Below are positions 1 to 64,000 of a DNA stretch of 64,000 nt, one piece after another; the first letter of the stretch is position 1; each line of letters opens with the position of its first letter. The stretch is from IMG/VR virus record IMGVR_UViG_3300032242_000723, positions 269,116 to 333,115 of that record; one strand, given 5' to 3'. The notes beneath the pieces were generated by a model, which saw nothing but the letters and a program-made list of their open reading frames with translations, was not told the origin of the DNA and ran no database searches. The translations under genes were made by a program, and so were the position numbers.

Positions 1-56
1 GAAGTCACGCGGTAGACCAAAGAAGACTACAGTAACAGCGTAAAGGTACCTAACTA

Positions 57-353
57 ATGTCCCCTGAATTTTTACAAAAGTGGGAACGGTTGATCGAGGG
101 CGTTGAGAAAGAGAAGATTCCAGTAGAGTTTATCAAAAAACTAGTTCTAAAGCTGATCGGCAAAAAGCAAAAAACAATCAATGTTGAGCGAATGCTAGAT
201 CAGGGACTTGATCCAGAACAAGTTGAAGAAGTGATAAGCAGACAACTAATGGAGTTAGATAACGCAGTGATTGGTATTGAGTTTATTCTTAATGTACAAA
301 CGATTGCTGATACTGTACAGCCCGAAACTAACAAACTATTGAGTAACCTATGA
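57..353 (+). CDS. hypothetical protein
   Basis: 98-aa ORF, ATGA overlap with the DHFR start. Confidence 0.7.
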   Translation: MSPEFLQKWERLIEGVEKEKIPVEFIKKLVLKLIGKKQKTINVERMLDQGLDPEQVEEVISRQLMELDNAVIGIEFILNVQTIADTVQPETNKLLSNL

Positions 354-796
354 AACTCATAATAGCATGTGACCCAAACGGGGGAATAGGCTACGAAAAC
401 AAGTTACCCTGGACTCACATCCAGGGTGATTTGCCAAGATTCAAGCAACTCACTGCCGACTATCCAGTAATCATGGGACGCAACACTTGGGACAGTCTCC
501 CGAGAAAACCATTACCCAACCGCACCAACATCGTAGTTACATCAAGACCTTTTGATGAAGCACATTGCGTGGATCAGATTCTTGATCATACCGACTTCTA
601 TTGGCTGATTGGCGGTGCCAATCTAATAGAACAATGCTGGCCATACATCAACGAGATTCACTTGACTAGAACACATGACCATTATACTTGCGATACTTTC
701 ATAGATTTGTTATACATTGAGAACAACTATGTTAAGACCCATTCAGAAGTATTAATGGACCATACATATGAGATTTGGAGAATAAAGAATGTATAA
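350..796 (+). CDS. folA: dihydrofolate reductase
   Basis: IIACDPNGGIG..LPW..GDLPRFKQLT, VIMGRNTWDSL..PLPNRTNIV, LIGG motifs; close to thyA. Confidence 0.95.
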   Translation: MKLIIACDPNGGIGYENKLPWTHIQGDLPRFKQLTADYPVIMGRNTWDSLPRKPLPNRTNIVVTSRPFDEAHCVDQILDHTDFYWLIGGANLIEQCWPYINEIHLTRTHDHYTCDTFIDLLYIENNYVKTHSEVLMDHTYEIWRIKNV

Positions 797-1298
797 TTTA
801 GAGATAGATGGTTGGATGATGGAGGTTGAACTCCAAGAGATTGAACGTTTAGCAGCAGAGGTTCCAGCCAACGGTCTTATCGTTGAAATTGGTTGTTTGT
901 ACGGCAGAAGTACATATGCTTGGGCAAAATCGTGTGATCCTAGTGTTAAGGTATTAGTGATTGACGCCTTTTACGGTAAAGATCAACGTGCTAAATTTGA
1001 TGCCAGTATGGCTGGAATCGAAAACATCGAAGTCATTGACGGAAAAGCTCCGGACAAAATGATTTATCCAGGATACATGATTGATTTATTATTCATCGAT
1101 GCAACACACTTTAATCCAAATGATTTGGAAATCATCGAGTATTTCCTTCCTTTTATGAAAAAGGGTGGAATATTATCAGGACATGACTATTATGAAGCCT
1201 ACCCTGATGTTATAGCTAATGTTAGAATGTTGGAGGAAAGATTTGATCAAAAAGTTACGAATGCACAAGGTACATCTATTTGGGCATTTAGAGTTTAA
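789..1298 (+). CDS. class I SAM-dependent methyltransferase (Methyltransf_24-like)
   Basis: VEIGCLYGRS motif I, LLFIDATH, LSGHDY. Confidence 0.85.
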   Translation: MYNLEIDGWMMEVELQEIERLAAEVPANGLIVEIGCLYGRSTYAWAKSCDPSVKVLVIDAFYGKDQRAKFDASMAGIENIEVIDGKAPDKMIYPGYMIDLLFIDATHFNPNDLEIIEYFLPFMKKGGILSGHDYYEAYPDVIANVRMLEERFDQKVTNAQGTSIWAFRV

Positions 1299-1300
1299 AC

Positions 1301-2140
1301 ATGAACGAACACGTATATCTAGAACTATTAGAAGACATCCTCGAGAACGGTGAAGTAAGAGAAGACCGCACTGGTGTAGGCACAATCAGTGTGTTTGGAA
1401 GACAGTTGCGATTTGATCTTGAAAAGGGCTTTCCTGCTGTAACGACTAAGAAGCTAGCATGGAAAGCATGTAAGTCTGAACTGATTTGGTTCCTTGAAGG
1501 AAGCGGTGACGAGCGTAGACTTGCTAAGATTCTACACGGTACGAAGGATCCAGCTAATACTACAATCTGGTCGGGCAATGCTACTGCACCATACTGGGAA
1601 CCTAAAGCCAAGTTTCCAGGTGATCTAGGCAGAGTATATGGGGTGCAATGGCGTAACTGGGGAGGCGTTGATCAGATCAAGAAACTGATTGATGGTATCA
1701 GTAAAGACCCTTATAGTCGTAGACATATTGTCAGTGCGTGGAATGTAGATGAACTAGACGATATGGCACTGCCGCCTTGTCATGTGATGAGTCAGTTTAG
1801 TGTGAGCAACAACGGCCGTTTAAGTTGTCATATGTACCAAAGAAGTTGTGATGTTTTTTTGGGAATTCCCTTTAATATCGCAAGTTATGCTTTACTAACA
1901 CATATGATTGCTCAAGTATGCGGCTTGCGTGTGGGTGAACTTGTTATCTCAACAGGAGACACTCATATCTACCTAAATCATCGTGATCAAGTTGAAGAGC
2001 AACTTACCCGTAAACCTTATCCAGCACCGACTCTTTGGTTGAACCCAGATATTATCGAGATTGATCGGTTCAATATGGACGATATTCAGTTGACAAACTA
2101 TGAGAGCCATGCTAGTATCAAGGCTGAGATGGCAGTATGA
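1301..2140 (+). CDS. thyA: thymidylate synthase
   Basis: ALPPCH catalytic motif, YQRSCDVFLGIPFNIASY, GDTHIYLNH. Confidence 0.97.
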   Translation: MNEHVYLELLEDILENGEVREDRTGVGTISVFGRQLRFDLEKGFPAVTTKKLAWKACKSELIWFLEGSGDERRLAKILHGTKDPANTTIWSGNATAPYWEPKAKFPGDLGRVYGVQWRNWGGVDQIKKLIDGISKDPYSRRHIVSAWNVDELDDMALPPCHVMSQFSVSNNGRLSCHMYQRSCDVFLGIPFNIASYALLTHMIAQVCGLRVGELVISTGDTHIYLNHRDQVEEQLTRKPYPAPTLWLNPDIIEIDRFNMDDIQLTNYESHASIKAEMAV

Positions 2141-2379
2141 CGGACATCAAGTTCACCGCATTTGAGTTTCAAGTTGATTTAGATCAAGATGATCCTGATC
2201 TAGTGGCTGACTTATCAATAAATGAGTGGCAAAAGACTGATTCGGCAAAATGGCTATTAGAACATTCAAATATTGCTAAGCACCGCTGCAAAGACCCTGC
2301 TAGTATAAGTTTACATTACAAAATCGTCTCAACAATAACCCCTGAAAAATATACCTTTTGGAGCTTGACATACAAATGA
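2137..2379 (+). CDS. hypothetical protein
   Basis: 80-aa ORF, ATGA-coupled to thyA. Confidence 0.6.
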   Translation: MTDIKFTAFEFQVDLDQDDPDLVADLSINEWQKTDSAKWLLEHSNIAKHRCKDPASISLHYKIVSTITPEKYTFWSLTYK

Positions 2380-2678
2380 CACTAGACAGAGATCAAATCA
2401 TCAATAACATGTGCTTGACCTTTCGTCACGATTACGGAATCGTAATCACTGAAGAAGATAGAATGTATTCGTTGGCAGCAGGCATGACCAAGCGAGAACG
2501 CGAAGCACTGTTTAATGACATGGCTCAAGTCTTTGACCATCACTTTGCTCATTTTGCTACTGGGTTGGAAGAATATCGTAAGATTAATGAGGGTGAGTTA
2601 ATCACTATGCCAAAGAGCAAAGAACATGCAAAGTACATGATCTTGATTGCTGAACACTACTTGAAGTCTCACGAATGA
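2358..2678 (+). CDS. hypothetical protein (true start probably 2376)
   Basis: ORF fills the gap; ATGA coupling at both ends if it starts at 2376. Confidence 0.6.
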   Translation: MELDIQMTLDRDQIINNMCLTFRHDYGIVITEEDRMYSLAAGMTKREREALFNDMAQVFDHHFAHFATGLEEYRKINEGELITMPKSKEHAKYMILIAEHYLKSHE

Positions 2679-3628
2679 GAATACTTGTCACTGGTGGAAT
2701 GGGTTTCATCGGACATAATGTCGTAGCACAGTTAGAAATGTTAGGACATGATGTACTGACGGTTGATAACTATACCAACTATGGTATCGTACCAAGTACT
2801 GAACTCACTCACCTAGTGAAAGAACGAGCCAAGAAGGTAGATTCAATGTGTCATCCATATGACATTGCGGATCTGATCGTCATGGATAGGACATTCAACA
2901 CTTTCAAGCCTGAGTTAGTGATTCACTTAGCCAGCTTTCCTAGACAGAAAGCAGTTGGTATTGATCCAGGAGCAGCATCTCGTACAATGACAGAAGGATT
3001 GCTCAACCTATGCGAAGTATCGGCTAAGCATAATGTCAAGCGTTTTGTCTATATCAGCAGCAGTATGGTATATGGTAACTTTGCTGACGGTACGACAGAA
3101 CATGCACAATGCGATCCAATCGGTCAATATGGAATCATGAAACTAGCAGGTGAAATGCTGGTTAAAGATTATGCCAAACGTGGATGTTTTGACTACACCA
3201 TCTTGCGTCCAAGTGCGGTCTACGGCCCACTTGATGTCAACGACAGAGTAGTAGCGAAGTTCATTCTAGCAGCGATGCAAGATCAACCACTTGAGGTCAA
3301 TGGTTCAGGTGAGTCACTTGACTTTACATATGTAGAAGATGCTGCTTCAGGTATCGTAGGAGCGTCTCTGAGCGACGTTGCAGCAAATCGCACATATAAC
3401 ATCACTCGTGGCAGGGGCGTCTCTCTGCTTGAAGCAGCGTCACTTGTCACGAAGATCGTTGGTAAAGGTACACTAAAGATTGCTGAGCGTGACAATACCT
3501 TCCCTAGCAGAGGTGCATTAGATATTAGTGCTGCTCACAGAGATTTCGGCTACAACCCAACTGTTAACATCTTAGAAGGTTTCCAAAGATACTATGACTA
3601 TCTTAACAATACCGCACTTCGGTCTTAA
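2675..3628 (+). CDS. NAD-dependent nucleotide-sugar epimerase/dehydratase (extended SDR)
   Basis: TGGMGFIG Rossmann motif, YISSSMVYG, YGIMK (YxxxK), LRPSAVYGP, DFTYVED. Confidence 0.92.
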   Translation: MRILVTGGMGFIGHNVVAQLEMLGHDVLTVDNYTNYGIVPSTELTHLVKERAKKVDSMCHPYDIADLIVMDRTFNTFKPELVIHLASFPRQKAVGIDPGAASRTMTEGLLNLCEVSAKHNVKRFVYISSSMVYGNFADGTTEHAQCDPIGQYGIMKLAGEMLVKDYAKRGCFDYTILRPSAVYGPLDVNDRVVAKFILAAMQDQPLEVNGSGESLDFTYVEDAASGIVGASLSDVAANRTYNITRGRGVSLLEAASLVTKIVGKGTLKIAERDNTFPSRGALDISAAHRDFGYNPTVNILEGFQRYYDYLNNTALRS

Positions 3629-4664
3629 ACGACAGTACACTACTCTTAAGGATGAGTTATTACAGGCGACTGATAATGTCCTAAGCAAAGGTATCCTAAT
3701 TGGCGGTGAATATACTCGCGAGTTTGAACAATGGCTGGCTAAGAAAACTTGGTGCAGATTTGCAACGGTAACCCACAGTGGTACTCAGGCTTTAGAGTTC
3801 ATTGCTCAATATGTAAGCGATCAAGACTTCTTAAATGGTAACCCAGACAATCCCAAAATTATACTACCAAATCTATCCTATCCCGCAACATTGAATGCGT
3901 TCTTAAGTAACGGTTGGGAAGTGGAACTTGTGGATACAGACAGTCACGGTTGTATGTCGTTTGATACACTTGAAAGAACGGATGACCAGACTTATTCTTG
4001 TTATGTAGGATTGTATGGAGTAGAAGCACCTACGTACTTCACTAACTGGACTATAGTAGACGGAGCACAACATTGGCTTCAAGCGGATGGCAATGTGGGT
4101 GCTGGGATGGCAATCAGTTTTGATCCTACCAAGAACCTAAACGCATCTGGAAACGGCGGTGCGGTAGTCACAAACGATGAAGGACTATATAACTTTGTAA
4201 ACAAAGCAAAGAACAACGGTAAGCCAGAGTATGATTATCGTGGTACAAACTCTAAGATGAGTGAGATTGATTGTGCCCATCTATTGGTGCGAACGAAGTA
4301 CATCGAGGAGTGGCAAATACGAAGAAGATTCGTCAGTGACACTTATATTGAGAACTTTGCTGATATGCCATTTAGATGCCTTTCAAAAGGAATTATCGAT
4401 CATGCTGATCAGAAGTTTGTAATTTACACTGAGAGACGAGATGAGCTACATGCATACTTAAACGAGCACGGCGTTGAATCTAAGATTCACTATCCGTATA
4501 CATTGAGTGATCTTCCCGTTGCTACTGGATTAGTCAAGCCAGACATGATGAGTGTTAGCATGATGCTTAGTCGCGGTGTGCTTAGTTTGCCCATTTACCC
4601 TGAACTCACTGATGATGAAATATACTACATTATAAAGCAAGTTAAAGATTTCTTTGCTAAATAA
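3594..4664 (+). CDS. DegT/DnrJ/EryC1/StrS PLP-dependent sugar aminotransferase
   Basis: SGTQAL, DGAQ, SFDPTKNLNASGNGGAVVT (PLP lysine motif), GTNSKMSE, LSLPIYPEL. Confidence 0.9.
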   Translation: MTILTIPHFGLKRQYTTLKDELLQATDNVLSKGILIGGEYTREFEQWLAKKTWCRFATVTHSGTQALEFIAQYVSDQDFLNGNPDNPKIILPNLSYPATLNAFLSNGWEVELVDTDSHGCMSFDTLERTDDQTYSCYVGLYGVEAPTYFTNWTIVDGAQHWLQADGNVGAGMAISFDPTKNLNASGNGGAVVTNDEGLYNFVNKAKNNGKPEYDYRGTNSKMSEIDCAHLLVRTKYIEEWQIRRRFVSDTYIENFADMPFRCLSKGIIDHADQKFVIYTERRDELHAYLNEHGVESKIHYPYTLSDLPVATGLVKPDMMSVSMMLSRGVLSLPIYPELTDDEIYYIIKQVKDFFAK

Positions 4665-4671
4665 TAGTATC

Positions 4672-5127
4672 ATGTGGCTATTAACAATCTTCTCGACCTT
4701 CCTCGTTCACGCTATGCTTATGACAGGCGTAATACTCCTTGCATGTTCTATGTTCTTAGGAGCTATCACATTCTTTAGGACATATAAGTTTCCTATGCAG
4801 ATTCTTGGGTTTATCTTGCTTGGTGCAGGATTGTACTATGAGGGTGCATTGGCTCATATGGCATCACAGGAAAAGGCAGTTGCTGCTCTTGAGATAAAGC
4901 TGAAGACTGCTGAAGCAGAATCATTGCGATTGAATGGTATAATCATTACTCAAAAGCGTGATTATGACATATTAGTGCAGTCAAAGGGCGACACTATCAT
5001 CAAATATATTCATGATAGGTCAACTGTCATTGATAGCAAATGTGTAATCACACCCGATGTCATCGACGCACTCAATCAGGCTGCAAGCCTCGACGCGACC
5101 ACTGAACCCAAGAAAGATAAGCCATGA
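4672..5127 (+). CDS. putative i-spanin (Rz-like)
   Basis: N-terminal hydrophobic segments, coiled-coil region, CVITPDVIDALNQAA tail; ATGA-coupled to a lipoprotein gene; ATG 4672 preferred over the track start 4654. Confidence 0.6.
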   Translation: MWLLTIFSTFLVHAMLMTGVILLACSMFLGAITFFRTYKFPMQILGFILLGAGLYYEGALAHMASQEKAVAALEIKLKTAEAESLRLNGIIITQKRDYDILVQSKGDTIIKYIHDRSTVIDSKCVITPDVIDALNQAASLDATTEPKKDKP

Positions 5128-5426
5128 AAAAACTTATAATCGTTGCCTGTTTGTTCCTCGCATCTTGTTCTCACATTGCGGTTCCTGTAACTGCTAAGTT
5201 CCCAGATGCACCAGTTGAACTTAGACAAGAATGTGAAACACTCACTAAACTAGCATCTACTGCCAAACTAAGCACGGTAATGATCGCCGTCACTGAAAAC
5301 TATGTCAAATATGCAAAGTGTAAGCGTCAAAATCAAGCTTGGAATGAATGGTATGACGGACAAAAGAAGATATTTGACGAAGCTACAGAGACACGCAAGT
5401 TCCCTTGGATTCATATCAAGAAGTAA
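5124..5426 (+). CDS. putative o-spanin lipoprotein (Rz1-like)
   Basis: Signal peptide MKKLIIVACLFLASC with lipobox LASC, Pro-rich segment after the Cys. Confidence 0.7.
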   Translation: MKKLIIVACLFLASCSHIAVPVTAKFPDAPVELRQECETLTKLASTAKLSTVMIAVTENYVKYAKCKRQNQAWNEWYDGQKKIFDEATETRKFPWIHIKK

Positions 5427-5466
5427 CATTCTTTTGATAAATACAAGATAGCAACGGAAGATCAAT

Positions 5467-6024
5467 ATGAGTACCACACCACTATATAATCAACAAGTTA
5501 TCAACATTGGTGCACAGCCAAATGATGGCGTGGGCGATCCGTTACGTGTAGCGTTTGAGAAAGTAAACAATAACTTCTCTAATCTATTTGCTACCTTTGT
5601 TAACTCTACTATTGCTTATACATTTGGAAACACTGCTGGTCAGGTTATCTTTGAATATCCAGCAAACGCTTTCTCTGAGGGTCAGTTCTATATTCAATCA
5701 AGTGATACTGGAACACCAGACAGACAAAATATTCAACTTTTTGCACAGATTAATCCAGCACATGATACTATCAAGTTCAGTGGTTATGGTTCTACCTTCT
5801 TTGGTAACTGTACTTCTCGCTATAATATGGATGTTGTTGGTGGCAATGTAAGAATATTGGCCAACCCATTGATTGACGATGATATGACTCACTTTATCTC
5901 TTCGCAGATCATGTGGACAGGCCCAAATGTACCAGGTATGTATATCTCTCCCGATGGATATGCTAACTCATCTATCGCTACCGAAACAGTGGTCAACATC
6001 ACAACAGAGCAACCTGCACCATGA
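5467..6024 (+). CDS. virion/baseplate structural protein (T4 gp9/gp10-like N-terminus)
   Basis: QQVINIGAQPNDGVGDPLRVAFEKVNNNF N-terminal motif; TAAATA late promoter at 5438. Confidence 0.65.
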   Translation: MSTTPLYNQQVINIGAQPNDGVGDPLRVAFEKVNNNFSNLFATFVNSTIAYTFGNTAGQVIFEYPANAFSEGQFYIQSSDTGTPDRQNIQLFAQINPAHDTIKFSGYGSTFFGNCTSRYNMDVVGGNVRILANPLIDDDMTHFISSQIMWTGPNVPGMYISPDGYANSSIATETVVNITTEQPAP

Positions 6025-6440
6025 GAGCTTGGGAATTTCTAACAGAAGCACAACTTCATCCAGAAGAAGCATCGTTGCCTACAAAGCCAACCGACAAGTT
6101 ACTTCCTGATCAGGCCGGCGCATTGCCCGCTACTTATATCATTCCTGAACTACCTAACCAAGATCCATATCTACAATATCGTTTCGGAGTAGCATTAGCA
6201 GGCGCTAAAGGTAGAAAACAACGAGAACAAGATGGTGTTTCTAGTATGGATCGCACGAGTGCATTCGGTGAAGCAGAGATCATTGTATCGTACGGTGATG
6301 ATGTCGGACCATTTATTGACGATGCTCTTAAGCAAATGGGCATGAGTGGAAAGAAGATGGTAAGCACTCCTACGAGTATAGAAACTTCTGATGTTACTAA
6401 AGTTAGCCCAATGAGACCGTTTAAAGGATATGCAAGATGA
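6021..6440 (+). CDS. hypothetical protein, candidate internal head protein
   Basis: N-terminus MRAWEFLTE resembles the T4 capsid-targeting sequence. Confidence 0.6.
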   Translation: MRAWEFLTEAQLHPEEASLPTKPTDKLLPDQAGALPATYIIPELPNQDPYLQYRFGVALAGAKGRKQREQDGVSSMDRTSAFGEAEIIVSYGDDVGPFIDDALKQMGMSGKKMVSTPTSIETSDVTKVSPMRPFKGYAR

Positions 6441-6817
6441 GAGCACATGAGTTTATTAGTGAAGGTACTGGTGTTCCACCTGAATCCCATACTCACGCCC
6501 ACAGCGGCGGTTATAAGTTTATGGATAACGGAACAGACAGAACTTACAACTTGAATCGCATCATGGCCGCAGCAGGGCAATCTGACGGTAAATCAACGAA
6601 AGCAATAAAAGACTTCGATGATGAAAGTTTTGCTGGTAAACATAACATGGCTTATCCTTATACTGAGATTGAACACAACATGCTGAAGCAAGCATTCAAT
6701 ACTGTTTCTCCTAGCGATGTTCATCGTATTCCTGGCGACAAAAGTAGTGCTGAGCATCCATCTACACATAAAGTAAGTCCGGTTGCTAAACGACCTACTG
6801 ATCACAGAAAAAAATAA
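6437..6817 (+). CDS. hypothetical protein, candidate internal head protein
   Basis: N-terminus MRAHEFISE; coupled to the previous gene. Confidence 0.6.
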   Translation: MRAHEFISEGTGVPPESHTHAHSGGYKFMDNGTDRTYNLNRIMAAAGQSDGKSTKAIKDFDDESFAGKHNMAYPYTEIEHNMLKQAFNTVSPSDVHRIPGDKSSAEHPSTHKVSPVAKRPTDHRKK

Positions 6818-6834
6818 TCACAAGCCTGTTGCTA

Positions 6835-6842
6835 TATAAATA
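6835..6842 (+). promoter_or_regulatory. T4-type late promoter TATAAATA, 5 nt before ATG 6848
   Basis: TATAAATA-ttatc-ATG. Confidence 0.75.
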
Positions 6843-6847
6843 TTATC

Positions 6848-7543
6848 ATGAGCAACATTGACATCAACCAAACACTAGACCTAATCAAACTCAAGTTCTA
6901 CAACGAATATCTGTACACCGCCCACCTGTACGATGAAGGCGACAGTCCATTTCATAAAGAACTAACAGCACAAGTCGTAAAGACTTATGTAGACCCACTC
7001 AATCTTCCAAAAGATGCACATATTCTTGATCTTGGATGCGGCCCTGGCTACTTCTTAGACGAGATGAAGGAACGCGAGTACACTAACACTGTTGGTGTCA
7101 CACTCAGTCCAGGTGATATCAAGATTTGTGAAGACAAGGGACATGTGATCAAGAAGTATGATCTATCATTTCTTCCACAGAAGGATGGCTACTACGATGA
7201 GTCAGTAGACTTTATCTTCTTGCGTCATGCACTTGAGCATAGTCCGTATCCTATCTTCTCATTGATGGAATATAATCGTATCCTCAAGCAGGGATCAAAG
7301 ATTTACATTGAAGTTCCAGCCCCAGACTGTGAACGACAACATGAATCTAACCTGAATCACTATTCTATCTTAGGTTCTAATCAGTTGGGAGCACTATTAC
7401 AACGCTGTGGATTCAACATTGATGCGTTTAACAACTTAGAGTTTGATCTTCATATTCCAACCGAAGATGGTGAAACTAAGAAGGTTACTGAAAAGTATTA
7501 TTGCATAGTTGCCACGAAGGCTAAACCACTAGATGTAAAGTAA
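6848..7543 (+). CDS. class I SAM-dependent methyltransferase
   Basis: ILDLGCGPG motif I, DFIFLRHALEH, ILKQGSKIYIEVP. Confidence 0.88.
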   Translation: MSNIDINQTLDLIKLKFYNEYLYTAHLYDEGDSPFHKELTAQVVKTYVDPLNLPKDAHILDLGCGPGYFLDEMKEREYTNTVGVTLSPGDIKICEDKGHVIKKYDLSFLPQKDGYYDESVDFIFLRHALEHSPYPIFSLMEYNRILKQGSKIYIEVPAPDCERQHESNLNHYSILGSNQLGALLQRCGFNIDAFNNLEFDLHIPTEDGETKKVTEKYYCIVATKAKPLDVK

Positions 7544-7560
7544 GTTTTAAATATCGAGCA

Positions 7561-7600
7561 TAAATACTCTCACAACAGATACTTGTGAGAGTATTTTTTT
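7561..7600 (+). terminator. 14-bp perfect hairpin plus T-tract, overlapping a TAAATA late promoter
   Basis: aaatactctcacaa(7562-75)-cagatac-ttgtgagagtattt(7583-96) followed by Ts; TAAATA at 7561-66. Confidence 0.7.
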
Positions 7601-7612
7601 AAGGAAAAACCT

Positions 7613-7981
7613 ATGAAACCTAGTGAGATTCTGCGTAGTCTAGCAGATATGATTGACGCAAGACAACAAGCAATCAAGCCTTTAGGAGCAAGCGGCGCAT
7701 TGAATCCTAGATTGATGCCGCAAGTTATAGCAGAACCAGTAGATGTTGAGTTTGAGCCTGCGAATGGTCTTGCTCAACAACCTGATGATGTGTTTGTTCC
7801 TCCATTGCAGTTGAAGATTGAACTTCTCAAGAAATCACAGGGTGTGGAAAACATCTATGATGATCCTGAAGAGGAAGAAGATGAAGCCCATCATTATGAT
7901 GAGTTGGCTGCGATCAAGCGTAATGCAGGAATCGCCCCTATCGTGTTAGACGCATTAGACGACGACGAACCACTAGGATAA
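7613..7981 (+). CDS. hypothetical acidic protein
   Basis: 122-aa ORF with AAGGA RBS. Confidence 0.7.
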   Translation: MKPSEILRSLADMIDARQQAIKPLGASGALNPRLMPQVIAEPVDVEFEPANGLAQQPDDVFVPPLQLKIELLKKSQGVENIYDDPEEEEDEAHHYDELAAIKRNAGIAPIVLDALDDDEPLG

Positions 7982-7987
7982 CAAATT

Positions 7988-10549
7988 ATGGCCTTCATCC
8001 AAAATCTGTTTACAAGTAGAGACAATAGTGCCAACGCATCAACGTATGTAGGTCAGCAAGGCCGCATCTGGTGGGATCCGTTGACCAACTCTATGTATTA
8101 CAGTGATGGATCAACTCCAGGCGGTATACCAGTTGGAGCAGGTGGCAATCCATTCAATCAGGTTCTTAATACAAACAGCAATGTTACCTTTAGTAGCGTT
8201 ACTGTAACGGGAAACATCAATCTAGGTGCTTCATCAACTATTACAGGCAACCTTAATCTTTCAAACACCTCTGTTGCTAATCTTGGTAACTTTACGATCA
8301 GCGATCAAACACTAGCAGGTACAATCAACAATAGAACTATTAGAATCAGTCCGGTCGGCAACGCAGCCGTACAAGTATTAAACGGTATTCAGGTATATCA
8401 AGGAAACTTTAGCACAAGTCCATTGTTCAGCGTTACCAATAGTGGAGTTGTATCAACAATAGTTCCTAACGCAGTAAGTTATTTAGGTGCGTTTGAAATC
8501 GTAGGTAACCCTGCAGGCAATACAGTTCCTCCTCAGAACTATGGCGTGTTGCTACACACTACAGGTGTGCCGTCAGTTCCTGCTCGTATCTATAACGACG
8601 GTGTTGCAAACTACGCAGCGATTATTAATCGTAGATATAACGGCACAAGTGCTGCACCAACTGGCGTACTTGCTAATGAAATAATGGGTCGTATTGGTGC
8701 TACTCCTTATCTCAATAACGCAACATGGACATCATTAAGTACTACACGTATTGACATGATTACAACTGAAATACAAACTACCGCTGCTCAAGGTAGCAAG
8801 ATGGAGTTTTATACAGTAGCAAATGGCGATACTGTTCCTACTCTAACTATGGATTTAGACACTGATACTGGAATCACACTACACGCTAATGTACTTCCTG
8901 CCCACACTAATCAGTTTTCATTGGGCAACTCTACTTTTAAATGGAATGATTTGTGGCTTGGCCCAACAAGTCTGCACATGGAAGATACTGTAACACATTT
9001 GAACACTGCATTGACTGTACAAAACGGTACATTGTTCATTGACGGTTCGCAGCGTATTCAAATCGGTAATATGCAAATGACGACTGATGGCATCAGTCTA
9101 GTAACTGCAAACACTGGTTCAAATGTTCAAATCGGAACTGCTGGTGACACTGGTTATATGCAACTCAATATGCCAGGTATCAAGTTTAGAGACAGCACGA
9201 TTCAAACAACCGCCGCTGTTCCTCTAAGTTATATGGGTGCAGCAAACGGCGTAGCAACACTTGGTGCAGACAGCAAAGTTATACCATCACAACTTCCAGC
9301 AGGAGCAGTGTTCTTTAAAGGCATATGGGATGCATCAACTAACACTCCAACCCTCGTAAATGGTACTGGAACTGCTGGTTGGGAATATCAATGTTCTGTT
9401 GCAGGCACGGTAAACTTTGGCGCTGGCAATATCACATTTGCAGTGGGCGACTTTGTAATCTACAATGGTTCGTTGTGGCAAAAGATCGCAGGTTCAGGTG
9501 CAGGCGTCACCAGCTTTAATACGAGAACAGGTGTAGTCACACTAACAAGTAGTGATGTTACTACTGCATTGTCTAACAGCAGCATTGTAAACAGTAAACT
9601 AGTTAATCCAAATGTAACGATCACAACAGGTGCAGGCTTATCTGGCGGCGGAGTACTTGCATTGGGCGGAAGCCTCGCACTTGTTGCTAATGTCGGTAAT
9701 GTTGTTGGTGGTACTGGCGTAAATGTTGCCGCTGCATCAGGAAACTACACGGTTAGCATCGGTCAACCAGTTGGAACTGCGAATAGCGTACAGTTCTATG
9801 CACTAACAACGACAACGACTGTTGCTGCAACTGGAAACATCACAGGCGGTAACTTAACAACGGGTGGCAAAGTTGTTGCAACCGGAAACATTGAAACAAG
9901 TGGTAACTTAGTTACACCAAACACTGTTATTAACAGTAGCATGACGAGTAACGGTAATGTTAACTTCACTGGTGCTAATGTCAGCTTAGGTGCAGTCGGT
10001 AATGTTCGTGTTACAGGCGGTACTAACGGTCAGTTCTTGACGACCAATGGTTCAGGCACACTAAGCTGGTCAAATGTTGCAGGCGCCAATGTTTCAGGAA
10101 CAGTAGCGAATGCAACTTATGCAACAAGCGCAGGTATTGCCACTTCAGCAAATGCAGTGGCAGGTGCCAATGTTTCAGGAACAGTAGCGAATGCAACTTA
10201 TGCAACAAGCGCAGGTATTGCCACTTCAGCAAATGCAGTGGCAGGTGCTAATGTTTCAGGAACAGTAACAACCGCAACCAACTTATCGGCAGCTAGTAGT
10301 ATTTTAGCAGGGTCGTTCTCATTGGCAGTCAATGTAGGTAAAAACAGTTTGACTACATTAACACAAACTATTTCCGGGCTAACAACTAGTCATAAAGTTA
10401 TCATTACACCTGCAACAGCAATGCCGGATAATAGTGCCGGTTTTGAAGCAGCATGGGCAAGTTCTTCTAATACACTTAGTCTACAGTTTTCAAATCCCGG
10501 CGGCGCAGTCAATGCTTCATTCAACATAAACTATTTTGCCTGGGTATAA
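7988..10549 (+). CDS. tail fibre/virion structural protein
   Basis: 853 aa, G/N/T/S/A-rich, internal repeats, LGADSKVIPSQLP fibre-type motif. Confidence 0.7.
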   Translation: MAFIQNLFTSRDNSANASTYVGQQGRIWWDPLTNSMYYSDGSTPGGIPVGAGGNPFNQVLNTNSNVTFSSVTVTGNINLGASSTITGNLNLSNTSVANLGNFTISDQTLAGTINNRTIRISPVGNAAVQVLNGIQVYQGNFSTSPLFSVTNSGVVSTIVPNAVSYLGAFEIVGNPAGNTVPPQNYGVLLHTTGVPSVPARIYNDGVANYAAIINRRYNGTSAAPTGVLANEIMGRIGATPYLNNATWTSLSTTRIDMITTEIQTTAAQGSKMEFYTVANGDTVPTLTMDLDTDTGITLHANVLPAHTNQFSLGNSTFKWNDLWLGPTSLHMEDTVTHLNTALTVQNGTLFIDGSQRIQIGNMQMTTDGISLVTANTGSNVQIGTAGDTGYMQLNMPGIKFRDSTIQTTAAVPLSYMGAANGVATLGADSKVIPSQLPAGAVFFKGIWDASTNTPTLVNGTGTAGWEYQCSVAGTVNFGAGNITFAVGDFVIYNGSLWQKIAGSGAGVTSFNTRTGVVTLTSSDVTTALSNSSIVNSKLVNPNVTITTGAGLSGGGVLALGGSLALVANVGNVVGGTGVNVAAASGNYTVSIGQPVGTANSVQFYALTTTTTVAATGNITGGNLTTGGKVVATGNIETSGNLVTPNTVINSSMTSNGNVNFTGANVSLGAVGNVRVTGGTNGQFLTTNGSGTLSWSNVAGANVSGTVANATYATSAGIATSANAVAGANVSGTVANATYATSAGIATSANAVAGANVSGTVTTATNLSAASSILAGSFSLAVNVGKNSLTTLTQTISGLTTSHKVIITPATAMPDNSAGFEAAWASSSNTLSLQFSNPGGAVNASFNINYFAWV
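10079..10267 (+). repeat. 81-bp tandem repeat (~2.3 copies) encoding 27-aa units
   Basis: aatgtttcaggaacagta at 10088, 10169, 10250; AGANVSGTVANATYATSAGIATSANAV units. Confidence 0.95.
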
Positions 10550-10550
10550 C

Positions 10551-10820
10551 ATGACAGACAATGCTGGTATCAATCTTGTTGTAAAGGGAAGTTGTAATCC
10601 CTTCGGTGGTTGCGGCGGCGGATGTTGCAAAGTTAGAGTGTACGAACCTGGAAATGTAAACTATCATTTAGAATGGTGCGAGTATTTTGATGAACCTACT
10701 CGTAAATGTAAAATATACGAAACTAGACCCGAGGGGTGCAGAACATACCCAACTGTAAGGCACATCCAACACGATATATGGTTAATACCAGGTTGTGGAT
10801 ATTACCTTGAAGAAGAATAA
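10551..10820 (+). CDS. YkgJ-like (CxxxCxxCC) cysteine-cluster, putative Fe-S protein
   Basis: CNPFGGCGGGCC ... CEYFD..TRKCKIYETRPEGCRTYP; ATG 10551. Confidence 0.7.
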   Translation: MTDNAGINLVVKGSCNPFGGCGGGCCKVRVYEPGNVNYHLEWCEYFDEPTRKCKIYETRPEGCRTYPTVRHIQHDIWLIPGCGYYLEEE

Positions 10821-10823
10821 ATA
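10818..10823 (+). promoter_or_regulatory. late promoter TAAATA, 5 nt before the terL ATG
   Basis: TAAATA-ctatc-ATG(10829), no SD. Confidence 0.7.
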
Positions 10824-10828
10824 CTATC

Positions 10829-12376
10829 ATGAGTAACGCACCTTCACTAATCAAAGACCCATATAAGAAAACAGTATTTAAAAATCAACAAGAACTAGAC
10901 GATTTCGTTAAATGTTGTGACCCGGCAACAGGTTATCTATATTTCATGGATAACTTCTTTATGATTCAACACCCTACTCGTGGCAGTATGAACTATCACC
11001 CCTGGGCATTCCAAGAACGATTGATTGAAACATATCACAAATATCGTTTTTCTATCTCACTGATGCCAAGACAGTCTGGTAAATCAACAAGTGCAGCCGG
11101 ATACTTGCTTTGGTATGCAATGTTCAATCCGGACTCAACGATATTAATCGCAGCACACAAATATACAGGTGCTCAGGAAATCATGCAGCGTATTCGTTAT
11201 GCGTATGAAAACTGCCCAGATCATATCAAGGCTGGTGTCACAACCTATAACAAGGGTTCTATTGACTTTGAAAACGGTTCGCGTATCGTATCTGCTACAA
11301 CGACTGAGAACACTGGTCGTGGTATGTCAATCACCTTATTATATCTTGACGAGTTCGCATTCGTTAGACCTTCAATCGCTAAAGAGTTCTGGACAGCAAT
11401 CACTCCTACTCTGTCAACAGGAGGTAAAGCCATTATCACATCAACACCAAACTCAGATGAAGATCAGTTCGCACTCATATGGAAAGGTGCTAACAAGACA
11501 GAAGACGAGTTCGGCAATACTACTGATATAGGCGTAAACGGATTTAGAGCATATAGAGCATACTGGAGAGAACAGCCGGGCCGCGACGACAAATGGGCTG
11601 CTGAACTCCGTGCTCAACTCGGGGATGATCGCTTTCGCAGAGAGATGGATTGCGATTTTATCATCGCAGACGAGACGCTTATCAATCCAAACACGTTACT
11701 ACTGTTAGACGGCATCGAACCTGTTTCTCGTATGGGACAAATACGCTGGTACCAACAACCTGTCAAGGGAAATATATACGCAGTTGGTCTTGATCCTTCA
11801 TTAGGTACAGGTGGCGATCCATCTGCGATACAGATATATGAAGCAAATACAACCACACAGATTGGTGAATGGAAGCATAATAAGACTGACATTCCTAGCC
11901 AGATCAAGTTGATTGCTGAAGTTTGTAGGCACATAGAATCCATCACGAAAGAACCAAACAACATCTATTACTCTATTGAGAGCAATGGTATCGGTGAAGC
12001 GGCTATCATATCATTAAACGAGTTCGGTGAATCAAACATCCCAGGAACCTTCTTGAGTGAGAGCGGCAAAAAGCGTAAGGGCTTTAACACAACAAACAAG
12101 GTCAAGATCGCCGCGTGTGCTAAGTTCAAAACATTGCTAGAATCAAAGAAAATGACAGTCAATAGCCGTCCATTGATCAGCGAACTTAAAGCATTTGTCG
12201 CATCTGGTGGCAGTTATGCAGCCAAAATCGGTGACACGGATGATTTGGTAATGGCCTCACTATTAGCGGTTAGAATGATGACTCAACTCGCAGAGTATCA
12301 TGGTGACTTAGAATCTCAAATCAGAGATCATAGTGAGTTCATTGAGCCATTACCCTTCTTTGCGGTACTCGGATAA
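10829..12376 (+). CDS. terL: terminase large subunit (T4 gp17-like)
   Basis: PRQSGKS Walker A, LLYLDEFAF Walker B, TSTPN, GLDPSLG and DDLVMA nuclease motifs. Confidence 0.95.
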   Translation: MSNAPSLIKDPYKKTVFKNQQELDDFVKCCDPATGYLYFMDNFFMIQHPTRGSMNYHPWAFQERLIETYHKYRFSISLMPRQSGKSTSAAGYLLWYAMFNPDSTILIAAHKYTGAQEIMQRIRYAYENCPDHIKAGVTTYNKGSIDFENGSRIVSATTTENTGRGMSITLLYLDEFAFVRPSIAKEFWTAITPTLSTGGKAIITSTPNSDEDQFALIWKGANKTEDEFGNTTDIGVNGFRAYRAYWREQPGRDDKWAAELRAQLGDDRFRREMDCDFIIADETLINPNTLLLLDGIEPVSRMGQIRWYQQPVKGNIYAVGLDPSLGTGGDPSAIQIYEANTTTQIGEWKHNKTDIPSQIKLIAEVCRHIESITKEPNNIYYSIESNGIGEAAIISLNEFGESNIPGTFLSESGKKRKGFNTTNKVKIAACAKFKTLLESKKMTVNSRPLISELKAFVASGGSYAAKIGDTDDLVMASLLAVRMMTQLAEYHGDLESQIRDHSEFIEPLPFFAVLG

Positions 12377-12402
12377 GATTGCACAGACTATTTCACATTT
12401 AG

Positions 12403-12410
12403 TATAAATA
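12403..12410 (+). promoter_or_regulatory. late promoter TATAAATA, 5 nt before ATG 12416
   Basis: TATAAATA-gtatc-ATG. Confidence 0.75.
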
Positions 12411-12415
12411 GTATC

Positions 12416-14407
12416 ATGGCACTAGAAAACAAATCATTCAATGTAAAACTTTATAAACTTTTGAAATCTAAAGGTTATGAACCAGTTCCTTTGGACTCAA
12501 AGAACAAAAGAGTTCAAGCATCACAAGAAGCTGATGTTATTGAGTTCACTTTCAAAAAAGAAGGTGAAGATTATGGCAAAGCTTGGGTAAGTATCGACGA
12601 TGCTCAACGGGTCATAGTATATTACGACGATGAGCAAGAAAACAGTCCAAGCGAAGTAACTCCAGGTGTTGATTACGATGATACTTGGACAGGTTTCTTG
12701 ACCCACTTAAAGAACTGGTCAATGCGTAAGCAACTTGATTTTGAATTAGCCAACAAAGACCGCTTAGGCGATGACATGAGACAACGGGATTATCATAAGA
12801 TGAAAGAAAAAGTATCAGAAGGCTATCACGCTATGGGCAGAGCAAAAAGTTATAATGACAATGTACCAGATGTAAAGATCGTCCTTCAACATAGCCGTAA
12901 TATCGAAGAAGGTGAACAACGCTATCGTAACGTAGCGAAAATCTATCTTGAAAACTCAGACGGCGAGCGTATCCTTGCACCTACTAACAAGCCAGGCGTA
13001 GCACAGATTTATGCACGTCACTTAGCAGAAGGTGGACAACCTCATGATGAACGTTGGAATCACTTGAAGGGTCTTTGCGAAGAATATAACAAGATGGCTG
13101 GATTTGTCCGTGCTACCCGCAATGGTGAGTTCACTGAGTCCGCACAAAAACTCGTACAAGAAGGTATCAATCACTATAATAAGTTACGTGAATCACTTAG
13201 CAAGATGCGTGGTTCGCGTGGCTACAACGCATACTTTGAATCATGGTCACCTCCTCTCATGGAAGATGAGAGTGATGACACGATCAATGAACTATTCGTC
13301 CAGGAAACAATGGATCCTCGTATCGAGTCGGTTATGCCAATCCTCTCACGCCTTCGCAAGAATGTAGTAGAGATGAATGAAGTTGGTATGCTTGAAAGCT
13401 GGGCTGACAATGTTATCAATGAGAAGCTGGAACTTGGCGAATATAACGATCATGAAATGGCTGACACAAAAACTGACATGAGAAAAACAGGTGATGAAGT
13501 CACATCAGAGCATGACGAAGCCTATGCAAAGTTAAAGAGAATGGCACCCGAACTCTATAACTTCATTCGTAACGAAGCTCCGATGCCGATTGATCCGATC
13601 CAAACATTACAATATCTTCGCCAATCAGGTGGAAATGCAGGACAACTATTACGTATGCTTAAGGATCACATCAAGCAAGATACCGAAAAGCAATACGACA
13701 AAAAGCATCCATCCTTAGCAGAAAGCATGAAGCGTTTCTTAGAGACACTCGTGAATGAAGGACTCAAAGATACAGGTTGGATGGACAAGGACGAAGCCGA
13801 GGACGGCACGGTTCCTGCATTCATGCGTAAGAAGCAATATGACGACAAGATGAAGGACGCTACGGGCGGCCCTGCAGTTCGTACTGCAAAGAACAAGCCT
13901 GAAGACGAAATTGACGAAAACTTCATCAGCATGGACGCACAAGCCGTAGCAGAAGAAGATGATGCAGGTCAACTCAAAGGTGGCCCAATCGAAGCCTATG
14001 GTGTACATGGCGTGAAGTCTAAGCAATGGCGCAAGACATTTAAAAGTCAAGCTGCGTTTGAAAAATGGTTAGACAAAAATGAAGGCAACGTTGAAGTTTA
14101 TGGCACTCGTGACCTAGATGAAAGCCTAGACGAATCTAGTTATCCTTGGTTAGATCATAATGATCGTCCTGCAAACAAAAGAGACAAATCGCGTGATTCA
14201 GAAGAAGCATTGCGTAAAGAAGTCTCGCGTAAACAGGAAAAGAAGGTTGAAGAAGATTTAGATGCTAACCAAAAGCGTGTAGGTCAACTTGGTCCTACAG
14301 AAAAGGTCAAGAACAATAACATCGGTAAACTAGTAGGTGCCAACGAAAGCACTGAGTATGATGAAGAATTGGCAAGAATAATGGATATTGCCCGTTTTAA
14401 AAGATAA
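12416..14407 (+). CDS. large late protein, candidate protease-processed internal head protein
   Basis: 663 aa; acidic C-terminal half with many (V/I/L)xE sites; late promoter. Confidence 0.6.
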   Translation: MALENKSFNVKLYKLLKSKGYEPVPLDSKNKRVQASQEADVIEFTFKKEGEDYGKAWVSIDDAQRVIVYYDDEQENSPSEVTPGVDYDDTWTGFLTHLKNWSMRKQLDFELANKDRLGDDMRQRDYHKMKEKVSEGYHAMGRAKSYNDNVPDVKIVLQHSRNIEEGEQRYRNVAKIYLENSDGERILAPTNKPGVAQIYARHLAEGGQPHDERWNHLKGLCEEYNKMAGFVRATRNGEFTESAQKLVQEGINHYNKLRESLSKMRGSRGYNAYFESWSPPLMEDESDDTINELFVQETMDPRIESVMPILSRLRKNVVEMNEVGMLESWADNVINEKLELGEYNDHEMADTKTDMRKTGDEVTSEHDEAYAKLKRMAPELYNFIRNEAPMPIDPIQTLQYLRQSGGNAGQLLRMLKDHIKQDTEKQYDKKHPSLAESMKRFLETLVNEGLKDTGWMDKDEAEDGTVPAFMRKKQYDDKMKDATGGPAVRTAKNKPEDEIDENFISMDAQAVAEEDDAGQLKGGPIEAYGVHGVKSKQWRKTFKSQAAFEKWLDKNEGNVEVYGTRDLDESLDESSYPWLDHNDRPANKRDKSRDSEEALRKEVSRKQEKKVEEDLDANQKRVGQLGPTEKVKNNNIGKLVGANESTEYDEELARIMDIARFKR

Positions 14408-14442
14408 CGCAATAAAGTATTATATTACTTACCCATTACTGG

Positions 14443-14481
14443 TATAAATATATTGACACAGTGTTTGATATCTTGTATATT
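14443..14481 (+). promoter_or_regulatory. tandem late (TATAAATA 14443-50) and sigma70 early (TTGACA-N17-TATATT 14453-81) promoters for ssb
   Basis: Exact motifs with 17-nt spacing. Confidence 0.8.
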
Positions 14482-14569
14482 GAACACTGTGTTAGTTGTC
14501 TCCGACAGCAAAACATAAATCTCACACTAAAGCTCAAAATAAAGCACATTTTAACAGGAGAAAAACAAA

Positions 14570-15568
14570 ATGGCAAGTTTAGCAGAAATCCGCGCTCGCA
14601 TTGCAGCAGCAGAAAATAAGGGTCAAAACAAAGGCTCAAATACACAATCAGATAACGCAATCTATCCTCACTGGAATATCGATGAAGGCACTACTGCCAC
14701 TGTTCGATTTCTTCCAGATGCTGATCCAAACAACACATTCTTTTGGATTGAACGTCAAGTAATCAAGCTCCCATTCAACGGCATTAAGGGCGACGCCGAC
14801 AGCAAGCAAGTCACTATTCAGGTGCCATGCGTAGAGATGTATGGTGACAACTGTCCTATTCTAGCAGAAGTTCGCCCTTGGTATAAGGATGATTCGCTTA
14901 AGGATATGGCTAACAAGTATTGGAAGAAGCGTTCTTATATCTATCAGGGCTTTGTTCGGCAAAACCCAATTGGCGATGACAAGACTCCAGCGAATCCTAT
15001 TCGTCGCTTTGTCGTTACCTCGCAGATTCAAACGATCATCAAGGCATCACTTATGGATCCTGAGATGGAAGAGTTGCCAACTGACTACACGAAAGGTCTT
15101 GACTTCAACGTCCGTAAGACTTCTGGTAAGGGAGGTTATGCAGAGTACACTACATCCAGTTGGGCACGTAAGGAAACTTCTTTGACTGAGGCTGAAATGG
15201 CTGCTATTGAAGCACATGGTCTGTACAATCTTGCTGACTTCTTGCCAAAGAAGCCAAGTGAAGCAGAACTTCGCATCATCAAAGAGATGTTTGACGCTTC
15301 AGTTGACGGTCGTCCATATGACACCGATAAGTGGGGTGCATACTATCGTCCTTACGGTGTTGATGCACCAGCAGGTACTGCAACAGATAAACAAACGGCT
15401 ACTGCTGAAACCAGAGCCCCTGTTACAGCTCCTACTACAGTCACTTACTCATCAGATCCAGATGATGTTCCGTTTGAAACAGATCAACCAATCGTGGTTC
15501 CTACTACAACTTCAAGCGACAAGGCACAGGACATTCTCGCAATGATCCGTGCAAGACAGCCTAAGTAA
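14570..15568 (+). CDS. ssb: single-stranded DNA-binding protein (T4 gp32-like)
   Basis: ATVRFLPD, CVEMYGDNCPI Zn region, YWKKRSY, GLDFNVRKT, YAEYTTSSW, low-complexity tail; AGGAG RBS. Confidence 0.88.
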   Translation: MASLAEIRARIAAAENKGQNKGSNTQSDNAIYPHWNIDEGTTATVRFLPDADPNNTFFWIERQVIKLPFNGIKGDADSKQVTIQVPCVEMYGDNCPILAEVRPWYKDDSLKDMANKYWKKRSYIYQGFVRQNPIGDDKTPANPIRRFVVTSQIQTIIKASLMDPEMEELPTDYTKGLDFNVRKTSGKGGYAEYTTSSWARKETSLTEAEMAAIEAHGLYNLADFLPKKPSEAELRIIKEMFDASVDGRPYDTDKWGAYYRPYGVDAPAGTATDKQTATAETRAPVTAPTTVTYSSDPDDVPFETDQPIVVPTTTSSDKAQDILAMIRARQPK

Positions 15569-15581
15569 CTAGCCTAACAAA

Positions 15582-15605
15582 GTCGGGGGAGGAAACTTCC
15601 CCGAC
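15582..15605 (+). promoter_or_regulatory. GC-rich 10-bp hairpin with GAAA tetraloop after ssb (no U-tract)
   Basis: gtcgggggag-gaaa-cttccccgac. Confidence 0.6.
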
Positions 15606-15621
15606 AGTTAAGGATATCACA

Positions 15622-15852
15622 ATGACAACATCAGATGAAAGATACCGTGCTATCAAGCAGGGAAAGAAACTTCTTGAGGAGCTTTGCGATCCAGGCAAGA
15701 CTCCAAGAGTCCCAAGTATTGTTCGTGACCGGGCTAGAAGCATTCTAAGGCATTTTCCTAATGAGAATGACTTAGACGAGATTTCTACCAATAGTCCCGA
15801 ACTACTTGAAAAAACATCATTTAATGATAAAGTAAAACACATAGCAAGATAG
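15622..15852 (+). CDS. small protein, BPSL0761-family-like
   Basis: MTTSDERYRA...LLEEL...VRDRARSILRHFP pattern recalled from that family. Confidence 0.55.
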   Translation: MTTSDERYRAIKQGKKLLEELCDPGKTPRVPSIVRDRARSILRHFPNENDLDEISTNSPELLEKTSFNDKVKHIAR

Positions 15853-15861
15853 GAAATACAA

Positions 15862-16932
15862 TTGGCAAAACCGTTCGATGTATCAAAATTCCGTAAGGAT
15901 ATTACTAAGGCCATTGATGGCCTAAGTATCGGGTTTAACGACCCAACAGATTGGATTAGCACAGGCAACCATGCACTTAATTATCTCATTAGCGGTGACT
16001 TTAATAAAGGCGTACCTCTTGGTAAAGTTACTGTCTTTGCCGGAGAGTCTGGATCAGGCAAGTCATTCATTTGCTCAGGAAATCTAGTAAGACACGCTCA
16101 AGAGCAAGGCATTTATGTCGTACTCGTTGATAGCGAAAACGCACTTGACGAGGCATGGCTACACGCTCTTGGCGTTGACACTAGCGAAGACAAGCTACTA
16201 AAGCTTAATATGGCAATGATTGATGACGTTGCTAGGACTATTCATGAGTTCATGAAGGGTTATAAGACTATCCCAGACGGCCCTGAAAAGCCTAAGGTAC
16301 TGTTTGTTATTGACAGTCTTGGTATGTTGCTCACTCCAACTGACGTAAATCAGTTTGAAGCAGGTGACATGAAGGGTGATATGGGTCGTAAGCCTAAGGC
16401 ACTGACTGCACTTGTTCGCAACTGTGTAAACATGTTCGGTAATCATAATGTTGGATTGGTTGCTACTAATCACACTTATGCTTCACAAGATATGTTTGAC
16501 CCAGACGACAAGATTTCAGGTGGTCAAGGGTTCGTATACGCATCTAGTATCGTAGTTGCGATGAAGAAACTAAAGCTCAAAGAAGACGAAGACGGCAATA
16601 AGATTTCGGAAGTCAAAGGTATTCGTTCTGCATGTAAGATTATGAAGACGCGATATGCAAAGCCTTTCGAATCAGTTCAAGTCAAGATTCCATATGAGAC
16701 TGGCATGAGTCCCTATTCAGGTCTAGTTGACTTGATTGAAAAGGCTGGCATGCTTGCAAAGGAAGGCAACTCACTTGTTTACACTCGTCTCGATGGTACA
16801 ATCATCAAGAAGTTTCGTAAAGGCTGGGAGCGTAATGACGATAGCTGTTTGGACACTGTTATGACAGAGTTTGAACAGAAGTCAGCCAAGATCGCTCCTA
16901 TCATGGTCGAAGAAGAGGATTCAGCAGAATGA
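15862..16932 (+). CDS. uvsX: RecA/UvsX recombinase
   Basis: FAGESGSGKS Walker A, VDSENA, VIDSLGML, TNHTY, ISGG; TTG start with AGGA RBS. Confidence 0.95.
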   Translation: MAKPFDVSKFRKDITKAIDGLSIGFNDPTDWISTGNHALNYLISGDFNKGVPLGKVTVFAGESGSGKSFICSGNLVRHAQEQGIYVVLVDSENALDEAWLHALGVDTSEDKLLKLNMAMIDDVARTIHEFMKGYKTIPDGPEKPKVLFVIDSLGMLLTPTDVNQFEAGDMKGDMGRKPKALTALVRNCVNMFGNHNVGLVATNHTYASQDMFDPDDKISGGQGFVYASSIVVAMKKLKLKEDEDGNKISEVKGIRSACKIMKTRYAKPFESVQVKIPYETGMSPYSGLVDLIEKAGMLAKEGNSLVYTRLDGTIIKKFRKGWERNDDSCLDTVMTEFEQKSAKIAPIMVEEEDSAE

Positions 16933-17216
16933 GTCTAGCACTGGTTAATGAAATCTGGAAACTTCTCAAGGTTAGCATTGAAGCAGGTGACACTAGTGGT
17001 GCCGCAGAGATATTAGTCAACTATCTAGTTGAGGAAGACTACTCTCCGGCTGAAATTAAGCAGGCATTTCGTAATGATACAAACATTAAGAAAGCACTAG
17101 ACTACTATTTAGAAACGCCAGAAGATGGTCTTGTCGAAGTCAAGCATGATCCATATGAATATGAAGATGAAGACGAACTATACTTTGATGACGAAGACTT
17201 TGACGACACGTACTGA
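16929..17216 (+). CDS. hypothetical acidic protein
   Basis: 95-aa ORF coupled between uvsX and uvsY. Confidence 0.65.
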   Translation: MSLALVNEIWKLLKVSIEAGDTSGAAEILVNYLVEEDYSPAEIKQAFRNDTNIKKALDYYLETPEDGLVEVKHDPYEYEDEDELYFDDEDFDDTY

Positions 17217-17674
17217 TGGCGTGGTACAGTAGAGTCTCACAAGATTTAAGTGTACTCCCTGATTTTATCTCACACTATGAAGGTGAGATACAGTCAGCAA
17301 AGGGCGATGTCAAGGTATATGGCAATGTTGAAAAGAACATTGCTGCCCTTCCAGGAATTGCTGAGTATCGTTTCAATCAACTACAAGAGATTGAAGCGGT
17401 ACTCAACTTTCTTAACATACAACTACGAAAGATTCGCAGGAAGCACTTTCAGAAATATTTAGAGAAATACAATCGTCAACTATCAAGCCGTGATGCCGAA
17501 AAATACGTAGACGGCGAAGATGAAGTGGTTGACTTTGAAGTTTTGATCAATGAAGTCGCACTGATACGAAATAAATTTTTAGGTGTCATGAAGGGACTAG
17601 ATAGTAAGAACTTCATGTTAGGCCATATTGTCAGGCTTAGAACAGCTGGTATGGAAGATATTACAATCGGATGA
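17216..17674 (+). CDS. uvsY: recombination mediator UvsY-like
   Basis: Helical protein with RKHFQKYLEKY...DAEKYVDGEDEVVD...KFLGVMKGLDSKNF pattern; near uvsX. Confidence 0.75.
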   Translation: MAWYSRVSQDLSVLPDFISHYEGEIQSAKGDVKVYGNVEKNIAALPGIAEYRFNQLQEIEAVLNFLNIQLRKIRRKHFQKYLEKYNRQLSSRDAEKYVDGEDEVVDFEVLINEVALIRNKFLGVMKGLDSKNFMLGHIVRLRTAGMEDITIG

Positions 17675-17681
17675 ACATATA

Positions 17682-18863
17682 ATGAATAATGCTTATGTAG
17701 TCGGCTATGGAATGATTGATGCGTTGGGAAACAATCCAAAAGATTGCTTTCAACGAATGTTAGACGATAATGATTATTCTTCCGACATTCCGTCAATGCT
17801 TGAAGAAAATCTCAAAGTTTATCGCGGATATCAAGTAGATGAATCCAAATTAATACTTCCAGAAGGTTGGAGCAATAAAGGTGTTAACTTATCTCAAAAA
17901 CTTGCTATGCATTCTGCAATGCAAGCATTAGAAATGGCAAATCTTCCCTATAGTAGCAATGTTGCAGTTATTTACAGCACAACTTCGGTGATTGATGAAG
18001 CATTAGAAGAGTTTTTTCCCAAACTTATTGCGAACAAAAGAATTAACCCTCGCACGGTAATCAATCGTATTCCTGATATGACTGCCGATCATATTAGCAG
18101 CTATTGGAAATTTATGGGAGTAAGTGCTGCGGTACTTGGCTCTTGTGCAACAGGTATTCTATCGATTGATTATGCAATGCGTTTATTAGACGAATATGAC
18201 TATGTGGTATGCGGTAGTGGTGACGCAGGAACCTTTCGTATTGCAATGAAGAGTTTTTCTTCAGGCGGCGCATTAGGAAACAATAATAAACCATTTGATG
18301 ACGACCGTGAAGGATTTGTCATGGGATCAGGTGCAGGTGTATTGATTCTAGCATCGGCTAAAAGTGTTGAAAAGTATGGTTCAAAAGTTTATGCTACTTT
18401 GTATCCTGCAGGTTTGGCAAGTGATGCATATGATCAAACGTCTCCTGCCGCAGATGGACGAGGATCCCGCTTAGCATTATCCAAAGCAACAGCAAGCAAT
18501 GTTACAATCGATGCAGTATCGGCACATGCTACTAGCACTCCTATAGGAGACATCATTGAATATACTTCGGTAACTGATTATTTCGGAAAGATACCTATCT
18601 ATGCACCTAAATCTAAAATAGGCCATACCCTAGGTGGTTCTGGTATCGTTGAAACGATTTATGCCATTGAGTCAATGAATGCTGGCATAATACCTCATAT
18701 ACAAAACCTAAATAATGCATCGATGGATACATATAACTGTTTAGTACGTACTAACACGCTTTTTGAAGATAAGCCTACGTTACGCACTCTTAATAACTCA
18801 TTCGGTTTTGGTGGTAAATGTGCATCGCAAATTATTGAGGTAACAAGGCACGATTTCGGTTGA
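17682..18863 (+). CDS. fabF: beta-ketoacyl-ACP synthase (FabF/FabB family)
   Basis: Catalytic GSCATG (Cys), AHATST (His), KSKIGHTLGGSG (His), FDDDREGFVMG, NNSFGFGG; ATG 17682. Confidence 0.93.
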   Translation: MNNAYVVGYGMIDALGNNPKDCFQRMLDDNDYSSDIPSMLEENLKVYRGYQVDESKLILPEGWSNKGVNLSQKLAMHSAMQALEMANLPYSSNVAVIYSTTSVIDEALEEFFPKLIANKRINPRTVINRIPDMTADHISSYWKFMGVSAAVLGSCATGILSIDYAMRLLDEYDYVVCGSGDAGTFRIAMKSFSSGGALGNNNKPFDDDREGFVMGSGAGVLILASAKSVEKYGSKVYATLYPAGLASDAYDQTSPAADGRGSRLALSKATASNVTIDAVSAHATSTPIGDIIEYTSVTDYFGKIPIYAPKSKIGHTLGGSGIVETIYAIESMNAGIIPHIQNLNNASMDTYNCLVRTNTLFEDKPTLRTLNNSFGFGGKCASQIIEVTRHDFG

Positions 18864-18917
18864 CTTCGTTTGTTCGTTTTGATAGATTGAATCATAGACA
18901 GAAACACACAAACGGAG
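18851..18917 (+). promoter_or_regulatory. early promoter cassette, copy A
   Basis: cgatttcggTTGACT-N17-TAGATT-gaatcatagacagaaacacacaaacGGAG; shares blocks with 21621 and 46702. Confidence 0.8.
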
Positions 18918-18925
18918 CTACTCAC

Positions 18926-19243
18926 ATGACTCAGTTCTCAAACGAAAATCTCAATGATTCTAACGGCTGGCTCTCTTACGGTCCAGAACGCAAGTTCGTT
19001 GCTAACTTCTCAAAGCGTGGTGGTGGTAAGGCTACCTTCATCAAGTTCTTGATCAAGAACTTCACTGTTGAAGAATATTTTGAGATGCTTGAGACTAACA
19101 AGTCTCCACTTGGCATCGCTCAAACTAAGGGCTATGTTCTTCCTCACATCAAGAAGTGGCTCAAGGATCGGGGTTTGCCCCAGACTTCAGCTGGCTTTGA
19201 CACGATGATCCAGCAAAATATGGCTGCTCGATTGGCTGCATAA
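18926..19243 (+). CDS. hypothetical early protein
   Basis: ATG 18926 after GGAG RBS. Confidence 0.7.
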   Translation: MTQFSNENLNDSNGWLSYGPERKFVANFSKRGGGKATFIKFLIKNFTVEEYFEMLETNKSPLGIAQTKGYVLPHIKKWLKDRGLPQTSAGFDTMIQQNMAARLAA

Positions 19244-19264
19244 TCCTAGATTAAGGGTCATACT

Positions 19265-19597
19265 ATGTCCGCATATGGCTATTATAAAATCAAAATGAGG
19301 CAACGGCTATCAGAAGCACAAAATCATCGCTGCTGCTATTGTCATGTACGCTTTAGTGATGATCGTGCCTCCCCTTATTATGCAACACTTGAACATGTTA
19401 TTCCAATATCGCGCGGCGGAAGTAATAACTTAAAAAATCTTGTGGTAGCGTGTGAAGCATGTAATAACATTCGTGGTAGTAGATATAAGGCTGAAGAGTT
19501 CGGCAACCTAATACAGCATGGTCGCCTGGGTCTTTTGATGAACAACATGCATTTCATTTTTGATAAAATCAAAGCAAACGAGGAACTTGCCACATGA
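19265..19597 (+). CDS. HNH endonuclease
   Basis: CCYC...LEHVIPISRGGSNNLKNLVVACEACNNIRG. Confidence 0.9.
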   Translation: MSAYGYYKIKMRQRLSEAQNHRCCYCHVRFSDDRASPYYATLEHVIPISRGGSNNLKNLVVACEACNNIRGSRYKAEEFGNLIQHGRLGLLMNNMHFIFDKIKANEELAT

Positions 19598-19800
19598 CTA
19601 CGCCTGAAACGATTGAACGCCTTGACAACATCATCGCTAAGTTGGACGAGTCTGACGGCATGTTCGTTTACGGTATGCTCAACAAGATTGAAGCACTTGA
19701 GCGTGAGGTTGCCAAGCTGAAAGAGGATATTGGTTACCTAGAGTTCGCACATGACGATGCAATGTATAACGAAGGTTGGAAATTCGGTGACGGTTACTAA
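19594..19800 (+). CDS. hypothetical protein
   Basis: 68-aa coupled ORF, coiled-coil-like. Confidence 0.55.
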   Translation: MTTPETIERLDNIIAKLDESDGMFVYGMLNKIEALEREVAKLKEDIGYLEFAHDDAMYNEGWKFGDGY

Positions 19801-19801
19801 C

Positions 19802-20068
19802 ATGAAACTGAATATTTCTGCATTCAAGCCTTATGATAAGGACGAAGGATATCACTTCTGTTTTTACCATGAAGAATATCTAAAGATTGGGGTTAATCAT
19901 AACAACCCTAAAGACGGGGGTTATGTTTTGTATGTGATTGACAACGACGATTTTGTCATGAATAAGTTTTATGCATCATATGCAGATGTCATGATTGACT
20001 TTATGTCACTGCTCAAGGTACCACATATACAGATTCGTTCATTGGAAGCACTTGGTTTAGAAGTTTAG
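19802..20068 (+). CDS. hypothetical protein
   Basis: ATG 19802 in frame with track ORF 19751. Confidence 0.5.
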   Translation: MKLNISAFKPYDKDEGYHFCFYHEEYLKIGVNHNNPKDGGYVLYVIDNDDFVMNKFYASYADVMIDFMSLLKVPHIQIRSLEALGLEV

Positions 20069-20070
20069 AC

Positions 20071-20099
20071 TTGACATCTATCCTCATATAGTCTACATC
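20071..20099 (+). promoter_or_regulatory. possible sigma70-type early promoter
   Basis: cTTGACA-N17-TACATC upstream of the RNA ligase RBS (AAGGAG). Confidence 0.5.
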
Positions 20100-20128
20100 G
20101 ATCTATAAACTGAAACAAGGAGCATACC

Positions 20129-21349
20129 ATGAACTACGATTTTCCGATTATCAATAACATCTCGGATGTGTTGCCAGCGATTGAAGGTCGTGACGAGTTC
20201 ACGGTTGCTCAAAAGGACGGCTACACTGTCATCAACTATAATGTGATGTTTGAGGATACCTTTCCTCCCGTGAAAGTTACTGGAGGTTCTGCTAAGATGC
20301 GAGCCGAAAGGTCTCGTCATAACGTCCTGCGTCGTGAATGTCGCGGCATCATGTTTGACTCCGTGACTGGCGACATCATCCGTCGTCCTTTTCATAAGTT
20401 CTTTAATGTGAATGAAAGGGATGAAACTCAAGATAACACTATTGATATGTCTAAACCTCATGTTATCCTTGAGAAGCTGGACGGTAGCATGGTCGCTCCA
20501 TTCTACGCGAATGATTTAATGCTATTTGGAACGAAGATGGGTGCTACTGATGTAGCGAAGCCTGTTGAAGCCTTTGTTAATGCAAATCCAAAGTATATTG
20601 ACTTTTCGCGAAACCAGATTGAAAATGGGTTTACTCCTATCTTTGAATGGTGCTCGCGTAAGCAGCGTATCGTTTTAGATTATCCTGAAGATCAGTTGAT
20701 CTTGACTGGTCTCCGTCATCTTGAAACTGGTGAATATGTTTATTATGACGGTTTTGCTAGACTAGGAAAGGCTATGGATATCCCAGTTGTCCGTGCGTTT
20801 GACTCTCGTTCGGATATGAAGGAGTTCATTGAGTACACTCGTGATCTAGAAAACCTCGAGGGCTTTGTCGTTCGCTTTGACGATGGCCACATGCTAAAGT
20901 TAAAGTGTGAATGGTACCTTCAGATCCACCGTGCGAAGGAAGCGATTCTACAAGATCGTAACATCGTTGAGTTGATCCTTGACGAACACTTGGATGATGT
21001 GAAGCCTCACCTGCTTCAGGAAGATCGTGATCGTATCAACAAGTTTGAGAATGATTTCAATCAAGCGATTATGAAAATATCAACTCACATCCTCGACAAG
21101 ATAGTCAAAGATGTTCGTGGCTTGAAGATTTCTCGTAAGGACTTTGCTCTTGTCGTGTCTACTGTCGGTAACCAAAAAGGTGTCAACTATATCGCTCCTA
21201 TCATCTTTACTCTTTGGGATACTAATCCTATTGAGGTGAGTGATGTTGATGCACAGGTCCGCAAGATGGTACGCAAGTATCTGAATAAGATTGCGAGGTA
21301 CGAAGAGATTCGTGCTGCGTGGTTCCCTAATGTAATCTATAACATCTAA
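20129..21349 (+). CDS. rnlA: RNA ligase 1 (T4 Rnl1-like)
   Basis: RECRGIMFD, RPFHKFFN, EKLDGS (motif I), FEW, EGFVV, KLKCEWY. Confidence 0.88.
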   Translation: MNYDFPIINNISDVLPAIEGRDEFTVAQKDGYTVINYNVMFEDTFPPVKVTGGSAKMRAERSRHNVLRRECRGIMFDSVTGDIIRRPFHKFFNVNERDETQDNTIDMSKPHVILEKLDGSMVAPFYANDLMLFGTKMGATDVAKPVEAFVNANPKYIDFSRNQIENGFTPIFEWCSRKQRIVLDYPEDQLILTGLRHLETGEYVYYDGFARLGKAMDIPVVRAFDSRSDMKEFIEYTRDLENLEGFVVRFDDGHMLKLKCEWYLQIHRAKEAILQDRNIVELILDEHLDDVKPHLLQEDRDRINKFENDFNQAIMKISTHILDKIVKDVRGLKISRKDFALVVSTVGNQKGVNYIAPIIFTLWDTNPIEVSDVDAQVRKMVRKYLNKIARYEEIRAAWFPNVIYNI

Positions 21350-21371
21350 ACAACCTTAAAGGAAAAAGACA

Positions 21372-21617
21372 ATGGCTACCGCACTAGAAACTATTAAGTT
21401 CGCTGAAGGCAAACTCCTTGCTGCTAAGACATACTTCCCTGGCAGCAATGAGATTGCTCGTTTGGAGTTCATTGTTGAGGATCTGAGGTCCAAGTTGACC
21501 CCAGAAGAACTCATTCAGCATACCACTAAGGTGGTCAAGACCGAAGCCGATGTAGAGGCTGAGCGTATTGCTACTGTTAAGGCAATGAACGAAAACCGAG
21601 ATAAGCCTAGCATTTAG
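21372..21617 (+). CDS. hypothetical protein
   Basis: 81-aa ORF with AAGGA RBS. Confidence 0.65.
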   Translation: MATALETIKFAEGKLLAAKTYFPGSNEIARLEFIVEDLRSKLTPEELIQHTTKVVKTEADVEAERIATVKAMNENRDKPSI

Positions 21618-21620
21618 GTA

Positions 21621-21658
21621 CGATTTCGGTTGACATCATTTACCCGTTTTGCTATATT
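21621..21658 (+). promoter_or_regulatory. early promoter cassette, copy B
   Basis: cgatttcggTTGACA-N17(…tacccgttttgc)-TATATT. Confidence 0.85.
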
Positions 21659-21690
21659 GATCAAGTTGAAACATTTCAAAAGGAATAAGC

Positions 21691-22698
21691 ATGCCTCGCG
21701 TTCTCGTTAAGTCTGGTGAATATCGCAACTATCCGGTGACCAATGCCGAGTTTGAACTTGTTAAGGGTTTTCAAGTCGGTGCAAAGGGTGGTTATCTAAC
21801 TGTTAAGAACGGTGGGTTTTTCCCCATTGACATTGAAGATATCAAGATCAAGGTCGCAGGACTTGATAACTTTGAAATCGACGGCGAACCAGTTGTTGTT
21901 GAAACTAAGGTCACAGAGACCGACGAAGAGGCAATGAACCGTATTGCTACACGCTTTCAAATCCTAGATGAAATGTCAGCGGCTTGTATCAATGGCAATA
22001 TTCGTGCGATGATCGTCTCGGGTCCTCCGGGTGTTGGTAAATCGTTCGGCGTTGAAACGCAACTTGAAAAGTCTGCGATGTTTGACAAGATCGCAGGCAA
22101 TCGTGTGCGTTATGAAGTTGTCAAGGGTGCAATGACTGCATTGGGTCTGTATGCCCAGCTTTACAAGTACAGCGACAAGAAGAACATCCTAGTGTTTGAT
22201 GACTGTGATAGCGTGTTCATGGACGATCTTACCTTGAACATTCTAAAGGCTGCTCTTGATAGTGGCAAGCGTCGCAAGATTTGCTGGAATTCGGACTCGC
22301 GACTATTGCGTGAAGAAGGTATCCCGCACAGTTTCAACTTTGAAGGCTCTTGCATCTTCATCACGAACATCAAGTTTGACAACATTAAGTCAAAGCGTCT
22401 TCAAGATCACCTCGAAGCATTGCAATCTCGTTGTCACTTCCTTGATCTCACGATTGATACAGCCCGCGATATGATGCTTCGTATCAAGCAAGTTGACCGT
22501 GATGCTAATGGCGGATTGTTCAACGACTATCATTTCCAAAACAATGAGGGCGAAACTGTCCTCGCATACATGGAAGATAACAAGGCTAAGTTGCGTGAGT
22601 TGTCTATTCGTATGGCACTCAAGATTGCTGATCTTGTCAAGATTTCCCCTACTAACTGGAAGAACCTCGCTCAAAGCACTTGTATGAAGCGTTCGTAA
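21691..22698 (+). CDS. AAA+ ATPase with SRC (clamp-loader-clade-like) motif
   Basis: GPPGVGKS, LVFDDCD, CIFITN sensor 1, ALQSRC. Confidence 0.8.
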   Translation: MPRVLVKSGEYRNYPVTNAEFELVKGFQVGAKGGYLTVKNGGFFPIDIEDIKIKVAGLDNFEIDGEPVVVETKVTETDEEAMNRIATRFQILDEMSAACINGNIRAMIVSGPPGVGKSFGVETQLEKSAMFDKIAGNRVRYEVVKGAMTALGLYAQLYKYSDKKNILVFDDCDSVFMDDLTLNILKAALDSGKRRKICWNSDSRLLREEGIPHSFNFEGSCIFITNIKFDNIKSKRLQDHLEALQSRCHFLDLTIDTARDMMLRIKQVDRDANGGLFNDYHFQNNEGETVLAYMEDNKAKLRELSIRMALKIADLVKISPTNWKNLAQSTCMKRS

Positions 22699-22725
22699 AA
22701 CTTCTAATCTATACCAGTTAACTTT

Positions 22726-22748
22726 GGGGGCTTCGGCCCCCTTTTTTT
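22726..22748 (+). terminator. rho-independent terminator
   Basis: ggggg-cttcgg-ccccc followed by 7 T. Confidence 0.9.
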
Positions 22749-22758
22749 ACCAATATAT

Positions 22759-22787
22759 TTGTATTAAAATATTGATGCTGCTATAGT
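22759..22787 (+). promoter_or_regulatory. sigma70-type promoter, 6 nt before ATG 22794
   Basis: TTGTAT-N17-TATAGT-actaag-ATG. Confidence 0.6.
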
Positions 22788-22793
22788 ACTAAG

Positions 22794-23825
22794 ATGAACA
22801 ATAAAGAACATCTCCTTTACTTCTTTTTGCAAGGGACAATAAACCTTAGTCAATATGATTATAAGTTTATGTCTAACCTGCAAACAATGATAAGCAATGA
22901 TAGCAGAGTGACCTCTAACCAGGCAACATTGTTTGATAACCTTATCAGCAAATATCAAAAGCAGTTAGCTAAGGCTGGGTACGATAAGCAAACGCTTAAG
23001 ACATTACCTTGGAAAGCAACCATAGTCGAAAGCACGGCTGAACATACTAGTGCCAGAGTGTCATTGTTTGATAACGAACTTAAGATCAGGGTACCGTTCA
23101 ACAAATCCTTCATTGCTCATTTCAGAGAGAATGTAGTTGACAATCCTTTTACCTGGGACAAAGAGTCTAAGTACTATCGCGCCTATTTTACGACAAACGC
23201 ACTGAAGATCGCATCAAAGTCACTTCCTAAATATTTCCCCACAGTAACCTATCATGATGACCTCGTTGATATCGTGAATGAGTTAAAGAAATATGAGGCA
23301 CCTGTATGGGATCCAATGTTGATCGACAACAACGGTCACTTAATGATCGCCGCTACAAATCCTATCGTGGATAATATCGTAAAGGATATAAATCTTCAGT
23401 TAAATATGAAGACATTGCATACATTATCACGACATGGAATCAAAACTGATAATAAGATCACTGATACTGATCTTAAACTTAAGTTCGCAGCCGAGTATGT
23501 AACCGAAGTAGATTTGGACAACATGGAACAAGTGGCAGAATGGGTGAAGGAACTCGAATGTGATGGTGTGATATTAGGTAGAGGCATCATATATGGTAAA
23601 CCTTACGGACTAGGTGAGACGGCTACGATGAAAGAGATTATTACTACTAATCTAGCCAAACATGATGTGCCCTGTATTGCATCGCACTCATCACAAGAAG
23701 GCGCGACTGTGGACCGTAACTATCTTTTAATGCAACTTACTAGCATGACAACTACGCCAGCATTTCCCAGCAATACTTCTAAGATAATCATAGTGAAAAA
23801 CTCCCGTCCCATAGAGGTCAAATGA
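22794..23825 (+). CDS. hypothetical protein
   Basis: 343-aa ORF coupled to the helicase. Confidence 0.75.
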   Translation: MNNKEHLLYFFLQGTINLSQYDYKFMSNLQTMISNDSRVTSNQATLFDNLISKYQKQLAKAGYDKQTLKTLPWKATIVESTAEHTSARVSLFDNELKIRVPFNKSFIAHFRENVVDNPFTWDKESKYYRAYFTTNALKIASKSLPKYFPTVTYHDDLVDIVNELKKYEAPVWDPMLIDNNGHLMIAATNPIVDNIVKDINLQLNMKTLHTLSRHGIKTDNKITDTDLKLKFAAEYVTEVDLDNMEQVAEWVKELECDGVILGRGIIYGKPYGLGETATMKEIITTNLAKHDVPCIASHSSQEGATVDRNYLLMQLTSMTTTPAFPSNTSKIIIVKNSRPIEVK

Positions 23826-25270
23826 AACAAGCAAAAATAATAATCAAAGATGAAGTCAATGTAAAGATTGAGGGACTAGAACTCAATATCCGCAAAGCGT
23901 TGACGAAAAAGTTTGAGTTTGAGAAGCCCGGTGCAAGATATCAGCCAGCAGTACGATTAGGTAGATGGAACGGTAAGGTCAGTTATTTCTCATTAGGTGG
24001 TAGCACCTATATGAATCTACTAGACAAGATCATCCCTGTACTGATCGACTATGACTACGACATTGAGTTACAAGACCTTCGTGAACCTAGCGAAGAGTTA
24101 CAGTTTGAACGGGTGACAGAAGATACCTTTTCTGATATCAAATGGCCAAAAGGACATGAGCGTGAAGGGCAACCTGTTGTCTTGCGTGACTATCAGATAG
24201 AGATCGTAAACAACTTCCTAGAGAACCCTCAATCGCTTCAGGAAGTCGCTACAGGGGCGGGCAAGACTCTTATGACTGCTGCACTGTCTAAGAGTATAGA
24301 GCATCTAGGACGCTCTATAGTGATCGTTCCTAACACATCGTTGGTCGTTCAAACAGAAGCAGACTACATCAACTTAGGGCTTGACGTGGGCGTATATTTC
24401 GGTGCCCGTAAAGAGTATGGAAAAACACATACGATCTGTACCTGGCAATCACTGAATATCTTATTGAAGAACACCGAAGAGGATAGCGAAGTAGTACCCA
24501 GTTTCTTTGAGGATGTCGTATGTGTTATCGTAGACGAGGTACATATGGCTAAGGCTGATGTTCTCAAGACGATGCTAACTGGTGTGCTATCTAATGTCCC
24601 TATTCGTTGGGGACTAACAGGTACGATCCCTAAAGCAGAGATGGATAAGACATCTATATTAGTATCATTGGGACCTGTTATAGGTAAGCTCTCAGCAAGC
24701 GAACTACAAGACAGAGGGGTATTAGCAACCTGTCATGTGAATATCATACAGTTGAAGGATAAGGTAGAGTTTATCAACTATCAAAGTGAACTCAAGCACC
24801 TATTAGAAAATGAATCTCGTCTTGATAAGATCGCAGAACTGATCGCGAATATTAACTTAACAGGTAATACTCTAGTATTAGTTGACCGAGTGAATGCAGG
24901 TAAAGAACTTGCTAGTAGATTACCTAATGCAGTTTTTGTAAACGGCGGAACCAAACTTACAGAGAGAAAAGAAGAATATGACGAAGTTGCTACCAGCAAT
25001 GATAAGGTTATCCTTGCCACCTATGGTGTGGCTGCTGTTGGTATTAACATCCCCCGTATTTTTAATTTGGTTCTCATTGAGCCCGGGAAAAGCTTTGTTC
25101 GTGTCATTCAATCGATTGGTCGTGGTATTAGAAAGGCCGAAGATAAAGACCATGTTCAAATCTGGGATATTACAAGCTCCTGTAAGTTCGCAAAGAGGCA
25201 CCTAACACAACGGAAAGCATTCTATAAAGACGCAAACTACCCATTTACAATAGAGAAATTGGATTACTAA
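23822..25270 (+). CDS. uvsW: SF2 DNA helicase (UvsW-like)
   Basis: LRDYQ Q-motif, ATGAGKT, VDEVH, GLTGT, QSIGRGIR. Confidence 0.93.
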   Translation: MKQAKIIIKDEVNVKIEGLELNIRKALTKKFEFEKPGARYQPAVRLGRWNGKVSYFSLGGSTYMNLLDKIIPVLIDYDYDIELQDLREPSEELQFERVTEDTFSDIKWPKGHEREGQPVVLRDYQIEIVNNFLENPQSLQEVATGAGKTLMTAALSKSIEHLGRSIVIVPNTSLVVQTEADYINLGLDVGVYFGARKEYGKTHTICTWQSLNILLKNTEEDSEVVPSFFEDVVCVIVDEVHMAKADVLKTMLTGVLSNVPIRWGLTGTIPKAEMDKTSILVSLGPVIGKLSASELQDRGVLATCHVNIIQLKDKVEFINYQSELKHLLENESRLDKIAELIANINLTGNTLVLVDRVNAGKELASRLPNAVFVNGGTKLTERKEEYDEVATSNDKVILATYGVAAVGINIPRIFNLVLIEPGKSFVRVIQSIGRGIRKAEDKDHVQIWDITSSCKFAKRHLTQRKAFYKDANYPFTIEKLDY

Positions 25271-25274
25271 TATG

Positions 25275-25303
25275 TTGACATCAAATACTATCTGTGCTAT
25301 ATT
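25275..25303 (+). promoter_or_regulatory. sigma70-type promoter, 6 nt before ATG 25310
   Basis: TTGACA-N17-TATATT-agcaac-ATG. Confidence 0.8.
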
Positions 25304-25309
25304 AGCAAC

Positions 25310-25813
25310 ATGAGAATACTTACATTAGACGAAAACGAGGCATTCAACCTCGAATACTTGCCAGAAGAAATTGATGATCTAAGATTTGCGGTACTAGATA
25401 ACTCAACACCTACTAATGTAGACTATCTGTATATCCCGTTAATCTTCCTAGAATCATTCAATGCTCCTGCACTCGTGCTCAAGATCGGCAACAAAACGAT
25501 CAAGATGCCAGTTGATTGGCAGATACTAATCGGTGAACAAGAACATGGTGATTTAGAAACTCTTCAGTTGTCCAGCTTGAATGACAGGGGATTCAATGCG
25601 TTTCAGTTCAATCCATTGACATCTAAGGCACCGACATTCTTACCCATTGAGATATTAGATATCTATCCAGATGTGACATGGTATGCACCTAAGTTGCGTA
25701 ATGGACAGTTCTTATGTGTACCAATAGACGATGGTCCCGAACCGCGTTGCGTATACTTTGTTAAAGAGATCAGCAGGAACTGCGAGATCGTAGATTATGG
25801 ACAGGCGTTTTGA
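25310..25813 (+). CDS. hypothetical protein, possible degenerate Hint (intein-like) fold
   Basis: Beta-rich 167 aa with spacing reminiscent of intein blocks A/B/F/G; catalytic residues absent. Confidence 0.6.
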   Translation: MRILTLDENEAFNLEYLPEEIDDLRFAVLDNSTPTNVDYLYIPLIFLESFNAPALVLKIGNKTIKMPVDWQILIGEQEHGDLETLQLSSLNDRGFNAFQFNPLTSKAPTFLPIEILDIYPDVTWYAPKLRNGQFLCVPIDDGPEPRCVYFVKEISRNCEIVDYGQAF

Positions 25814-25824
25814 GGGAAATAACA

Positions 25825-25953
25825 ATGGTAAACTTAGAAGCAGTAACAAAGTTCCAAAAGAAGCATAAACAGTCGGATATCATGGGAGTGATTAGAACGA
25901 TGTATCCAGACTTAGAGATCACTCTAGCAAAAAACAAAGGAAAACACAAATGA
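25825..25953 (+). CDS. small protein (42 aa) missing from the ORF track
   Basis: GAGGG RBS, MVNLEAVTKFQKKHKQSDIMGVIRTMYPDLEITLAKNKGKHK*, ATGA-coupled to 25950. Confidence 0.5.
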   Translation: MVNLEAVTKFQKKHKQSDIMGVIRTMYPDLEITLAKNKGKHK

Positions 25954-26267
25954 ACTTTATCGACAAATGGTTTAGGAAGATGATGCGGAAAGTAGAGCAG
26001 GAAGACTGCACTATTGATGCACCAGAGTCCCGCCCATCATATTCAGGACTGAGAAGTGGTCAGGTTATGAACTTCACGATATACAAGGCTAGTGGTGGAT
26101 TTGTTATTCAGTATAACAACGAAGATAACGATCATAATAACCATAAATCTTACCACGCAGTACCCACACCTAACAATCATGAACCTAAGTTATTGATCGT
26201 GAATAACGGTGAAGATTTGGGCAAGGCTATTGATCAACTTATCTTAGTAGAGGCATTAAAGGCGTAA
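25950..26267 (+). CDS. hypothetical protein
   Basis: 105-aa ORF with AAGGA RBS. Confidence 0.65.
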   Translation: MNFIDKWFRKMMRKVEQEDCTIDAPESRPSYSGLRSGQVMNFTIYKASGGFVIQYNNEDNDHNNHKSYHAVPTPNNHEPKLLIVNNGEDLGKAIDQLILVEALKA

Positions 26268-26854
26268 TGGCTAAAGAAAAGGTACAAGCTGACGAGAAGT
26301 TTGAGAACCAAGACTTTGACTTGTTCCAAGCCCTCATTGCTATTGACAAGAAAGACTATGGTTACTACGATAGACTGACTGTTGAACAGCAGAAGAAGTT
26401 TGTACCTTTCATGATGTTACATTGGGTCAGTGCAGTGAATGGTGGTAAAGATATTCAATCTTACTATCTTCAAAGCACTGATTATCATGCGAACAAGTAT
26501 CTGTTCAATGAGAATGTGCAAAAGCATCCCAAGTTACAGTGGCTAATGCTATGTTCAGCAAGTCCAGGTGTGGGGAAACAGTTCCATCAGTGGATACCTC
26601 ATATCAAGGACAAAGTGGCAAAACTACGAGAAAAGCCAAAGAATAAAGAGATCAAAGAATACTACAAGAAGATTTATCCTAGAGCGAGTGACAGTGACCT
26701 TACCCTATTGAGTGAGAGATATGTTGACCAACATCGCAAAAAGATGTATCTTGCTAATAAGTTTCCTACCCTGAAGTTTGATGAGATTGAGACATTAAGT
26801 GGCATTATTACAGACCAAGACATTGAAGACTACGAACAAGACTGGGGCAACTGA
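26267..26854 (+). CDS. putative clamp loader small subunit (T4 gp62-like)
   Basis: LQWLMLCSASPGVGKQFHQW resembles gp62 HFNYLMAAVPRGKRYGKW; helical; replication context. Confidence 0.5.
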   Translation: MAKEKVQADEKFENQDFDLFQALIAIDKKDYGYYDRLTVEQQKKFVPFMMLHWVSAVNGGKDIQSYYLQSTDYHANKYLFNENVQKHPKLQWLMLCSASPGVGKQFHQWIPHIKDKVAKLREKPKNKEIKEYYKKIYPRASDSDLTLLSERYVDQHRKKMYLANKFPTLKFDEIETLSGIITDQDIEDYEQDWGN

Positions 26855-27530
26855 ACCTAAGTTCGGTTGCGAGTTCTGTAATAGATCGTTTCAGCGTGAG
26901 ACATCTATTGCTACTCACCTCTGCGAAAACAAGCGTAGGTGGCAAGACAAAGACCAAGCAGGAAATCGTATTGGCTTCCAAGCTTGGTTAGAGTTCTACA
27001 AAAAGAACACCGCGACTAAGAAGGCTCGGACTTATCTTGACTTCACAAAGAGTGCATATTACCTAGCGTTTGTGAAGTTCGGTCATTATTGTGTCAATGT
27101 AAATGTGTTGAATGTCAGCCGCTATGCTGATTGGCTACTCAAAAACTCAGTCAGTATTGACAACTGGTGCAGCGATACGACCTACACTAAGTTTATCATT
27201 GATCATCTCAAAACAGAAGATCCATTTGACGCGATTGCTCGTAGTATTGAGACAGCTATCACACATGCAAAGAATGAAGGTATACAGAGTCACGATTACT
27301 TGCGTTATGGCAATCGTAATAAACTCTGTCATGTGATTACCACTGGTAAGATCAGTCCTTGGATGCTTTATCATAGCACGAGTGGTATTGAGATGATTGA
27401 AAGCCTGGACGAGATACATCAAAAGATGATCATAGATTATATCAATCCAGAACAATGGGCGATCAAGTTTGTGCGTAACGCAGATATCATTCCGCAGATC
27501 AAAGAACTATTATCCGCTGCAGGGTACTGA
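26799..27530 (+). CDS. C2H2-like zinc-finger protein
   Basis: FGCEFCNRSFQRETSIATHLC near the N-terminus; GTG start uncertain. Confidence 0.65.
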   Translation: MALLQTKTLKTTNKTGATEPKFGCEFCNRSFQRETSIATHLCENKRRWQDKDQAGNRIGFQAWLEFYKKNTATKKARTYLDFTKSAYYLAFVKFGHYCVNVNVLNVSRYADWLLKNSVSIDNWCSDTTYTKFIIDHLKTEDPFDAIARSIETAITHAKNEGIQSHDYLRYGNRNKLCHVITTGKISPWMLYHSTSGIEMIESLDEIHQKMIIDYINPEQWAIKFVRNADIIPQIKELLSAAGY

Positions 27531-27811
27531 TGGATTTCCCTCATCCTATATCCCATATGCCACCCAAAAAAGCCTGGTATGATTGTAAGCCTGGGTGGCA
27601 TGAGGTCATTATACCTACTCCTTGGGATACAGAAAACAATGAACCAGGATGTTATAAAGTCATCCGATGGCTGTACGAGAATATAGCACAATGCGAAAGA
27701 CATTGTATATGGGCTGGTAGTTTCTATCTATTTCAGGACCCCAGATCGGTTACCAGCATTAAGTGTAGATATGAAAGAGATTACTTATGGCTAAAGCTAA
27801 CATGGGGATGA
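27530..27811 (+). CDS. hypothetical protein
   Basis: 93-aa coupled ORF. Confidence 0.55.
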   Translation: MDFPHPISHMPPKKAWYDCKPGWHEVIIPTPWDTENNEPGCYKVIRWLYENIAQCERHCIWAGSFYLFQDPRSVTSIKCRYERDYLWLKLTWG

Positions 27812-28080
27812 CATCTTCTCCTACCATTGTATATGAAGAAATAGACAACACACCAAAGTTAAACATCGTTACTAAACAACTTTGGGTCGACGGTCAAGGT
27901 TGGGTTCCTACAAAGTTTTACAACATTCCTAACTTAGGTAGGATATCAAACATATCCCCACTTGAGCGATGGTGCATAGACAACTTAGGCGAACCTAATT
28001 ATCTAGGCAGATGGTTTAAAGGGTCTCAAACGATCATTCTTGATGATAAATCCTACATGCTTTGGTTGCTGATGAAATGA
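27787..28080 (+). CDS. hypothetical protein (start possibly 27808)
   Basis: ORF fills the gap before a promoter. Confidence 0.55.
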   Translation: MAKANMGMTSSPTIVYEEIDNTPKLNIVTKQLWVDGQGWVPTKFYNIPNLGRISNISPLERWCIDNLGEPNYLGRWFKGSQTIILDDKSYMLWLLMK

Positions 28081-28109
28081 AATATTTACCCATGATACAC
28101 TTTTTGCAC

Positions 28110-28138
28110 TTGCTTAATATCCTAAGCAGTGCTACTAT
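28110..28138 (+). promoter_or_regulatory. sigma70-type promoter
   Basis: TTGCTT-N17-TACTAT. Confidence 0.55.
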
Positions 28139-28168
28139 ACAAAATAGACAACATATGGAAAAGAATTA

Positions 28169-28720
28169 ATGGCACATGCAATCATGATTGATATGGAAAC
28201 GCTTGACACTGCTACGTCAACAGTTATCCTTACCATCGGCGCGGTATTGTTTGATCCAATGGGATCCGGTATTATCGAACAAATCGAACTTCGTCCTACT
28301 ATGGATGAACAAACAGACGTATACAATCGTACAATCAGTGAAGACACTCTGCGTTGGTGGAGCGAACAAAGCCCTGACGCTATCAACGAAGCAATGGGTG
28401 ATCATGATCGTATCCCATATAAGGAATGTATGGAGAAACTTGCTAAGTTCTGCTGGAACAGAAAGGCTGTTTGGTCTAACGGTTCCGTCTTTGACATCAT
28501 GATTGCAGAGTCGTCCTTCGCTGAACTTGACATCAAGACTCCTTGGCAGTTCTGGTCTATCCGCGATTGTCGTACTATATATGAACTTGCAAATGTCAGC
28601 CTCAAAGACGGTGGACACGTGACCTCACACAAGGCAGTAGAAGATGCGGCTCATCAGGCTGCATGTGTTCAACGAGCATACAAGAAACTGTATGACGCAG
28701 GGTTTACGCACCTCAAATGA
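28169..28720 (+). CDS. DEDDh 3'-5' exonuclease/exoribonuclease
   Basis: MIDMETL (ExoI), NGSVFD (ExoII), HKAVEDA (ExoIII). Confidence 0.88.
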   Translation: MAHAIMIDMETLDTATSTVILTIGAVLFDPMGSGIIEQIELRPTMDEQTDVYNRTISEDTLRWWSEQSPDAINEAMGDHDRIPYKECMEKLAKFCWNRKAVWSNGSVFDIMIAESSFAELDIKTPWQFWSIRDCRTIYELANVSLKDGGHVTSHKAVEDAAHQAACVQRAYKKLYDAGFTHLK

Positions 28721-28920
28721 CTAAGATTTATGAGTTTCCTCCTCAGCAACGGAAAACTGTTGAAACTTGGCTTACTGAGAACGTAAGCATAGAGGGGACT
28801 CGGTGGTGGACACATGGATTGAACGTGACTACTGAAGGACCATTGGTATATAAAGTTCACATTGATCTTACTGAAGAAGAAGAATCTAAACTTACTTGGT
28901 TTATATTGGCAAATAAATGA
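28717..28920 (+). CDS. hypothetical protein
   Basis: 67-aa coupled ORF. Confidence 0.55.
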   Translation: MTKIYEFPPQQRKTVETWLTENVSIEGTRWWTHGLNVTTEGPLVYKVHIDLTEEEESKLTWFILANK

Positions 28921-29498
28921 ACTTAGATGCAGATGTTGACATTGACGTAGGTGATCGGGATAAGGTTCTTAATCTTATCAAGCATATCCCTGCATCTATG
29001 CGTAACGTCACTCCTATCAGGAAGCATTCGTCTGGGGTTTATGTCACTGATATTCCCTATGATCCTGTTTATGATATGGCTACGATTGATTATGCTGAAG
29101 CAGAACAACGCGGCTATTTCAAACTTGACTTGCTTAATGTTCATGTCTATAACTTGATCAAAGATGAAGAACATTTATTACGTATGATGCAGGAACCAGA
29201 TTGGTCTATGTTGAAAAAGCGTAGCATTGTTCTAGAGTTGATTCACCTCGGCAATCAGGCTGATTCTGTTAGTAGAATGCCAGAACCAATCGACTCCATC
29301 CCTAGACTAGCAATGTTCCTAGCAGCGATCAGACCTGCAAAGAGACATCTGTTAGGTAAGTCTTGGAAAGAGATCAACGAAACTGTGTGGGATAAAGATC
29401 AAACTGGATACAGTTTCAAAAAGAGCCATGCTCTTGCCTATGCACAACTGGTAGTCGTCCACATGAACTTACTAAAAGAACAGGAAAACAAAGCATGA
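28917..29498 (+). CDS. miniature DnaE (DNA polymerase III alpha, family C) core-like protein
   Basis: DVDIDV, RKHSSGVYV, YFKLDLLNV, LAAIRP, GYSFKKSHALAYA in DnaE order. Confidence 0.8.
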   Translation: MNLDADVDIDVGDRDKVLNLIKHIPASMRNVTPIRKHSSGVYVTDIPYDPVYDMATIDYAEAEQRGYFKLDLLNVHVYNLIKDEEHLLRMMQEPDWSMLKKRSIVLELIHLGNQADSVSRMPEPIDSIPRLAMFLAAIRPAKRHLLGKSWKEINETVWDKDQTGYSFKKSHALAYAQLVVVHMNLLKEQENKA

Positions 29499-29710
29499 AT
29501 TGGATCAAGTGGCTCGGTACAACTGGGGTGATTGTAGCAACTATTCTTCGTGCATTAGGCTATCACGTTGAAGATATGGTGATCGGATTTCTAGGCACTG
29601 TGTTGTGGACATATGCAGCGTATAAAGATAAGGATATGGCACTGTTAACTTGTAACGTGTTTATCATAGCAGTATTGTCATATGGCATTTTAAAGGGATT
29701 TGGACACTAA
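29495..29710 (+). CDS. small membrane protein
   Basis: Three hydrophobic segments in 71 aa. Confidence 0.65.
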   Translation: MNWIKWLGTTGVIVATILRALGYHVEDMVIGFLGTVLWTYAAYKDKDMALLTCNVFIIAVLSYGILKGFGH

Positions 29711-30234
29711 TGATTGGAAAAACAATGGAACTTAAACTACTCAAAGAAAACGATCCTAAACTACTTCAACCATCTACACCTTGGGACTTTGATGTTGACG
29801 GTGATCCAACCGAACTCGTTAAGGAAATGGTGCGAGTACTAACTGAGAACGGCGGCGTTGGTCTTGCTGCGCCGCAATGCGGAATCAATAAGACGATCTT
29901 TATCATGGGCAACTTCACGAAGATGGTAGTCTGTATCAATCCAAAGATCGTTTCTCTATCAGAGGGACGCACTACTGACACAGAAGGATGCTTGAGTTTC
30001 CCCGAACTTTGGCTAAAGGTTTCAAGAGCCGATAGTTGCTTTGTCAGTTATCAAAACACATCAGGTGAGTTGGTTGAAGATGAACTTACAGGAATGATGG
30101 CTCGTGTTTATCTGCATGAGTTTGATCATCTATTGGGGATCACGTTTGATCAACGAGTTGGTGAAATGAAGTTGAAGATGGCTAAGGAAACAAGAGTTAA
30201 AGACTTGAAGAAGAAGTCTAGGGCATCCGCTTAA
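29710..30234 (+). CDS. def: peptide deformylase
   Basis: GVGLAAPQ, EGCLS, HEFDH motifs. Confidence 0.95.
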   Translation: MIGKTMELKLLKENDPKLLQPSTPWDFDVDGDPTELVKEMVRVLTENGGVGLAAPQCGINKTIFIMGNFTKMVVCINPKIVSLSEGRTTDTEGCLSFPELWLKVSRADSCFVSYQNTSGELVEDELTGMMARVYLHEFDHLLGITFDQRVGEMKLKMAKETRVKDLKKKSRASA

Positions 30235-30598
30235 CAAGCGTAATACTCCTACGCTTAGCACGTTTCTTAGCAAAGTCTGTCATACTAACAACAGGACCGT
30301 GTAAAATCTCTAGGCTCTTATTGTTGAATGTTCTAATATAGGGCTTGAAGATGGACCAATCATCTTTCAGGAAAAGGTTAATGGGAATCGTTCTATTTGA
30401 TTCCCACCACCATATGTCTCCTAGTTCTAAAAACTTAGCCTTAAGATCGGCTGTTAATATTGACCCGTAATCGTACATGGTTGTTACCATGTCGTCGCGA
30501 TTCTGGATGATACCTACAAAGTCTTGTGAGGCATAGGAACAGACCGTGATAAACGGGTGATTATTACTCAGTTTGATGAAAAAATCGTTTGCGTCCAT
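30218..30598 (-). CDS. hypothetical protein
   Basis: 126-aa ORF; reverse-strand TAAATA at 30609-14. Confidence 0.7.
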   Translation of the reverse strand: MDANDFFIKLSNNHPFITVCSYASQDFVGIIQNRDDMVTTMYDYGSILTADLKAKFLELGDIWWWESNRTIPINLFLKDDWSIFKPYIRTFNNKSLEILHGPVVSMTDFAKKRAKRRSITLVKRMP

Positions 30599-30682
30599 GA
30601 TGTAACTGTATTTACACTAGGTTGCCCAAACTTAATATTTTAATATTATAAAGACTAAATACTATATCAAGGAGCAACATCA

Positions 30683-31444
30683 GTGTATTCCACTTCAGTT
30701 TATGTATATACACAACGACAAATAGTTGTTACCCTGTCAGGAAACTCACCGAGGAAGTATATGCCACAGTATGCAAAAACACTTACACTGCACAAAGGTG
30801 TAGACAACCAGTTGCAGTTCCAGTTCTTGAATCAACAGCAAAAACCAGTTGACATCACGGGTAAGGAAATCACTTGTAGAATCATCAACTATAACGGTGG
30901 TGCAATACTGTTGACTAAGGCACTAAATCTTCAGTTTGCATTAACTGGCATCGCGACTCTTGATTTGAATGCCGCTGATATCGAGAACATTTCTCCGCAA
31001 CTATGCTACTATACACTTGAGATTCCAGTAGGGGCATTCAACTATCCTGTATTCGTTGATCAAAATGCAGGTGGGCGCGGCGATCTAAATATCATCAACT
31101 CTATTCTACCAGCATTTGTTCCATCGTCAAATGTAACGATTCCAACTGGACAAACTTTCCCTAATCTGGCACCCAATGTAACGACCCCTCTTGTATACCA
31201 TACTAGCGTAATCAATACTGAAGACAATCCTGTACTGACTATTCAGGCTAGATATGAAGAGTTCAATGGTAATGTAGTTATCGAAGGTTCCTGCCAACCA
31301 GATACTGATTGGTATCCTATTGAACTACATACTTACGATTCCATTACAGATACTTTGGGTTATGTAGTCAGAGGCTTTCATCCGTTCATTAGAATGGAAT
31401 TCACCAGTAATGCAGGCGCGGTTACTAACATAATCTCCCGTTAA
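30683..31444 (+). CDS. putative virion structural protein
   Basis: Beta-rich; TAAATA 30656-61, AAGGAG RBS, GTG start. Confidence 0.6.
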   Translation: MYSTSVYVYTQRQIVVTLSGNSPRKYMPQYAKTLTLHKGVDNQLQFQFLNQQQKPVDITGKEITCRIINYNGGAILLTKALNLQFALTGIATLDLNAADIENISPQLCYYTLEIPVGAFNYPVFVDQNAGGRGDLNIINSILPAFVPSSNVTIPTGQTFPNLAPNVTTPLVYHTSVINTEDNPVLTIQARYEEFNGNVVIEGSCQPDTDWYPIELHTYDSITDTLGYVVRGFHPFIRMEFTSNAGAVTNIISR

Positions 31445-31457
31445 GTTACCAGAATAC

Positions 31458-31485
31458 TTGATTAAACAACAGGATATGCTATACT
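31458..31485 (+). promoter_or_regulatory. sigma70-type promoter, 6 nt before the primase ATG
   Basis: TTGATT-N16-TATACT-gatatc-ATG(31492). Confidence 0.6.
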
Positions 31486-31491
31486 GATATC

Positions 31492-32466
31492 ATGTTTGAT
31501 ATCCTAAATGTAATAACAGGAAAGAAAAAGCGTACACAAGGCGGCTGGTATAGCTTCAACGCACCTTGTTGTCATAATCGCGGACATAAAGTTGACAAGA
31601 GAATGCGTGGCGGTATCAAGCATGACGGTGACAACAACTGGTCGTACAACTGTTTCAACTGTAACTTCAAGTGCGGATTTGTATTAGGCAAGCAACTTAG
31701 TGCGAACACTAAGCAGTTGCTACGCTGGATGGGCGTAGAAGACAGTCAGATCACTAAGTGGAACCTAGAAAGTCTACAGCAAAAAGATTTGATTGAATAT
31801 GTGACATCTAAGAAACAACGATCACATATTAGATTTGAAGAAGTTACATTACCTGATGCTGAAATGCTTGACAGTAACAATATAAAGCACAAATACTTTA
31901 CTGACTATGTGAATAGCAGAGGATTTAAGACAACTGATTATCCTTTCATGGTCACTCCTGATGATGAGGGGCGAAACGCAAATCGTATTATCATTCCCTA
32001 TACATATAAGAACAAGATCGTAGGACACACAAGTCGTTATCTTGACAATCGTATCCCCAAGTTCATCAAAGAACAACAGCCAGGATATGTGTTTGGTTAT
32101 GATTTTCAGAAGCCAAACTGGGAAGTATGTATCGTAGTCGAAGGCATATTTGATGCACTATCGTTAGATGCTATTGCACTGACACACGATACGATCAGCG
32201 ACGAACAGGCTATCTTGATACGCTCACTCAATAGACGAGTCATCGTTGTTCCTGATATGGATAAGACAGGCTTAACGATATGCGAACGAGCATTAGAGTT
32301 GGGCTTTCAAGTATCGATCCCAGATTGGGGACCTGATGTAAAGGATGTCAACGATGCTGTAGTTAAATATGGCAAGTTGGCGACATTACTAAGTATACTA
32401 CAAAACGCAACGAACAGTAAGATTAAGATAGAGATGAATAGGAAACGCATTGCTAAAAGAGTATAA
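31492..32466 (+). CDS. DNA primase (T4 gp61-like)
   Basis: APCCH...CFNC Zn finger, RIIIPY, VEGIFDA and PDMD TOPRIM motifs. Confidence 0.9.
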   Translation: MFDILNVITGKKKRTQGGWYSFNAPCCHNRGHKVDKRMRGGIKHDGDNNWSYNCFNCNFKCGFVLGKQLSANTKQLLRWMGVEDSQITKWNLESLQQKDLIEYVTSKKQRSHIRFEEVTLPDAEMLDSNNIKHKYFTDYVNSRGFKTTDYPFMVTPDDEGRNANRIIIPYTYKNKIVGHTSRYLDNRIPKFIKEQQPGYVFGYDFQKPNWEVCIVVEGIFDALSLDAIALTHDTISDEQAILIRSLNRRVIVVPDMDKTGLTICERALELGFQVSIPDWGPDVKDVNDAVVKYGKLATLLSILQNATNSKIKIEMNRKRIAKRV

Positions 32467-33856
32467 TACAGACGTTCAAACATTATTCTTGAGAATGATG
32501 GTAACTAATGCCGAGTTGTATACTCGCGTCATGAATATCATGAATGCTGAGAACTTTGATCGTAAGTTACGTCCAGTTGCGGAGTTCATGGTTGAGCACT
32601 CTACGAAGTATAGCATCATGCCTGATCCATTGCAGATCAAGGCAACAACTGGTGAAGATATTGAACCTATCCCTGAACTCACTGAGGGTCACTTTGATTG
32701 GTTCTTAGAAGAGTTTGAATCATTCACAAAGCGTCAAGAACTTGAAAGAGCGATCCTCAAAGCAGCAGACATGCTTGAGAAAGGTGAGTTTGACCCTGTT
32801 GAAAAACTGATCAAGGACGCGGTTCAGATCAGTCTACAGCGTGACATGGGTACAGATTACTTTGCGAATCCTACAAATCGTATCAACAAGTATTTCAACG
32901 CAGGTGGACAGGTCAGCACTGGCTGGCCTCAGATGGATCGTCTATTGTATGGCGGATTTAGTCGCGGCGAGTTGAACATCTTTGCTGGTGGTTCTGGCTC
33001 TGGTAAGTCTCTTGTCATGATGAACATCGCACTCAACTGGTTACAACAAGGCATGAGCGGTGTCTATATCAGTCTTGAACTCTCAGAAGAGTTAACCTCA
33101 TTGCGAACAGATGCGATGTTGACTAGCATGAGCACGAGAGACATTCGTAAGGACATTGAAACGACTGGATTAAAGGTCGTGATGATGGGTAAGAAGTCTG
33201 GTAAGTATCGTGTTAAGGGCTTACCGGCACAAAGCACAGTGAACGACATTCGCAGCTATCTCAAAGAAGTTCAGATCCAAACTGGAATCAAAGTGGACTT
33301 CGTGATGATTGACTATCTTGATCTGGTGATGCCTGTATCAGTCAAGGTCAATCCTAACGATCAGTTTATCAAGGACAAGTATGTGTCTGAAGAACTACGT
33401 AACCTGGCAAAGGAACTTGGTGTTCTAATGGTAACTGCATCTCAGCTAAATCGTTCGGCTGTTGAAGAGATTGAGTTTGATCACAGTCACATTGCAGGTG
33501 GTATTTCAAAGATCAATACTGCTGACAATGTATTCGGTATCTTTACTTCACGATCAATGCGTGAGCGTGGCAAGTATCAGATTCAGTGTATGAAGTCTCG
33601 TTCATCTACTGGTGTTGGACAAAAGATTGACCTAGAGTATAATATTGAGACGATGCGTATTACAGATGAAGATCCAGAAGGTGATAGTAAACCACAACCT
33701 AGTGCAAGTCAGATCATGAGTCAGATCAAGAATACTAGTACTGTGGGTACAATAAACGATGCTGTTCACAACACTATGGGAACAGATGAAAAAAGAGTTG
33801 TTCCAGATGTACAGAGTGCAAAATTAAAGGCAATGCTTAACTCACTAAAGAAATAG
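32450..33856 (+). CDS. dnaB: replicative DNA helicase (DnaB/gp41-like)
   Basis: AGGSGSGKS, ISLELSE, IDYLDL, TASQLNR, MKSRSS. Confidence 0.95.
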   Translation: MLKEYNTDVQTLFLRMMVTNAELYTRVMNIMNAENFDRKLRPVAEFMVEHSTKYSIMPDPLQIKATTGEDIEPIPELTEGHFDWFLEEFESFTKRQELERAILKAADMLEKGEFDPVEKLIKDAVQISLQRDMGTDYFANPTNRINKYFNAGGQVSTGWPQMDRLLYGGFSRGELNIFAGGSGSGKSLVMMNIALNWLQQGMSGVYISLELSEELTSLRTDAMLTSMSTRDIRKDIETTGLKVVMMGKKSGKYRVKGLPAQSTVNDIRSYLKEVQIQTGIKVDFVMIDYLDLVMPVSVKVNPNDQFIKDKYVSEELRNLAKELGVLMVTASQLNRSAVEEIEFDHSHIAGGISKINTADNVFGIFTSRSMRERGKYQIQCMKSRSSTGVGQKIDLEYNIETMRITDEDPEGDSKPQPSASQIMSQIKNTSTVGTINDAVHNTMGTDEKRVVPDVQSAKLKAMLNSLKK

Positions 33857-33902
33857 TTTTGACTTTTATGAATAAATACAATCAGTAGGATCTTTACACT
33901 CT

Positions 33903-34148
33903 ATGCAAAAGAAAACAAAAAGTCTCCTTGAGGAGTTGCAGTCGTACGGTGAGAATCGTGACATTAATCATGTCATTGAATCGCGGGCGTCCAACATCAT
34001 CACAAGTGCTATCAACCTGATAGAACTGATGCAACGTAACTATTCTCCTGAGAAGGCTGAACTTCTAGAGAAGAAGTTGCTTAGTGCAATCAAAGGCAAA
34101 GATCAAGCAAGATTTTCTAAAAGTTTGAGGAAGAAAAATGAAGATTAA
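33903..34148 (+). CDS. hypothetical late protein
   Basis: TAAATA upstream, AGGA RBS. Confidence 0.65.
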   Translation: MQKKTKSLLEELQSYGENRDINHVIESRASNIITSAINLIELMQRNYSPEKAELLEKKLLSAIKGKDQARFSKSLRKKNED

Positions 34149-35160
34149 TGAGTTTGGTAATAAGCAGCAAGTTGAAGAGGGATTAGGCGACGGCCTACAA
34201 AGCATAGGCAATGCAGTCATCGGAAAAAATGCTACTTCTGCTATCAAAGGAATGTTCACTGGAAATCAAGAACAAGGTGTAGAAGATGCCTTTGTAAGAA
34301 ACTTTTTGACAAGTGTTACTCCTAGATTAAAACAAGCAATTTCTACTGGTTTAGTCTCTCTTCCAGCCGCCTCTGCCGCACCTGACCTGACCAACAGAAC
34401 GGCTGATGGAGCCCCACCTACGCCAGAACCAGCAGCAGCACCAAATACAACATCCTCTAATTCTAGAAAAGATGCAGCAGGAAACGTACCATATGATGAT
34501 TTAGCTGAAACTGCATATAGCAAATATGCTAAACTCAATGCGATCTTTGAAAGCATCATGTCTGAAGAAGAGGTAGTCGGTGGTTCTGAAAGTATTTCTC
34601 AATTTTTAGAGGACTGGTTTACTAAGTACATGCAAGGATACAACTGGCAATCAAGAAAACCTGTATTTGATGCAATATTTAAAGAAGTAGAATCAACATA
34701 TAGCAAGACAGGCGGAAAAGAAGCACTTAAAAAACTAGCAAAGGCCGCTTTTGCAATCACAGGCGGAGCAACTCCTTCAAAGATCAATGCAACTCCTAAT
34801 GATACGACGAAAAGTAATACAATACAGAATCAGCAGCCAACCCAAAATAATCAAGGCGTAGGGCAAGGTAGAGGGCAAGGCGCCGGTCAAAGTGTAGGTG
34901 GACAGGCACCAATGAGCGCATCATTCGTACAAGCACATTTGGATGCGTTGAAACAATCTGACCCTAAAGGGTATGCTGCTATTGTGAGCAAGATTATTAA
35001 AGAATATAAGAAAACATTTGCTGCAAGAAATTCTAAGAAGGCGGCGGCACCTACTCCTCCTCCAGTTCCAGCGGCAGCACCAGCGGCCGGCCCCGTCACT
35101 AAGACTGAACCGCCGGTTAAGATAGCAGAATCAAGACTTAGACGTTACCCAAAACTATAA
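34138..35160 (+). CDS. hypothetical protein, candidate internal head protein
   Basis: MKINEF..VEEG N-terminus, A/P/Q low-complexity linkers. Confidence 0.65.
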   Translation: MKINEFGNKQQVEEGLGDGLQSIGNAVIGKNATSAIKGMFTGNQEQGVEDAFVRNFLTSVTPRLKQAISTGLVSLPAASAAPDLTNRTADGAPPTPEPAAAPNTTSSNSRKDAAGNVPYDDLAETAYSKYAKLNAIFESIMSEEEVVGGSESISQFLEDWFTKYMQGYNWQSRKPVFDAIFKEVESTYSKTGGKEALKKLAKAAFAITGGATPSKINATPNDTTKSNTIQNQQPTQNNQGVGQGRGQGAGQSVGGQAPMSASFVQAHLDALKQSDPKGYAAIVSKIIKEYKKTFAARNSKKAAAPTPPPVPAAAPAAGPVTKTEPPVKIAESRLRRYPKL

Positions 35161-35246
35161 AACATATTGTCAAAACCGACTTTTTTTATTCCTAGCATAA
35201 ATATATTCATGAGTCAATGAACTCACTTTTTTGAAGGAATAACAAA

Positions 35247-35660
35247 ATGACACAATTTACACGTACACATGGTGACTATCAACCAGTACAGAATATGGAC
35301 TCACCAGCTTATACAGTTGGTGCGATCAACGCTGTTACTTCTGCTGCTACTGTTCAACCACAAGGTCCAAAGCTCGACTACTTCACTATCACTGCTTCGG
35401 GTTCAACTGCTTTCAGCACAACTCAAGTAAACGTAATGATTCAAACTATCCAGCAAAAGGCAACTATCTACATCTACGAGTTCACAACTGCTGGTCCTGA
35501 TACTCTTGCAGTTGCTGTTTACCCAACTGGTGTATGGGCTCCTGTTGATGCGACTTACGGTGCAAACGCAAACGTTGTTGCAGCAATCAATACAGCACTT
35601 ACTGCTGCTTCAGTTGCTAATACTACTACTGGTACAGCTTCAGCTACCTTCACTAACTAA
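35247..35660 (+). CDS. putative abundant virion protein
   Basis: T/A-rich 137 aa, TAAATA 35198, AAGGA RBS, own terminator. Confidence 0.65.
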   Translation: MTQFTRTHGDYQPVQNMDSPAYTVGAINAVTSAATVQPQGPKLDYFTITASGSTAFSTTQVNVMIQTIQQKATIYIYEFTTAGPDTLAVAVYPTGVWAPVDATYGANANVVAAINTALTAASVANTTTGTASATFTN

Positions 35661-35681
35661 TCTTAGTTAGACATACTAACG

Positions 35682-35715
35682 AAAACCCGAGAATTTAATT
35701 ATTCTCGGGTTTTTT
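35682..35715 (+). terminator. rho-independent terminator (possibly bidirectional)
   Basis: aaaacccgagaat-ttaatt-attctcgggtttt plus Ts. Confidence 0.88.
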
Positions 35716-35721
35716 ATGTTC

Positions 35722-35727
35722 TAAATA
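35722..35727 (+). promoter_or_regulatory. late promoter TAAATA, 5 nt before ATG 35733
   Basis: TAAATA-cttgc-ATG. Confidence 0.7.
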
Positions 35728-35732
35728 CTTGC

Positions 35733-36176
35733 ATGTCACACCGCATCTGCTGCTATACCTTATTCAATATCACTCATACTGGTGTGTTAAACAGGTCAAG
35801 GCCTAATGAAGATAATGTAAATGAATGGTTACGTAAACGCAATACACAATGTAACTTTGATACAGTACTACAAGCAATATCATTGCGGTCACAGCCCGAA
35901 GTTGTTAAGGTGCCGATAAGAATAGAAATGCAAGAAGCTGACTTTATAAAGTTTGGTTTTTTGTATAGTAAAGAAGACAAGATTAGTTACTATTGGAAGT
36001 TTGAGTTTGAAGTACAACATGCAAGTGTGTTTGAGAACGGAATCATTCCATTAGGAGCGTTATACAATGATTGCAACGGTATTCCAATGATACTATGCGA
36101 AGATCAACTTACTATGCTGTCCAACTTCTTAGATACATCATCTGAGTTAAAGAACATTCACTTTGAGGTAACATGA
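35733..36176 (+). CDS. hypothetical protein
   Basis: 147-aa ORF. Confidence 0.7.
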   Translation: MSHRICCYTLFNITHTGVLNRSRPNEDNVNEWLRKRNTQCNFDTVLQAISLRSQPEVVKVPIRIEMQEADFIKFGFLYSKEDKISYYWKFEFEVQHASVFENGIIPLGALYNDCNGIPMILCEDQLTMLSNFLDTSSELKNIHFEVT

Positions 36177-36661
36177 CGAACGCAACTAAACTTGATCAGT
36201 TCTTTACCAGAGAGATTAACGCCGACCTGCGTGATGTATTGATCACTTGTGACAGGTTAGTCAAATATTCTTTGTTCGGTAAATACACCATTGCCCCTAC
36301 AAATGATGAATATTACAAAGTAACTATATCAGGATCCGAATCATCATATGAGTTTGCGTTGTTAAAGAACGCATTGACTTGGTGTGTATTCCGAAACTCT
36401 TCAAAACAACGTGAGGCCAGCAAGATTCAACTGCTTGACATGAAGTTATGTGGCATCGACGTTGACTTAGCTGTTCATAGACGCAAGCTAAAACTAGCAA
36501 CAGATTCATTCACTAAAGACATCTATATCATCAAGGTACAAGAAGATACTATCAAGCGAAAGCAAATCGTCGCTGAAATCAATTCTTATATAAATAATTC
36601 AAGACAGATACAGGTTAAGAAGTTCACTGGCAAGAATAAGATGAATTTTAAATATCTGTGA
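36173..36661 (+). CDS. hypothetical protein
   Basis: 162-aa coupled ORF. Confidence 0.65.
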   Translation: MTNATKLDQFFTREINADLRDVLITCDRLVKYSLFGKYTIAPTNDEYYKVTISGSESSYEFALLKNALTWCVFRNSSKQREASKIQLLDMKLCGIDVDLAVHRRKLKLATDSFTKDIYIIKVQEDTIKRKQIVAEINSYINNSRQIQVKKFTGKNKMNFKYL

Positions 36662-36694
36662 TAAATACTACATCAACACGGAAGAGTAACACCT

Positions 36695-37393
36695 ATGAAA
36701 CTAAATGATTTTGACAAGAAGAACGTCGCAGCTAAGGCTCTGAGAGAGTCATTCGCTATGAATTTTGATGTAACTAACCTAGATCGTCCTAAGACTCGGG
36801 CAATGCTCACTAAAGTCAATGGATTAATCAATGAATCAAAAAGATCACCTGACTTTCATAAGGCTCAGAACAATCCAACTTACATGAAGTTAAAGTTTAT
36901 GGAGCAAGTTCTAGCACAACATTTGCGTATCGCAAAGACTCCTCGCATCGTGTTTGAAAATGAAGAAGTAGAAAAGTCACAAGTCATTCTTGCTGCACAA
37001 GATATGGTTGATTCTATTCAGAAGTATTACGAAGATGTAAACGACATGCTCGTTAAAGAACTTCCTGCTCTTGTTGATTCAATTCAATCAGAGATCGGTG
37101 CTAACGAGAGTCAAGCATACGAGCAACAAGCTGGCGAAACATTAACTGCACTCAACACCGCCCTTCAAGAAGCAAAGACCAAAATGACAGCGGCATTAGG
37201 CGGGTTGACTGGTCAGGGTGGAATGGATGCATTCGGCGGACCTCCTGAAATGGGTGGCGAAGATGATTTGGGTGGCATGGGTTCCGAAGATGATTTGGGT
37301 GGCATGGATGACATGGGCGGCGAAGAGCTTCCTCCGATGCCTGAAGAAGAGCCTGATATGGGTTTAGGTAGCGTCGGTCGCGCAAAGAGATAA
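36695..37393 (+). CDS. helical late protein, candidate scaffold/internal head protein
   Basis: TAAATA 36662; coiled coils; G/M/D-rich tail with gaagatgatttgggtggcatgg repeated at 37259 and 37286. Confidence 0.6.
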   Translation: MKLNDFDKKNVAAKALRESFAMNFDVTNLDRPKTRAMLTKVNGLINESKRSPDFHKAQNNPTYMKLKFMEQVLAQHLRIAKTPRIVFENEEVEKSQVILAAQDMVDSIQKYYEDVNDMLVKELPALVDSIQSEIGANESQAYEQQAGETLTALNTALQEAKTKMTAALGGLTGQGGMDAFGGPPEMGGEDDLGGMGSEDDLGGMDDMGGEELPPMPEEEPDMGLGSVGRAKR

Positions 37394-37395
37394 TA

Positions 37396-37728
37396 ATGCG
37401 TCTCTTTGAATTTGATCAGGAAAAAGCTCAGGTAACTCAGATCGTTGCTTTAATAAATCAGTTAAAGCAGGATATTGAGGATGGAGACATCGATCCTCAA
37501 GATTATACCGTTGACGAGCTACTTGACTATTTTCAAATGTATGACATCATATTAGATGTAAACGATCTATACAACATGATTAAAGTGCCTCCGCTTAAGG
37601 ACCTTATCAAAAACATTCAAGGTGATAAGGTATTATTTGTTGGTCAAGGCGAAGAAGACGCCCTCGACGCACCAGAAGATGAGCAAGAAAAAGTCGTTGC
37701 TAAGATGGCTAAATCTGCAATGAAGTAA
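37396..37728 (+). CDS. hypothetical acidic protein
   Basis: MRLFEFDQE N-terminus; 110 aa. Confidence 0.65.
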   Translation: MRLFEFDQEKAQVTQIVALINQLKQDIEDGDIDPQDYTVDELLDYFQMYDIILDVNDLYNMIKVPPLKDLIKNIQGDKVLFVGQGEEDALDAPEDEQEKVVAKMAKSAMK

Positions 37729-37737
37729 CCATATCTG

Positions 37738-37766
37738 TTGACATATGATCGCTACTGTAGTAACAT
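37738..37766 (+). promoter_or_regulatory. sigma70-type promoter, 6 nt before ATG 37773
   Basis: TTGACA-N17-TAACAT-gcaact-ATG. Confidence 0.65.
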
Positions 37767-37772
37767 GCAACT

Positions 37773-38489
37773 ATGTCAATAACCAATAAGTTTCCCTATA
37801 AAGAAATGAGTAAGGTATCCGTCGACGGTAAACGACGGTACCTCACTCCAGATGGGCTCAAAGTCCCTAGTGTAACGACTATCCTAGACTCGACTAAATC
37901 AGAAGAATCTAAGCAAGCTCTGCAAAACTGGCGTAATAGCATAGGACACAAAAAAGCTGCTGAAATCACAACTGAAGCAGCAGGCCGTGGCACTCGTATG
38001 CACAAGTGGATTGAAAACTACATCAAAGATGATGTCATCGGAGATCCAGGTAGCAATCCTTACAGTCAAACAAGTCACATGATGGCTAAGCAGATTATTG
38101 AAAAGGGTTTAGTGAACTGTGACGAGTATTGGGGCACAGAGGTTTCATTACATTTCCCTGAAGTCTATGCGGGTACGACTGATCTATGTGGTGTTCATGC
38201 TGGCGCAGAAGCAATCATGGACCATAAACAATCAAACAAGCCAAAGAAGCGTGAGTGGATTGACGATTACTTTGTTCAAACTGCTGCATATGCTATTGCA
38301 CATAATGAAGTGTTTAATACAAAGATACGCAAGGGCGTTATCTTTATGTGTGTCCCTCCTACTCAAGCAATAGATCACACTTGGTCAACTCCTCAATATT
38401 TAGAGTTCATCATTGAAGGTAATGAGTTTGACAAGTATGAAAACTTATGGTGGAAACGGTTAGAAGCCTACTATAGCAAACTCGTTTAA
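37773..38489 (+). CDS. PD-(D/E)XK exonuclease
   Basis: PSVTTIL, GTRMH, YAGTTDL, MDHKQS, QTAAY. Confidence 0.85.
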   Translation: MSITNKFPYKEMSKVSVDGKRRYLTPDGLKVPSVTTILDSTKSEESKQALQNWRNSIGHKKAAEITTEAAGRGTRMHKWIENYIKDDVIGDPGSNPYSQTSHMMAKQIIEKGLVNCDEYWGTEVSLHFPEVYAGTTDLCGVHAGAEAIMDHKQSNKPKKREWIDDYFVQTAAYAIAHNEVFNTKIRKGVIFMCVPPTQAIDHTWSTPQYLEFIIEGNEFDKYENLWWKRLEAYYSKLV

Positions 38490-38541
38490 GGGTTTCACAA
38501 CATCAAGTGATAAATAACTGTAACAACAGGTAATATCACTT

Positions 38542-40773
38542 ATGGCAATTATCCAGATTTCAAAATTACAAGCCCGATCAGGTAATCTAGTAGACCTACC
38601 TCAACTAGATGAAGCTGAGTTTGCCTGGGCATCAGATGACAAAAGACTGTTCATCGGTAAAACAACACCAAATGAAAACATCGAAGTTCTAACTGGCTAT
38701 TCAAATATTAGCTTTAGTCAGATTACAGGTTCAGTTGGTAACCTTAATATTAATCCTGTAACACTCGCTGACGGGCAAGCACTAATATATGACGGGACCA
38801 ATTGGGTAAATCGTGGCGGCGATGTCGGAGGCTTAATCAATCTAGGCAATGTTGCTAATATAAAGATCACCGGTCAAGCTGGTATTGGTTATGTGCTTCA
38901 GACAGACGGTCTAGGTAATCTATCTTGGACACCAAAAGGTGCGTTATATACCCCTATCGTCAACCTAACTAACAATACATCTGGCAATGTCATTACGATG
39001 AAGGTTGCCAACACAACGCCATATACTAACAAACAGTTAGTTACGATCAGCGGCGGCGTAATCGCAAATGCATCAGCTTCCGGCAATATAAACGGAAAAT
39101 CATTCTATGTTAAGTTGGCTACTGATTACGCATCAACTGGAAATGTAACTCTATATACTGATCTACTATTAACCACGACAGCTAACGGTGCCGGACTGAC
39201 ATCATATACTGCTAACTCAGGTGTAGCGACTGCTAGTTTAGGTTCAGGTTCAGGTACAGCAACTGCTGGCGGAACTAATACTATGGTTCAGTTTAACAAT
39301 ACTACATTGTTAGATGGTAGTTCAGACTTCACCTGGGATTTTGGTGCAGCTAAAGTTCTTACTGTTGTCGGCAACGCCAACGTAACCAATCTAAATGCAA
39401 CTGGCGTGGGTACGGCTACTCGCTTTATTTCTAACATTGCTACTGGCACTACTCCTCTTCAAGTCGTTTCTACTACTCGTGTTGCAAATCTAAACGTTGC
39501 AAACGCTGGCTATTCAGATATCGCAGGTACAGTAACGACTAATGCTCAGCCAAATATCACTTCAGTTGGATCATTATCTTCACTCACTGTAACTGGCAAT
39601 GCAAATGTTGGTAATGTAGGTACTGCACAAGTTCTCGCAACTGCAAACGTCATCTCACCTCAACTGATCTCTAATATCACTACTGGAACTGCTCCGTTTG
39701 TTGTCACTTCAACTACCCAAGTGGCAAACCTAAATGTAGCAACTGCAGGCACTGTAACAACCAATGCTCAACCAAATATCACAAGTGTTGGTACTCTAAC
39801 TGGATTGGGAGTCAATGGTACTATAACAGCAGTCAATATCACCGCAAATACAGGTGTATTCACTGGTAATGGCAATGGATTAAGTTCCATTGTTGGTGCA
39901 AATGTAACTGGAACTGTAACAAGTGCAACTAACGCATCTGCACTATTACAAAACACGTCAACAGCGACTACAGTTTACCCGACATTTACTACTTCAAGTG
40001 CGAATGGTAACTCATCTGCGGTAATCAATACTTCTATTAGTGCGAATTTAAGTAATGCCTCAATTACAGCTACGACTTTTGTTGGTGCTTTATCTGGTGC
40101 TGCAACAACAGCGGGGACAGTAACCACTAACGCACAACCAAATATCACAAGTGTTGGTACTCTCAGTGCATTAACAGTAACTGCAAATGTCGCAACAGGC
40201 GGAATCAAGACTGACAACTATTATTACGCAAACGGTGTATCAATCAGCTTTGCAGGATCATATAGTAACTCTAATGTAGCTGCTTATTTACCAACCTTTA
40301 CAGGCACTGTGGGAGCAACTGCTCTTACTACAGGTGCAAACACTACAGTAGGCACGATTACTGGTAACTGGGGACTAAGCACTGGTTCTAAGCTAACTGC
40401 AACCTACGCTGACTTAGCAGAATATTATACAGCCGATGCTACATATCTACCGGGCACAGTTCTTGCATTCGGTGGTGATCAAGAAGTAACACTTGCATTA
40501 AATGAAACAAACAAAGTTGCAGGGGTGGTAACTACAAATCCAGCATTCGTGATGAATGAAACTTGCAAAGGTCCTGCTGTAGCGATTGCTCTTCAAGGAC
40601 GTGTACCATGCAAAGTTACAGGCACTATTCACAAGGGTGACATGATGGTCAGTGCAGGAAACGGTTATGCGAAAGCATCGGAATCACCGGCAATCGGAAC
40701 TGTTATCGGCAAATCATTAGAAAACTTCGACGGCATTGATGGTATCATTGAAGTCGCAATCGGCAAAACATAA
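38542..40773 (+). CDS. fibre-like virion protein with C-terminal autoproteolytic chaperone (peptidase G2-like) domain
   Basis: AGTVTTNAQPNITSVG x3; ADLAEYY...AGVVTTNPAFVMN...GRVPCKVTG...GKSLE tail. Confidence 0.7.
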   Translation: MAIIQISKLQARSGNLVDLPQLDEAEFAWASDDKRLFIGKTTPNENIEVLTGYSNISFSQITGSVGNLNINPVTLADGQALIYDGTNWVNRGGDVGGLINLGNVANIKITGQAGIGYVLQTDGLGNLSWTPKGALYTPIVNLTNNTSGNVITMKVANTTPYTNKQLVTISGGVIANASASGNINGKSFYVKLATDYASTGNVTLYTDLLLTTTANGAGLTSYTANSGVATASLGSGSGTATAGGTNTMVQFNNTTLLDGSSDFTWDFGAAKVLTVVGNANVTNLNATGVGTATRFISNIATGTTPLQVVSTTRVANLNVANAGYSDIAGTVTTNAQPNITSVGSLSSLTVTGNANVGNVGTAQVLATANVISPQLISNITTGTAPFVVTSTTQVANLNVATAGTVTTNAQPNITSVGTLTGLGVNGTITAVNITANTGVFTGNGNGLSSIVGANVTGTVTSATNASALLQNTSTATTVYPTFTTSSANGNSSAVINTSISANLSNASITATTFVGALSGAATTAGTVTTNAQPNITSVGTLSALTVTANVATGGIKTDNYYYANGVSISFAGSYSNSNVAAYLPTFTGTVGATALTTGANTTVGTITGNWGLSTGSKLTATYADLAEYYTADATYLPGTVLAFGGDQEVTLALNETNKVAGVVTTNPAFVMNETCKGPAVAIALQGRVPCKVTGTIHKGDMMVSAGNGYAKASESPAIGTVIGKSLENFDGIDGIIEVAIGKT

Positions 40774-40784
40774 GGAATAATAAC

Positions 40785-41342
40785 ATGGCTTCATACGTTT
40801 ATACAGCATCAGGTTCGGTAGCAGCATCTGCAAACATCGCAACTGATAAGGTCAGAATCGCTACCACATCTGGTCCGATTCACTTTACTACGAGTTTTCC
40901 AAACGTTGCAATAACTGGTACGATAACCTGTGCTACCAACAGCAAAACAGTAACTGGCGTAGGTACTTCATTTACCACTGAGTTAGCAATCGGTACTTGG
41001 TTAGGGAATACGACAGGAAGTAATGTTGGCATCGTCGCAGCAATCGCAAACAACACAAGCCTTACTTTAGTTGCAAATGCTGCGGTAGCAATCTCAGGCG
41101 CTGCTGCCAGATATAATCCATATGGCGTTCCATATACTGTTGCTACAACTAGCAGTGAAATCATTCCAGCTAGTACATTAGAAAACAGCATCACAGTTGG
41201 TCAAGGCAACATTGTATCATATCTCAATGTGACTGGTGCAACTGCTGCACCGTTTAGCATCACTGAACTTGGTATGCCTCACCCAAATAGTGGTGCATCA
41301 GGCTTCCCATCTACACCAGCGAATGGCGGACCTAGCAGCTAA
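40785..41342 (+). CDS. putative virion structural protein
   Basis: T/A/G-rich, AAGGA RBS. Confidence 0.6.
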   Translation: MASYVYTASGSVAASANIATDKVRIATTSGPIHFTTSFPNVAITGTITCATNSKTVTGVGTSFTTELAIGTWLGNTTGSNVGIVAAIANNTSLTLVANAAVAISGAAARYNPYGVPYTVATTSSEIIPASTLENSITVGQGNIVSYLNVTGATAAPFSITELGMPHPNSGASGFPSTPANGGPSS

Positions 41343-41449
41343 AAAACGCTCCTGTTTGATAAATAGATTCATACGCTCTCGCTCGGAGAGTTTATGCAGT
41401 TTAACCCACTGCGTAGCAAGTAGACCTTGCACCAAACAGGAGAAAACAA

Positions 41450-42817
41450 ATGGGTCGTCCTCTAAAAATCGCAAAAGCACAAGCCGTGCTTACTATCACT
41501 GATACCAATACAAATGGTACTGTGACTGTCACACAAAATCTAACTACTGAACCAACCGTTGGCGTAGCTGAATGGATGAAGTTCACTGTAGCAACTACAG
41601 TCGGTGGTCTAACCGCAGGTCAAACTTACTACATTCTTGCTATTACTGGTAATAACACATTCACTGTCTCATCAACACAAAAAAGCGTTCAACCACAAGT
41701 TAGCCCAACATTATCTACTACTACAGGTGGTTCTGTTAGTGCAACTGTTAACGCTGTTGACATGTACTTCAACAATCCAGATGGTGGCACTGGTTATCCA
41801 GCAACTAACGCAAATACTTATTCAGTAGTCGGTGGTAACACTGCACTTTATGGTAAGCAAGTTCTTTGTAACGTAGCATTCGGTGTCAATGGAACTGGTA
41901 CTGTATTTGCTAATGCAAGTAGCAACATCGTAGTTGGTCTTGGTACTGACTTCGCGAATCTTGCAACTGGTACAATACTATTTTCAACTGGTACGGACGG
42001 CACCGTGACTCTTCTCGGTACAGGCACTGCAACTAAGGGCAATCTAACAGTTGCACTAGCTAACTCTGCTGCAAACGGTACTATCGGTACTTCAGGAAAT
42101 GCACAGACACTATCAGTCAACACTCCGGTTGTATTTAACAGCACATTCGGTGGCAACATCACGTCTGGTACTACTTATTATGTTAAGGCTATCGCTAACG
42201 CAGCCGCATTCACTGTATCAACTACAGTTGGTGGTGCAACTTTAGCATTGAGTGCAAACGCTTCTGTAACTGGTAATGCGATTCAAAATCGTGTTGTTCT
42301 TGGTGCTGTATCTTCAAACGATGCTAGTGCAAATGCATTTGTTCAAGCACTTCCAGAAGCAGGCTATATTGTCCGTCAAAAGGGCAAGACAAAGTATCTC
42401 GTAACTGGCACAACAACGGCTATTACTGGTGCGGTTTATACTGCTAACGTCGCAAACACTGCGTTGACACCAAACACAATGTCAATCATTGCAACTAACG
42501 CGGCATCTGGTACACAGTATATTTCAAGCGTGAATGATCATAGTTCACAACTATTCCCAGCAACTGTTGCTCCTGGTTCATTAGTAACTGGTACTGTATA
42601 TACAATCTACAGTGCAGGTACTACCAACTGGACATCAGTTGGTGCAGCCGCAAACATCACTGGTGTCACATTCGCTGCTACTGGTACTGCTTCTGGTACA
42701 GGTTTAGCAGTGTTGAGTACTGTTAACCCGGATGTTATTTCTTCATTCAACACAGCCGCTGTTGCGAATGCTGCAAATGGTCAGCCAAACCCAATCGTCA
42801 CTATCAACAACGCATAA
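41450..42817 (+). CDS. putative virion structural protein
   Basis: T/A/G/N-rich 455 aa; TAAATA 41360, AGGAG RBS. Confidence 0.65.
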   Translation: MGRPLKIAKAQAVLTITDTNTNGTVTVTQNLTTEPTVGVAEWMKFTVATTVGGLTAGQTYYILAITGNNTFTVSSTQKSVQPQVSPTLSTTTGGSVSATVNAVDMYFNNPDGGTGYPATNANTYSVVGGNTALYGKQVLCNVAFGVNGTGTVFANASSNIVVGLGTDFANLATGTILFSTGTDGTVTLLGTGTATKGNLTVALANSAANGTIGTSGNAQTLSVNTPVVFNSTFGGNITSGTTYYVKAIANAAAFTVSTTVGGATLALSANASVTGNAIQNRVVLGAVSSNDASANAFVQALPEAGYIVRQKGKTKYLVTGTTTAITGAVYTANVANTALTPNTMSIIATNAASGTQYISSVNDHSSQLFPATVAPGSLVTGTVYTIYSAGTTNWTSVGAAANITGVTFAATGTASGTGLAVLSTVNPDVISSFNTAAVANAANGQPNPIVTINNA

Positions 42818-42828
42818 GGATTATTGGT

Positions 42829-43152
42829 ATGGTTCAGCCTTCTTCCATTAGACAAATCAAGCAGACTGAAACCGACGTTGCAGTCCTTCAGGTACAGTAT
42901 AAGAACATCGAAGAAAAAGTTGATGATCTAAAAACTGACCTGAAGGACTTGCGAACACACCTAGATACTCATAATGAAGCCACGCATAATCTTATTAAAG
43001 AATATCAAAAAGATAATGTGACTGCACACAAGGCAATGGATACTAAGATTTCCGTGCTAGAAAAGTGGAGATGGATGATTATGGGTGCTGGGGTATTAGC
43101 AGGTGCAATAGGTTTTCCTGTGATAGAAAAACTATTAGGTATGGTTCATTAA
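42829..43152 (+). CDS. coiled-coil protein with C-terminal transmembrane helix (holin/XhlA-like?)
   Basis: Heptad region followed by WRWMIMGAGVLAGAIGF. Confidence 0.5.
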   Translation: MVQPSSIRQIKQTETDVAVLQVQYKNIEEKVDDLKTDLKDLRTHLDTHNEATHNLIKEYQKDNVTAHKAMDTKISVLEKWRWMIMGAGVLAGAIGFPVIEKLLGMVH

Positions 43153-43556
43153 GTATTAGTTAACGATTTGAGTTTCTCTATCACTATATCGATATTAACA
43201 GTGGAGAACAAGCCGGGATGTAAGGGTTTAGGATAGTTATCTTTTCCGACCCAAGCATACCCGACATGTTCTCCATTTAGTTTTGGAATAAACTCTTCTT
43301 CAACTTGACAGAAGAAGGTATGATAAGTGAATGTATTGTTCACAAACTTCTGAATCGGAATCAACTTCCAATCATTGTCAAATAATCCCATCTCTTCATT
43401 GCATTCACGCTCAATGCCATCATACAATGTTTCATCATCTTCTATCCCGCCACCAGGCATACTCCATGTTGGGCTTTTTGAATCCGCCCTGAGTAGATAA
43501 AGATAACGATTTGTTGAGGAGCTATAGAAGAATACTCCTGCTGCGGTTGATGACAT
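43149..43556 (-). CDS. Nudix hydrolase
   Basis: Nudix box GGIEDDETLYDGIERECNEEMG. Confidence 0.92.
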   Translation of the reverse strand: MSSTAAGVFFYSSSTNRYLYLLRADSKSPTWSMPGGGIEDDETLYDGIERECNEEMGLFDNDWKLIPIQKFVNNTFTYHTFFCQVEEEFIPKLNGEHVGYAWVGKDNYPKPLHPGLFSTVNIDIVIEKLKSLTNT

Positions 43557-44932
43557 TAGATTACGATGCTGTAGTCGCCCTGATCATACCAGCCCTCATA
43601 TGATTTTCTCCACATGCCATCAGTATTTATAAAACGATATTGAACCTGAGTGGTGAGATTGGTTACGAACTCTACCGTAGTAGCAGTCTGTGCATTAAAC
43701 GACACTACCCATTTCGCTAATGAAGCATTATATTCAATGATGTCGTTCGCGTAAGCAACTAATCCACCCCATGCAACAGTAGTATCACCTGTATGTCCGA
43801 TGTCTTCTACGATAAGATATCTTTTGCCAGGAGTGGGACCAGGTAAGCCCGCATTAGGTCCGGTCAACAGTGGATTAATCACGCTATCAACCGGTGGAAG
43901 TGTATTTTGAGGCAATGTATCAGGATCAATATTGTAGATCAAAAAGCGATCATCGTTTGGATCAGGAACAATCGTACCTACAATGTCGTCTGGCATATAA
44001 GGATTCTGTAGCCAAATCTGAGAGATACCGGGCTTAACATTACCGTACACATTGAGCAATGCTGACCAGTATAGGTTCGTTTCAGGGCTATTGGGAAGAA
44101 CTAATGCTTCATTAGACGGGAAGAATGGTTCGTTTGCCGGTAGTAACTGTAGCTGATTACCTAACAATAGTACCTTATATCCATATGGAGTGATCTTTTG
44201 TCTTGTACCTAATAATAGATCCTCATCTTGTACATCCTGTAGTGCAGCACCTTTGTATATAGATGCAATGATCTTTTGAATCACGCCCATCTTCTTTAGT
44301 TTTGATGCTGCCGAAATCCAGATAGGCATGTAAAACTTCCAAGTCATTACATCAATAGGATTACCTGATCCTTGTGGGATTGATCTACTTGAGAAAGTTA
44401 ATCCATCTTGGAATACAACAGACAACGAAGTCCAGTCAACATAGTTATCAGTGCTTTGAATCTCAAGTGCAGGATTGAATAGTGTACCAAGTTGTTCAAT
44501 CAACTCAAGTTTTTGTTGATAGTTGGTAGTCCAAAAGTCAACAGTTACTCTAAGTGTATACGGAACTGGCATTAGTCTTTCAATAGTAAATGCTTGTCCT
44601 TGTGTAGTTTCATAATCACCAGTCTCAGGATTCAATGCTCGTTGTCTCACATTGATCTTGTCAACGAACCAAGGATCCTGTGTTCTCTTTTGATCATACT
44701 CAATTCCAGATACATAATATGTAATCATTGGAGCAGATGGCAAGTTGCTCGCACTGTTGTTAGCAAGAATAGTTGCGGCCTGACGACTACTGTCACCATA
44801 CATGATAGGTACACGCATCAATATCTCATTACCGTTTGGATCTTTGCCCTTGGTTACTTGCCAGGAACTAAAGATTTTCGCGAACTGGATCAGAAAACGA
44901 CGGATCTGATTATCATAAAAAAAGTCGGCCAA
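43556..44932 (-). CDS. tail terminator/sheath stabiliser (T4 gp15-like) with C-terminal extension
   Basis: FFYDNQIRRFLIQFAKIFS resembles gp15 N-terminus; VPIMYGD, MPVPYTL. Confidence 0.7.
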   Translation of the reverse strand: MADFFYDNQIRRFLIQFAKIFSSWQVTKGKDPNGNEILMRVPIMYGDSSRQAATILANNSASNLPSAPMITYYVSGIEYDQKRTQDPWFVDKINVRQRALNPETGDYETTQGQAFTIERLMPVPYTLRVTVDFWTTNYQQKLELIEQLGTLFNPALEIQSTDNYVDWTSLSVVFQDGLTFSSRSIPQGSGNPIDVMTWKFYMPIWISAASKLKKMGVIQKIIASIYKGAALQDVQDEDLLLGTRQKITPYGYKVLLLGNQLQLLPANEPFFPSNEALVLPNSPETNLYWSALLNVYGNVKPGISQIWLQNPYMPDDIVGTIVPDPNDDRFLIYNIDPDTLPQNTLPPVDSVINPLLTGPNAGLPGPTPGKRYLIVEDIGHTGDTTVAWGGLVAYANDIIEYNASLAKWVVSFNAQTATTVEFVTNLTTQVQYRFINTDGMWRKSYEGWYDQGDYSIVI

Positions 44933-44944
44933 GGTGTGTCTTTC

Positions 44945-46666
44945 TTATACTACTGGAGGCAATGTATCTGGCTTCGGAGATAACACAGATGATAGTGGTT
45001 GAAGCTGCGGTACTGCTGTTCCACTGCTATTTAGATAGATTTCCTTATCGTTATTTATAAAGCTATTCATCTGCGACTGGTTAGCGACAGAATTGAATCC
45101 AGTTTGTGTTCTAACCTTCTCAGAGATACGAACCCACATCTTGCCGTCCCAACGATATAATATCTGCGGAAGATAATCAATGCGTAAGAAGTAATCTCCA
45201 ACTTGCGGACTTGCAGGGAAAGCAATACCAGCACCAGTTGGGAAACCATTTGGAGCTTGTCCATCACCAGTAGCATATCCAGTAGAGTAACCAAATGATC
45301 TTGGGCTTGAGCGAGCGATAAACTGATATCCAGGAATACAGTCTGCACGATAGTCCATGTTGATCGTGACATCACCAACAAATCCAGGCTGTGTTGGGTC
45401 TTGGTCTGCTGTTGCATAAGTGTTATCTGCTGTACCATAAGGACCAACGATCATACCTAATGATTGAACTGCTAATATCTTTGTCGTTTCAACTGAACCT
45501 GAGCCACCATCTGTTCTTTGCGGAGCCTGTTCAATGATAGACAACTGAGTTTGCATAAACTTGTCAATCTTCTCATTGATGCCAACCGAGTCAACTGTCA
45601 TATCCCAGATGCTTGATAGAGCCTGTTTGCTGATCTTGATTCCCGCTGCTGGATTTCTATAGCGTGGGTCACGAATCATTACAACCGAACCAGTAGCAGA
45701 TGGAGTAGATGCATATGGATTGCTATTGATACCAATAGGAGGTGCAGGCTGATTATACTTTTTAGACAGAACATTGTTTGATTCATACTCACCATATGTA
45801 GGTACGATATACAACTTGCTCGTATCGTATCCAGATTGTGGAAGTAATCGTTCTGCTTCAGTAAGAGCGGCGTTATTGACCGCGATATTCTTATTATATG
45901 TTGACAAGATGTCAGCAAGACTACCATTATCAACTGCTACCCAGTATGTCATATTAGGTGGAGTAGTACCAACTGGTACCTCTATAAGTGATTCATAGAT
46001 TTTGCCACCATAGTTGACTGTGTAGCCGGGTGGATATGTCTTGTTAGGATCAAAGTCACCAAGATAGTTGTCTTGTTCAACTGGTGCGTTGAGGATGTCA
46101 CCGAACTCTTCACTGTTAACAAGTGGTTCGCACTTGATACGCCATAGATGAGGATACCATGTTTGAGTAAACCCTTCACTCGCATAGTTAGAATCAGTGA
46201 TCTGGTAGAAACGCTTTAATGCTGTTGGTAGTTTTTCATCTAGTGGATTGTAATCAAGCAAGTGAGGTAACTCAAGCACATCGCCAACCATTAACTTACG
46301 ACCAATGATGTCAATCATGTCGTTATAGTGAACTACGATAAAGATGATATCATTGTTTAGAAATAGACCAAACTGACTTAGGTCGAAATCAAGGTTTTGA
46401 ACGGAGTAGTGGCCTCTGAGTCTGTATATATTCTCATCATACTTACGGTCTCTGTTTTCAAGAAACAATAAATCCTGAATCTGAGTAGGATCGGGTTCTA
46501 AATATTGCGGCTGCGTAGCGTCAATAGATGGCCCTTGATTTGTTACGCCCGCATACTTGTGGATATACAAATCGGTGCCGCCGACCGTCAGCATCTCTGA
46601 GATCGTGCGATCTAGGAATCTGTAGTCGTCTTGCTTATTGGGTCTGTAAAGTGATAAACGAGGCAT
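44945..46666 (-). CDS. neck/head-closure protein (T4 gp14-like) with insertions
   Basis: ISEMLTVGGTDLYIHKY, LFLENRDRKYD, DLSQFGLFL, GDVLELP; ATG 46666 preceded by TAAATA-N5. Confidence 0.6.
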   Translation of the reverse strand: MPRLSLYRPNKQDDYRFLDRTISEMLTVGGTDLYIHKYAGVTNQGPSIDATQPQYLEPDPTQIQDLLFLENRDRKYDENIYRLRGHYSVQNLDFDLSQFGLFLNNDIIFIVVHYNDMIDIIGRKLMVGDVLELPHLLDYNPLDEKLPTALKRFYQITDSNYASEGFTQTWYPHLWRIKCEPLVNSEEFGDILNAPVEQDNYLGDFDPNKTYPPGYTVNYGGKIYESLIEVPVGTTPPNMTYWVAVDNGSLADILSTYNKNIAVNNAALTEAERLLPQSGYDTSKLYIVPTYGEYESNNVLSKKYNQPAPPIGINSNPYASTPSATGSVVMIRDPRYRNPAAGIKISKQALSSIWDMTVDSVGINEKIDKFMQTQLSIIEQAPQRTDGGSGSVETTKILAVQSLGMIVGPYGTADNTYATADQDPTQPGFVGDVTINMDYRADCIPGYQFIARSSPRSFGYSTGYATGDGQAPNGFPTGAGIAFPASPQVGDYFLRIDYLPQILYRWDGKMWVRISEKVRTQTGFNSVANQSQMNSFINNDKEIYLNSSGTAVPQLQPLSSVLSPKPDTLPPVV

Positions 46667-46671
46667 ATCTT

Positions 46672-46677
46672 TATTTA
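46672..46677 (-). promoter_or_regulatory. late promoter TAAATA (minus strand), 5 nt before ATG 46666
   Basis: Reverse complement reads gaTAAATA-aagat-ATG. Confidence 0.7.
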
Positions 46678-46701
46678 TCGTTATTTTTTGGATAATAGCA
46701 G

Positions 46702-46760
46702 TTGACAATGGTTACCCGTTTTGCTATATTGAATCATAGACAGACACACAAACAAGGAAG
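46702..46760 (+). promoter_or_regulatory. early promoter cassette, copy C
   Basis: TTGACA-N17(…tacccgttttgc)-TATATT-gaatcatagacagacacacaaacaaGGAAG. Confidence 0.85.
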
Positions 46761-46766
46761 ACTAAA

Positions 46767-46964
46767 ATGGACATCGTAATGAAAGTAATCGAAGGTTTCG
46801 GTGAAGCTGGTCGCGATACTACTGTTGATTCAAACGCTCAGTTCTATGTCAAGTTGTATAACCCTGAGTTACAGTTTGACATGTGCGGCTACGAGACGCT
46901 TGATGAAGCGATCCAAGAGCTGGAATATGCGGCCAAGATTATTGTCAAACGTAAGTTACAATAA
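46767..46964 (+). CDS. small early hypothetical protein
   Basis: 65 aa following the cassette RBS. Confidence 0.7.
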   Translation: MDIVMKVIEGFGEAGRDTTVDSNAQFYVKLYNPELQFDMCGYETLDEAIQELEYAAKIIVKRKLQ

Positions 46965-46968
46965 CAGT

Positions 46969-46997
46969 TGACATTAATACATCATGGATGTATAGTG
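46969..46997 (+). promoter_or_regulatory. sigma70-type early promoter
   Basis: TTGACA-N17-TATAGT upstream of GGAG RBS. Confidence 0.75.
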
Positions 46998-47027
46998 TAT
47001 AAGTAGAGTCGGAAAACGGAGACTAAC

Positions 47028-48281
47028 ATGGCCATTCGTGCTAAGAAAACACTCATTCGCAAAACCCCAGCTAAGGCACCTAAGGGTCCTCGTAAGGTTG
47101 GCATGGCAGCGATCTCAACCAACCTACTTGTCAAGGATTTGCGTCCTAAAGACGCTGACCTCACTCACTATGGTACTGAGCCAAACTTTTCTGAAGGTCA
47201 ACCTGAGTCAGAGAAGCGTAACCTGGCAGTGAACCTAGCATACAACTGGTACTCACACTTCTATGGTCCCAAGGAAGCGAAGGATTTCTTGGCACAATAT
47301 CTTGACGCGAAGGATCCAGCTAAGGCTAAGATCGTCCGTCGTGCTCCTGACAATCAAGTGATCCCAACATATGGCTTTACCGCTCGTATGGCATCGCGTG
47401 GACTTGAGTTGAATGAGCGTGAAATCGCAAACATCACTAAGCAAGTTGACAAGCTGGTCAATGCAGTGAGTGCCGAGGCAAAGGCTGCTAAGAAGGCAGA
47501 AGCCGAACTCAGTAAGAAGGTGCAACGTCCTAGCATTCAAGAAATCATGCGTGAAAAGGCAGACGAAGCTGGTAGTGAGATTGAAGCAATCTGGGACGAG
47601 TATCTGGATGCGAATAAGCCTAAGGATTTCTCGGTCACTCGTCGCATTATCAACGAACTACAGTCACGCAATGTTCTTCCGCAACATATCGCACCAATGA
47701 TCCGTCGTTGGGAGCGTTTGCGTGACGAATATCTTGAGGTTCAAGCTGGTAAGTGCCCGCAACTCAATGAAGCATATTCGGACTATACCAAGATGCAGGT
47801 TCGTAATGCGATCAAGCTGGTCGAAGAAATCATCGCAGAGTTCAATGGTTACATCTCGCTCAAGCAAGCGGTCAAGAAGGTTCGTGTTAAGAAGCCTGTC
47901 CCGGTAGAAAAGGTTGTATCAAAACTTAAGTTCTGTCGGTCATTCACTGACACTGTTCTCAAGTTGGAACTGGTCGGCTTGCATCCTGTTAAACTACACA
48001 ATGCGACAGAGGCTTTTGTATATGATACACAGAAGCGTAAACTTATCTGGTTAGTTGCCGACGATTACAGCAAGTGTTTGTTTGTTAAGGGCAACACCGT
48101 GCTAGGATTTGATACGAAAAAGAGCATGAGCAAAACTATTCGTAAGCCAGGAGAGTTTTTGGCAGCGTTTAACAAGGCAAGTAGGCCTGCTATTCGTAAA
48201 ATGGTTGGAGATATCAAGTCTGTTGTCGCGGTACCTAATGGACGATTCAACGACAAAATGATAATCCTTAAGGTGTGGTGA
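47028..48281 (+). CDS. basic early hypothetical protein
   Basis: 417 aa with K/R/P/A-rich N-terminus. Confidence 0.75.
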   Translation: MAIRAKKTLIRKTPAKAPKGPRKVGMAAISTNLLVKDLRPKDADLTHYGTEPNFSEGQPESEKRNLAVNLAYNWYSHFYGPKEAKDFLAQYLDAKDPAKAKIVRRAPDNQVIPTYGFTARMASRGLELNEREIANITKQVDKLVNAVSAEAKAAKKAEAELSKKVQRPSIQEIMREKADEAGSEIEAIWDEYLDANKPKDFSVTRRIINELQSRNVLPQHIAPMIRRWERLRDEYLEVQAGKCPQLNEAYSDYTKMQVRNAIKLVEEIIAEFNGYISLKQAVKKVRVKKPVPVEKVVSKLKFCRSFTDTVLKLELVGLHPVKLHNATEAFVYDTQKRKLIWLVADDYSKCLFVKGNTVLGFDTKKSMSKTIRKPGEFLAAFNKASRPAIRKMVGDIKSVVAVPNGRFNDKMIILKVW

Positions 48282-48329
48282 TATACCAACCCTTGCACTA
48301 ATAAACTAAAGATTTTAAAAAGGAAAAAA

Positions 48330-48737
48330 ATGACTATCAGTTTAAACAAATATGCCGACTTCGTTCTCACAGTAGCATCACCAGAGAGCAAAGACTTCAC
48401 TTCATTCGTAGATCATATTGATCGTCTTGATCAAGATACAAATGTAAACATTCCATTGCTAATGACTGCTGCTATCGGTCTCGGTAGCGAAGGTGGTGAG
48501 TTTCAGGAAATCGTCAAGAAGGTCTTGTTCCAGGGCAAGCCACTTAACGAAGAAAACATCTTCCATCTTAAGCGTGAACTAGGCGACATCATCTGGTATT
48601 GGGCAAATGCATGTAACGCACTTGGTCTTGATCCTGATGAGGTTATCGCAGAGAATGTCAAGAAGTTGGAAGCACGATATCCAGGGGGCGTGTTTGACCC
48701 GCACTACAGCGAGAACCGTAAGGAAGGTGATCTATGA
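48330..48737 (+). CDS. mazG: MazG-like nucleotide pyrophosphohydrolase
   Basis: GLGSEGGEFQEIVKK, ELGDIIWY, NVKKLEARYP. Confidence 0.9.
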   Translation: MTISLNKYADFVLTVASPESKDFTSFVDHIDRLDQDTNVNIPLLMTAAIGLGSEGGEFQEIVKKVLFQGKPLNEENIFHLKRELGDIIWYWANACNALGLDPDEVIAENVKKLEARYPGGVFDPHYSENRKEGDL

Positions 48738-48943
48738 ACTCTATGCTAGCACCTTTTCTCGGGGGTATTTTCTGTAGCATGTTACTGGGATTTGCCATTG
48801 GTCATGAGACAGGCAAGCAGATAGGTAAAGCCCAACTACAAGAAATGGCGATACAGCGTAATGTCGCTCAGTACAATCCAAAAACTGCTGACTTTGAGTT
48901 CAAGCGTTGTCCAACTGATACTACTACGATCTTGCCTAACTAA
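48734..48943 (+). CDS. small membrane-anchored protein
   Basis: N-terminal hydrophobic helix. Confidence 0.55.
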   Translation: MNSMLAPFLGGIFCSMLLGFAIGHETGKQIGKAQLQEMAIQRNVAQYNPKTADFEFKRCPTDTTTILPN

Positions 48944-48987
48944 TAGTCAGTGCGTTTCCTGATAAATAACATTGACAGGAAACGCAC

Positions 48988-49773
48988 ATGACCGCAAACA
49001 TTTTATCAACACCAACTAATCTCAACCTTGAAGAAATCAAAGAAGCATTCTTTGAGAATGTCCGTCTACGATTGGGCGGTGGCATCATTGACCTTGAGTT
49101 AGATCCAGAGCACTATGAAGCAGCATATAACTATGCTATCAAGGTCTACAGACAACGTGCTCAGAACGCGACACAAGAGACGTATACTTTGATGACAGTT
49201 ATCAAGAATGTTGACACATACACGCTTCCTAGCGACTTTATCAATGTACGCTCACTGTTTAGACGCACAGTAGGTCTTGAGACTGGTCCAGGTGCATCGT
49301 CGTTTGACCCATTCTCAAGTGCGATTCTCAACACCTATCTGTTGAACTACAATGCATCGGGCGGACTTGCGACATATGACTTCTACGCTGGCTATGTTGA
49401 GTTAGCAGCACGAATGTTCGGTGGATATGTAACATATACATTTGATCCCGTTACCAAGGTATTGCGTGTTGTAAGAGACTTTAAGAGCACTGGTGAGAAG
49501 ATACTTATCTGGGCTGACATTCAACGACCTGAAGTGGTATTGCTTCAAGATCCAGGTGCTGGTGTTTGGATTGCTGACTTTGTGATCGCGATTCTAAAGG
49601 GCATCATTGGTGAAGCTCGTGAGAAGTTTGGAACCATCGCAGGTCCAGGTGGCGGCACATCATTGAACGGTACAGCGATGAAAGCAGAGTCAAAGGCTAT
49701 GCAGGAAGCACTGCTTCTTGATCTCAAGAACTATGTGGACCTATCGCAACCCCTGACATGGATTCAAGGTTGA
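48988..49773 (+). CDS. neck/head-to-tail adaptor (T4 gp13-like)
   Basis: VRLRLGGGIIDLELDPEHYEAAYNYAI resembles gp13 N-terminus; GEAREKF..GPGGGTSLNG; TAAATA 48963. Confidence 0.75.
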   Translation: MTANILSTPTNLNLEEIKEAFFENVRLRLGGGIIDLELDPEHYEAAYNYAIKVYRQRAQNATQETYTLMTVIKNVDTYTLPSDFINVRSLFRRTVGLETGPGASSFDPFSSAILNTYLLNYNASGGLATYDFYAGYVELAARMFGGYVTYTFDPVTKVLRVVRDFKSTGEKILIWADIQRPEVVLLQDPGAGVWIADFVIAILKGIIGEAREKFGTIAGPGGGTSLNGTAMKAESKAMQEALLLDLKNYVDLSQPLTWIQG

Positions 49774-49810
49774 TTTAACCTGGATTCACGGATAAGGACT
49801 AAATACAAGT

Positions 49811-50647
49811 ATGAAAAACATACTTGAAACCCTGATCGCCAGCGACACTAGTTACAACAAGTCAGTGACACGCTATCTTTATAAGACTGACCCAGTATTA
49901 TGGAGTCAGGTGGTAGAGGCTACTTCCTTCTTACCGGATGACGCTAAACCGAAACAACGAGTTTGGCACATTCTTAATGATAGATATGATATAGAAACTT
50001 GCCCGATTACTCAGGAACCACTTCGCTGGAATGAGAAGGATTATCGCAGGTTCTCATCTTTTGATGCTAAGAAAAAGGGCATCGGACAGATAATCAGTAA
50101 GGCAACTACCGGAAATCACTGGCGACAAAAGGATACCAAAAAGTCCGAAACAGCGAATACAAAGTTCTCTGAAGGCTTTCGCGACGGCAAACATAAACCT
50201 TGGGAAGACCGTAACAGAGATTATAAATCAAGTTTGGCGGCGGCAAGAAAAACTTGGATGGAAAAGTATGGAGTAGACAATCCATCTAAACATCCTTCTA
50301 TAAAACAAAAACTGTCGGACAAAAACAAAGAGTGGCAGGCACTGAATCCAAAAGACAGAACTCTTATGGAAGAATATTACATTGCGGTTAGGTTGGTTAC
50401 TAATAGAAACTGGTACGAACATTTTTATACCATTAACCCTGAACGACTACAAAGAAGCAGGGACCTGCATCTTGATCATATATACAGTATAGCAGAAGGT
50501 TTTGTCAATAATATCCCTCCCGAAATCATCGGTCACTGGACCAATCTAAGGTTGTTACCTAAGTTGGAAAACTCAAGTAAGGGTGCAGGTTGCCACAAAA
50601 CTAAAGAACAACTTTATGAAGACTACAGCAAAGAGGCACAAGGCTAA
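49811..50647 (+). CDS. putative HNH-type homing endonuclease
   Basis: EKYGVDNPSK module; LHLDHIYSI...HWTNLRLLPKLENSSKG; TAAATA-caagt-ATG. Confidence 0.65.
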   Translation: MKNILETLIASDTSYNKSVTRYLYKTDPVLWSQVVEATSFLPDDAKPKQRVWHILNDRYDIETCPITQEPLRWNEKDYRRFSSFDAKKKGIGQIISKATTGNHWRQKDTKKSETANTKFSEGFRDGKHKPWEDRNRDYKSSLAAARKTWMEKYGVDNPSKHPSIKQKLSDKNKEWQALNPKDRTLMEEYYIAVRLVTNRNWYEHFYTINPERLQRSRDLHLDHIYSIAEGFVNNIPPEIIGHWTNLRLLPKLENSSKGAGCHKTKEQLYEDYSKEAQG

Positions 50648-50648
50648 T

Positions 50649-50804
50649 ATGTCTGACGAAAAACAAACAATCTTCAACCTCATTGAATCTCTCAACAATC
50701 AAATCGCTGCTGGAACACTGACTCCAGAAGAAATCGCAGACACACGAGACGAAATCAAAAGTCTTCAAATGAGTGTGTTATTAGGTGATATTTTTAACGA
50801 TTAA
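50649..50804 (+). CDS. small hypothetical protein
   Basis: ATG 50649 in frame with track ORF 50583. Confidence 0.45.
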   Translation: MSDEKQTIFNLIESLNNQIAAGTLTPEEIADTRDEIKSLQMSVLLGDIFND

Positions 50805-50807
50805 CGC

Positions 50808-50836
50808 TTGACATTCAACCAACCCTGTAGTATGAT
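50808..50836 (+). promoter_or_regulatory. sigma70-type promoter, 6 nt before ATG 50843
   Basis: cTTGACA-N17-TATGAT-acaaga-ATG. Confidence 0.8.
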
Positions 50837-50842
50837 ACAAGA

Positions 50843-51475
50843 ATGATTATAGGAATTACAGGTCTGATTGGCTCAGGCAAGGACACCGCAGCAGATTATC
50901 TCTGCACTGTACATGGCTTCAAGCGTATGAGTTTTGCTGGTACATTAAAGGATGCTGTTGCGGCAGTCTTTGGCTGGGATCGTGAACTTCTTGAAGGTTC
51001 AACTAAACATAGCCGAGAATGGCGTGAGCAAGTTGACGAATGGTGGGCGAACCGTTTAGGTATCCCTGATCTTACTCCACGCTATATCCTACAACAATGG
51101 GGCACAGAAGTTTGCCGCAAAGGATTTCACAACGACATTTGGGTCTCATCAGTGGAATATCGTTTGCGTAATATCACTGACAATGTAGTCATCACTGATT
51201 GTCGGTTCCCTAATGAACTTAATGCTATCAAAAGTGCGAATGGTATCACGGTACGAACGCATCGCGGACCAAATCCTGAATGGTTAGATTACGCAGAAAC
51301 CTTAAACACTGCTATAAAAGAAGCAGAAAAGATTTATTGTAAGTATCAACTTGAAAAGTTCAATGTTCATGCGAGTGAGTATTCCAGCGTTGGTCTAACT
51401 TATGACTACCACCTCGACAACAACAATACCATCGATAGTCTACATCAACAGATTGAATCAATAATCAATCGTTAG
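50843..51475 (+). CDS. deoxynucleoside monophosphate kinase (T4 gp1-like)
   Basis: GLIGSGKDT, FAGTLKD, TPRYILQQWGTE, TDCRFPNE. Confidence 0.9.
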   Translation: MIIGITGLIGSGKDTAADYLCTVHGFKRMSFAGTLKDAVAAVFGWDRELLEGSTKHSREWREQVDEWWANRLGIPDLTPRYILQQWGTEVCRKGFHNDIWVSSVEYRLRNITDNVVITDCRFPNELNAIKSANGITVRTHRGPNPEWLDYAETLNTAIKEAEKIYCKYQLEKFNVHASEYSSVGLTYDYHLDNNNTIDSLHQQIESIINR

Positions 51476-51811
51476 ATCGCCACGCTTCCACTTCACGTCT
51501 TTTCTCTTTACAACTTCCACACAGTTGAGGCATATTGTCCTTAGGTTGGTCAATGCTGCATTAAGCAAACTGCCATCAATATGAAACACTACCATCTGAG
51601 TAGGATATAGACACTTAAAGCCACATAGGTCACATGTGGCTTTTTTCTTGTATCCAGATTTTTCCCAAGTAGCCATATTTGCTTTAGTCTTGGGCTTCTT
51701 TTTCCCACAGCCGTCACATATACTACGATAATGAGTAACGCCATCACGCTTATAGTTGATGGCGCAATAACTCTTATTGCAAGTCTTACATATCGGTCTT
51801 TTCAGTGCCAT
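51458..51811 (-). CDS. Zn-binding HNH-like protein
   Basis: CxxC pairs; VFHIDGSLLNAALTNLRTICLNC; reverse TATAAATA 4 nt before ATG. Confidence 0.6.
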   Translation of the reverse strand: MALKRPICKTCNKSYCAINYKRDGVTHYRSICDGCGKKKPKTKANMATWEKSGYKKKATCDLCGFKCLYPTQMVVFHIDGSLLNAALTNLRTICLNCVEVVKRKDVKWKRGDLTIDY

Positions 51812-51961
51812 CTTGTATTTATATTCCTGCCTTCGAAGGTTCAGGTAACCACCAGATAACCACGGTTTTTTTAATTTAATAATAAATAGATATTAGAAAC
51901 ATGCAACCACAACGCATGTGACAGGTAGTAAACCTCATAATTTTACAAAGGGAAAAACATT

Positions 51962-54900
51962 ATGGCACTAGTATCACCGGGCGTAGAAGTAACGATCATT
52001 GATCAATCTCAGTATCTTCCAGCACCGCTCAATTCAATTCCTTTAATTCTGCTTGCAACAGCACAGAATAAGGCAGATCCAACTTCTACTGCTGTAGCAG
52101 CAGGCACAACAGCCGCAAATGCCGGTAAGCTCTTTCAAATTACTAGTCAACGCGATCTTGTTTCACTCTACGGTAATCCATTCTTCTATACTACTTCAAA
52201 CGGAACTCCTATTCAGGGTTATGAACTCAATGAATATGGTCTTCTTGCTGCTTACTCAGCACTTGGTGTTTCAAATCGCGTATATTGCTTAAGAGCGGAT
52301 ATCGATCTTGCTGCACTTGTTGGTCAAACAGGCCGCCCAACTGGTAATCCTGCTGACGGTACTTGGTGGTTGAATACAACTACCACAACTTGGGGTATCT
52401 ATGAATTTAACCAAGTAACTGGTCAGTTTGAGATCGTAACTCCAATCGTGATCACTGACTCTGCTATGATCTCGGCTGGTTTCCCACTTGCTAGCATCGG
52501 CTCGATTGGTGATTATGCAATCAACGCTATTCCAACTTACTCCTATGCAAGTTCGCCGTCTGCACATACATATTTCTACAAGACTCCAACTAACACATGG
52601 GTAGCAGTAGGTAGTGCAGGTTGGATGAAATCTTACCCAACAATTCAGGGTACAGCATCAAACCCAGACCTTACTCCAGGTGACACACTAACCATTACTA
52701 TTAACAATGGTAGTGCAGTGACAGTAACTGTTGCAGCAGGTCCAAACGATGTTGTTTCTGTTCTTGCAGCATCAATTAACGCATTGAATAACACGTATCT
52801 TAGTGCAAGTGTTGTCGGTGGAAAGCTTCAAATCTTCTCATCACAAACAGGTTGGAATTATACATTAGCAACTCCACCTGGTATTGCAATTTCAGGTACT
52901 GGAACTCTTCTTGCTGATTTAGGTATCACATCAGGTACATATTATCAGCCTACATTGGCATATGGTACTTCTGCTGAACAGCCACTATGGCAAACAGGTC
53001 AAACATATCCTAGACCAACTGGTTCAGTATGGATCAAGGTCGGCGCTGCTGGCACTGGACTAGACACTTCAATATCTCAGTGGAATAGCTTGAATGCGAC
53101 TTGGAGTCCAAAAACTGCAAGTTATGCGATTACTGACTGGAACGCAATTGCAGCACTTGATGCAACAGGTGGTAAGGCAATTCCAGCAGGTTCAGTTTAT
53201 ACTCAATATGGTTACGACTACAGTGGATCAACTACTCCTGCTCCCCTCTATTATTGGGAAAGAATCGCACAAGGTGCAACCATCATAACTGGCACTAATA
53301 TTGCACCGTCTTTCACTAATGGTCCATATAATTCTACAGTTCTAGTATCTATTCCTGGATCAGAAGGCTTAAGTTCAGCCTATCCAATAACTCTTGCCGA
53401 TAACACTAATGCAACTGACTTTGTAACAGCTTGGTCAGCAGCAGGTATCCCCTTCACTTCTGCTACTGTACTAGATACTGGTGCAATTCAGATTACTCAT
53501 AATGAGGGCGGAGTTATCATCATCAATGATATTAGTTCTTCAACTGGATTTAGTAATGGACTAAGCGCCGATGCAGGCTTTGTTGTAGGAACAACTCAAG
53601 GTGTCAAAGAAGGTCTATTCAGTACTACGGTATTTCAACCTACTGCAACATCAACTAGTGGCGTAGGCAGCGGCCTTCGAATTAATGTAACAAACTATTA
53701 TCAAAATTACTTTTTGTTGAATGCTTCTTTTGTAGCAGCAGGATCTGGTTATGTTGTAGGCGACACTGTTACTTTTGCCGGAGCTAATTTAGGCGGAAGT
53801 ACTCCTGCTAATAACCTAGTTGTTAGAGTCAACTCAGTCGGCGATAGCGGCGCAGTAACCGGTATTGGATACGTTTCAGGATCCGGTGCTGCTGCTTATA
53901 CTACTCAATTGTCAAACTGGCAAGAGTTCTCTATGACTGCTAACGAAGGTGCACCAGTCAATATTCCCGACGACATGACCGATTGGTTCTATAGCGTCGT
54001 TGACGAAGTAGACATCATGGTCAACACCACTAGTGGTTGGAAGGGTTATAAAAATGTAGCTTACGGAACAACTGGTTTCCCACTTCCATCAGGCGTGAAT
54101 GCAACTGATCCTAATGGTCCAATCGTAAGTGCATCTGAGCCTACTACTCAATCTGATGGTACTGCACTTGTTGCAGGCGATATCTGGATTTCTACTGCTG
54201 ATTTGGAAAACTATCCGATCATCAGTCGTTGGCAGTTGGTAGGAACAAAGTATAAGTGGGTATTGATTGACAATGCTGACCAAACTAGCTCAAACGGCGT
54301 TCTCTTCGCGGATGCTCGTTGGGCAACTAACGGCACAACAAATCCAGCTAATGATCCGATTCCGTCAATCAAAAGCTTGCTAACTAGCAACTATCTTGAT
54401 CTAGATGCGCCGGGTCACACTCTTTACCCAGTTGGTATGCTATTGTTCAACACAAGACGTACAGGATACAATATCAAGCAGTTCCGTGTAAATTACTTTA
54501 ACAATGATCGTTTCCCTGACACAACTGCCCCTGCTGAAACTGATGCATGGGTCTCGGTATCAGGACTTCAAGCAAATGGTTCACCTTACATGGGTCGTAA
54601 GGCCCAACGTAATATGGTTGTTAAAGCATTACGAGCAACTATTGATACTAATGCTGCTATCCGTGACGAAGATAATGGGTTTAACTTGATCGCAACACCT
54701 AATTATCCTGAATTACAACCTAATATGATTGTACTCAACAACGATAGAGGAGACACTGGGTTCATCATCGGTGATACACCAATGAGACTTCCAGATGACG
54801 CAACAGCAATTCAAGCATGGGCAACTAATGCTGCTGGTGCTGAAACTACTGGTGAAGCGGGTCTTGTGTCAAGAGACACTTATATGGGTCTGTTCTATCC

Positions 54901-55534
54901 AAGTGGTATTACTTCAGACTTGAATGGTAATCTTGTTGCTGTTCCTCCTTCGCATATGATGATCAGAACATTCTTGCGTAATGATACAGTTGCTTATCCT
55001 TGGTTCGCTCCTGCAGGTACTCGTAGAGGTCTTATCGACAATGCAACTAGCATTGGTTATATCGATAGTGTCACTGGTGAATTCCAAGTCATCAAGACAA
55101 ATATCGGCATTCGTGATGTTCTTTACTCGAATCAGATTAATCCGCTTGTATTCTTCACTGGTAACGGATTGCTCAACTACGGCAACAAGACAAGCTATAA
55201 CTCATCGTCGGCACTTGACAGAGTTAACGTAGCAAGACTAGTCGCGTATGTTCGTCGTCAATTGACGCTTGCAGCAAGACCGTTTGTATTCGAACCAAAC
55301 GATGCATTAACAAGACAACAAATTTCTGGTGTTATCCAAACATTGTTTGTTGATCTCGTAGCAAAGCGTGGCGTATACGACTACTCAGTAGTATGCGATG
55401 ATTCGAATAACACTCCAGCAAGAATCGATAGAAATGAACTTTGGATCGATGTTGCACTCGAACCCGTTAAGGCGGTGGAATTCATTTATATCCCAGTTCG
55501 TATCTTAAACACTGGCGAACTAAAGAACAAGTAA
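51962..55534 (+). CDS. tail sheath protein (T4 gp18-like) with large insertion domains
   Basis: LVSPGVEV N-terminus; YPWFAPAGTRRG, NQINP, RVNVARL, FVFEPND, PVKAVEFI. Confidence 0.93.
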   Translation: MALVSPGVEVTIIDQSQYLPAPLNSIPLILLATAQNKADPTSTAVAAGTTAANAGKLFQITSQRDLVSLYGNPFFYTTSNGTPIQGYELNEYGLLAAYSALGVSNRVYCLRADIDLAALVGQTGRPTGNPADGTWWLNTTTTTWGIYEFNQVTGQFEIVTPIVITDSAMISAGFPLASIGSIGDYAINAIPTYSYASSPSAHTYFYKTPTNTWVAVGSAGWMKSYPTIQGTASNPDLTPGDTLTITINNGSAVTVTVAAGPNDVVSVLAASINALNNTYLSASVVGGKLQIFSSQTGWNYTLATPPGIAISGTGTLLADLGITSGTYYQPTLAYGTSAEQPLWQTGQTYPRPTGSVWIKVGAAGTGLDTSISQWNSLNATWSPKTASYAITDWNAIAALDATGGKAIPAGSVYTQYGYDYSGSTTPAPLYYWERIAQGATIITGTNIAPSFTNGPYNSTVLVSIPGSEGLSSAYPITLADNTNATDFVTAWSAAGIPFTSATVLDTGAIQITHNEGGVIIINDISSSTGFSNGLSADAGFVVGTTQGVKEGLFSTTVFQPTATSTSGVGSGLRINVTNYYQNYFLLNASFVAAGSGYVVGDTVTFAGANLGGSTPANNLVVRVNSVGDSGAVTGIGYVSGSGAAAYTTQLSNWQEFSMTANEGAPVNIPDDMTDWFYSVVDEVDIMVNTTSGWKGYKNVAYGTTGFPLPSGVNATDPNGPIVSASEPTTQSDGTALVAGDIWISTADLENYPIISRWQLVGTKYKWVLIDNADQTSSNGVLFADARWATNGTTNPANDPIPSIKSLLTSNYLDLDAPGHTLYPVGMLLFNTRRTGYNIKQFRVNYFNNDRFPDTTAPAETDAWVSVSGLQANGSPYMGRKAQRNMVVKALRATIDTNAAIRDEDNGFNLIATPNYPELQPNMIVLNNDRGDTGFIIGDTPMRLPDDATAIQAWATNAAGAETTGEAGLVSRDTYMGLFYPSGITSDLNGNLVAVPPSHMMIRTFLRNDTVAYPWFAPAGTRRGLIDNATSIGYIDSVTGEFQVIKTNIGIRDVLYSNQINPLVFFTGNGLLNYGNKTSYNSSSALDRVNVARLVAYVRRQLTLAARPFVFEPNDALTRQQISGVIQTLFVDLVAKRGVYDYSVVCDDSNNTPARIDRNELWIDVALEPVKAVEFIYIPVRILNTGELKNK

Positions 55535-55599
55535 TAACTTTAGGGTGAGTGCTAAACACTCACCCTAAATGATAAATATACATAACAGGAGAATATAAA

Positions 55600-56247
55600 A
55601 TGGCAACAGCCTCTCAATCACTATTCAACATGACCGTAGCATCTGATAATGCTGGTGGAAACCAAGGTCTGTTGATGCCTAAATTACAGTTTCGATTCAG
55701 AGTTAACTTTCTGAATTTCGGAGTTGGTTCTACATCCGGTCTTTCTTTGACTAAGCAGGTTATGGAAGTTTCTCGCCCTGCAGTTACCTTTGCACCAATT
55801 ACACTTAACGTTTATAATTCAACTCTCAAGCTTGCAGGTAAGCACACTTGGGCAGATATGACTTGTAAGATTCGTGACGATGCGTCAGGTAGCGTTGCTA
55901 AAGCAGTTGGCGGTCAACTACAAAAGCAAATGGACTTTGTTGAACAAGCAACTTCGGCTGCTGGTCAAGACTATAAGTTCCAAACTAACATTGAAATTTT
56001 AGACGGTGGTAATGGTACTGCTGCTCCGGTCGTACTTGAGACTTGGGAAGTATACGGTTGCTTCTTGCAGGGTGTTAACTACGATGCACTGAACTACGCA
56101 ACAAGTGACGCAGTAACAATGAGTCTTACTATTTCATACGATAATGCAATTCAAGGACCTCTTGGCTCTGGTGTAGGATCACCTATTACTCGTGTTGCAA
56201 ATGGTTCAACTGGTTCCGTAACTGGTATCGGTGGAACAACAGCTTAA
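55600..56247 (+). CDS. tail tube protein (T4 gp19-like)
   Basis: Follows sheath; KLQFRFRV, AGKHTW..IRDD, WEVYGCF, LTISYD; AGGAG RBS. Confidence 0.85.
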   Translation: MATASQSLFNMTVASDNAGGNQGLLMPKLQFRFRVNFLNFGVGSTSGLSLTKQVMEVSRPAVTFAPITLNVYNSTLKLAGKHTWADMTCKIRDDASGSVAKAVGGQLQKQMDFVEQATSAAGQDYKFQTNIEILDGGNGTAAPVVLETWEVYGCFLQGVNYDALNYATSDAVTMSLTISYDNAIQGPLGSGVGSPITRVANGSTGSVTGIGGTTA

Positions 56248-56267
56248 TATAAGGTTAAATAGTTCGT

Positions 56268-57458
56268 ATGTCGGGCTTTAATCAGAATTTATTTAATGAG
56301 ATTGCCGGAGCATTTGGTTCCGGCAATCCCTACCTTAGAGATTATCACCACGCCTCTAAAGTGTTTAGAACGAATAATTATCAGAGAGCACCTAAACTTA
56401 AATTTCTCTTTCATACTTATTTCGAAGTCAATACTGATGTTGCTGGTGCAAATTATGGCTTGCTCGTGAAAGAAGTAAAGCTTCCTACATATACCTTCAA
56501 CACTGTACAACTTAATCAATATAACAGAAAAAGAATTGTACAGACTAAAATCAAGTACGATCCTATTGATATCACGTTTCATGACGATAATGCAAGTCAG
56601 GCAACTCAGTTATGGGAACTTTACTATCAATATTATTACAGCGATTCTAAAAAACCAGGATCAGTTCTACAGGGTTCAAAAGGCAGCAAACAAGCAACCG
56701 GATCTGGTGACTACAATAGTAGAAATATATATTCCGGCGATAACATAAACGGCGACACATCTTGGGGCTTCCAAGGGGACAAAAAACCTCCCTTCTTCAA
56801 GAATATTACTGTATTCGGCATGCATCAACATGAATTTACGGCGTATACACTAATCAATCCTATAATCACTGGCTTTTCACATGACACCTATAACCATAGT
56901 GAAGGTGCCGGCACAATGACAAATCGTATGACAATTGATTATGAAACAGTGGTATATAACTATGGTAGCATAGATGGTAGAAATCCTCAAAACATAATCA
57001 CAGGATTCGGAGATATCGCTAACTATGACAGAGAGCTTAGTCCGATAGCAATGCCGGACTCAAATAAATTTGTATCAGGAAAAGGTGGTTTGATAGATGC
57101 AGCGGGAGGGTTCGTTCGCTCACTAGAAGAAGGAAACCCAGTAGGCGCAATCATGGCTGCGGGTGATATTTATAATACTTTTGCGAATCCAAATCTTAAG
57201 GTAGCAATTCCTGCTACATTAAATTCATTGTTAGTAACTGCTGGACAAAATGCCCCTACAAATCGTAATACTAGGTTTAATACACCAGTCGCTGCTGCAA
57301 GTCCGGGACCAAATGGATTACCGAACGGACTTCCGATTGATGCGTTGACTAAACCACCGAACCCTGTATTCACTACTCCTAATGCAGGTGATCAGTATGC
57401 AGGCCCGCCAGGAGTTTTCACTGGATTTCCTCCGGTACCTCCATTCCCTAGAAATTAA
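56268..57458 (+). CDS. tail-tube-fold/baseplate tube initiator-like protein
   Basis: VKLPTYTFNT..NQYNRKR..KYDPIDITFHDD; TAAATA at 56256. Confidence 0.6.
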   Translation: MSGFNQNLFNEIAGAFGSGNPYLRDYHHASKVFRTNNYQRAPKLKFLFHTYFEVNTDVAGANYGLLVKEVKLPTYTFNTVQLNQYNRKRIVQTKIKYDPIDITFHDDNASQATQLWELYYQYYYSDSKKPGSVLQGSKGSKQATGSGDYNSRNIYSGDNINGDTSWGFQGDKKPPFFKNITVFGMHQHEFTAYTLINPIITGFSHDTYNHSEGAGTMTNRMTIDYETVVYNYGSIDGRNPQNIITGFGDIANYDRELSPIAMPDSNKFVSGKGGLIDAAGGFVRSLEEGNPVGAIMAAGDIYNTFANPNLKVAIPATLNSLLVTAGQNAPTNRNTRFNTPVAAASPGPNGLPNGLPIDALTKPPNPVFTTPNAGDQYAGPPGVFTGFPPVPPFPRN

Positions 57459-57476
57459 TCTAAGATAAATAGTATC

Positions 57477-57833
57477 ATGGCAACTTCACAATACAATTCA
57501 GTAGACCAAACCGTAGCTATCTTTGATGGCTTTTACAACCTTAATCTCAACGTAAGTGCTACAGAATATGATGTAGTATATTCATACTTCAAAGGTGTGT
57601 CAGAAAATACCACTATTGCAGGAAACTTTACCGTAGTTCTGTTCAGAATTGCAAATGACGGTAACTATAATGTACTAGATTTACTAGCAATCATTAAAGG
57701 GCAATCCAACAAACTACAAATGAATAAAGTTCTTTGCTATTATCTGAACACCTTTAAGGCAAAAGCGTCATTATACGGTGTCAGTAACGTACCTAAACCA
57801 AATCAAGTAGTACAACGTAACGTAGTGCTATAA
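57477..57833 (+). CDS. hypothetical late protein
   Basis: TAAATA-gtatc-ATG. Confidence 0.7.
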   Translation: MATSQYNSVDQTVAIFDGFYNLNLNVSATEYDVVYSYFKGVSENTTIAGNFTVVLFRIANDGNYNVLDLLAIIKGQSNKLQMNKVLCYYLNTFKAKASLYGVSNVPKPNQVVQRNVVL

Positions 57834-57834
57834 A

Positions 57835-58269
57835 ATGGGTAAATGGGCACAAGGTTTCTACACCCCAAAGAATGCAGAAAAGTATATTGGTAAACGCACT
57901 CCTAGATATCGTTCTGGTTGGGAACTTACTTTCATGAACTTTTGTGATAACAATGACAATGTATTATATTGGGCCAGTGAATCTATGGTTGTTCCCTATC
58001 AGCATCCCTTTACCGGCAAACCAACTAACTATATCCCTGATTTCTTTGTAGTATACGAGAATAAGTCTGGCAAAAAGATTGCTGAAGTTGTTGAAATCAA
58101 ACCAAAGAAGCAAAGTCTAATAGAAAGTAGAGTTGCAACCGCAAAAGATAGAATGGTTGTAGCAATCAATCATGCTAAGTGGCGTGCAGCCACTGTATAT
58201 TGCAAAGCCCATGGTTTCGCCTTTCGCGTAATTACGGAAGATGACTTGTTCTACAATGGACGCAAGTAA
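57835..58269 (+). CDS. head completion nuclease (T4 gp4-like, TnsA-type fold)
   Basis: YRSGWELTFMNFCD, WASE, YIPDF, VEIKP, NHAKW. Confidence 0.85.
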   Translation: MGKWAQGFYTPKNAEKYIGKRTPRYRSGWELTFMNFCDNNDNVLYWASESMVVPYQHPFTGKPTNYIPDFFVVYENKSGKKIAEVVEIKPKKQSLIESRVATAKDRMVVAINHAKWRAATVYCKAHGFAFRVITEDDLFYNGRK

Positions 58270-58283
58270 AACTAAATACTTCT

Positions 58284-58769
58284 ATGAGCAAAAAATTAGA
58301 AGAACTTTTCGATATGGAATCCAGTGTGACAAACGATCTCACTATTCCATTGCCTAACTTTGAACAAGATGTAACAGAGACGGCACTTACAACACTAGAC
58401 AAGATTGAAGCAGCCTTACCACAAGTCAGGGGATTAGAAGCCGCTGACAATGAGATGGACGAACTTGCTATGCTTGCAACCAATAGTTACAAGGACCTAA
58501 TGGATCTTGGGCTGCAGGTTGAAGCACGATTCAGTTCTGAAATATTCAACTCAGCCAGTAGTATGCTTGGTCATGCTATCACTGCAAAGACAGCTAAGCT
58601 AAACGCCAAATTAAAGCGAATTGATATGCAGTTAAAAAAAGCACAACTAGATATGAAACTTGCTTCTAAAAGCGAAGAGATAGAGGCAATACAGATTGGC
58701 GAAGGCCAATCATTGGATCGCAATGAGTTACTTAAGATATTGATGAATAAAAATAATACAGATCAATGA
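58284..58769 (+). CDS. putative terminase small subunit
   Basis: All-helical 161 aa; DLMDLG..EIFNSASSML..KRIDMQLKK resembles the TerS pattern recalled for T4-like marine phages; TAAATA-cttct-ATG. Confidence 0.4.
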   Translation: MSKKLEELFDMESSVTNDLTIPLPNFEQDVTETALTTLDKIEAALPQVRGLEAADNEMDELAMLATNSYKDLMDLGLQVEARFSSEIFNSASSMLGHAITAKTAKLNAKLKRIDMQLKKAQLDMKLASKSEEIEAIQIGEGQSLDRNELLKILMNKNNTDQ

Positions 58770-58837
58770 TAAATAAAGATGTAGTTCACGAGACTGGCAT
58801 CTCCAACTACTCTAATGCTATAGAAGGAAACATCAGC

Positions 58838-59608
58838 ATGTGTATTTATTGTGGTACAAACAAGTACCGTAGAATCTATGAAAATCATTATGGTCCTATT
58901 CCAAAAGAAGAGAATGGTCGGGCATACGAAATACATCATATAGACAATAATCATTCAAACAATGTCCCGATAAACTTGAAATGCGTGAGTTTGCAAGAAC
59001 ATTATGACATTCATTATGCTCAAGGAGATTGGGGCGCCTGTTACAGAATGGCTAAAAGAATGTCTCTAGCTCCAAATGAGATTGCAGAGATAACTCGCCA
59101 AAATAATAAAAAAATGATAGAAGCAGGAACTCATCCCTTTATCGGTCCTAGCTTGAATAAAAGCAGACATGCAGCAGGAACTCATCCTTTGCAAAATCCA
59201 AAAAATATAGCAGCAGCTAAAGAAAGAGAACGAGTCCTCCTAACTGCTGGCACCCATCTGTTTTTAGATAAGCAATGGCAATCTGACAAGTGTAAAAAAG
59301 CAGTCATTAATGGAAACCATAACTTTTTAGGCGGTGAGATACAGAGACGAACTAGTACCCGTCGCAGTCAAGAAGGAACACATAATCTTTTACGAGATAA
59401 TGATCCTCGAATACAAGATAAATCACATCACTTTTTCGGCGGGGCCATACAACGAGCTTCTAATTTAAAAAGGTTGTCTGAGGGCACTCATCCTTCACAG
59501 AGAAAGATAACATGCGAACATTGTGAAAAATTAGTTAGCGTAGGTATGCACCAGCGATGGCACGGAAACAATTGTAAAAATAAAACAACAAAGATAAATA
59601 CTCAATAA
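58838..59608 (+). CDS. HNH homing endonuclease with GxH(P/N/L)(F/L) repeats
   Basis: YEIHHIDNNHSNNVPINLKCVSLQEHYDIH; repeats GTHPF/GTHPL/GTHLF/GNHNF/GTHNL; CEHC..HQRWHGNNC; ATG 58838 after AAGGA. Confidence 0.88.
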   Translation: MCIYCGTNKYRRIYENHYGPIPKEENGRAYEIHHIDNNHSNNVPINLKCVSLQEHYDIHYAQGDWGACYRMAKRMSLAPNEIAEITRQNNKKMIEAGTHPFIGPSLNKSRHAAGTHPLQNPKNIAAAKERERVLLTAGTHLFLDKQWQSDKCKKAVINGNHNFLGGEIQRRTSTRRSQEGTHNLLRDNDPRIQDKSHHFFGGAIQRASNLKRLSEGTHPSQRKITCEHCEKLVSVGMHQRWHGNNCKNKTTKINTQ

Positions 59609-59627
59609 TACATTAGAGGTCACCTTA

Positions 59628-60251
59628 ATGAAAAATCTAAGACACTATATTTCTGAGTCTGTACATACATACGATTACACGATCAAAATCGCTGGCGAAG
59701 TGGATAAGAACTTCCTAGACCTCTTTACCTATAACTTGAACAAGTTTGATCCTGTTGAGATTTCAGATCCAAAATCGCTTCCAATCCAAAAAGACCCATA
59801 TGGGTTCCCAAATCTTTCTAACGAGCCAGTGACGATCATCAAGGCGAAGTTTAGATATCCTACAAATGAGCCTATGATCCAGCAAATCGCTCAGCTCCTT
59901 GGATACAACATCAACATGGTTCGGGTTGTCAAGACATCGTATGATGACAGCATCAATACCGAAATGGACGAGTATGCTAATCAAATGAAGCACAGTCCAG
60001 TGTTGAATCACGAAGAGATGGAAGAAGAATCAGGTGCTAAGGCAGCAGCAAAAGCATATGGTGACTCATATCTATCTAGCATCAAAGATCAAGCAAAGGA
60101 TTCTAAGATTGATATTCCTTATGCTGGTAAGAAGACTCCAGACGCATTCGATCCATTCAAGCCGCAAGAGTACGCTAAATCAGACGGCAAAGACAGCCCA
60201 ATGAGCAAAATCACAAGACCTGCAAAGCCACAAACTGGTTCAAGAGGGTAA
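59628..60251 (+). CDS. putative head-associated protein
   Basis: MKNLRHYISE N-terminus, TAAATA upstream, GAGG RBS. Confidence 0.6.
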   Translation: MKNLRHYISESVHTYDYTIKIAGEVDKNFLDLFTYNLNKFDPVEISDPKSLPIQKDPYGFPNLSNEPVTIIKAKFRYPTNEPMIQQIAQLLGYNINMVRVVKTSYDDSINTEMDEYANQMKHSPVLNHEEMEEESGAKAAAKAYGDSYLSSIKDQAKDSKIDIPYAGKKTPDAFDPFKPQEYAKSDGKDSPMSKITRPAKPQTGSRG

Positions 60252-60264
60252 AAAGGAAATCAAC

Positions 60265-62568
60265 ATGAGCATGAAAAATCTACTAGAAAAAATGACCCAA
60301 TTGAGCAAAATCAATGAGACTCCTAAGCCACCTAAGAAGAAGGTTCTCAAAGAGTCAGCACAAGTTGCTCCTGCAAAACCTGCTTCATTGCGTGAGTTGT
60401 TCAATCAACTTGACGAAGCAATGGCACCAGGCCAGAAGCCACTTCCTGTTCTTGATCCACAAAACAAGCAAGCTGGCGCGGGCTTCGTGACAAGCACTAA
60501 CCCCGCTGTACAAAACATGTTGAAGAATCTTGATCCTAAAGATGTACAGATTGCAATGGCACCGGGTAAGCCTGGTCAAGCAATGGCTCCTACAGCAGCA
60601 GGTCATCCTAATCCAAATCAAATGGCTCCTACTGCGGGTGGCACTGGCCAAGCAATGCATGAAGATGAGCTTGATGAAAAATGGTCCGGCGATGCTGAAG
60701 TCAAGTCAACTGGCCAATATGCAGGTAAGTCAGTAGCAGAACTCAAGAGCGCACTTTCAAAGTTAAAGGCATCTGGTCCACATCATGAAGGTACTCCTGA
60801 AAACAAGCGTATGAAGCAACTTATGTTTGCTATTCGTGCTAAGAAGGATTGGAAGGGCGGCATCGAAGAAGGTGATCTACCATCTTCATCTGGTGTTGAC
60901 ACTCGCGGTGCTGGTTTAGGCGCTGGCCGTAGTCAGGCTACCTTTGAAAGTAAGGAAAGCAAAGATCATAAGTTTGAAGTTTGCTATACAACTACCTCTG
61001 ACAAAGAAGTAAAAACCACTATTACTGCTTCAAGTGTTAAAGAAGCAACTGCAAAGATTGAGAAGAAGCACAACTTCAAGTCTCTTGATTCTGTCAAGAA
61101 GGTCAAGGAAGAAAAAAAGGAAGTCAAAGAAGGCACTAAGGGTGTAAATCCTTTTGCTAAGAAAGACGACAAGGCTCCAGCTAAAGCACCAGCTAAAGGT
61201 AAGAAGCCAGACTTCTTAGACCTTGACAAAGACGGTGATAAGAAAGAACCAATGAAGAAGGCAGCAGCCGACAAGAAAAAGAAAACAGTGAAGGAAAGCA
61301 TGAGTCACAGAATGCAAGCGGCCCGCTTAGAGGGCAAAGCACATGGTCTTAAGGGCCACGCTCACAACGGTAAGCACTACGAAGACATGGAAGAAGCTCG
61401 TTGCTATCATGAAGGATACAAAGAAGGCCTTGATGAATGTCACGGTATGATGCCTGGTATGGGTCTTGTTGGTGAAGCTGGTATGCCAGCAACTACTCAT
61501 GGTATGGCATCACAAGCAATGCCTACTATGGAAGACGAGTTCATGGAAGACGAGATGGAAGAGGGCAATGCGTTCACCGCTGCTCTAGCAAAAGCACCAA
61601 AAGGTGGTAAGTTTAAGGTCGGCGGCAATACATTCACTGACACTAGCGGATACGATGCTCAACTTGACGAATATACATTTGAGTCACTTGATAGACAACT
61701 TGATGCATTACTCAACGAAGGCGTTTCAGTTTCTATCTCTAGAGGGCAAGAAAATGTACCTAACTCAGTAACGATCACTGCACAAGACGCAGAAGCCGAT
61801 GAACTACTATCACTTGTACGCAATGCAGGCATGGGCGGTATTTTTGGTGGTGACGAAGGTTCGGACGATTCATTCGGTATGCCTCACCCGCATGAGATGG
61901 GCGGAGCTTCTGAAATCAATGCTCCAGGACAGATTGAAGTCGTAGATGATCATGAAGGTATGCTTGCTCTTATGAAGAAACTATCAGGAGTCCAACCATC
62001 CGGTCCTGCTATTGAGTTTAGCAATGACGAAGAAGGTTCTGATGATTATGAATCTGAAGAAGGTTCTGATGATCACGAATCAGAAGAGTGCTCATCATGC
62101 GGTCACGCCGATTGTGATTGTGACGATGAGCAAGTTGACGAAATGGAAACTGACGAGCAAGAAGAATTTGAAGTTGCAGAAGATACAGGCGCTGATAATA
62201 CCAATGCTGATACTGCAGGACAAGTTGGTACTGATGAGGCATTAGCAAAAGCAGATGCGGGTGAAGATGAAGAAGAAGGTGAAGAAGACGAGTCTATTCA
62301 AGAATGCGGCATGTATGAAGATGACATGGAAGAGGAAGAAGACCTCACTGAATGGGCAAATGACGCAGGCGGAAACGGCACTGAGACTACATTTGAACAA
62401 GACATTGATTTTATGACACGAGTTATCTCGGGTGGATTGAACAAGCAAAAGTCAACTGGTCAAACTACTATCCCAGTTATTCCTGGTCAAAAGGATCGTA
62501 TGGGCTATTCAGCAGTCAACGAATCAATCAGCGACTGGGCTAAGTTAGCAGGTATTAAGAAGAACTAA
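60265..62568 (+). CDS. large acidic/basic modular protein, candidate prohead core/scaffold or internal polyprotein
   Basis: 767 aa with more than 12 (V/I/L/M)xE sites, DFLDLDKDGDKKE motif, D/E-rich tail. Confidence 0.6.
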   Translation: MSMKNLLEKMTQLSKINETPKPPKKKVLKESAQVAPAKPASLRELFNQLDEAMAPGQKPLPVLDPQNKQAGAGFVTSTNPAVQNMLKNLDPKDVQIAMAPGKPGQAMAPTAAGHPNPNQMAPTAGGTGQAMHEDELDEKWSGDAEVKSTGQYAGKSVAELKSALSKLKASGPHHEGTPENKRMKQLMFAIRAKKDWKGGIEEGDLPSSSGVDTRGAGLGAGRSQATFESKESKDHKFEVCYTTTSDKEVKTTITASSVKEATAKIEKKHNFKSLDSVKKVKEEKKEVKEGTKGVNPFAKKDDKAPAKAPAKGKKPDFLDLDKDGDKKEPMKKAAADKKKKTVKESMSHRMQAARLEGKAHGLKGHAHNGKHYEDMEEARCYHEGYKEGLDECHGMMPGMGLVGEAGMPATTHGMASQAMPTMEDEFMEDEMEEGNAFTAALAKAPKGGKFKVGGNTFTDTSGYDAQLDEYTFESLDRQLDALLNEGVSVSISRGQENVPNSVTITAQDAEADELLSLVRNAGMGGIFGGDEGSDDSFGMPHPHEMGGASEINAPGQIEVVDDHEGMLALMKKLSGVQPSGPAIEFSNDEEGSDDYESEEGSDDHESEECSSCGHADCDCDDEQVDEMETDEQEEFEVAEDTGADNTNADTAGQVGTDEALAKADAGEDEEEGEEDESIQECGMYEDDMEEEEDLTEWANDAGGNGTETTFEQDIDFMTRVISGGLNKQKSTGQTTIPVIPGQKDRMGYSAVNESISDWAKLAGIKKN

Positions 62569-62583
62569 TACTTGATAACATTC

Positions 62584-62616
62584 AAAATAGCCGGGCTAGT
62601 TCCCGGCTATTTTTTT
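62584..62616 (+). terminator. rho-independent terminator
   Basis: aaaatagccggg-ctagtt-cccggctatttt plus Ts. Confidence 0.9.
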
Positions 62617-62674
62617 GGTCAGTGTATATCAATCCAAAAAGATAAATACTATAACGACTAAGGGGTATTGATTA

Positions 62675-64000
62675 GTGAGCCAACAAAATATAGATTTCGG
62701 TACATTTCCAGATGATCCTAATGCAGACGCGATTAGAATTGCCTTTCAAAAAGTACAGGAAAACTTTAATCAACTGTTTGCAACTACGGGTGCCCAGGGA
62801 GTCCTTTCTGTAAATCGCACACCAGGTGCAGGTATAACTGTAAGTGCTCCAACCGGTAACGTCATCGTCACTGCCAATATTGCTTGTGTACAGTTCTCTA
62901 CTAGTACATTAAGTTTAGGTAGATCACCTACACAAGATCCCGTAGCACAAGATTCGTCAATCACTACTAGTGCTCAAACGATGTATATCAACTTACCTAC
63001 CACAATTTCTAACGTTGATACTATCAATCTTAACAATACTTTAATTGCCAACACAGTTAATGTTAACCTATCATTAAATGGTAATGTTGGCAACTTCACT
63101 GGTAATTTGACTGGTGCAAATCTAACTACAGGTGGTATCTTAACAGTTACTGGCAATGCAAATGTTGGTAATGTCAACGCTGGTAATGGTGCATTTACTT
63201 CAAATGTTTCAGTAACTGCAAACATCACTGCGGGCAATGTTTACGCTAACTCAGGTATAATAGGTGCAGCAACAGTAAATGCATCAGGCAATGTTGTCGC
63301 TGGTAACGTGTATGCCAATAGTGGCATCATTCAAGCATTATATCTAAAGGGTGATGGGTCAAACGTCACGAACGTAACGGCTACTGCTGGCAATGCAATT
63401 GTCAACGGTAACTCTAATGTATACATCCCTGTTGCAAACGGCAATATCAATATATCTTCTGCTGGTAATGCAAATATTGTAGTTGTAACTGGCACCGGTG
63501 TAAATGTAGCAGGTACGTTAAGATCAACTGGAAATGCAAACGTCGGTAATTTGGGAACTGCACAAGTTCTCGCATCTGCAAATATAACTGCTCCCCAAAT
63601 CATATCAAACATTGCGACTGGTACTGCCCCATTCGTTGTTACCTCTACCACTCAAGTAGCAAATCTAAATGTCGCTACTGCAGGAACTGCAGGTAGTGCG
63701 ACAACTGCTGGTACGGTGACTACTAACGCACAGCCTAACATCACTTCAGTCGGATCATTGTCTTCGCTAACTGTAACAGGTAACGCAAACGTCGGTAATG
63801 TAGGTACAGCACAACTGCTCGCATCAGCGAACATCACGTCACCGCAACTGATCTCTAATATTGCGACTGGTACTGCCCCATTCGTTGTTACCTCTACCAC
63901 TCAAGTAGCAAATCTAAATGTTGCTAATGCTGGCTTCGCGACGACATCGGGAAGTGCAACAACAGCAGGCACTGTAACAACTAATGCACAACCAAACATC
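62675..64000 (+). CDS. baseplate/fibre protein, runs off the window (absent from the ORF track)
   Basis: GTG 62675 after TAAATA and AAGGGG; MSQQNIDFGTFPDDPNADAIRIAFQKVQENF (gp9/10-like N-terminus); AGTVTTNAQPNITSVG modules. Confidence 0.75.
   Translation, partial: MSQQNIDFGTFPDDPNADAIRIAFQKVQENFNQLFATTGAQGVLSVNRTPGAGITVSAPTGNVIVTANIACVQFSTSTLSLGRSPTQDPVAQDSSITTSAQTMYINLPTTISNVDTINLNNTLIANTVNVNLSLNGNVGNFTGNLTGANLTTGGILTVTGNANVGNVNAGNGAFTSNVSVTANITAGNVYANSGIIGAATVNASGNVVAGNVYANSGIIQALYLKGDGSNVTNVTATAGNAIVNGNSNVYIPVANGNINISSAGNANIVVVTGTGVNVAGTLRSTGNANVGNLGTAQVLASANITAPQIISNIATGTAPFVVTSTTQVANLNVATAGTAGSATTAGTVTTNAQPNITSVGSLSSLTVTGNANVGNVGTAQLLASANITSPQLISNIATGTAPFVVTSTTQVANLNVANAGFATTSGSATTAGTVTTNAQPNI
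63611..63921 (+). repeat. 62-bp exact direct repeat (63611-63672 and 63860-63921), part of a 249-bp/83-aa module
   Basis: attgcgactggtactgccccattcgttgttacctctaccactcaagtagcaaatctaaatgt occurs twice. Confidence 0.9.

What the first reader, a model, noticed from the sequence alone, without database searches (positions are those of the whole stretch)
6021..60300. Family of proteins with T4 capsid-targeting-sequence-like N-termini
Seen: unrelated late ORFs begin MRAWEFLTE (6021), MRAHEFISE (6437), MKINEF..VEE (34138), MKLNDF (36695), MRLFEFDQE (37396), MKNLRHYISE (59628) and MSMKNLLE..INE (60265). Known: the T4 IPIII capsid-targeting sequence is MKTYQEFIAE and is removed by gp21 protease after Glu. 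Inference: this is a set of otherwise unannotated proteins packaged in the head and injected into the host, which are candidate anti-defence or host-takeover effectors.
Basis: partly seen in the sequence, partly recalled or inferred. Interest (0 to 1): 0.65.

Follow-up and report, generated by a model that had tools for sequence, protein, structure and literature searches.

The report
Capsid-targeting leader on many phage proteins
An uncultured 333-kb T4-related jumbo phage puts the same nine-residue N-terminal tag (MRAxEFIxE, very like T4's capsid-targeting sequence) on at least eleven otherwise unrelated proteins, two of them in this window, which most likely marks them for packaging into the head, cleavage by the head protease, and injection into the host.

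Summary
The seven N-termini are in the sequence as quoted. Only two of them (6021, 6437) belong to a statistically robust family.

- **The family.** The motif is M-[RK]-x-x-E-[FIL]-[ILF]-x-E at the extreme N-terminus. The whole 333-kb genome has 11 such genes, against about 0.09 expected by chance.
- **The cargoes.** They are unrelated: three T7 gp0.7-like kinases, a GNAT protein, a GH19 muramidase protein, an RNA-ligase-like DUF6267 protein, and several unknowns.
- **Relatives.** Five related metagenomic jumbo phages each carry 2 to 9 copies, and reversed-pattern controls gave 0.
- **Modularity.** Codons differ between copies. Cargo domains shuffle behind a fixed leader. Homologues chosen by body similarity carry the leader followed by a variable linker, and the linker often ends in a second [LIV]xE just before the conserved body.
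- **Head machinery.** The genome encodes a T4-type portal, S77 (gp21-like) protease, scaffold and gp23 capsid protein.
- **Match to T4.** The leader's conserved F, I/L and E map onto the T4 positions shown by mutagenesis to drive targeting and processing.
- **The other five candidates.** 59628 fits the T4 10-mer spacing and has a virion-detected homologue in PA5oct. 34138 and 36695 are possible variants. 37396 is weak. 60265 is unsupported.

Packaging and injection are inferred, not shown.

The parts
5436..5443 (+). GATAAATA, a T4-late-promoter-like motif 23 nt upstream of the first gene of the operon 5467-6024 / 6021-6440 / 6437-6817
   Evidence: Sequence read. Genome-wide, 56 of 120 ATAAATA sites lie within 80 nt upstream of a same-strand gene start, many of them structural genes. 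The function as a late promoter is inferred from T4.
5467..6024 (+). First gene of the operon (185 aa). Its N-terminus resembles baseplate-wedge / tail-fibre connector proteins. Its stop overlaps the 6021 start (ATGA).
   Evidence: PHROG hits; overlap read.
6021..6047 (+). Leader MRAWEFLTE (9 codons), with a predicted protease cut after Glu9
   Evidence: 26.1 bits. Of 120 homologues, 115 keep the full 9-mer; A3, F6 and E9 are invariant in the alignment.
6021..6440 (+). 139-aa leader-tagged protein: leader, then a variable linker, then a conserved body (KLLPDQ..ALPATY.IPELPNQDPYLQYRFGVA). Function unknown.
   Evidence: 406 metagenomic homologues; alignment A1. No Pfam or PHROG hit. AF2 model poor, pLDDT 54.
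6437..6463 (+). Leader MRAHEFISE (9 codons), with a predicted cut after Glu9
   Evidence: 27.6 bits, the best in the genome.
6437..6817 (+). 126-aa leader-tagged protein, the tandem partner of 6021. The tandem pair is conserved in G001, G002, G004 and G005.
   Evidence: Linked to the 6021 family only through intermediate sequences.
34138..35160 (+). 340-aa ORF, a possible leader variant: MKINEF...QVEE|G. The first six residues fit the leader and a V-x-E site lies at residues 12-14.
   Evidence: Matrix score 3.0 bits, marginal. The N-terminus MKINEF..QV[ED]EGL is conserved in the G004 homologue although the bodies diverge. ATAAATA lies upstream of the preceding overlapping gene.
36695..37393 (+). 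232-aa ORF, a possible head protein with a longer propeptide: MKLNDF...AKALRE|S
   Evidence: Does not fit the 9-mer. MKLx[DE][FL] and an [LF]-x-E at about residues 17-22 are conserved in G001, G002 and G004. PHROG 14154 'virion structural protein', E 1e-10. Own ATAAATA 27 nt upstream.
37396..37728 (+). 110-aa ORF starting MRLFEFDQE, a weak candidate. It has Asp at position 7, so there is no [IL]-x-E.
   Evidence: 7.3 bits, inside the background range. The G004 orthologue reads ..MFLFEFDQD, without Arg2 or Glu9.
59628..60251 (+). 207-aa ORF starting MKNLRHYISE, with the T4-type 10-mer spacing (hydrophobic 4, aromatic 7, I/L 8, E 10). Probable virion protein.
   Evidence: Orthologues read MRSLKQYIME and MKNFKDYLTE. 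The regex hits only this orthologue group. The PA5oct homologue EST35_0202 is annotated as an ESI-MS/MS-detected structural protein. Own ATAAATA 27 nt upstream.
60265..62568 (+). 767-aa ORF starting MSMKNLLEKM. Not a member: no leader match and the N-terminus is not conserved in orthologues.

Best explanation
The nine residues M-[RK]-[A/I]-x-E-[F/I/L]-[I/L]-x-E (consensus MRAxEFIxE) are this phage clade's version of the T4 capsid-targeting sequence (T4: MKTYQEFIAE). I propose four steps.

1. Late in infection, each tagged protein is made with the leader at its extreme N-terminus.
2. The leader docks the protein onto the scaffolding core (gp22-like scaffold plus small core proteins) while the gp23-type shell assembles around it.
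3. The S77 gp21-type prohead protease then cuts after the Glu of [I/L]-x-E. In several families it also cuts at a second [LIV]-x-E at the end of a short variable linker. This frees the mature cargo inside the head.
4. The cargo leaves with the DNA at the next infection.

In the window the tagged proteins are the tandem small proteins at 6021 and 6437. Elsewhere in the genome they are three gp0.7-like kinases next to the capsid gene, a GNAT-containing protein, a GH19 muramidase protein, an RNA-ligase-like DUF6267 protein, a DUF6934 protein and two unknowns.

What is shown: the tag exists, it is modular, it is under amino-acid-level selection, it ends in the T4 protease motif, and it co-occurs with the T4 head machinery. 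What is inferred: docking, cleavage, residence in the virion, and ejection.
For: **More than chance.**
- 11 true N-terminal hits against about 0.09 expected.
- All eight [ED][FILYWM][ILVFM]xE matches within the first 14 residues sit at position 5.
- The DNA pattern gives 2-9 hits in each of five relatives, with 0 in the reversed-pattern controls.
- In IMG/VR, 85 of 94 matches are at ORF starts.

**Amino-acid-level selection.** Arg, Glu, Phe, Ile and Leu use different codons in different copies.

**Modularity.**
- 117 tagged proteins fall into 26 cargo clusters.
- The C-terminal domain of the 650-aa GNAT protein is the whole cargo of 226- and 235-aa tagged proteins in G001 and G004.
- The GH19 and kinase domains appear behind the leader in different architectures.

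**Families chosen by body similarity.**
- DUF6267: 61 of 69 homologues start M[KR]xx[ED][FILMYW]. Their propeptides run 7-60 aa. 43 of 69 have [LIVMF]xE within 9 aa of the conserved core. Cultured cyanophage homologues start directly at the core, without a leader.
- Kinases: 40 of 59 carry the full leader. All share the junction xE|[ILVM][TS]RP. One homologue starts ME-ITRP, and two start inside the kinase body.

**Head machinery.**
- Portal, S77 protease, scaffold and gp23 are present.
- The protease aligns to T4 gp21 structure 5JBL at E 2e-13.
- All five relatives have the S77 protease.
- The capsid protein N-terminus has L-x-E before the conserved mature start in all relatives.

**Match to T4.**
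- ipII and ipIII start MKTYQEFIAE in the T4 record.
- Mutagenesis places targeting at T4 residues 4 and 7, and processing at residues 8 and 10 (PMC9026906).
- T4 F7, I8 and E10 correspond to the leader's near-invariant F6, I/L7 and E9.
- T-even internal proteins are described as diverse proteins that share only a CTS (PMC3012670).

**Timing.** Six of seven leader loci lie in same-strand gene runs headed by ATAAATA.

**Structure.** In AF2 models the leader is a short, low-confidence helix detached from the fold.
Against: - The phage is uncultured, so there are no virion proteomics, cleavage data or infection data.
- The leader has 9 residues, not 10. T4's Tyr4, a targeting determinant, has no conserved counterpart; the equivalent position is Ala.
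- Mature cargoes are not uniformly basic as T4 IPs are (pI 4.8-9.2).
- The 6021 family is strongly conserved, unlike the hypervariable T-even IPs.
- The late-promoter assignment rests on analogy with T4. The kinase trio has no exact ATAAATA upstream.
- The cultured relatives PA5oct, Atu_ph07, SCTP-2 and RaK2 carry at most one 9-mer each, no more than the controls. No experimentally studied phage therefore carries this exact multi-copy tag.
- The planned leader-protease complex prediction could not be run.
Confidence: 0.7

Rival explanations
1. The tag is a packaging and cleavage leader as described, but the two window proteins (6021, 6437) are structural internal head or ejection components rather than host-directed effectors. 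Examples would be DNA-associated internal proteins or part of an ejection conduit.
For: - The tandem pair is present in every relative examined and is 60-85% identical over hundreds of homologues.
- It is the largest cargo cluster, 47 of 117.
- The proteins are small, poorly structured in predictions, and show no enzyme signature.
Against: - The 6021 mature form is acidic (pI 5.4) and the 6437 mature form only mildly basic (pI 8.9), unlike the highly basic T4 IPs.
- Nothing distinguishes a structural role from an effector role computationally.
Confidence: 0.35
2. The leader is a protein-level tag for something other than head packaging. Candidates are an inhibitory propeptide that keeps the enzymes silent until a protease removes it, a degron, or a signal for another assembly or location.
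For: - A conserved Glu-ended leader followed by a variable linker also fits a generic cleavable propeptide.
- Several cargoes are potentially self-harmful enzymes: kinase, muramidase, ligase-like.
- No direct virion evidence exists.
Against: - The only known system with this sequence signature is the T4 CTS, and the full T4 head-core machinery is present.
- S77 proteases act inside proheads, so cleavage by this enzyme implies head residence.
- The kinase trio lies immediately downstream of the capsid gene.
Confidence: 0.15
3. The similarity reflects an mRNA or translation-level element, such as a coupling signal or downstream box, and not a protein signal.
For: Most tagged genes overlap or abut the upstream gene's stop (ATGA, TAATG) and lack a clear Shine-Dalgarno sequence.
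Against: - Synonymous codons vary freely while the residues stay fixed.
- Insertions preserve a new [IL]-[ST]-E, for example MRARDFIKSISE.
- Dialects keep the chemistry, not the bases.
Confidence: 0.03
4. The resemblance is chance, or it is shared ancestry of whole proteins (a paralogue family) rather than a portable tag.
For: - For 36695, 37396 and 60265 taken alone, chance is adequate.
- The half-motif M[KR]xx[ED][FYWLI] without the rest occurs 6 times. My own rough estimate of the chance expectation is 2-4; I did not compute it.
Against: - For the core set, 11 are observed against 0.09 expected.
- There is no similarity beyond about residue 10 between cargo clusters.
- The same domains occur with and without the leader.
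Confidence: 0.02

Closest known systems
[quoted passage not shown]
   Same: - An extreme N-terminal leader of about 10 residues on otherwise unrelated proteins.
- The core E-F-I-x-E ending in the gp21 cleavage motif.
- The conserved F, I/L and E match the T4 positions needed for targeting (7) and processing (8, 10).
- The genome encodes homologues of gp20, gp21, gp22 and gp23.
   Different: - 9 residues rather than 10, and Arg-Ala in place of Lys-Thr-Tyr, so there is no counterpart of T4 Tyr4.
- 11 tagged genes per genome, against 3 exact-type matches in T4 (ipII, ipIII and gene 61.1).
- Cargoes are mostly enzymes of 100-650 aa and mixed charge, not small basic proteins.
- Many propeptides are bipartite: leader, variable linker, then a second cleavage site.
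- Nothing has been shown experimentally.
T4 Alt (ADP-ribosyltransferase packaged in the head, processed by gp21, injected)
   Same: An enzyme cargo that would act on the host immediately after injection. It carries an N-terminal propeptide removed by the prohead protease (PMC5694885, PMC9026906).
   Different: The cargo enzymes here are kinases, a GNAT protein, a ligase-like protein and a muramidase. I found no ART domain. By my recollection, Alt's propeptide sequence differs from the IP-type CTS; I did not check this here.
Propeptide-bearing ejection and inner-body proteins of phiKZ-like giant phages (phiKZ, 201phi2-1, SPN3US)
   Same: Many head-internal proteins are cleaved after Glu by a gp21-related protease, and their propeptides are inferred to target them to the prohead (PMC5694885).
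   Different: Those propeptides are long (often more than 100 aa) and are not a shared short tag. The cleavage motif there is reported as different (e.g. A-L-E). Those phages are a different lineage, without a recognised gp22-type scaffold.
Pseudomonas phage PA5oct (closest cultured relative by head and tail genes)
   Same: - The capsid protein is 66% identical, the protease 56% and the sheath 47%.
- The small protein after the portal starts MKINDIITE and is MS-detected in virions.
- The 59628 homologue is MS-detected.
   Different: Only one or two leader-like N-termini, no multi-copy MRAxEFIxE family. There are no homologues of the 6021 protein in cultured phages.

Membership tests
T4-type capsid-targeting sequence system | A short leader (about 10 aa) at the extreme N-terminus, shared by proteins that are otherwise unrelated | tested here: met
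   11 genes in this genome; 26 cargo clusters among 117 tagged proteins; 6021 and 6437 share only residues 1 to about 17.
T4-type capsid-targeting sequence system | The leader ends in the prohead-protease motif (hydrophobic-x-Glu), with cleavage after Glu | tested here: met
   The motif is present in all 11: L-T-E, I-S-E, I-T-E, L-I-E, I-V-E, L-N-E, L-P-E. An insertion variant regenerates I-S-E. The cleavage itself was not tested.
T4-type capsid-targeting sequence system | The genome encodes a gp21-type (S77) prohead protease with a gp22-type scaffold, gp23 capsid protein and gp20 portal | tested here: met
   PF03420 at 93 bits, PF07068 at 327 bits and PF07230 at 346 bits, all above cut-off. 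The gene order is portal, small core proteins, protease, scaffold, MCP. The protease aligns to 5JBL at E 2e-13. It carries His and Ser where the crystal chain has Ala, which I take to be inactivating mutations in the construct.
T4-type capsid-targeting sequence system | Residues equivalent to the T4 CTS functional positions are conserved (4 and 7 for targeting; 8 and 10 for processing) | tested here: inconclusive
   F6, I/L7 and E9 (equivalent to T4 F7, I8 and E10) are near-invariant. The T4 Tyr4 equivalent is Ala3 or a variable residue. The T4 mapping is from PMC9026906.
T4-type capsid-targeting sequence system | Tagged proteins are present in virions with the leader removed, and the leader is sufficient to package a foreign protein | not testable with these tools
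   The phage is uncultured and known only from metagenomes.
T-even internal proteins (IP-like cargo) | Small, highly basic, fast-evolving proteins | tested here: not met
   Mature pI ranges from 4.8 to 9.2 and sizes from 100 to 650 aa. The 6021 family is 60-85% identical across its homologues.
Peptidase S77 (T4 gp21) | Pfam model above the gathering score, with the catalytic His and Ser in place | tested here: met
Covalent nucleotidyltransferases (RNA/DNA ligases), for the DUF6267 cargo | Motif I KxDG lysine, motifs IV (EG) and V (basic residues), and a ligase adenylyltransferase fold | tested here: met
   K56-W-D58-G59, E346-G347, K358 and R362 are invariant in 41 sequences. The AF2 model has pLDDT 92. 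The top 20 VIA hits are all ligases or capping enzymes at Z 5.8-7.8; this is a middling Z, so the fold call is moderate. Foldseek's top hits are also ligases, at E >= 0.03.
T7 gp0.7-like protein kinases, for the three tandem cargoes | Profile match to the kinase family | tested here: met
   PHROG 15752 at E 6e-15 over residues 20-192. Homologues carry the precomputed family PF27024. Catalytic residues were not examined.

The most novel reading that the evidence does not exclude
A short, sequence-readable N-terminal code would let the set of virion-packaged, injected proteins be read directly from genomes of uncultured T4-superfamily phages. The code comes in several clade-specific 'dialects': MRAxEFIxE, MR[FY]x[ED]FK[LI]VE, MKIxEI..LLE, and T4's MKTYQEFIAE. 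On this reading, these jumbo phages pre-load their heads with a first-strike enzyme kit that acts before any phage gene is expressed: protein kinases, an acetyltransferase, an RNA-ligase-like repair enzyme and a muramidase.
Probability: 0.45. Interest if true: 0.75.

Novelty: new variant of a known kind. Interest (0 to 1): 0.62.

Why it matters
If the tag works as in T4, three things follow.

- It gives a simple sequence rule for predicting which proteins uncultured jumbo phages carry into the cell. That is normally knowable only from virion proteomics of cultured phages.
- It nominates concrete, testable injected enzymes: kinases, a GNAT protein, an RNA-ligase-like DUF6267 protein and a GH19 muramidase. 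These are candidates for host takeover or counter-defence.
- It extends the T4 CTS from the T-evens to a distant, environmentally abundant clade, and it offers new portable packaging tags for phage engineering.

It also gives the first functional hint for Pfam DUF6267, which looks like a ligase-type nucleotidyltransferase.

Tried and rejected
**Searches that found nothing useful**
- Megablast of 10 kb against cultured phages gave no match.
- tblastn of the 6021 protein against cultured phages gave no match.
- Pfam and PHROG scans found nothing for 6021, 6437, 34138 or 37396.
- The AF2 model of the 6021 protein was too poor to search with (pLDDT 54).
- The ESM Atlas gave no usable lead for 6021 or 6437.
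- PDB sequence searches of four cargoes gave nothing.
- The literature search found no paper holding MRA[KRHNTY]EFI strings or DUF6267.

There is no verdict either way.
I resent it in corrected form.

**Ideas rejected**
- My first gene call suggested a leaderless kinase paralogue next to a tagged one. This was a start-codon artefact: all three tandem kinases carry the leader (correcting).
- I tested whether the phage belongs to the bS21-encoding huge-phage clades. No S21 gene was found.
- The 9-mer is not a multi-copy feature of the cultured jumbo relatives or of T4.
- The internal hit at genome position 54127 (FolE-like, 115 codons into its ORF) is a chance match.

- Reads tools were not used, because they would not test packaging.
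- No alternative genetic code was needed.

Full report
**What the window is.** The window is the last 64 kb of a single 333,115-bp IMG/VR virus record (GC 41%, CheckV completeness 92%). It has no nucleotide-level relative among cultured phages. Its 1190-aa tail sheath is 47% identical to that of Pseudomonas jumbo phage PA5oct and 44% to Agrobacterium phage Atu_ph07. The genome carries a T4-type head module on the minus strand at 175-183 kb. The gene order is portal (PF07230, 346 bits), a 77-aa protein, a 283-aa acidic core protein, an S77 gp21-type protease (PF03420, 93 bits), a 365-aa scaffold and a gp23 capsid protein (PF07068, 327 bits). The protease aligns to the T4 gp21 crystal structure 5JBL (E 2e-13) and has His and Ser at the two positions where the crystal chain has Ala. 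The capsid protein is 66% identical to PA5oct's. In all relatives it has an L-x-E site just before the conserved mature N-terminus (..QLLAE|SSAGTTTAGNIATLNRV).

- In the whole genome, exactly eight of the 479 called ORFs have [ED][FILYWM][ILVFM]xE in their first 14 residues. All eight have it at position 5 and all begin M[KR].
- A six-frame scan that does not depend on my gene calls finds 12 ATG-started matches to M[KR]xx[ED][FILMYW][ILVFM]x[ED]. Eleven start within 38 codons of an upstream stop, so they are real N-termini. The twelfth lies 115 codons inside a FolE-like ORF.
- The same pattern at internal positions predicts about 0.09 N-terminal hits per genome.
- A position matrix trained only on leaders from three other genomes separates this genome's N-termini cleanly. 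6437 (27.6 bits) and 6021 (26.1 bits) are the top two. Six further called genes score 12-23 bits. Then there is a gap. 37396 scores 7.3 and 34138 scores 3.0, inside or just above the background from internal Met positions (99.9th percentile 2.9, maximum 8.8). 36695, 59628 and 60265 score below -9.

**The tagged set.** The eleven genes are listed below.

| Position | Length | Cargo |
|---|---|---|
| window 6021 | 139 aa | unknown |
| window 6437 | 126 aa | unknown |
| genome 28780 | 372 aa | Pfam DUF6267 |
| genome 36861 | 422 aa | unknown |
| genome 38126 | 280 aa | DUF6934 |
| genome 43142 | 432 aa | C-terminal GH19 muramidase / endolysin domain |
| genome 44547 | 100 aa | unknown |
| genome 103821 | 650 aa | GNAT acetyltransferase domain plus a C-terminal domain |
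| genome 175903, 175328, 174750 (minus strand) | 191, 192, 187 aa | three tandem T7 gp0.7-like kinases, immediately downstream of the capsid gene |

My first gene call wrongly suggested that one kinase paralogue lacked the leader. The six-frame scan corrected that.

**It is a protein-level, portable tag.**

- The 6021 and 6437 proteins align only over residues 1-17.
- Different copies use different codons for the same residues: AGA/CGT/AAG, GAA/GAG, TTT/TTC, and ATT/ATC/ATA/CTA/CTG/TTA. Selection therefore acts on the peptide, not on an RNA or DNA element.
- Behind the fixed leader the cargo domains shuffle. The C-terminal domain of the 650-aa GNAT protein (residues 436-648) is the entire cargo of tagged proteins of 235 aa in G004 and 226 aa in G001.
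- The GH19 domain sits behind the leader in proteins of 432, 756 and 397 aa with different N-terminal parts.
- One G004 kinase carries an extra C-terminal half.

**Relatives.**

- The 6021 protein has 406 metagenomic homologues. Of the 120 listed, 115 keep the full 9-mer. Their consensus is M-R-A-[KRHYW]-E-F-[IVL]-x-E-[SAG], followed by a length-variable linker and then a well-conserved body.
- Three homologues with a 3-residue insertion (MRARDFIKSISE) regenerate an I-S-E end.
- A degenerate DNA pattern for the leader hits 7, 2, 5, 9 and 3 times in five related records of 230-525 kb. The reversed-pattern control gave zero hits in all five. All five encode an S77 protease.
85 of 94 matches in the fetched loci are at ORF starts.
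- Together with the four whole genomes, this gives 117 tagged proteins in 26 cargo clusters.
- The cultured phages PA5oct, Atu_ph07, SCTP-2 and RaK2 have at most one match each, no more than the controls. T4 has none for the 9-mer. The multi-copy 9-mer is therefore specific to this uncultured clade.

**Two unbiased family tests.** In both tests the homologues were collected by similarity to the protein body, not to the leader.

*DUF6267.*
- Of 69 homologues with a Met start and the conserved core motif, 61 begin M[KR]xx[ED][FILMYW].
- The stretch between the leader and the core varies from 7 to 60 residues.
- 43 have an [LIVMF]-x-E within nine residues of the core. Examples are ..IITE|AVGRDLQH..PLVE|AARIQH and ..LNE|GVGRELQH.
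- The leaders come in recognisable dialects: MRAxEF[IL]xE, MR[FY]x[ED]FK[LI]VE, and MKIxEI..LLE.
- Cultured T4-like cyanophage homologues (S-RSM4_064, P-HM1_161) start directly at the core (MANIKQLKHLEHLEDE), with no leader.

*Kinases.*
- 40 of 59 homologues have the full leader.
- Almost all share the junction x-E|[ILVM]-[TS]-R-P. Examples are VLDE|ITRP, LKE|ITRP and LVE|LTRP.
- One homologue begins ME-ITRP, and two begin inside the kinase body.
- A conserved mature start immediately after a Glu, preceded by a dispensable N-terminal piece of variable length, is what a cleaved propeptide looks like.

**Comparison with T4.**

- In the T4 record, ipII and ipIII begin MKTYQEFIAE.
- The literature states that these ten residues suffice to package foreign proteins, and that gp21 removes them (PMC8442874; PMC5694885).
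- T-even internal proteins are described as a diverse set sharing only the CTS (PMC3012670).
- Mutagenesis places targeting mainly at residues 4 and 7, and processing at residues 8 and 10. Asp at position 10 blocks processing (PMC9026906).
- Aligning on E-F-I-x-E, T4 F7, I8 and E10 correspond to F6, I/L7 and E9 here, which are the most conserved leader positions. T4 Tyr4 has no counterpart.
- The tag is therefore one residue shorter and partly different, but it shares the functionally mapped core.

**Timing.** The T4 late-promoter core (TATAAATA, from my knowledge of T4) has a counterpart here. 56 of 120 ATAAATA sites lie within 80 nt upstream of a same-strand gene start. The genes they precede include the tube, the sheath, a small core protein and several large structural genes. 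GATAAATA at window 5436-5443 heads the operon 5467-6024 / 6021-6440 / 6437-6817, whose genes overlap by ATGA. Six of the seven leader loci lie in same-strand gene runs headed by such a site. The kinase trio does not. The 6021/6437 operon sits among late-type genes: a tail-fibre-connector-like N-terminus upstream, and tail proteins and the large terminase downstream. That these sites are late promoters is an inference.

**The other five candidates.**

- **59628 (MKNLRHYISE).** It misses the 9-mer but has the T4 10-mer spacing, conserved in G001 (MRSLKQYIME) and G002 (MKNFKDYLTE). A regex for that spacing hits only this orthologue group. Its PA5oct homologue, EST35_0202, is annotated as a structural protein detected by ESI-MS/MS. 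It lies in the tail-gene neighbourhood, so it is probably a virion protein, but whether it is targeted to the head is open.
- **34138 (MKINEF..QVEE|G) and 36695 (MKLNDF..ALRE|S).** Both keep the first six leader-like residues and a later hydrophobic-x-Glu in their orthologues. 36695 matches a PHROG of virion structural proteins. They could be variants with a displaced cut site, like some DUF6267 dialects, but the half-motif alone is not statistically distinctive.
- **37396.** It lacks the I/L at position 7, and its G004 orthologue lacks Arg2 and Glu9. It is weak.
- **60265.** It shows no leader and no N-terminal conservation.

**Cargo function.** The DUF6267 cargo has invariant K-W-D-G, E-G, K and R positions in 41 sequences and a confident AF2 model (pLDDT 92; residues 1-14 are below 50). 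Its top 20 structural neighbours are all RNA ligases, DNA ligases or capping enzymes. These include Naegleria RNA ligase (Z 7.8), T. brucei REL1 (7.0), T4 Rnl2 (6.8), Trl1 (6.8) and T4 Rnl1 (6.4). The Z values are middling, but the family is consistent and the motif I lysine is in place. I read it as a ligase-type nucleotidyltransferase. No paper mentions DUF6267. The 6021 and 6437 proteins remain functionally opaque. Mature cargoes span pI 4.8-9.2, so they are not IP-like basic proteins.

**Mechanism and confidence.** That the tag is real, modular and selected is close to certain. My best explanation (0.7) is that it works as a CTS: it docks onto the scaffolding core, the S77 protease cuts after Glu, and the cargo is retained in the head and ejected. 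This rests on the shared head machinery, the shared functional residues and the propeptide architecture, not on any direct observation. Whether the two window proteins are effectors or conserved internal or ejection components is open, and their conservation leans toward the latter. The enzyme cargoes elsewhere fit the first-strike effector idea, by analogy with T4 Alt. A virion-borne muramidase would also fit cell-wall penetration at entry.

**Novelty.** The concept is established for T4, and a review already suggests that T4-like phages use CTSs to load varied proteins. Three things are new: a distinct 9-mer version with clade-specific dialects in an abundant uncultured jumbo-phage clade; its use on about a dozen genes per genome, including kinases, a GNAT protein, a ligase-like enzyme and a muramidase; and the bipartite propeptide pattern. 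I found no paper containing these leader strings.

**Limits.** The phage is uncultured. My gene calls are heuristic, so I used six-frame scans wherever it mattered. The complex prediction could not be run. Reads tools were not used.

Noticed in passing
T4 record NC_000866.4, 18966-19130 (minus strand), locus L283: T4 gene 61.1, a 54-aa hypothetical protein next to the primase gene, begins MKTFKEFIKE. This is the only CTS-type N-terminus in T4 besides ipII and ipIII under the pattern I used. It is not annotated as an internal protein.
   Followed up: partly
genome 28780-29898 (locus L001); model m7d7b9de6c2b7: Pfam DUF6267 looks like a ligase-type covalent nucleotidyltransferase. It has invariant KWDG, EG, K and R motifs, an AF2 model at pLDDT 92, and RNA/DNA ligases as all top structural neighbours (Z 5.8-7.8). 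Homologues occur in T4-like cyanophages, where they are annotated as 'T4-GC 71'. No literature was found.
   Followed up: yes
window 58766-59608; genome 17010-17630, 34288-34911 (-), 39194-39796 (-): There are at least four paralogous ORFs of about 200-280 aa that begin MCIYCGT..YRRIYE.H.GPIPKD, which look like homing endonucleases. Each has an ATAAATA about 60 nt upstream, and they are scattered between structural and leader-tagged genes. One sits directly upstream of 59628.
   Followed up: no
window 57835-58269: A 144-aa ORF with a TnsA-like endonuclease N-terminal domain (PF08722, E 2e-19) sits inside the tail-gene neighbourhood.
   Followed up: no
window 51962-55534: The tail sheath is 1190 aa. 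Only about 57-74% of it aligns to other jumbo-phage sheaths, in two pieces, so it carries a large insertion.
   Followed up: no
window 2675-4664: A nucleotide-sugar epimerase-like gene and an aminotransferase-like gene lie just upstream of the lysis-like and tail-fibre-like genes. This may be a sugar-modification module.
   Followed up: no
PA5oct MK797984.1 82921-83142 (locus L158): The 73-aa protein immediately after the PA5oct portal gene, at the position of T4 gp67, starts MKINDIITE and is annotated as MS-detected in virions. Its counterparts in this clade start MNLNEMFD, MKLMEMFD and MILSEIYN.
   Followed up: partly
Melnitz-2 phage MZ577096.1 12203-13288 (locus L288): The protein upstream of the DUF6267 homologue in this T4-like Methylophilales phage starts MQGFKTFLSEA, which has the T4 10-mer spacing. 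The DUF6267 homologue itself starts MLTLINFSKYITED.
   Followed up: no
G004 133415-136474 (-) and G002 87220-88041: My gene calls give a 1019-aa portal ORF in G004, in which only the first 369 aa align, and a 273-aa C-terminal piece in G002. This suggests an intein or homing-endonuclease insertion, or a split portal gene, in the relatives.
   Followed up: no
SCTP-2 MF360958.1 326749-326775: Salicola phage SCTP-2 has one ORF start encoding MKINELLNE, identical to the leader of the 100-aa tagged protein at genome 44547.
   Followed up: no

What the first reader, a model, noticed from the sequence alone, without database searches (positions are those of the whole stretch)
6835..58284. Late genes with TAAATA exactly 5 nt before ATG: probable leaderless late mRNAs
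Seen: TAAATA-N5-ATG with no Shine-Dalgarno at 6848, 10829 (terL), 12416, 35733, 46666 (minus), 49811, 57477 and 58284; N6 at 56268 and N4 at 51811 (minus). Other late genes have TAAATA plus a normal SD leader (5467, 35247, 41450, 48988, 55600). Known: T4 late transcripts start a few nt downstream of TATAAATA. Inference: +1 falls on the A of AUG, giving a two-tier late translation programme of leaderless versus SD-led genes.
Basis: partly seen in the sequence, partly recalled or inferred. Interest (0 to 1): 0.72.

Follow-up and report, generated by a model that had tools for sequence, protein, structure and literature searches.

The report
Late promoters fused to start codons
In this uncultured 333-kb freshwater jumbo phage, about 30 late genes have the T4-type late promoter box (A)TAAATA 4-6 bases before a ribosome-site-less ATG, so their mRNAs probably start at the start codon, but no RNA data exist to confirm it.

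Summary
TAAATA-N5-ATG occurs 9 times in the window against 1.0 expected. In the whole 333-kb genome it occurs 31 times, against 6 in the reversed control and 6.5±3 in simulations. The TAAATA-to-ATG spacing peaks sharply at N5, and 23 of the 31 N5 sites open ORFs of at least 60 codons.

These starts lack a Shine-Dalgarno (SD) site, although the other genes use a clear AAGGA site. They are almost always ATG. The base before the ATG is a pyrimidine in 20 of 21 cases, which is the usual signature of a transcription start. Their first 40 nt fold weakly. Ten head divergent transcription units.

The genome encodes a gp55-like late sigma factor. T4's published geometry places the box at -13 to -6, which puts +1 on the A of the ATG.

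The arrangement is conserved gene by gene in uncultured aquatic relatives: terL in 66 of 69 distinct upstream contexts and the next virion gene in 60 of 60, reaching orthologues of 45% identity. It is not enriched in T4, four other T4-like phages or four cultured jumbo relatives.

Predicted leaderless genes include terL, endolysin, homing endonucleases and virion proteins that are probably minor. Major capsid, sheath and tube genes are SD-led.

No RNA runs were listed, so the start sites remain inferred. I rate it a new variant of a known kind.

The parts
6835..6850 (+). TATAAATA-N5-ATG unit. The start belongs to a 231-aa methyltransferase-like gene (6848-7543).
   Evidence: No SD. Orthologues in relatives are mostly SD-led, so this looks like a recent gain.
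10817..10831 (+). ATAAATA-N5-ATG unit at the start of terL (10829-12376).
   Evidence: The PA5oct alignment starts at residue 1. 66 of 69 distinct upstream contexts in relatives have TAAATA-N4-6-ATG.
12403..12418 (+). TATAAATA-N5-ATG unit at the start of a 663-aa virion structural protein (12416-14407).
   Evidence: The arrangement is kept in 60 of 60 distinct contexts in relatives. Among more distant orthologues of 45-86% identity, 18 of 20 keep it.
35198..35211 (+). TAAATA-N5-ATG opening only a 3-codon ORF. It probably acts as the late promoter of the SD-led gene 35247-35660, giving a leader of about 38 nt.
35722..35735 (+). CTAAATA-N5-ATG unit directly after a terminator-like hairpin and T-run. 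The start belongs to a 147-aa ORF (35733-36176).
   Evidence: The 80 nt upstream fold at -27.4 kcal/mol and contain a T-run.
46664..46677 (-). ATAAATA-N5-ATG unit. The start (ATG 46666) belongs to a 573-aa virion structural protein and heads a leftward transcription unit.
   Evidence: The phrog_11591 match starts at residue 3. The upstream neighbour is on the opposite strand.
49800..49813 (+). CTAAATA-N5-ATG unit. The start belongs to a 278-aa homing-endonuclease-like gene (49811-50647).
51809..51823 (-). TATAAATA-N4-ATG unit. The start (ATG 51811) belongs to a lone minus-strand HNH endonuclease gene of 117 aa.
56256..56270 (+). TAAATA-N6-ATG unit. The start belongs to a 396-aa tail-tube-like gene (56268-57458).
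57466..57479 (+). ATAAATA-N5-ATG unit. The start belongs to a 118-aa ORF (57477-57833).
58273..58286 (+). CTAAATA-N5-ATG unit. The start belongs to a 161-aa ORF (58284-58769).
5438..5469 (+). SD-led late unit: TAAATA, a 23-nt spacer with a weak SD, then ATG 5467 (baseplate or fibre-like gene).
48963..48990 (+). SD-led late unit: gATAAATA, a 19-nt spacer with AGGAA, then ATG 48988 (head-tail adaptor).
55573..55602 (+). SD-led late unit: gATAAATA, a 21-nt spacer with AGGAG, then ATG 55600 (tail tube).
41360..41452 (+). TAAATA followed by an 84-nt structured leader that matches Rfam RF02980 (freshwater-2 RNA, 41375-41452). The leader ends in AGGAG-N8-ATG 41450.
58769..58840 (+). Homing-endonuclease 5'UTR cassette: ATAAATA, then a conserved stem-loop leader, then an SD, then ATG 58838 of an HNH endonuclease (58838-59608). 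This is the source of the N3 'TAAATAaagATG' matches.
   Evidence: No Rfam match.

Best explanation
(A/C/T)TAAATA is the -10-like core of this phage's late promoters, read by host RNA polymerase carrying the phage's gp55-family sigma factor.

The box precedes gene starts in two arrangements. In roughly 40-45 genes it lies about 16-35 nt (occasionally more) upstream of the start, giving a short leader that carries an AAGGA-type SD site. In about 26-31 genes, roughly 8-9% of genes, it lies 4-6 nt (mode 5) upstream of an ATG. Transcription then starts at, or within about 1 nt of, the A of the AUG. The resulting mRNA has no leader and must be translated by SD-independent initiation that depends on the 5'-terminal AUG.

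Shown here: the motif, its spacing, the lack of an SD site, the presence of the sigma gene, and the conservation across relatives. Inferred: the exact +1 position, which is borrowed from T4 geometry, and leaderless translation itself.

A further and weaker inference concerns which genes fall in each class. The leaderless class holds terL, endolysin, homing endonucleases and other virion proteins. The major capsid, sheath and main tube genes are SD-led. This suggests the split helps set protein yield or timing.
For: Enrichment and the sharp N5 peak.

Features of the starts:
- It is the first start codon of the ORF in 17 of 26 called genes, and anti-SD pairing is negligible, while the rest of the genome uses AAGGA at -14 to -10.
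- A gp55-like sigma factor is encoded (phrog_12791 at 6e-72, phrog_234 at 9e-21; T4 gp55 tblastn 2e-5).
- T4's box lies at -13 to -6 (PMC1524935).
- Both classes share the same flanks (A at -1, G at -2, C at +1 of the box) and show no -35 element.
- A occupies the predicted +1 in 29 of 45 SD-led late promoters, p = 2e-6.
- The base at -1 is a pyrimidine in 20/21 starts against 33/74 for SD-led genes, p = 3e-5. In relatives it is 78/80 against 60/119.
- The start codon is ATG in 30/32 cases in the genome. In relatives it is 182/188, against 133/170 for SD-adjacent starts.
- The first 40 nt fold less stably, -2.0 against -3.4 kcal/mol, p = 0.002.
- Ten of 31 genes head divergent units. One divergent pair has its two start codons only 40 bp apart, each preceded by TAAATA-N4.
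- A terminator abuts the box at 35733 and upstream of terL in many relatives.

Conservation: the start type is kept per gene. terL is 66/69 leaderless-type, the next virion gene 60/60, and g14570 is SD-led in 38/38. The arrangement persists in orthologues of 45-55% identity. A complete 524-kb relative has 45 sites against 12 in its control.

Functions are late-type.

Precedent: a -10 box a few nucleotides (6-8 nt in M. tuberculosis) from the start codon is an accepted predictor of leaderless transcription and has been checked against dRNA-seq (PMC6028130).
Against: - No transcript 5' ends are available. No RNA run was listed, and the phage is an uncultured metagenome assembly.
- The +1 rule comes from T4. 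This phage's sigma is 297 aa against 185 aa in T4, so its geometry could differ.
- gp33 and gp45 homologues were not detected.
- Many of these genes sit 7-40 nt after a same-strand gene, so read-through transcripts would also carry them.
- Spacing varies from N4 to N8 in relatives, so some mRNAs would carry 1-3-nt leaders.
- The host is unknown, so its ability to translate leaderless mRNA is unknown.
- No phage-encoded S21, IF3 or S1 was found.
- My gene calls are crude, and the relatives are not phylogenetically independent, so p-values from them are optimistic.
Confidence: 0.72

Rival explanations
1. The promoters are real, but the adjacent cistrons are translated mainly from long read-through late transcripts, by termination-reinitiation or other SD-independent internal initiation. 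On this view the promoter-ATG adjacency is a by-product of genome compaction, not a device for making leaderless mRNA.
For: About two thirds of these genes lie 0-115 nt downstream of a same-strand gene, and many lie within 7-40 nt. At terL, the upstream ORF's stop codon is the TAA of the box.
Against: Ten of 31 genes head divergent units where coupling is impossible, and others follow terminators. Compaction alone does not explain a 1-nt-sharp spacing peak, the pyrimidine at -1, the near-exclusive ATG or the weakly folded 5' ends. Nor does it explain conservation over deep divergence while the flanking sequence turns over.
Confidence: 0.12
2. (A)TAAATA at -11 to -6 acts on the mRNA as a non-SD, AU-rich ribosome-recruiting element, for example through S1 binding, and not as a promoter in these positions.
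For: AU-rich enhancers upstream of start codons are known from general knowledge. The motif sits where an SD site would sit.
Against: The identical extended motif occurs at variable distance (16-35 nt or more) upstream of genes that have their own SD site. That fits a promoter and not a ribosome site. The motif matches the late box of T4-type phages, and a gp55-like sigma is encoded. The pyrimidine at -1 with a purine at +1 is a transcription-start feature, not a translation feature.
Confidence: 0.07
3. The boxes are promoters, but this sigma's geometry differs from T4's. The +1 would fall several nucleotides inside the ORF or upstream of it, and the true start codons would lie elsewhere.
For: The sigma is 297 aa, with an N-terminal part that T4 gp55 lacks. 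Spacing in relatives ranges from N4 to N8.
Against: Protein homology starts at residues 1-3 of the proposed starts for terL and the 46666 gene. Alternative starts are far away and have weak SD sites. A is enriched at the T4-predicted +1 in SD-led promoters.
Confidence: 0.06
4. The pattern is a chance or compositional artefact of an AT-rich genome.
For: About 6 sites are expected by chance genome-wide, and 8 of the 31 N5 sites do open ORFs shorter than 60 codons.
Against: 31 observed against 6.5±3 expected, and no shuffle of the window reached its count. 23 of the 31 open real ORFs. The arrangement is conserved per gene in relatives. It is not enriched in nine comparably AT-rich phages.
Confidence: 0.01

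Closest known systems
T4-type late promoters (TATAAATA, gp55 sigma) and the NATAAATA / CTAAATA variants of T4-like phages
   Same: Same core box with a variable first base, no -35 element, a phage gp55-family sigma, and placement upstream of structural and lysis genes. The published box-to-+1 geometry of -13 to -6 is the basis of the inference (PMC1524935).
   Different: In T4, S-PM2, Syn9, KVP40 and Aeh1 the box is not enriched at N5 from ATG: 10/5, 5/3, 3/3, 2/2 and 1/2 sites against the reversed control. In T4, from general knowledge, late mRNAs carry SD leaders. gp33 and gp45 homologues were not detected here.
Predicted ATAAATA late promoters of Rak2-like jumbo phages (CBB, GAP32) and relatives PA5oct, Phosso and Vibrio 2.275.O
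   Same: These are the nearest cultured relatives (terL 42-49% identity). The same ATAAATA motif was predicted before structural genes in CBB and GAP32 (PMC5259590). In PA5oct a TAAATA box lies between terL and the next virion gene, as it does here.
   Different: In those phages the box is followed by a leader of about 20-30 nt, usually carrying an SD-like site, and TAAATA-N5-ATG is not enriched (15/12, 5/8, 3/2 and 3/3). Fusion of the box to the ATG is specific to the uncultured aquatic clade of this window.
Thermus phage phiYS40 leaderless middle and late mRNAs
   Same: A lytic phage whose later genes are expressed largely from leaderless mRNAs. This is the precedent for a temporal leaderless programme (review PMC3594737).
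   Different: According to the review read here, most middle and late transcripts of phiYS40 are leaderless and IF2/IF3 levels change on infection. From recall, since the primary paper was not held, its promoters are read by the host polymerase, and its host phylum commonly uses leaderless mRNA (PMC12340547). Here only about a third of late promoters are of this type, the promoter is gp55-type, the phage clearly also uses SD sites, and the host is unknown.
Bacterial genomes with a -10 box at a fixed short distance from start codons (GeneMarkS-2 group C; Mycobacterium, Deinococcus)
   Same: The same sequence signature: a promoter box a few nucleotides upstream of the start in place of an SD site, mixed with SD-led genes. 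It has been checked against dRNA-seq in those organisms (PMC6028130).
   Different: Those are sigma-70-type Pribnow boxes in cellular genomes. Here the box is a phage late-sigma box at 4-6 nt, in a virus.

Membership tests
T4-type (gp55-dependent) late promoter | TATAAATA-like box of about 8 bp with no conserved -35 element | tested here: met
   The consensus is g-A-TAAATA-c. Positions -30 to -3 show no conservation in either class. The full TATAAATA occurs at only a minority of sites.
T4-type (gp55-dependent) late promoter | A phage-encoded gp55-family sigma factor | tested here: met
   A 297-aa ORF at genome position about 192.5-193.4 kb (-) matches phrog_12791 at 6e-72 and phrog_234 at 9e-21, and T4 gp55 at 2e-5. 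It has no Pfam hit.
T4-type (gp55-dependent) late promoter | gp33 co-activator and gp45 sliding-clamp activator | tested here: inconclusive
   PF09116, PF02916 and the Syn9 gp33 protein gave no match. These proteins are small or divergent, so a miss is weak evidence.
T4-type (gp55-dependent) late promoter | Located upstream of late genes (virion, packaging, lysis) | tested here: met
   The genes behind the box include terL, tail tube, sheath region, adaptor, virion proteins and endolysin.
T4-type (gp55-dependent) late promoter | Transcription starts 6 nt after the box and only late in infection | not testable with these tools
   No RNA runs were listed. Indirect support: A is enriched at the sixth position in SD-led promoters.
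Leaderless mRNA | The primary 5' end coincides with the start codon (5'UTR of 0 to a few nt) | not testable with these tools
   No RNA data. No metagenome contig began at the ATG.
Leaderless mRNA | A promoter -10-type box at a fixed short distance from the start codon, replacing the SD site | tested here: met
   The spacing peaks at N5, with N4 and N6 as shoulders. There is no SD site. The criterion is taken from PMC6028130.
Leaderless mRNA | AUG, and not GUG or UUG, as the 5'-terminal start codon | tested here: met
   ATG in 30/32 cases in the genome. In relatives 182/188, against 133/170 at SD-adjacent starts.
phiYS40-type phage leaderless programme | Most middle and late transcripts are leaderless, with host IF2/IF3 remodelling | tested here: not met
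   Only about 25 of about 86 genes with a TAAATA box within 80 nt upstream are of this type. IF3, S21 and S1 are not phage-encoded. Host factor levels cannot be tested.

The most novel reading that the evidence does not exclude
A large clade of aquatic jumbo phages runs a deliberate dual initiation programme. A fixed set of late genes (packaging, lysis, homing endonucleases, probably minor virion proteins) is expressed only as leaderless mRNAs from gp55-type promoters. This would let the phage uncouple those genes from SD-dependent initiation, for example by remodelling ribosomes or initiation factors late in infection, or by setting strict low stoichiometry. It would be a translational control layer not described for T4-like late transcription.
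Probability: 0.2. Interest if true: 0.8.

Novelty: new variant of a known kind. Interest (0 to 1): 0.6.

Why it matters
- **Late transcription and translation.** T4-type late transcription is a textbook system, and its mRNAs are considered SD-led. A widespread uncultured clade that fuses the late box to the start codon of conserved genes would show that gp55-type promoters can generate leaderless mRNAs. It would also show that phages outside Thermus and the actinobacteria use leaderless translation for part of the late programme.
- **Gene calling.** Start calling in jumbo-phage metagenome assemblies would improve, because SD-based callers will misplace these starts.
- **Orphan RNA motif.** The Rfam motif freshwater-2 gains a context as a late-gene leader.
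- **Testable predictions.** The work gives precise +1 positions, reporter constructs and predictions for metatranscriptome read starts.

Tried and rejected
- **RNA evidence.** Two run searches found only DNA metagenome runs and listed no RNA run.
- **Metagenome contigs.** I scanned for contigs beginning exactly at the ATG, as possible transcript assemblies. None did, but the scan gave deeper orthologues.
- **Near-identical cultured phage.** A megablast search with 6 kb of the window found none.
- **Phage-encoded translation factors.** S21, IF3_C and S1 gave no hits.
- **gp45 and gp33.** No hits; inconclusive.
- **Host inference.** terL relatives are binned into MAGs of Chitinophaga (84%), Haliscomenobacter (75%), Aquiluna (68%), Methylophilaceae (58%) and others. 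These are inconsistent and binning is unreliable, so the host stays unknown. A pattern search over those whole MAGs was uninformative.
- **N3 peak.** I considered it as a second leaderless class and rejected that. It is the homing-endonuclease 5'UTR cassette plus the antisense of ATT-TAT codons.
- **Endonuclease stem-loop as a +1 calibrator.** Not clean. The stem may extend 3-4 nt upstream of the predicted +1 in invariant sequence.
- **Literature.** No held paper links gp55-type promoters with leaderless mRNAs. The PA5oct omics paper reports only sigma-70-like promoters. The phiYS40 primary paper is not held.

Full report
**What the window is.** The window is the last 64 kb of a single 333,115-bp virus contig with 41% GC and a CheckV completeness estimate of 92%. 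DNA runs holding it are freshwater and aquatic metagenomes, and no cultured phage matches it at the DNA level. Its large terminase is 48-49% identical to those of Pseudomonas phage PA5oct and Sinorhizobium phage Phosso, and 42% identical to Cronobacter phage GAP32. It is therefore an uncultured jumbo myovirus distantly related to the Rak2/PA5oct group. The window carries terL, tail sheath, tail tube, adaptor, baseplate or fibre-like genes and several virion-protein genes.

**Checking the observation.** All the listed sites exist. In the window TAAATA-N5-ATG occurs 9 times against 1.0 expected, and none of 100 shuffles reached 9. In the genome it occurs 31 times, against 6 in the reversed control and 6.5±3.0 in Markov simulations.

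The spacing histogram from TAAATA to ATG has a sharp maximum at N5. There are 31 such sites, and 23 of them open ORFs of at least 60 codons. N4 gives 10 sites (7 long ORFs) and N6 gives 8 (2 long ORFs). A broad second group lies at about 16-35 nt.

A spurious N3 peak of 25 sites has a different cause. Part of it is a repeated homing-endonuclease leader that happens to begin 'aagATGTAGTT'. The rest is the antisense of ATG-TGT-ATT-TAT codons.

**Are these true starts without an SD site?** Using a crude codon-usage gene call of 326 genes covering 86% of the genome, 26 genes have TAAATA-N4-6-ATG among their candidate starts. In 17 of them it is the first start codon of the ORF. A pattern scan that did not depend on these gene calls raises the count to 31.

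Predicted pairing to the anti-SD sequence is mostly between -2 and +1.6 kcal/mol at these starts. The median is -4.15 for all first starts and -1.5 for internal ATGs. The other genes show a textbook SD signal: AGGA occurs in 104 of 244 upstream regions, and G is enriched at -11 to -8. The phage and its host therefore do use SD sites, and this class stands apart.

Protein homology begins at residues 1-3 of the proposed starts for terL and for the 46666 gene.

**Is TAAATA the late promoter?** Five points support this.
- The genome encodes a 297-aa gp55-family late sigma factor.
- The same extended consensus, g-A-TAAATA-c, with no -35 element, precedes both the ATG-adjacent starts and 45 SD-led genes.
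- The genes behind it are late-type: terL, endolysin, tail tube, adaptor, virion proteins and homing endonucleases.
- ATAAATA was already predicted as the late promoter in the related phages CBB and GAP32 (PMC5259590).
- T4-like phages are known to vary the first base of the box, giving NATAAATA or CTAAATA (PMC1524935).

**Where would transcription start?** In T4 the box occupies -13 to -6 (PMC1524935). A 5-nt spacer therefore puts +1 on the A of the ATG.

Several internal features agree with a transcription start at that position.
- The base before the ATG is C or T in 20 of 21 N5 starts, against 33 of 74 SD-led starts (p = 3e-5). In relatives the figures are 78/80 against 60/119.
- In SD-led late promoters, where no ATG constrains the sequence, the sixth base after the box is A in 29 of 45 cases (p = 2e-6).
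- Box-adjacent starts are ATG in 30 of 32 cases in the genome. In relatives the figure is 182 of 188, against 133 of 170 for SD-adjacent starts. Leaderless translation is known to need a 5'-terminal AUG.
- The first 40 nt of these ORFs fold less stably than those of SD-led genes, -2.0 against -3.4 kcal/mol (p = 0.002).
- Ten of the 31 genes have an opposite-strand upstream neighbour. One divergent pair has its two start codons 40 bp apart, each with TAAATA-N4.
- At 35733, and upstream of terL in many relatives, a terminator hairpin and T-run abut the box. Read-through from upstream cannot easily supply these genes.

**Comparative evidence.** IMG/VR holds at least 80 loci with terL 81-86% identical to the window's. 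Upstream of terL the sequence differs completely between lineages, with different upstream genes and with or without terminators. Nevertheless (A/C/T)TAAATA followed by 5 or 6 nt and ATG is almost invariant.

Counting only distinct upstream contexts, the start type is a stable property of each gene:
- terL is box-adjacent in 66 of 69.
- The following virion gene is box-adjacent in 60 of 60.
- g14570 is SD-led in 38 of 38.
- g15862 is SD-led in 24 of 33.
- The methyltransferase-like g6848 is SD-led in most relatives, so its box-adjacent start in this genome is a recent change.

Across 935 kb of relatives' loci, long-ORF starts after TAAATA number 48, 97, 42, 12 and 26 at N4 to N8. Reversed controls give none. 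A complete 524-kb relative has 45 N5 sites against 12 in its control. Orthologues of the post-terL virion gene at only 45-55% identity still show the arrangement; overall 18 of 20 distant orthologues do.

By contrast, TAAATA-N5-ATG is not enriched in T4, S-PM2, Syn9, KVP40 or Aeh1. It is also not enriched in PA5oct, GAP32, Phosso or Vibrio phage 2.275.O. In the jumbo relatives the box tends to sit 20-30 nt upstream of the start, usually with an SD-like site between them. In PA5oct this includes the same terL-to-next-gene junction. The fusion of box and start codon is therefore a derived and conserved trait of one uncultured aquatic clade. These relatives share ancestry, so statistics computed on them overstate independence.

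**Which genes use which mode.** The box-adjacent class holds terL, endolysin, at least five HNH or homing endonucleases, a kinase-like gene, a 2OG-oxygenase-like gene, several virion structural proteins, a second tube-like protein and several unknowns. The major capsid gene has AGGAG-N9-ATG and no box within 110 nt. The main tube and the adaptor have SD sites behind a box. The sheath has only a weak SD-like AAGGG, and its nearest box is 73 nt upstream. This fits, but does not prove, the idea that leaderless starts are used for proteins needed in small amounts.

**Limits.**
- No RNA run was listed, so no 5' end has been seen.
- The +1 rule is imported from T4, and this phage's sigma is larger than T4's.
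- gp33 and gp45 were not detected.
- Many of these genes lie just downstream of same-strand genes, so read-through transcripts carrying them internally probably also exist.
- The host is unknown. MAG co-binning gives inconsistent taxa.
- No phage S21, IF3 or S1 was found.

**Comparison with what is known.**
- A -10 box at a fixed short distance from start codons is the accepted genomic signature of leaderless transcription in Mycobacterium and Deinococcus (PMC6028130; PMC12340547).
- Thermus phage phiYS40 is a precedent for leaderless middle and late phage mRNAs (PMC3594737).
- phiKZ early transcripts (no leaderless transcript detected) and AR9 transcripts (5'UTRs of 26-491 nt) all carry leaders.
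- I found no paper in the held library that links gp55-type late promoters with leaderless mRNAs.

I therefore rate this a new variant of a known kind. My confidence is about 0.9 that the box is the late promoter and about 0.7 that these mRNAs are leaderless or nearly so. It is about 0.4 that the split between the two classes has regulatory meaning.

Noticed in passing
window 41375-41452 (+): Rfam RF02980 'freshwater-2 RNA', an orphan cis-regulatory candidate from metagenomes, matches at 56.7 bits against a gathering score of 49.9. It has three hairpins and ends in AGGAG-N8-ATG 41450. It lies 4 nt downstream of the +1 predicted from the TAAATA at 41360. This places the motif as the 5' leader of a jumbo-phage late gene, a 455-aa ORF with no PHROG hit.
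   Followed up: partly
window 58769-58840 (+), and nine more copies in the genome (ATGTAG at genome positions 13334, 21307, 27972, 34966, 39853, 74763, 76914, 81559 and 268102, all on the minus strand): A conserved cassette of about 70 nt. It consists of ATAAATA, then a stem (GTAGTT...AACTAC) enclosing a variable inner hairpin with compensatory changes, then TCTAAYGCT, an AAGGAG-type SD and the ATG. It precedes homing endonucleases of different families, both HNH (MCIYCG...) and GIY-YIG-like (MTIY...). This suggests a shared mobile late-expression leader. There is no Rfam match.
   Followed up: partly
genome 68818-68863 (outside the window): A divergent gene pair, a 2OG-oxygenase-like gene on the minus strand and a 327-aa ORF on the plus strand. 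Their start codons are 40 bp apart, and each is preceded by AATAAATA-N4. This is a back-to-back pair of predicted leaderless late promoters.
   Followed up: partly
window 35198-35249 (+): TAAATA-N5-ATG opens a 3-codon mini-ORF (ATG AGT CAA TGA). It is followed by an AAGGA SD and the real gene at 35247. It is either simply a promoter whose +1 happens to be an AUG, or a leaderless upstream mini-ORF.
   Followed up: no
L002:538-2301 (genome about 191.6-193.4 kb, minus strand): The gp55-like late sigma gene (297 aa, with about 110 extra N-terminal residues compared with T4 gp55 and no Pfam hit) lies immediately upstream of a GIY-YIG homing endonuclease gene.
   Followed up: partly
window 7548-7615 (+): Two TAAATA boxes, at 7548 and 7561. 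The second overlaps the 5' arm of a terminator-like hairpin and T-run that lies just before the AAGGA SD of gene 7613. It could be a combined terminator and late-promoter junction.
   Followed up: no
L112-L117: terL relatives sit on contigs binned into MAGs of unrelated taxa: Chitinophaga, Haliscomenobacter (a 183-kb contig), Aquiluna, Methylophilaceae and an archaeon. These are probably phage contigs mis-binned into bacterial genomes in the GTDB species set.
   Followed up: no
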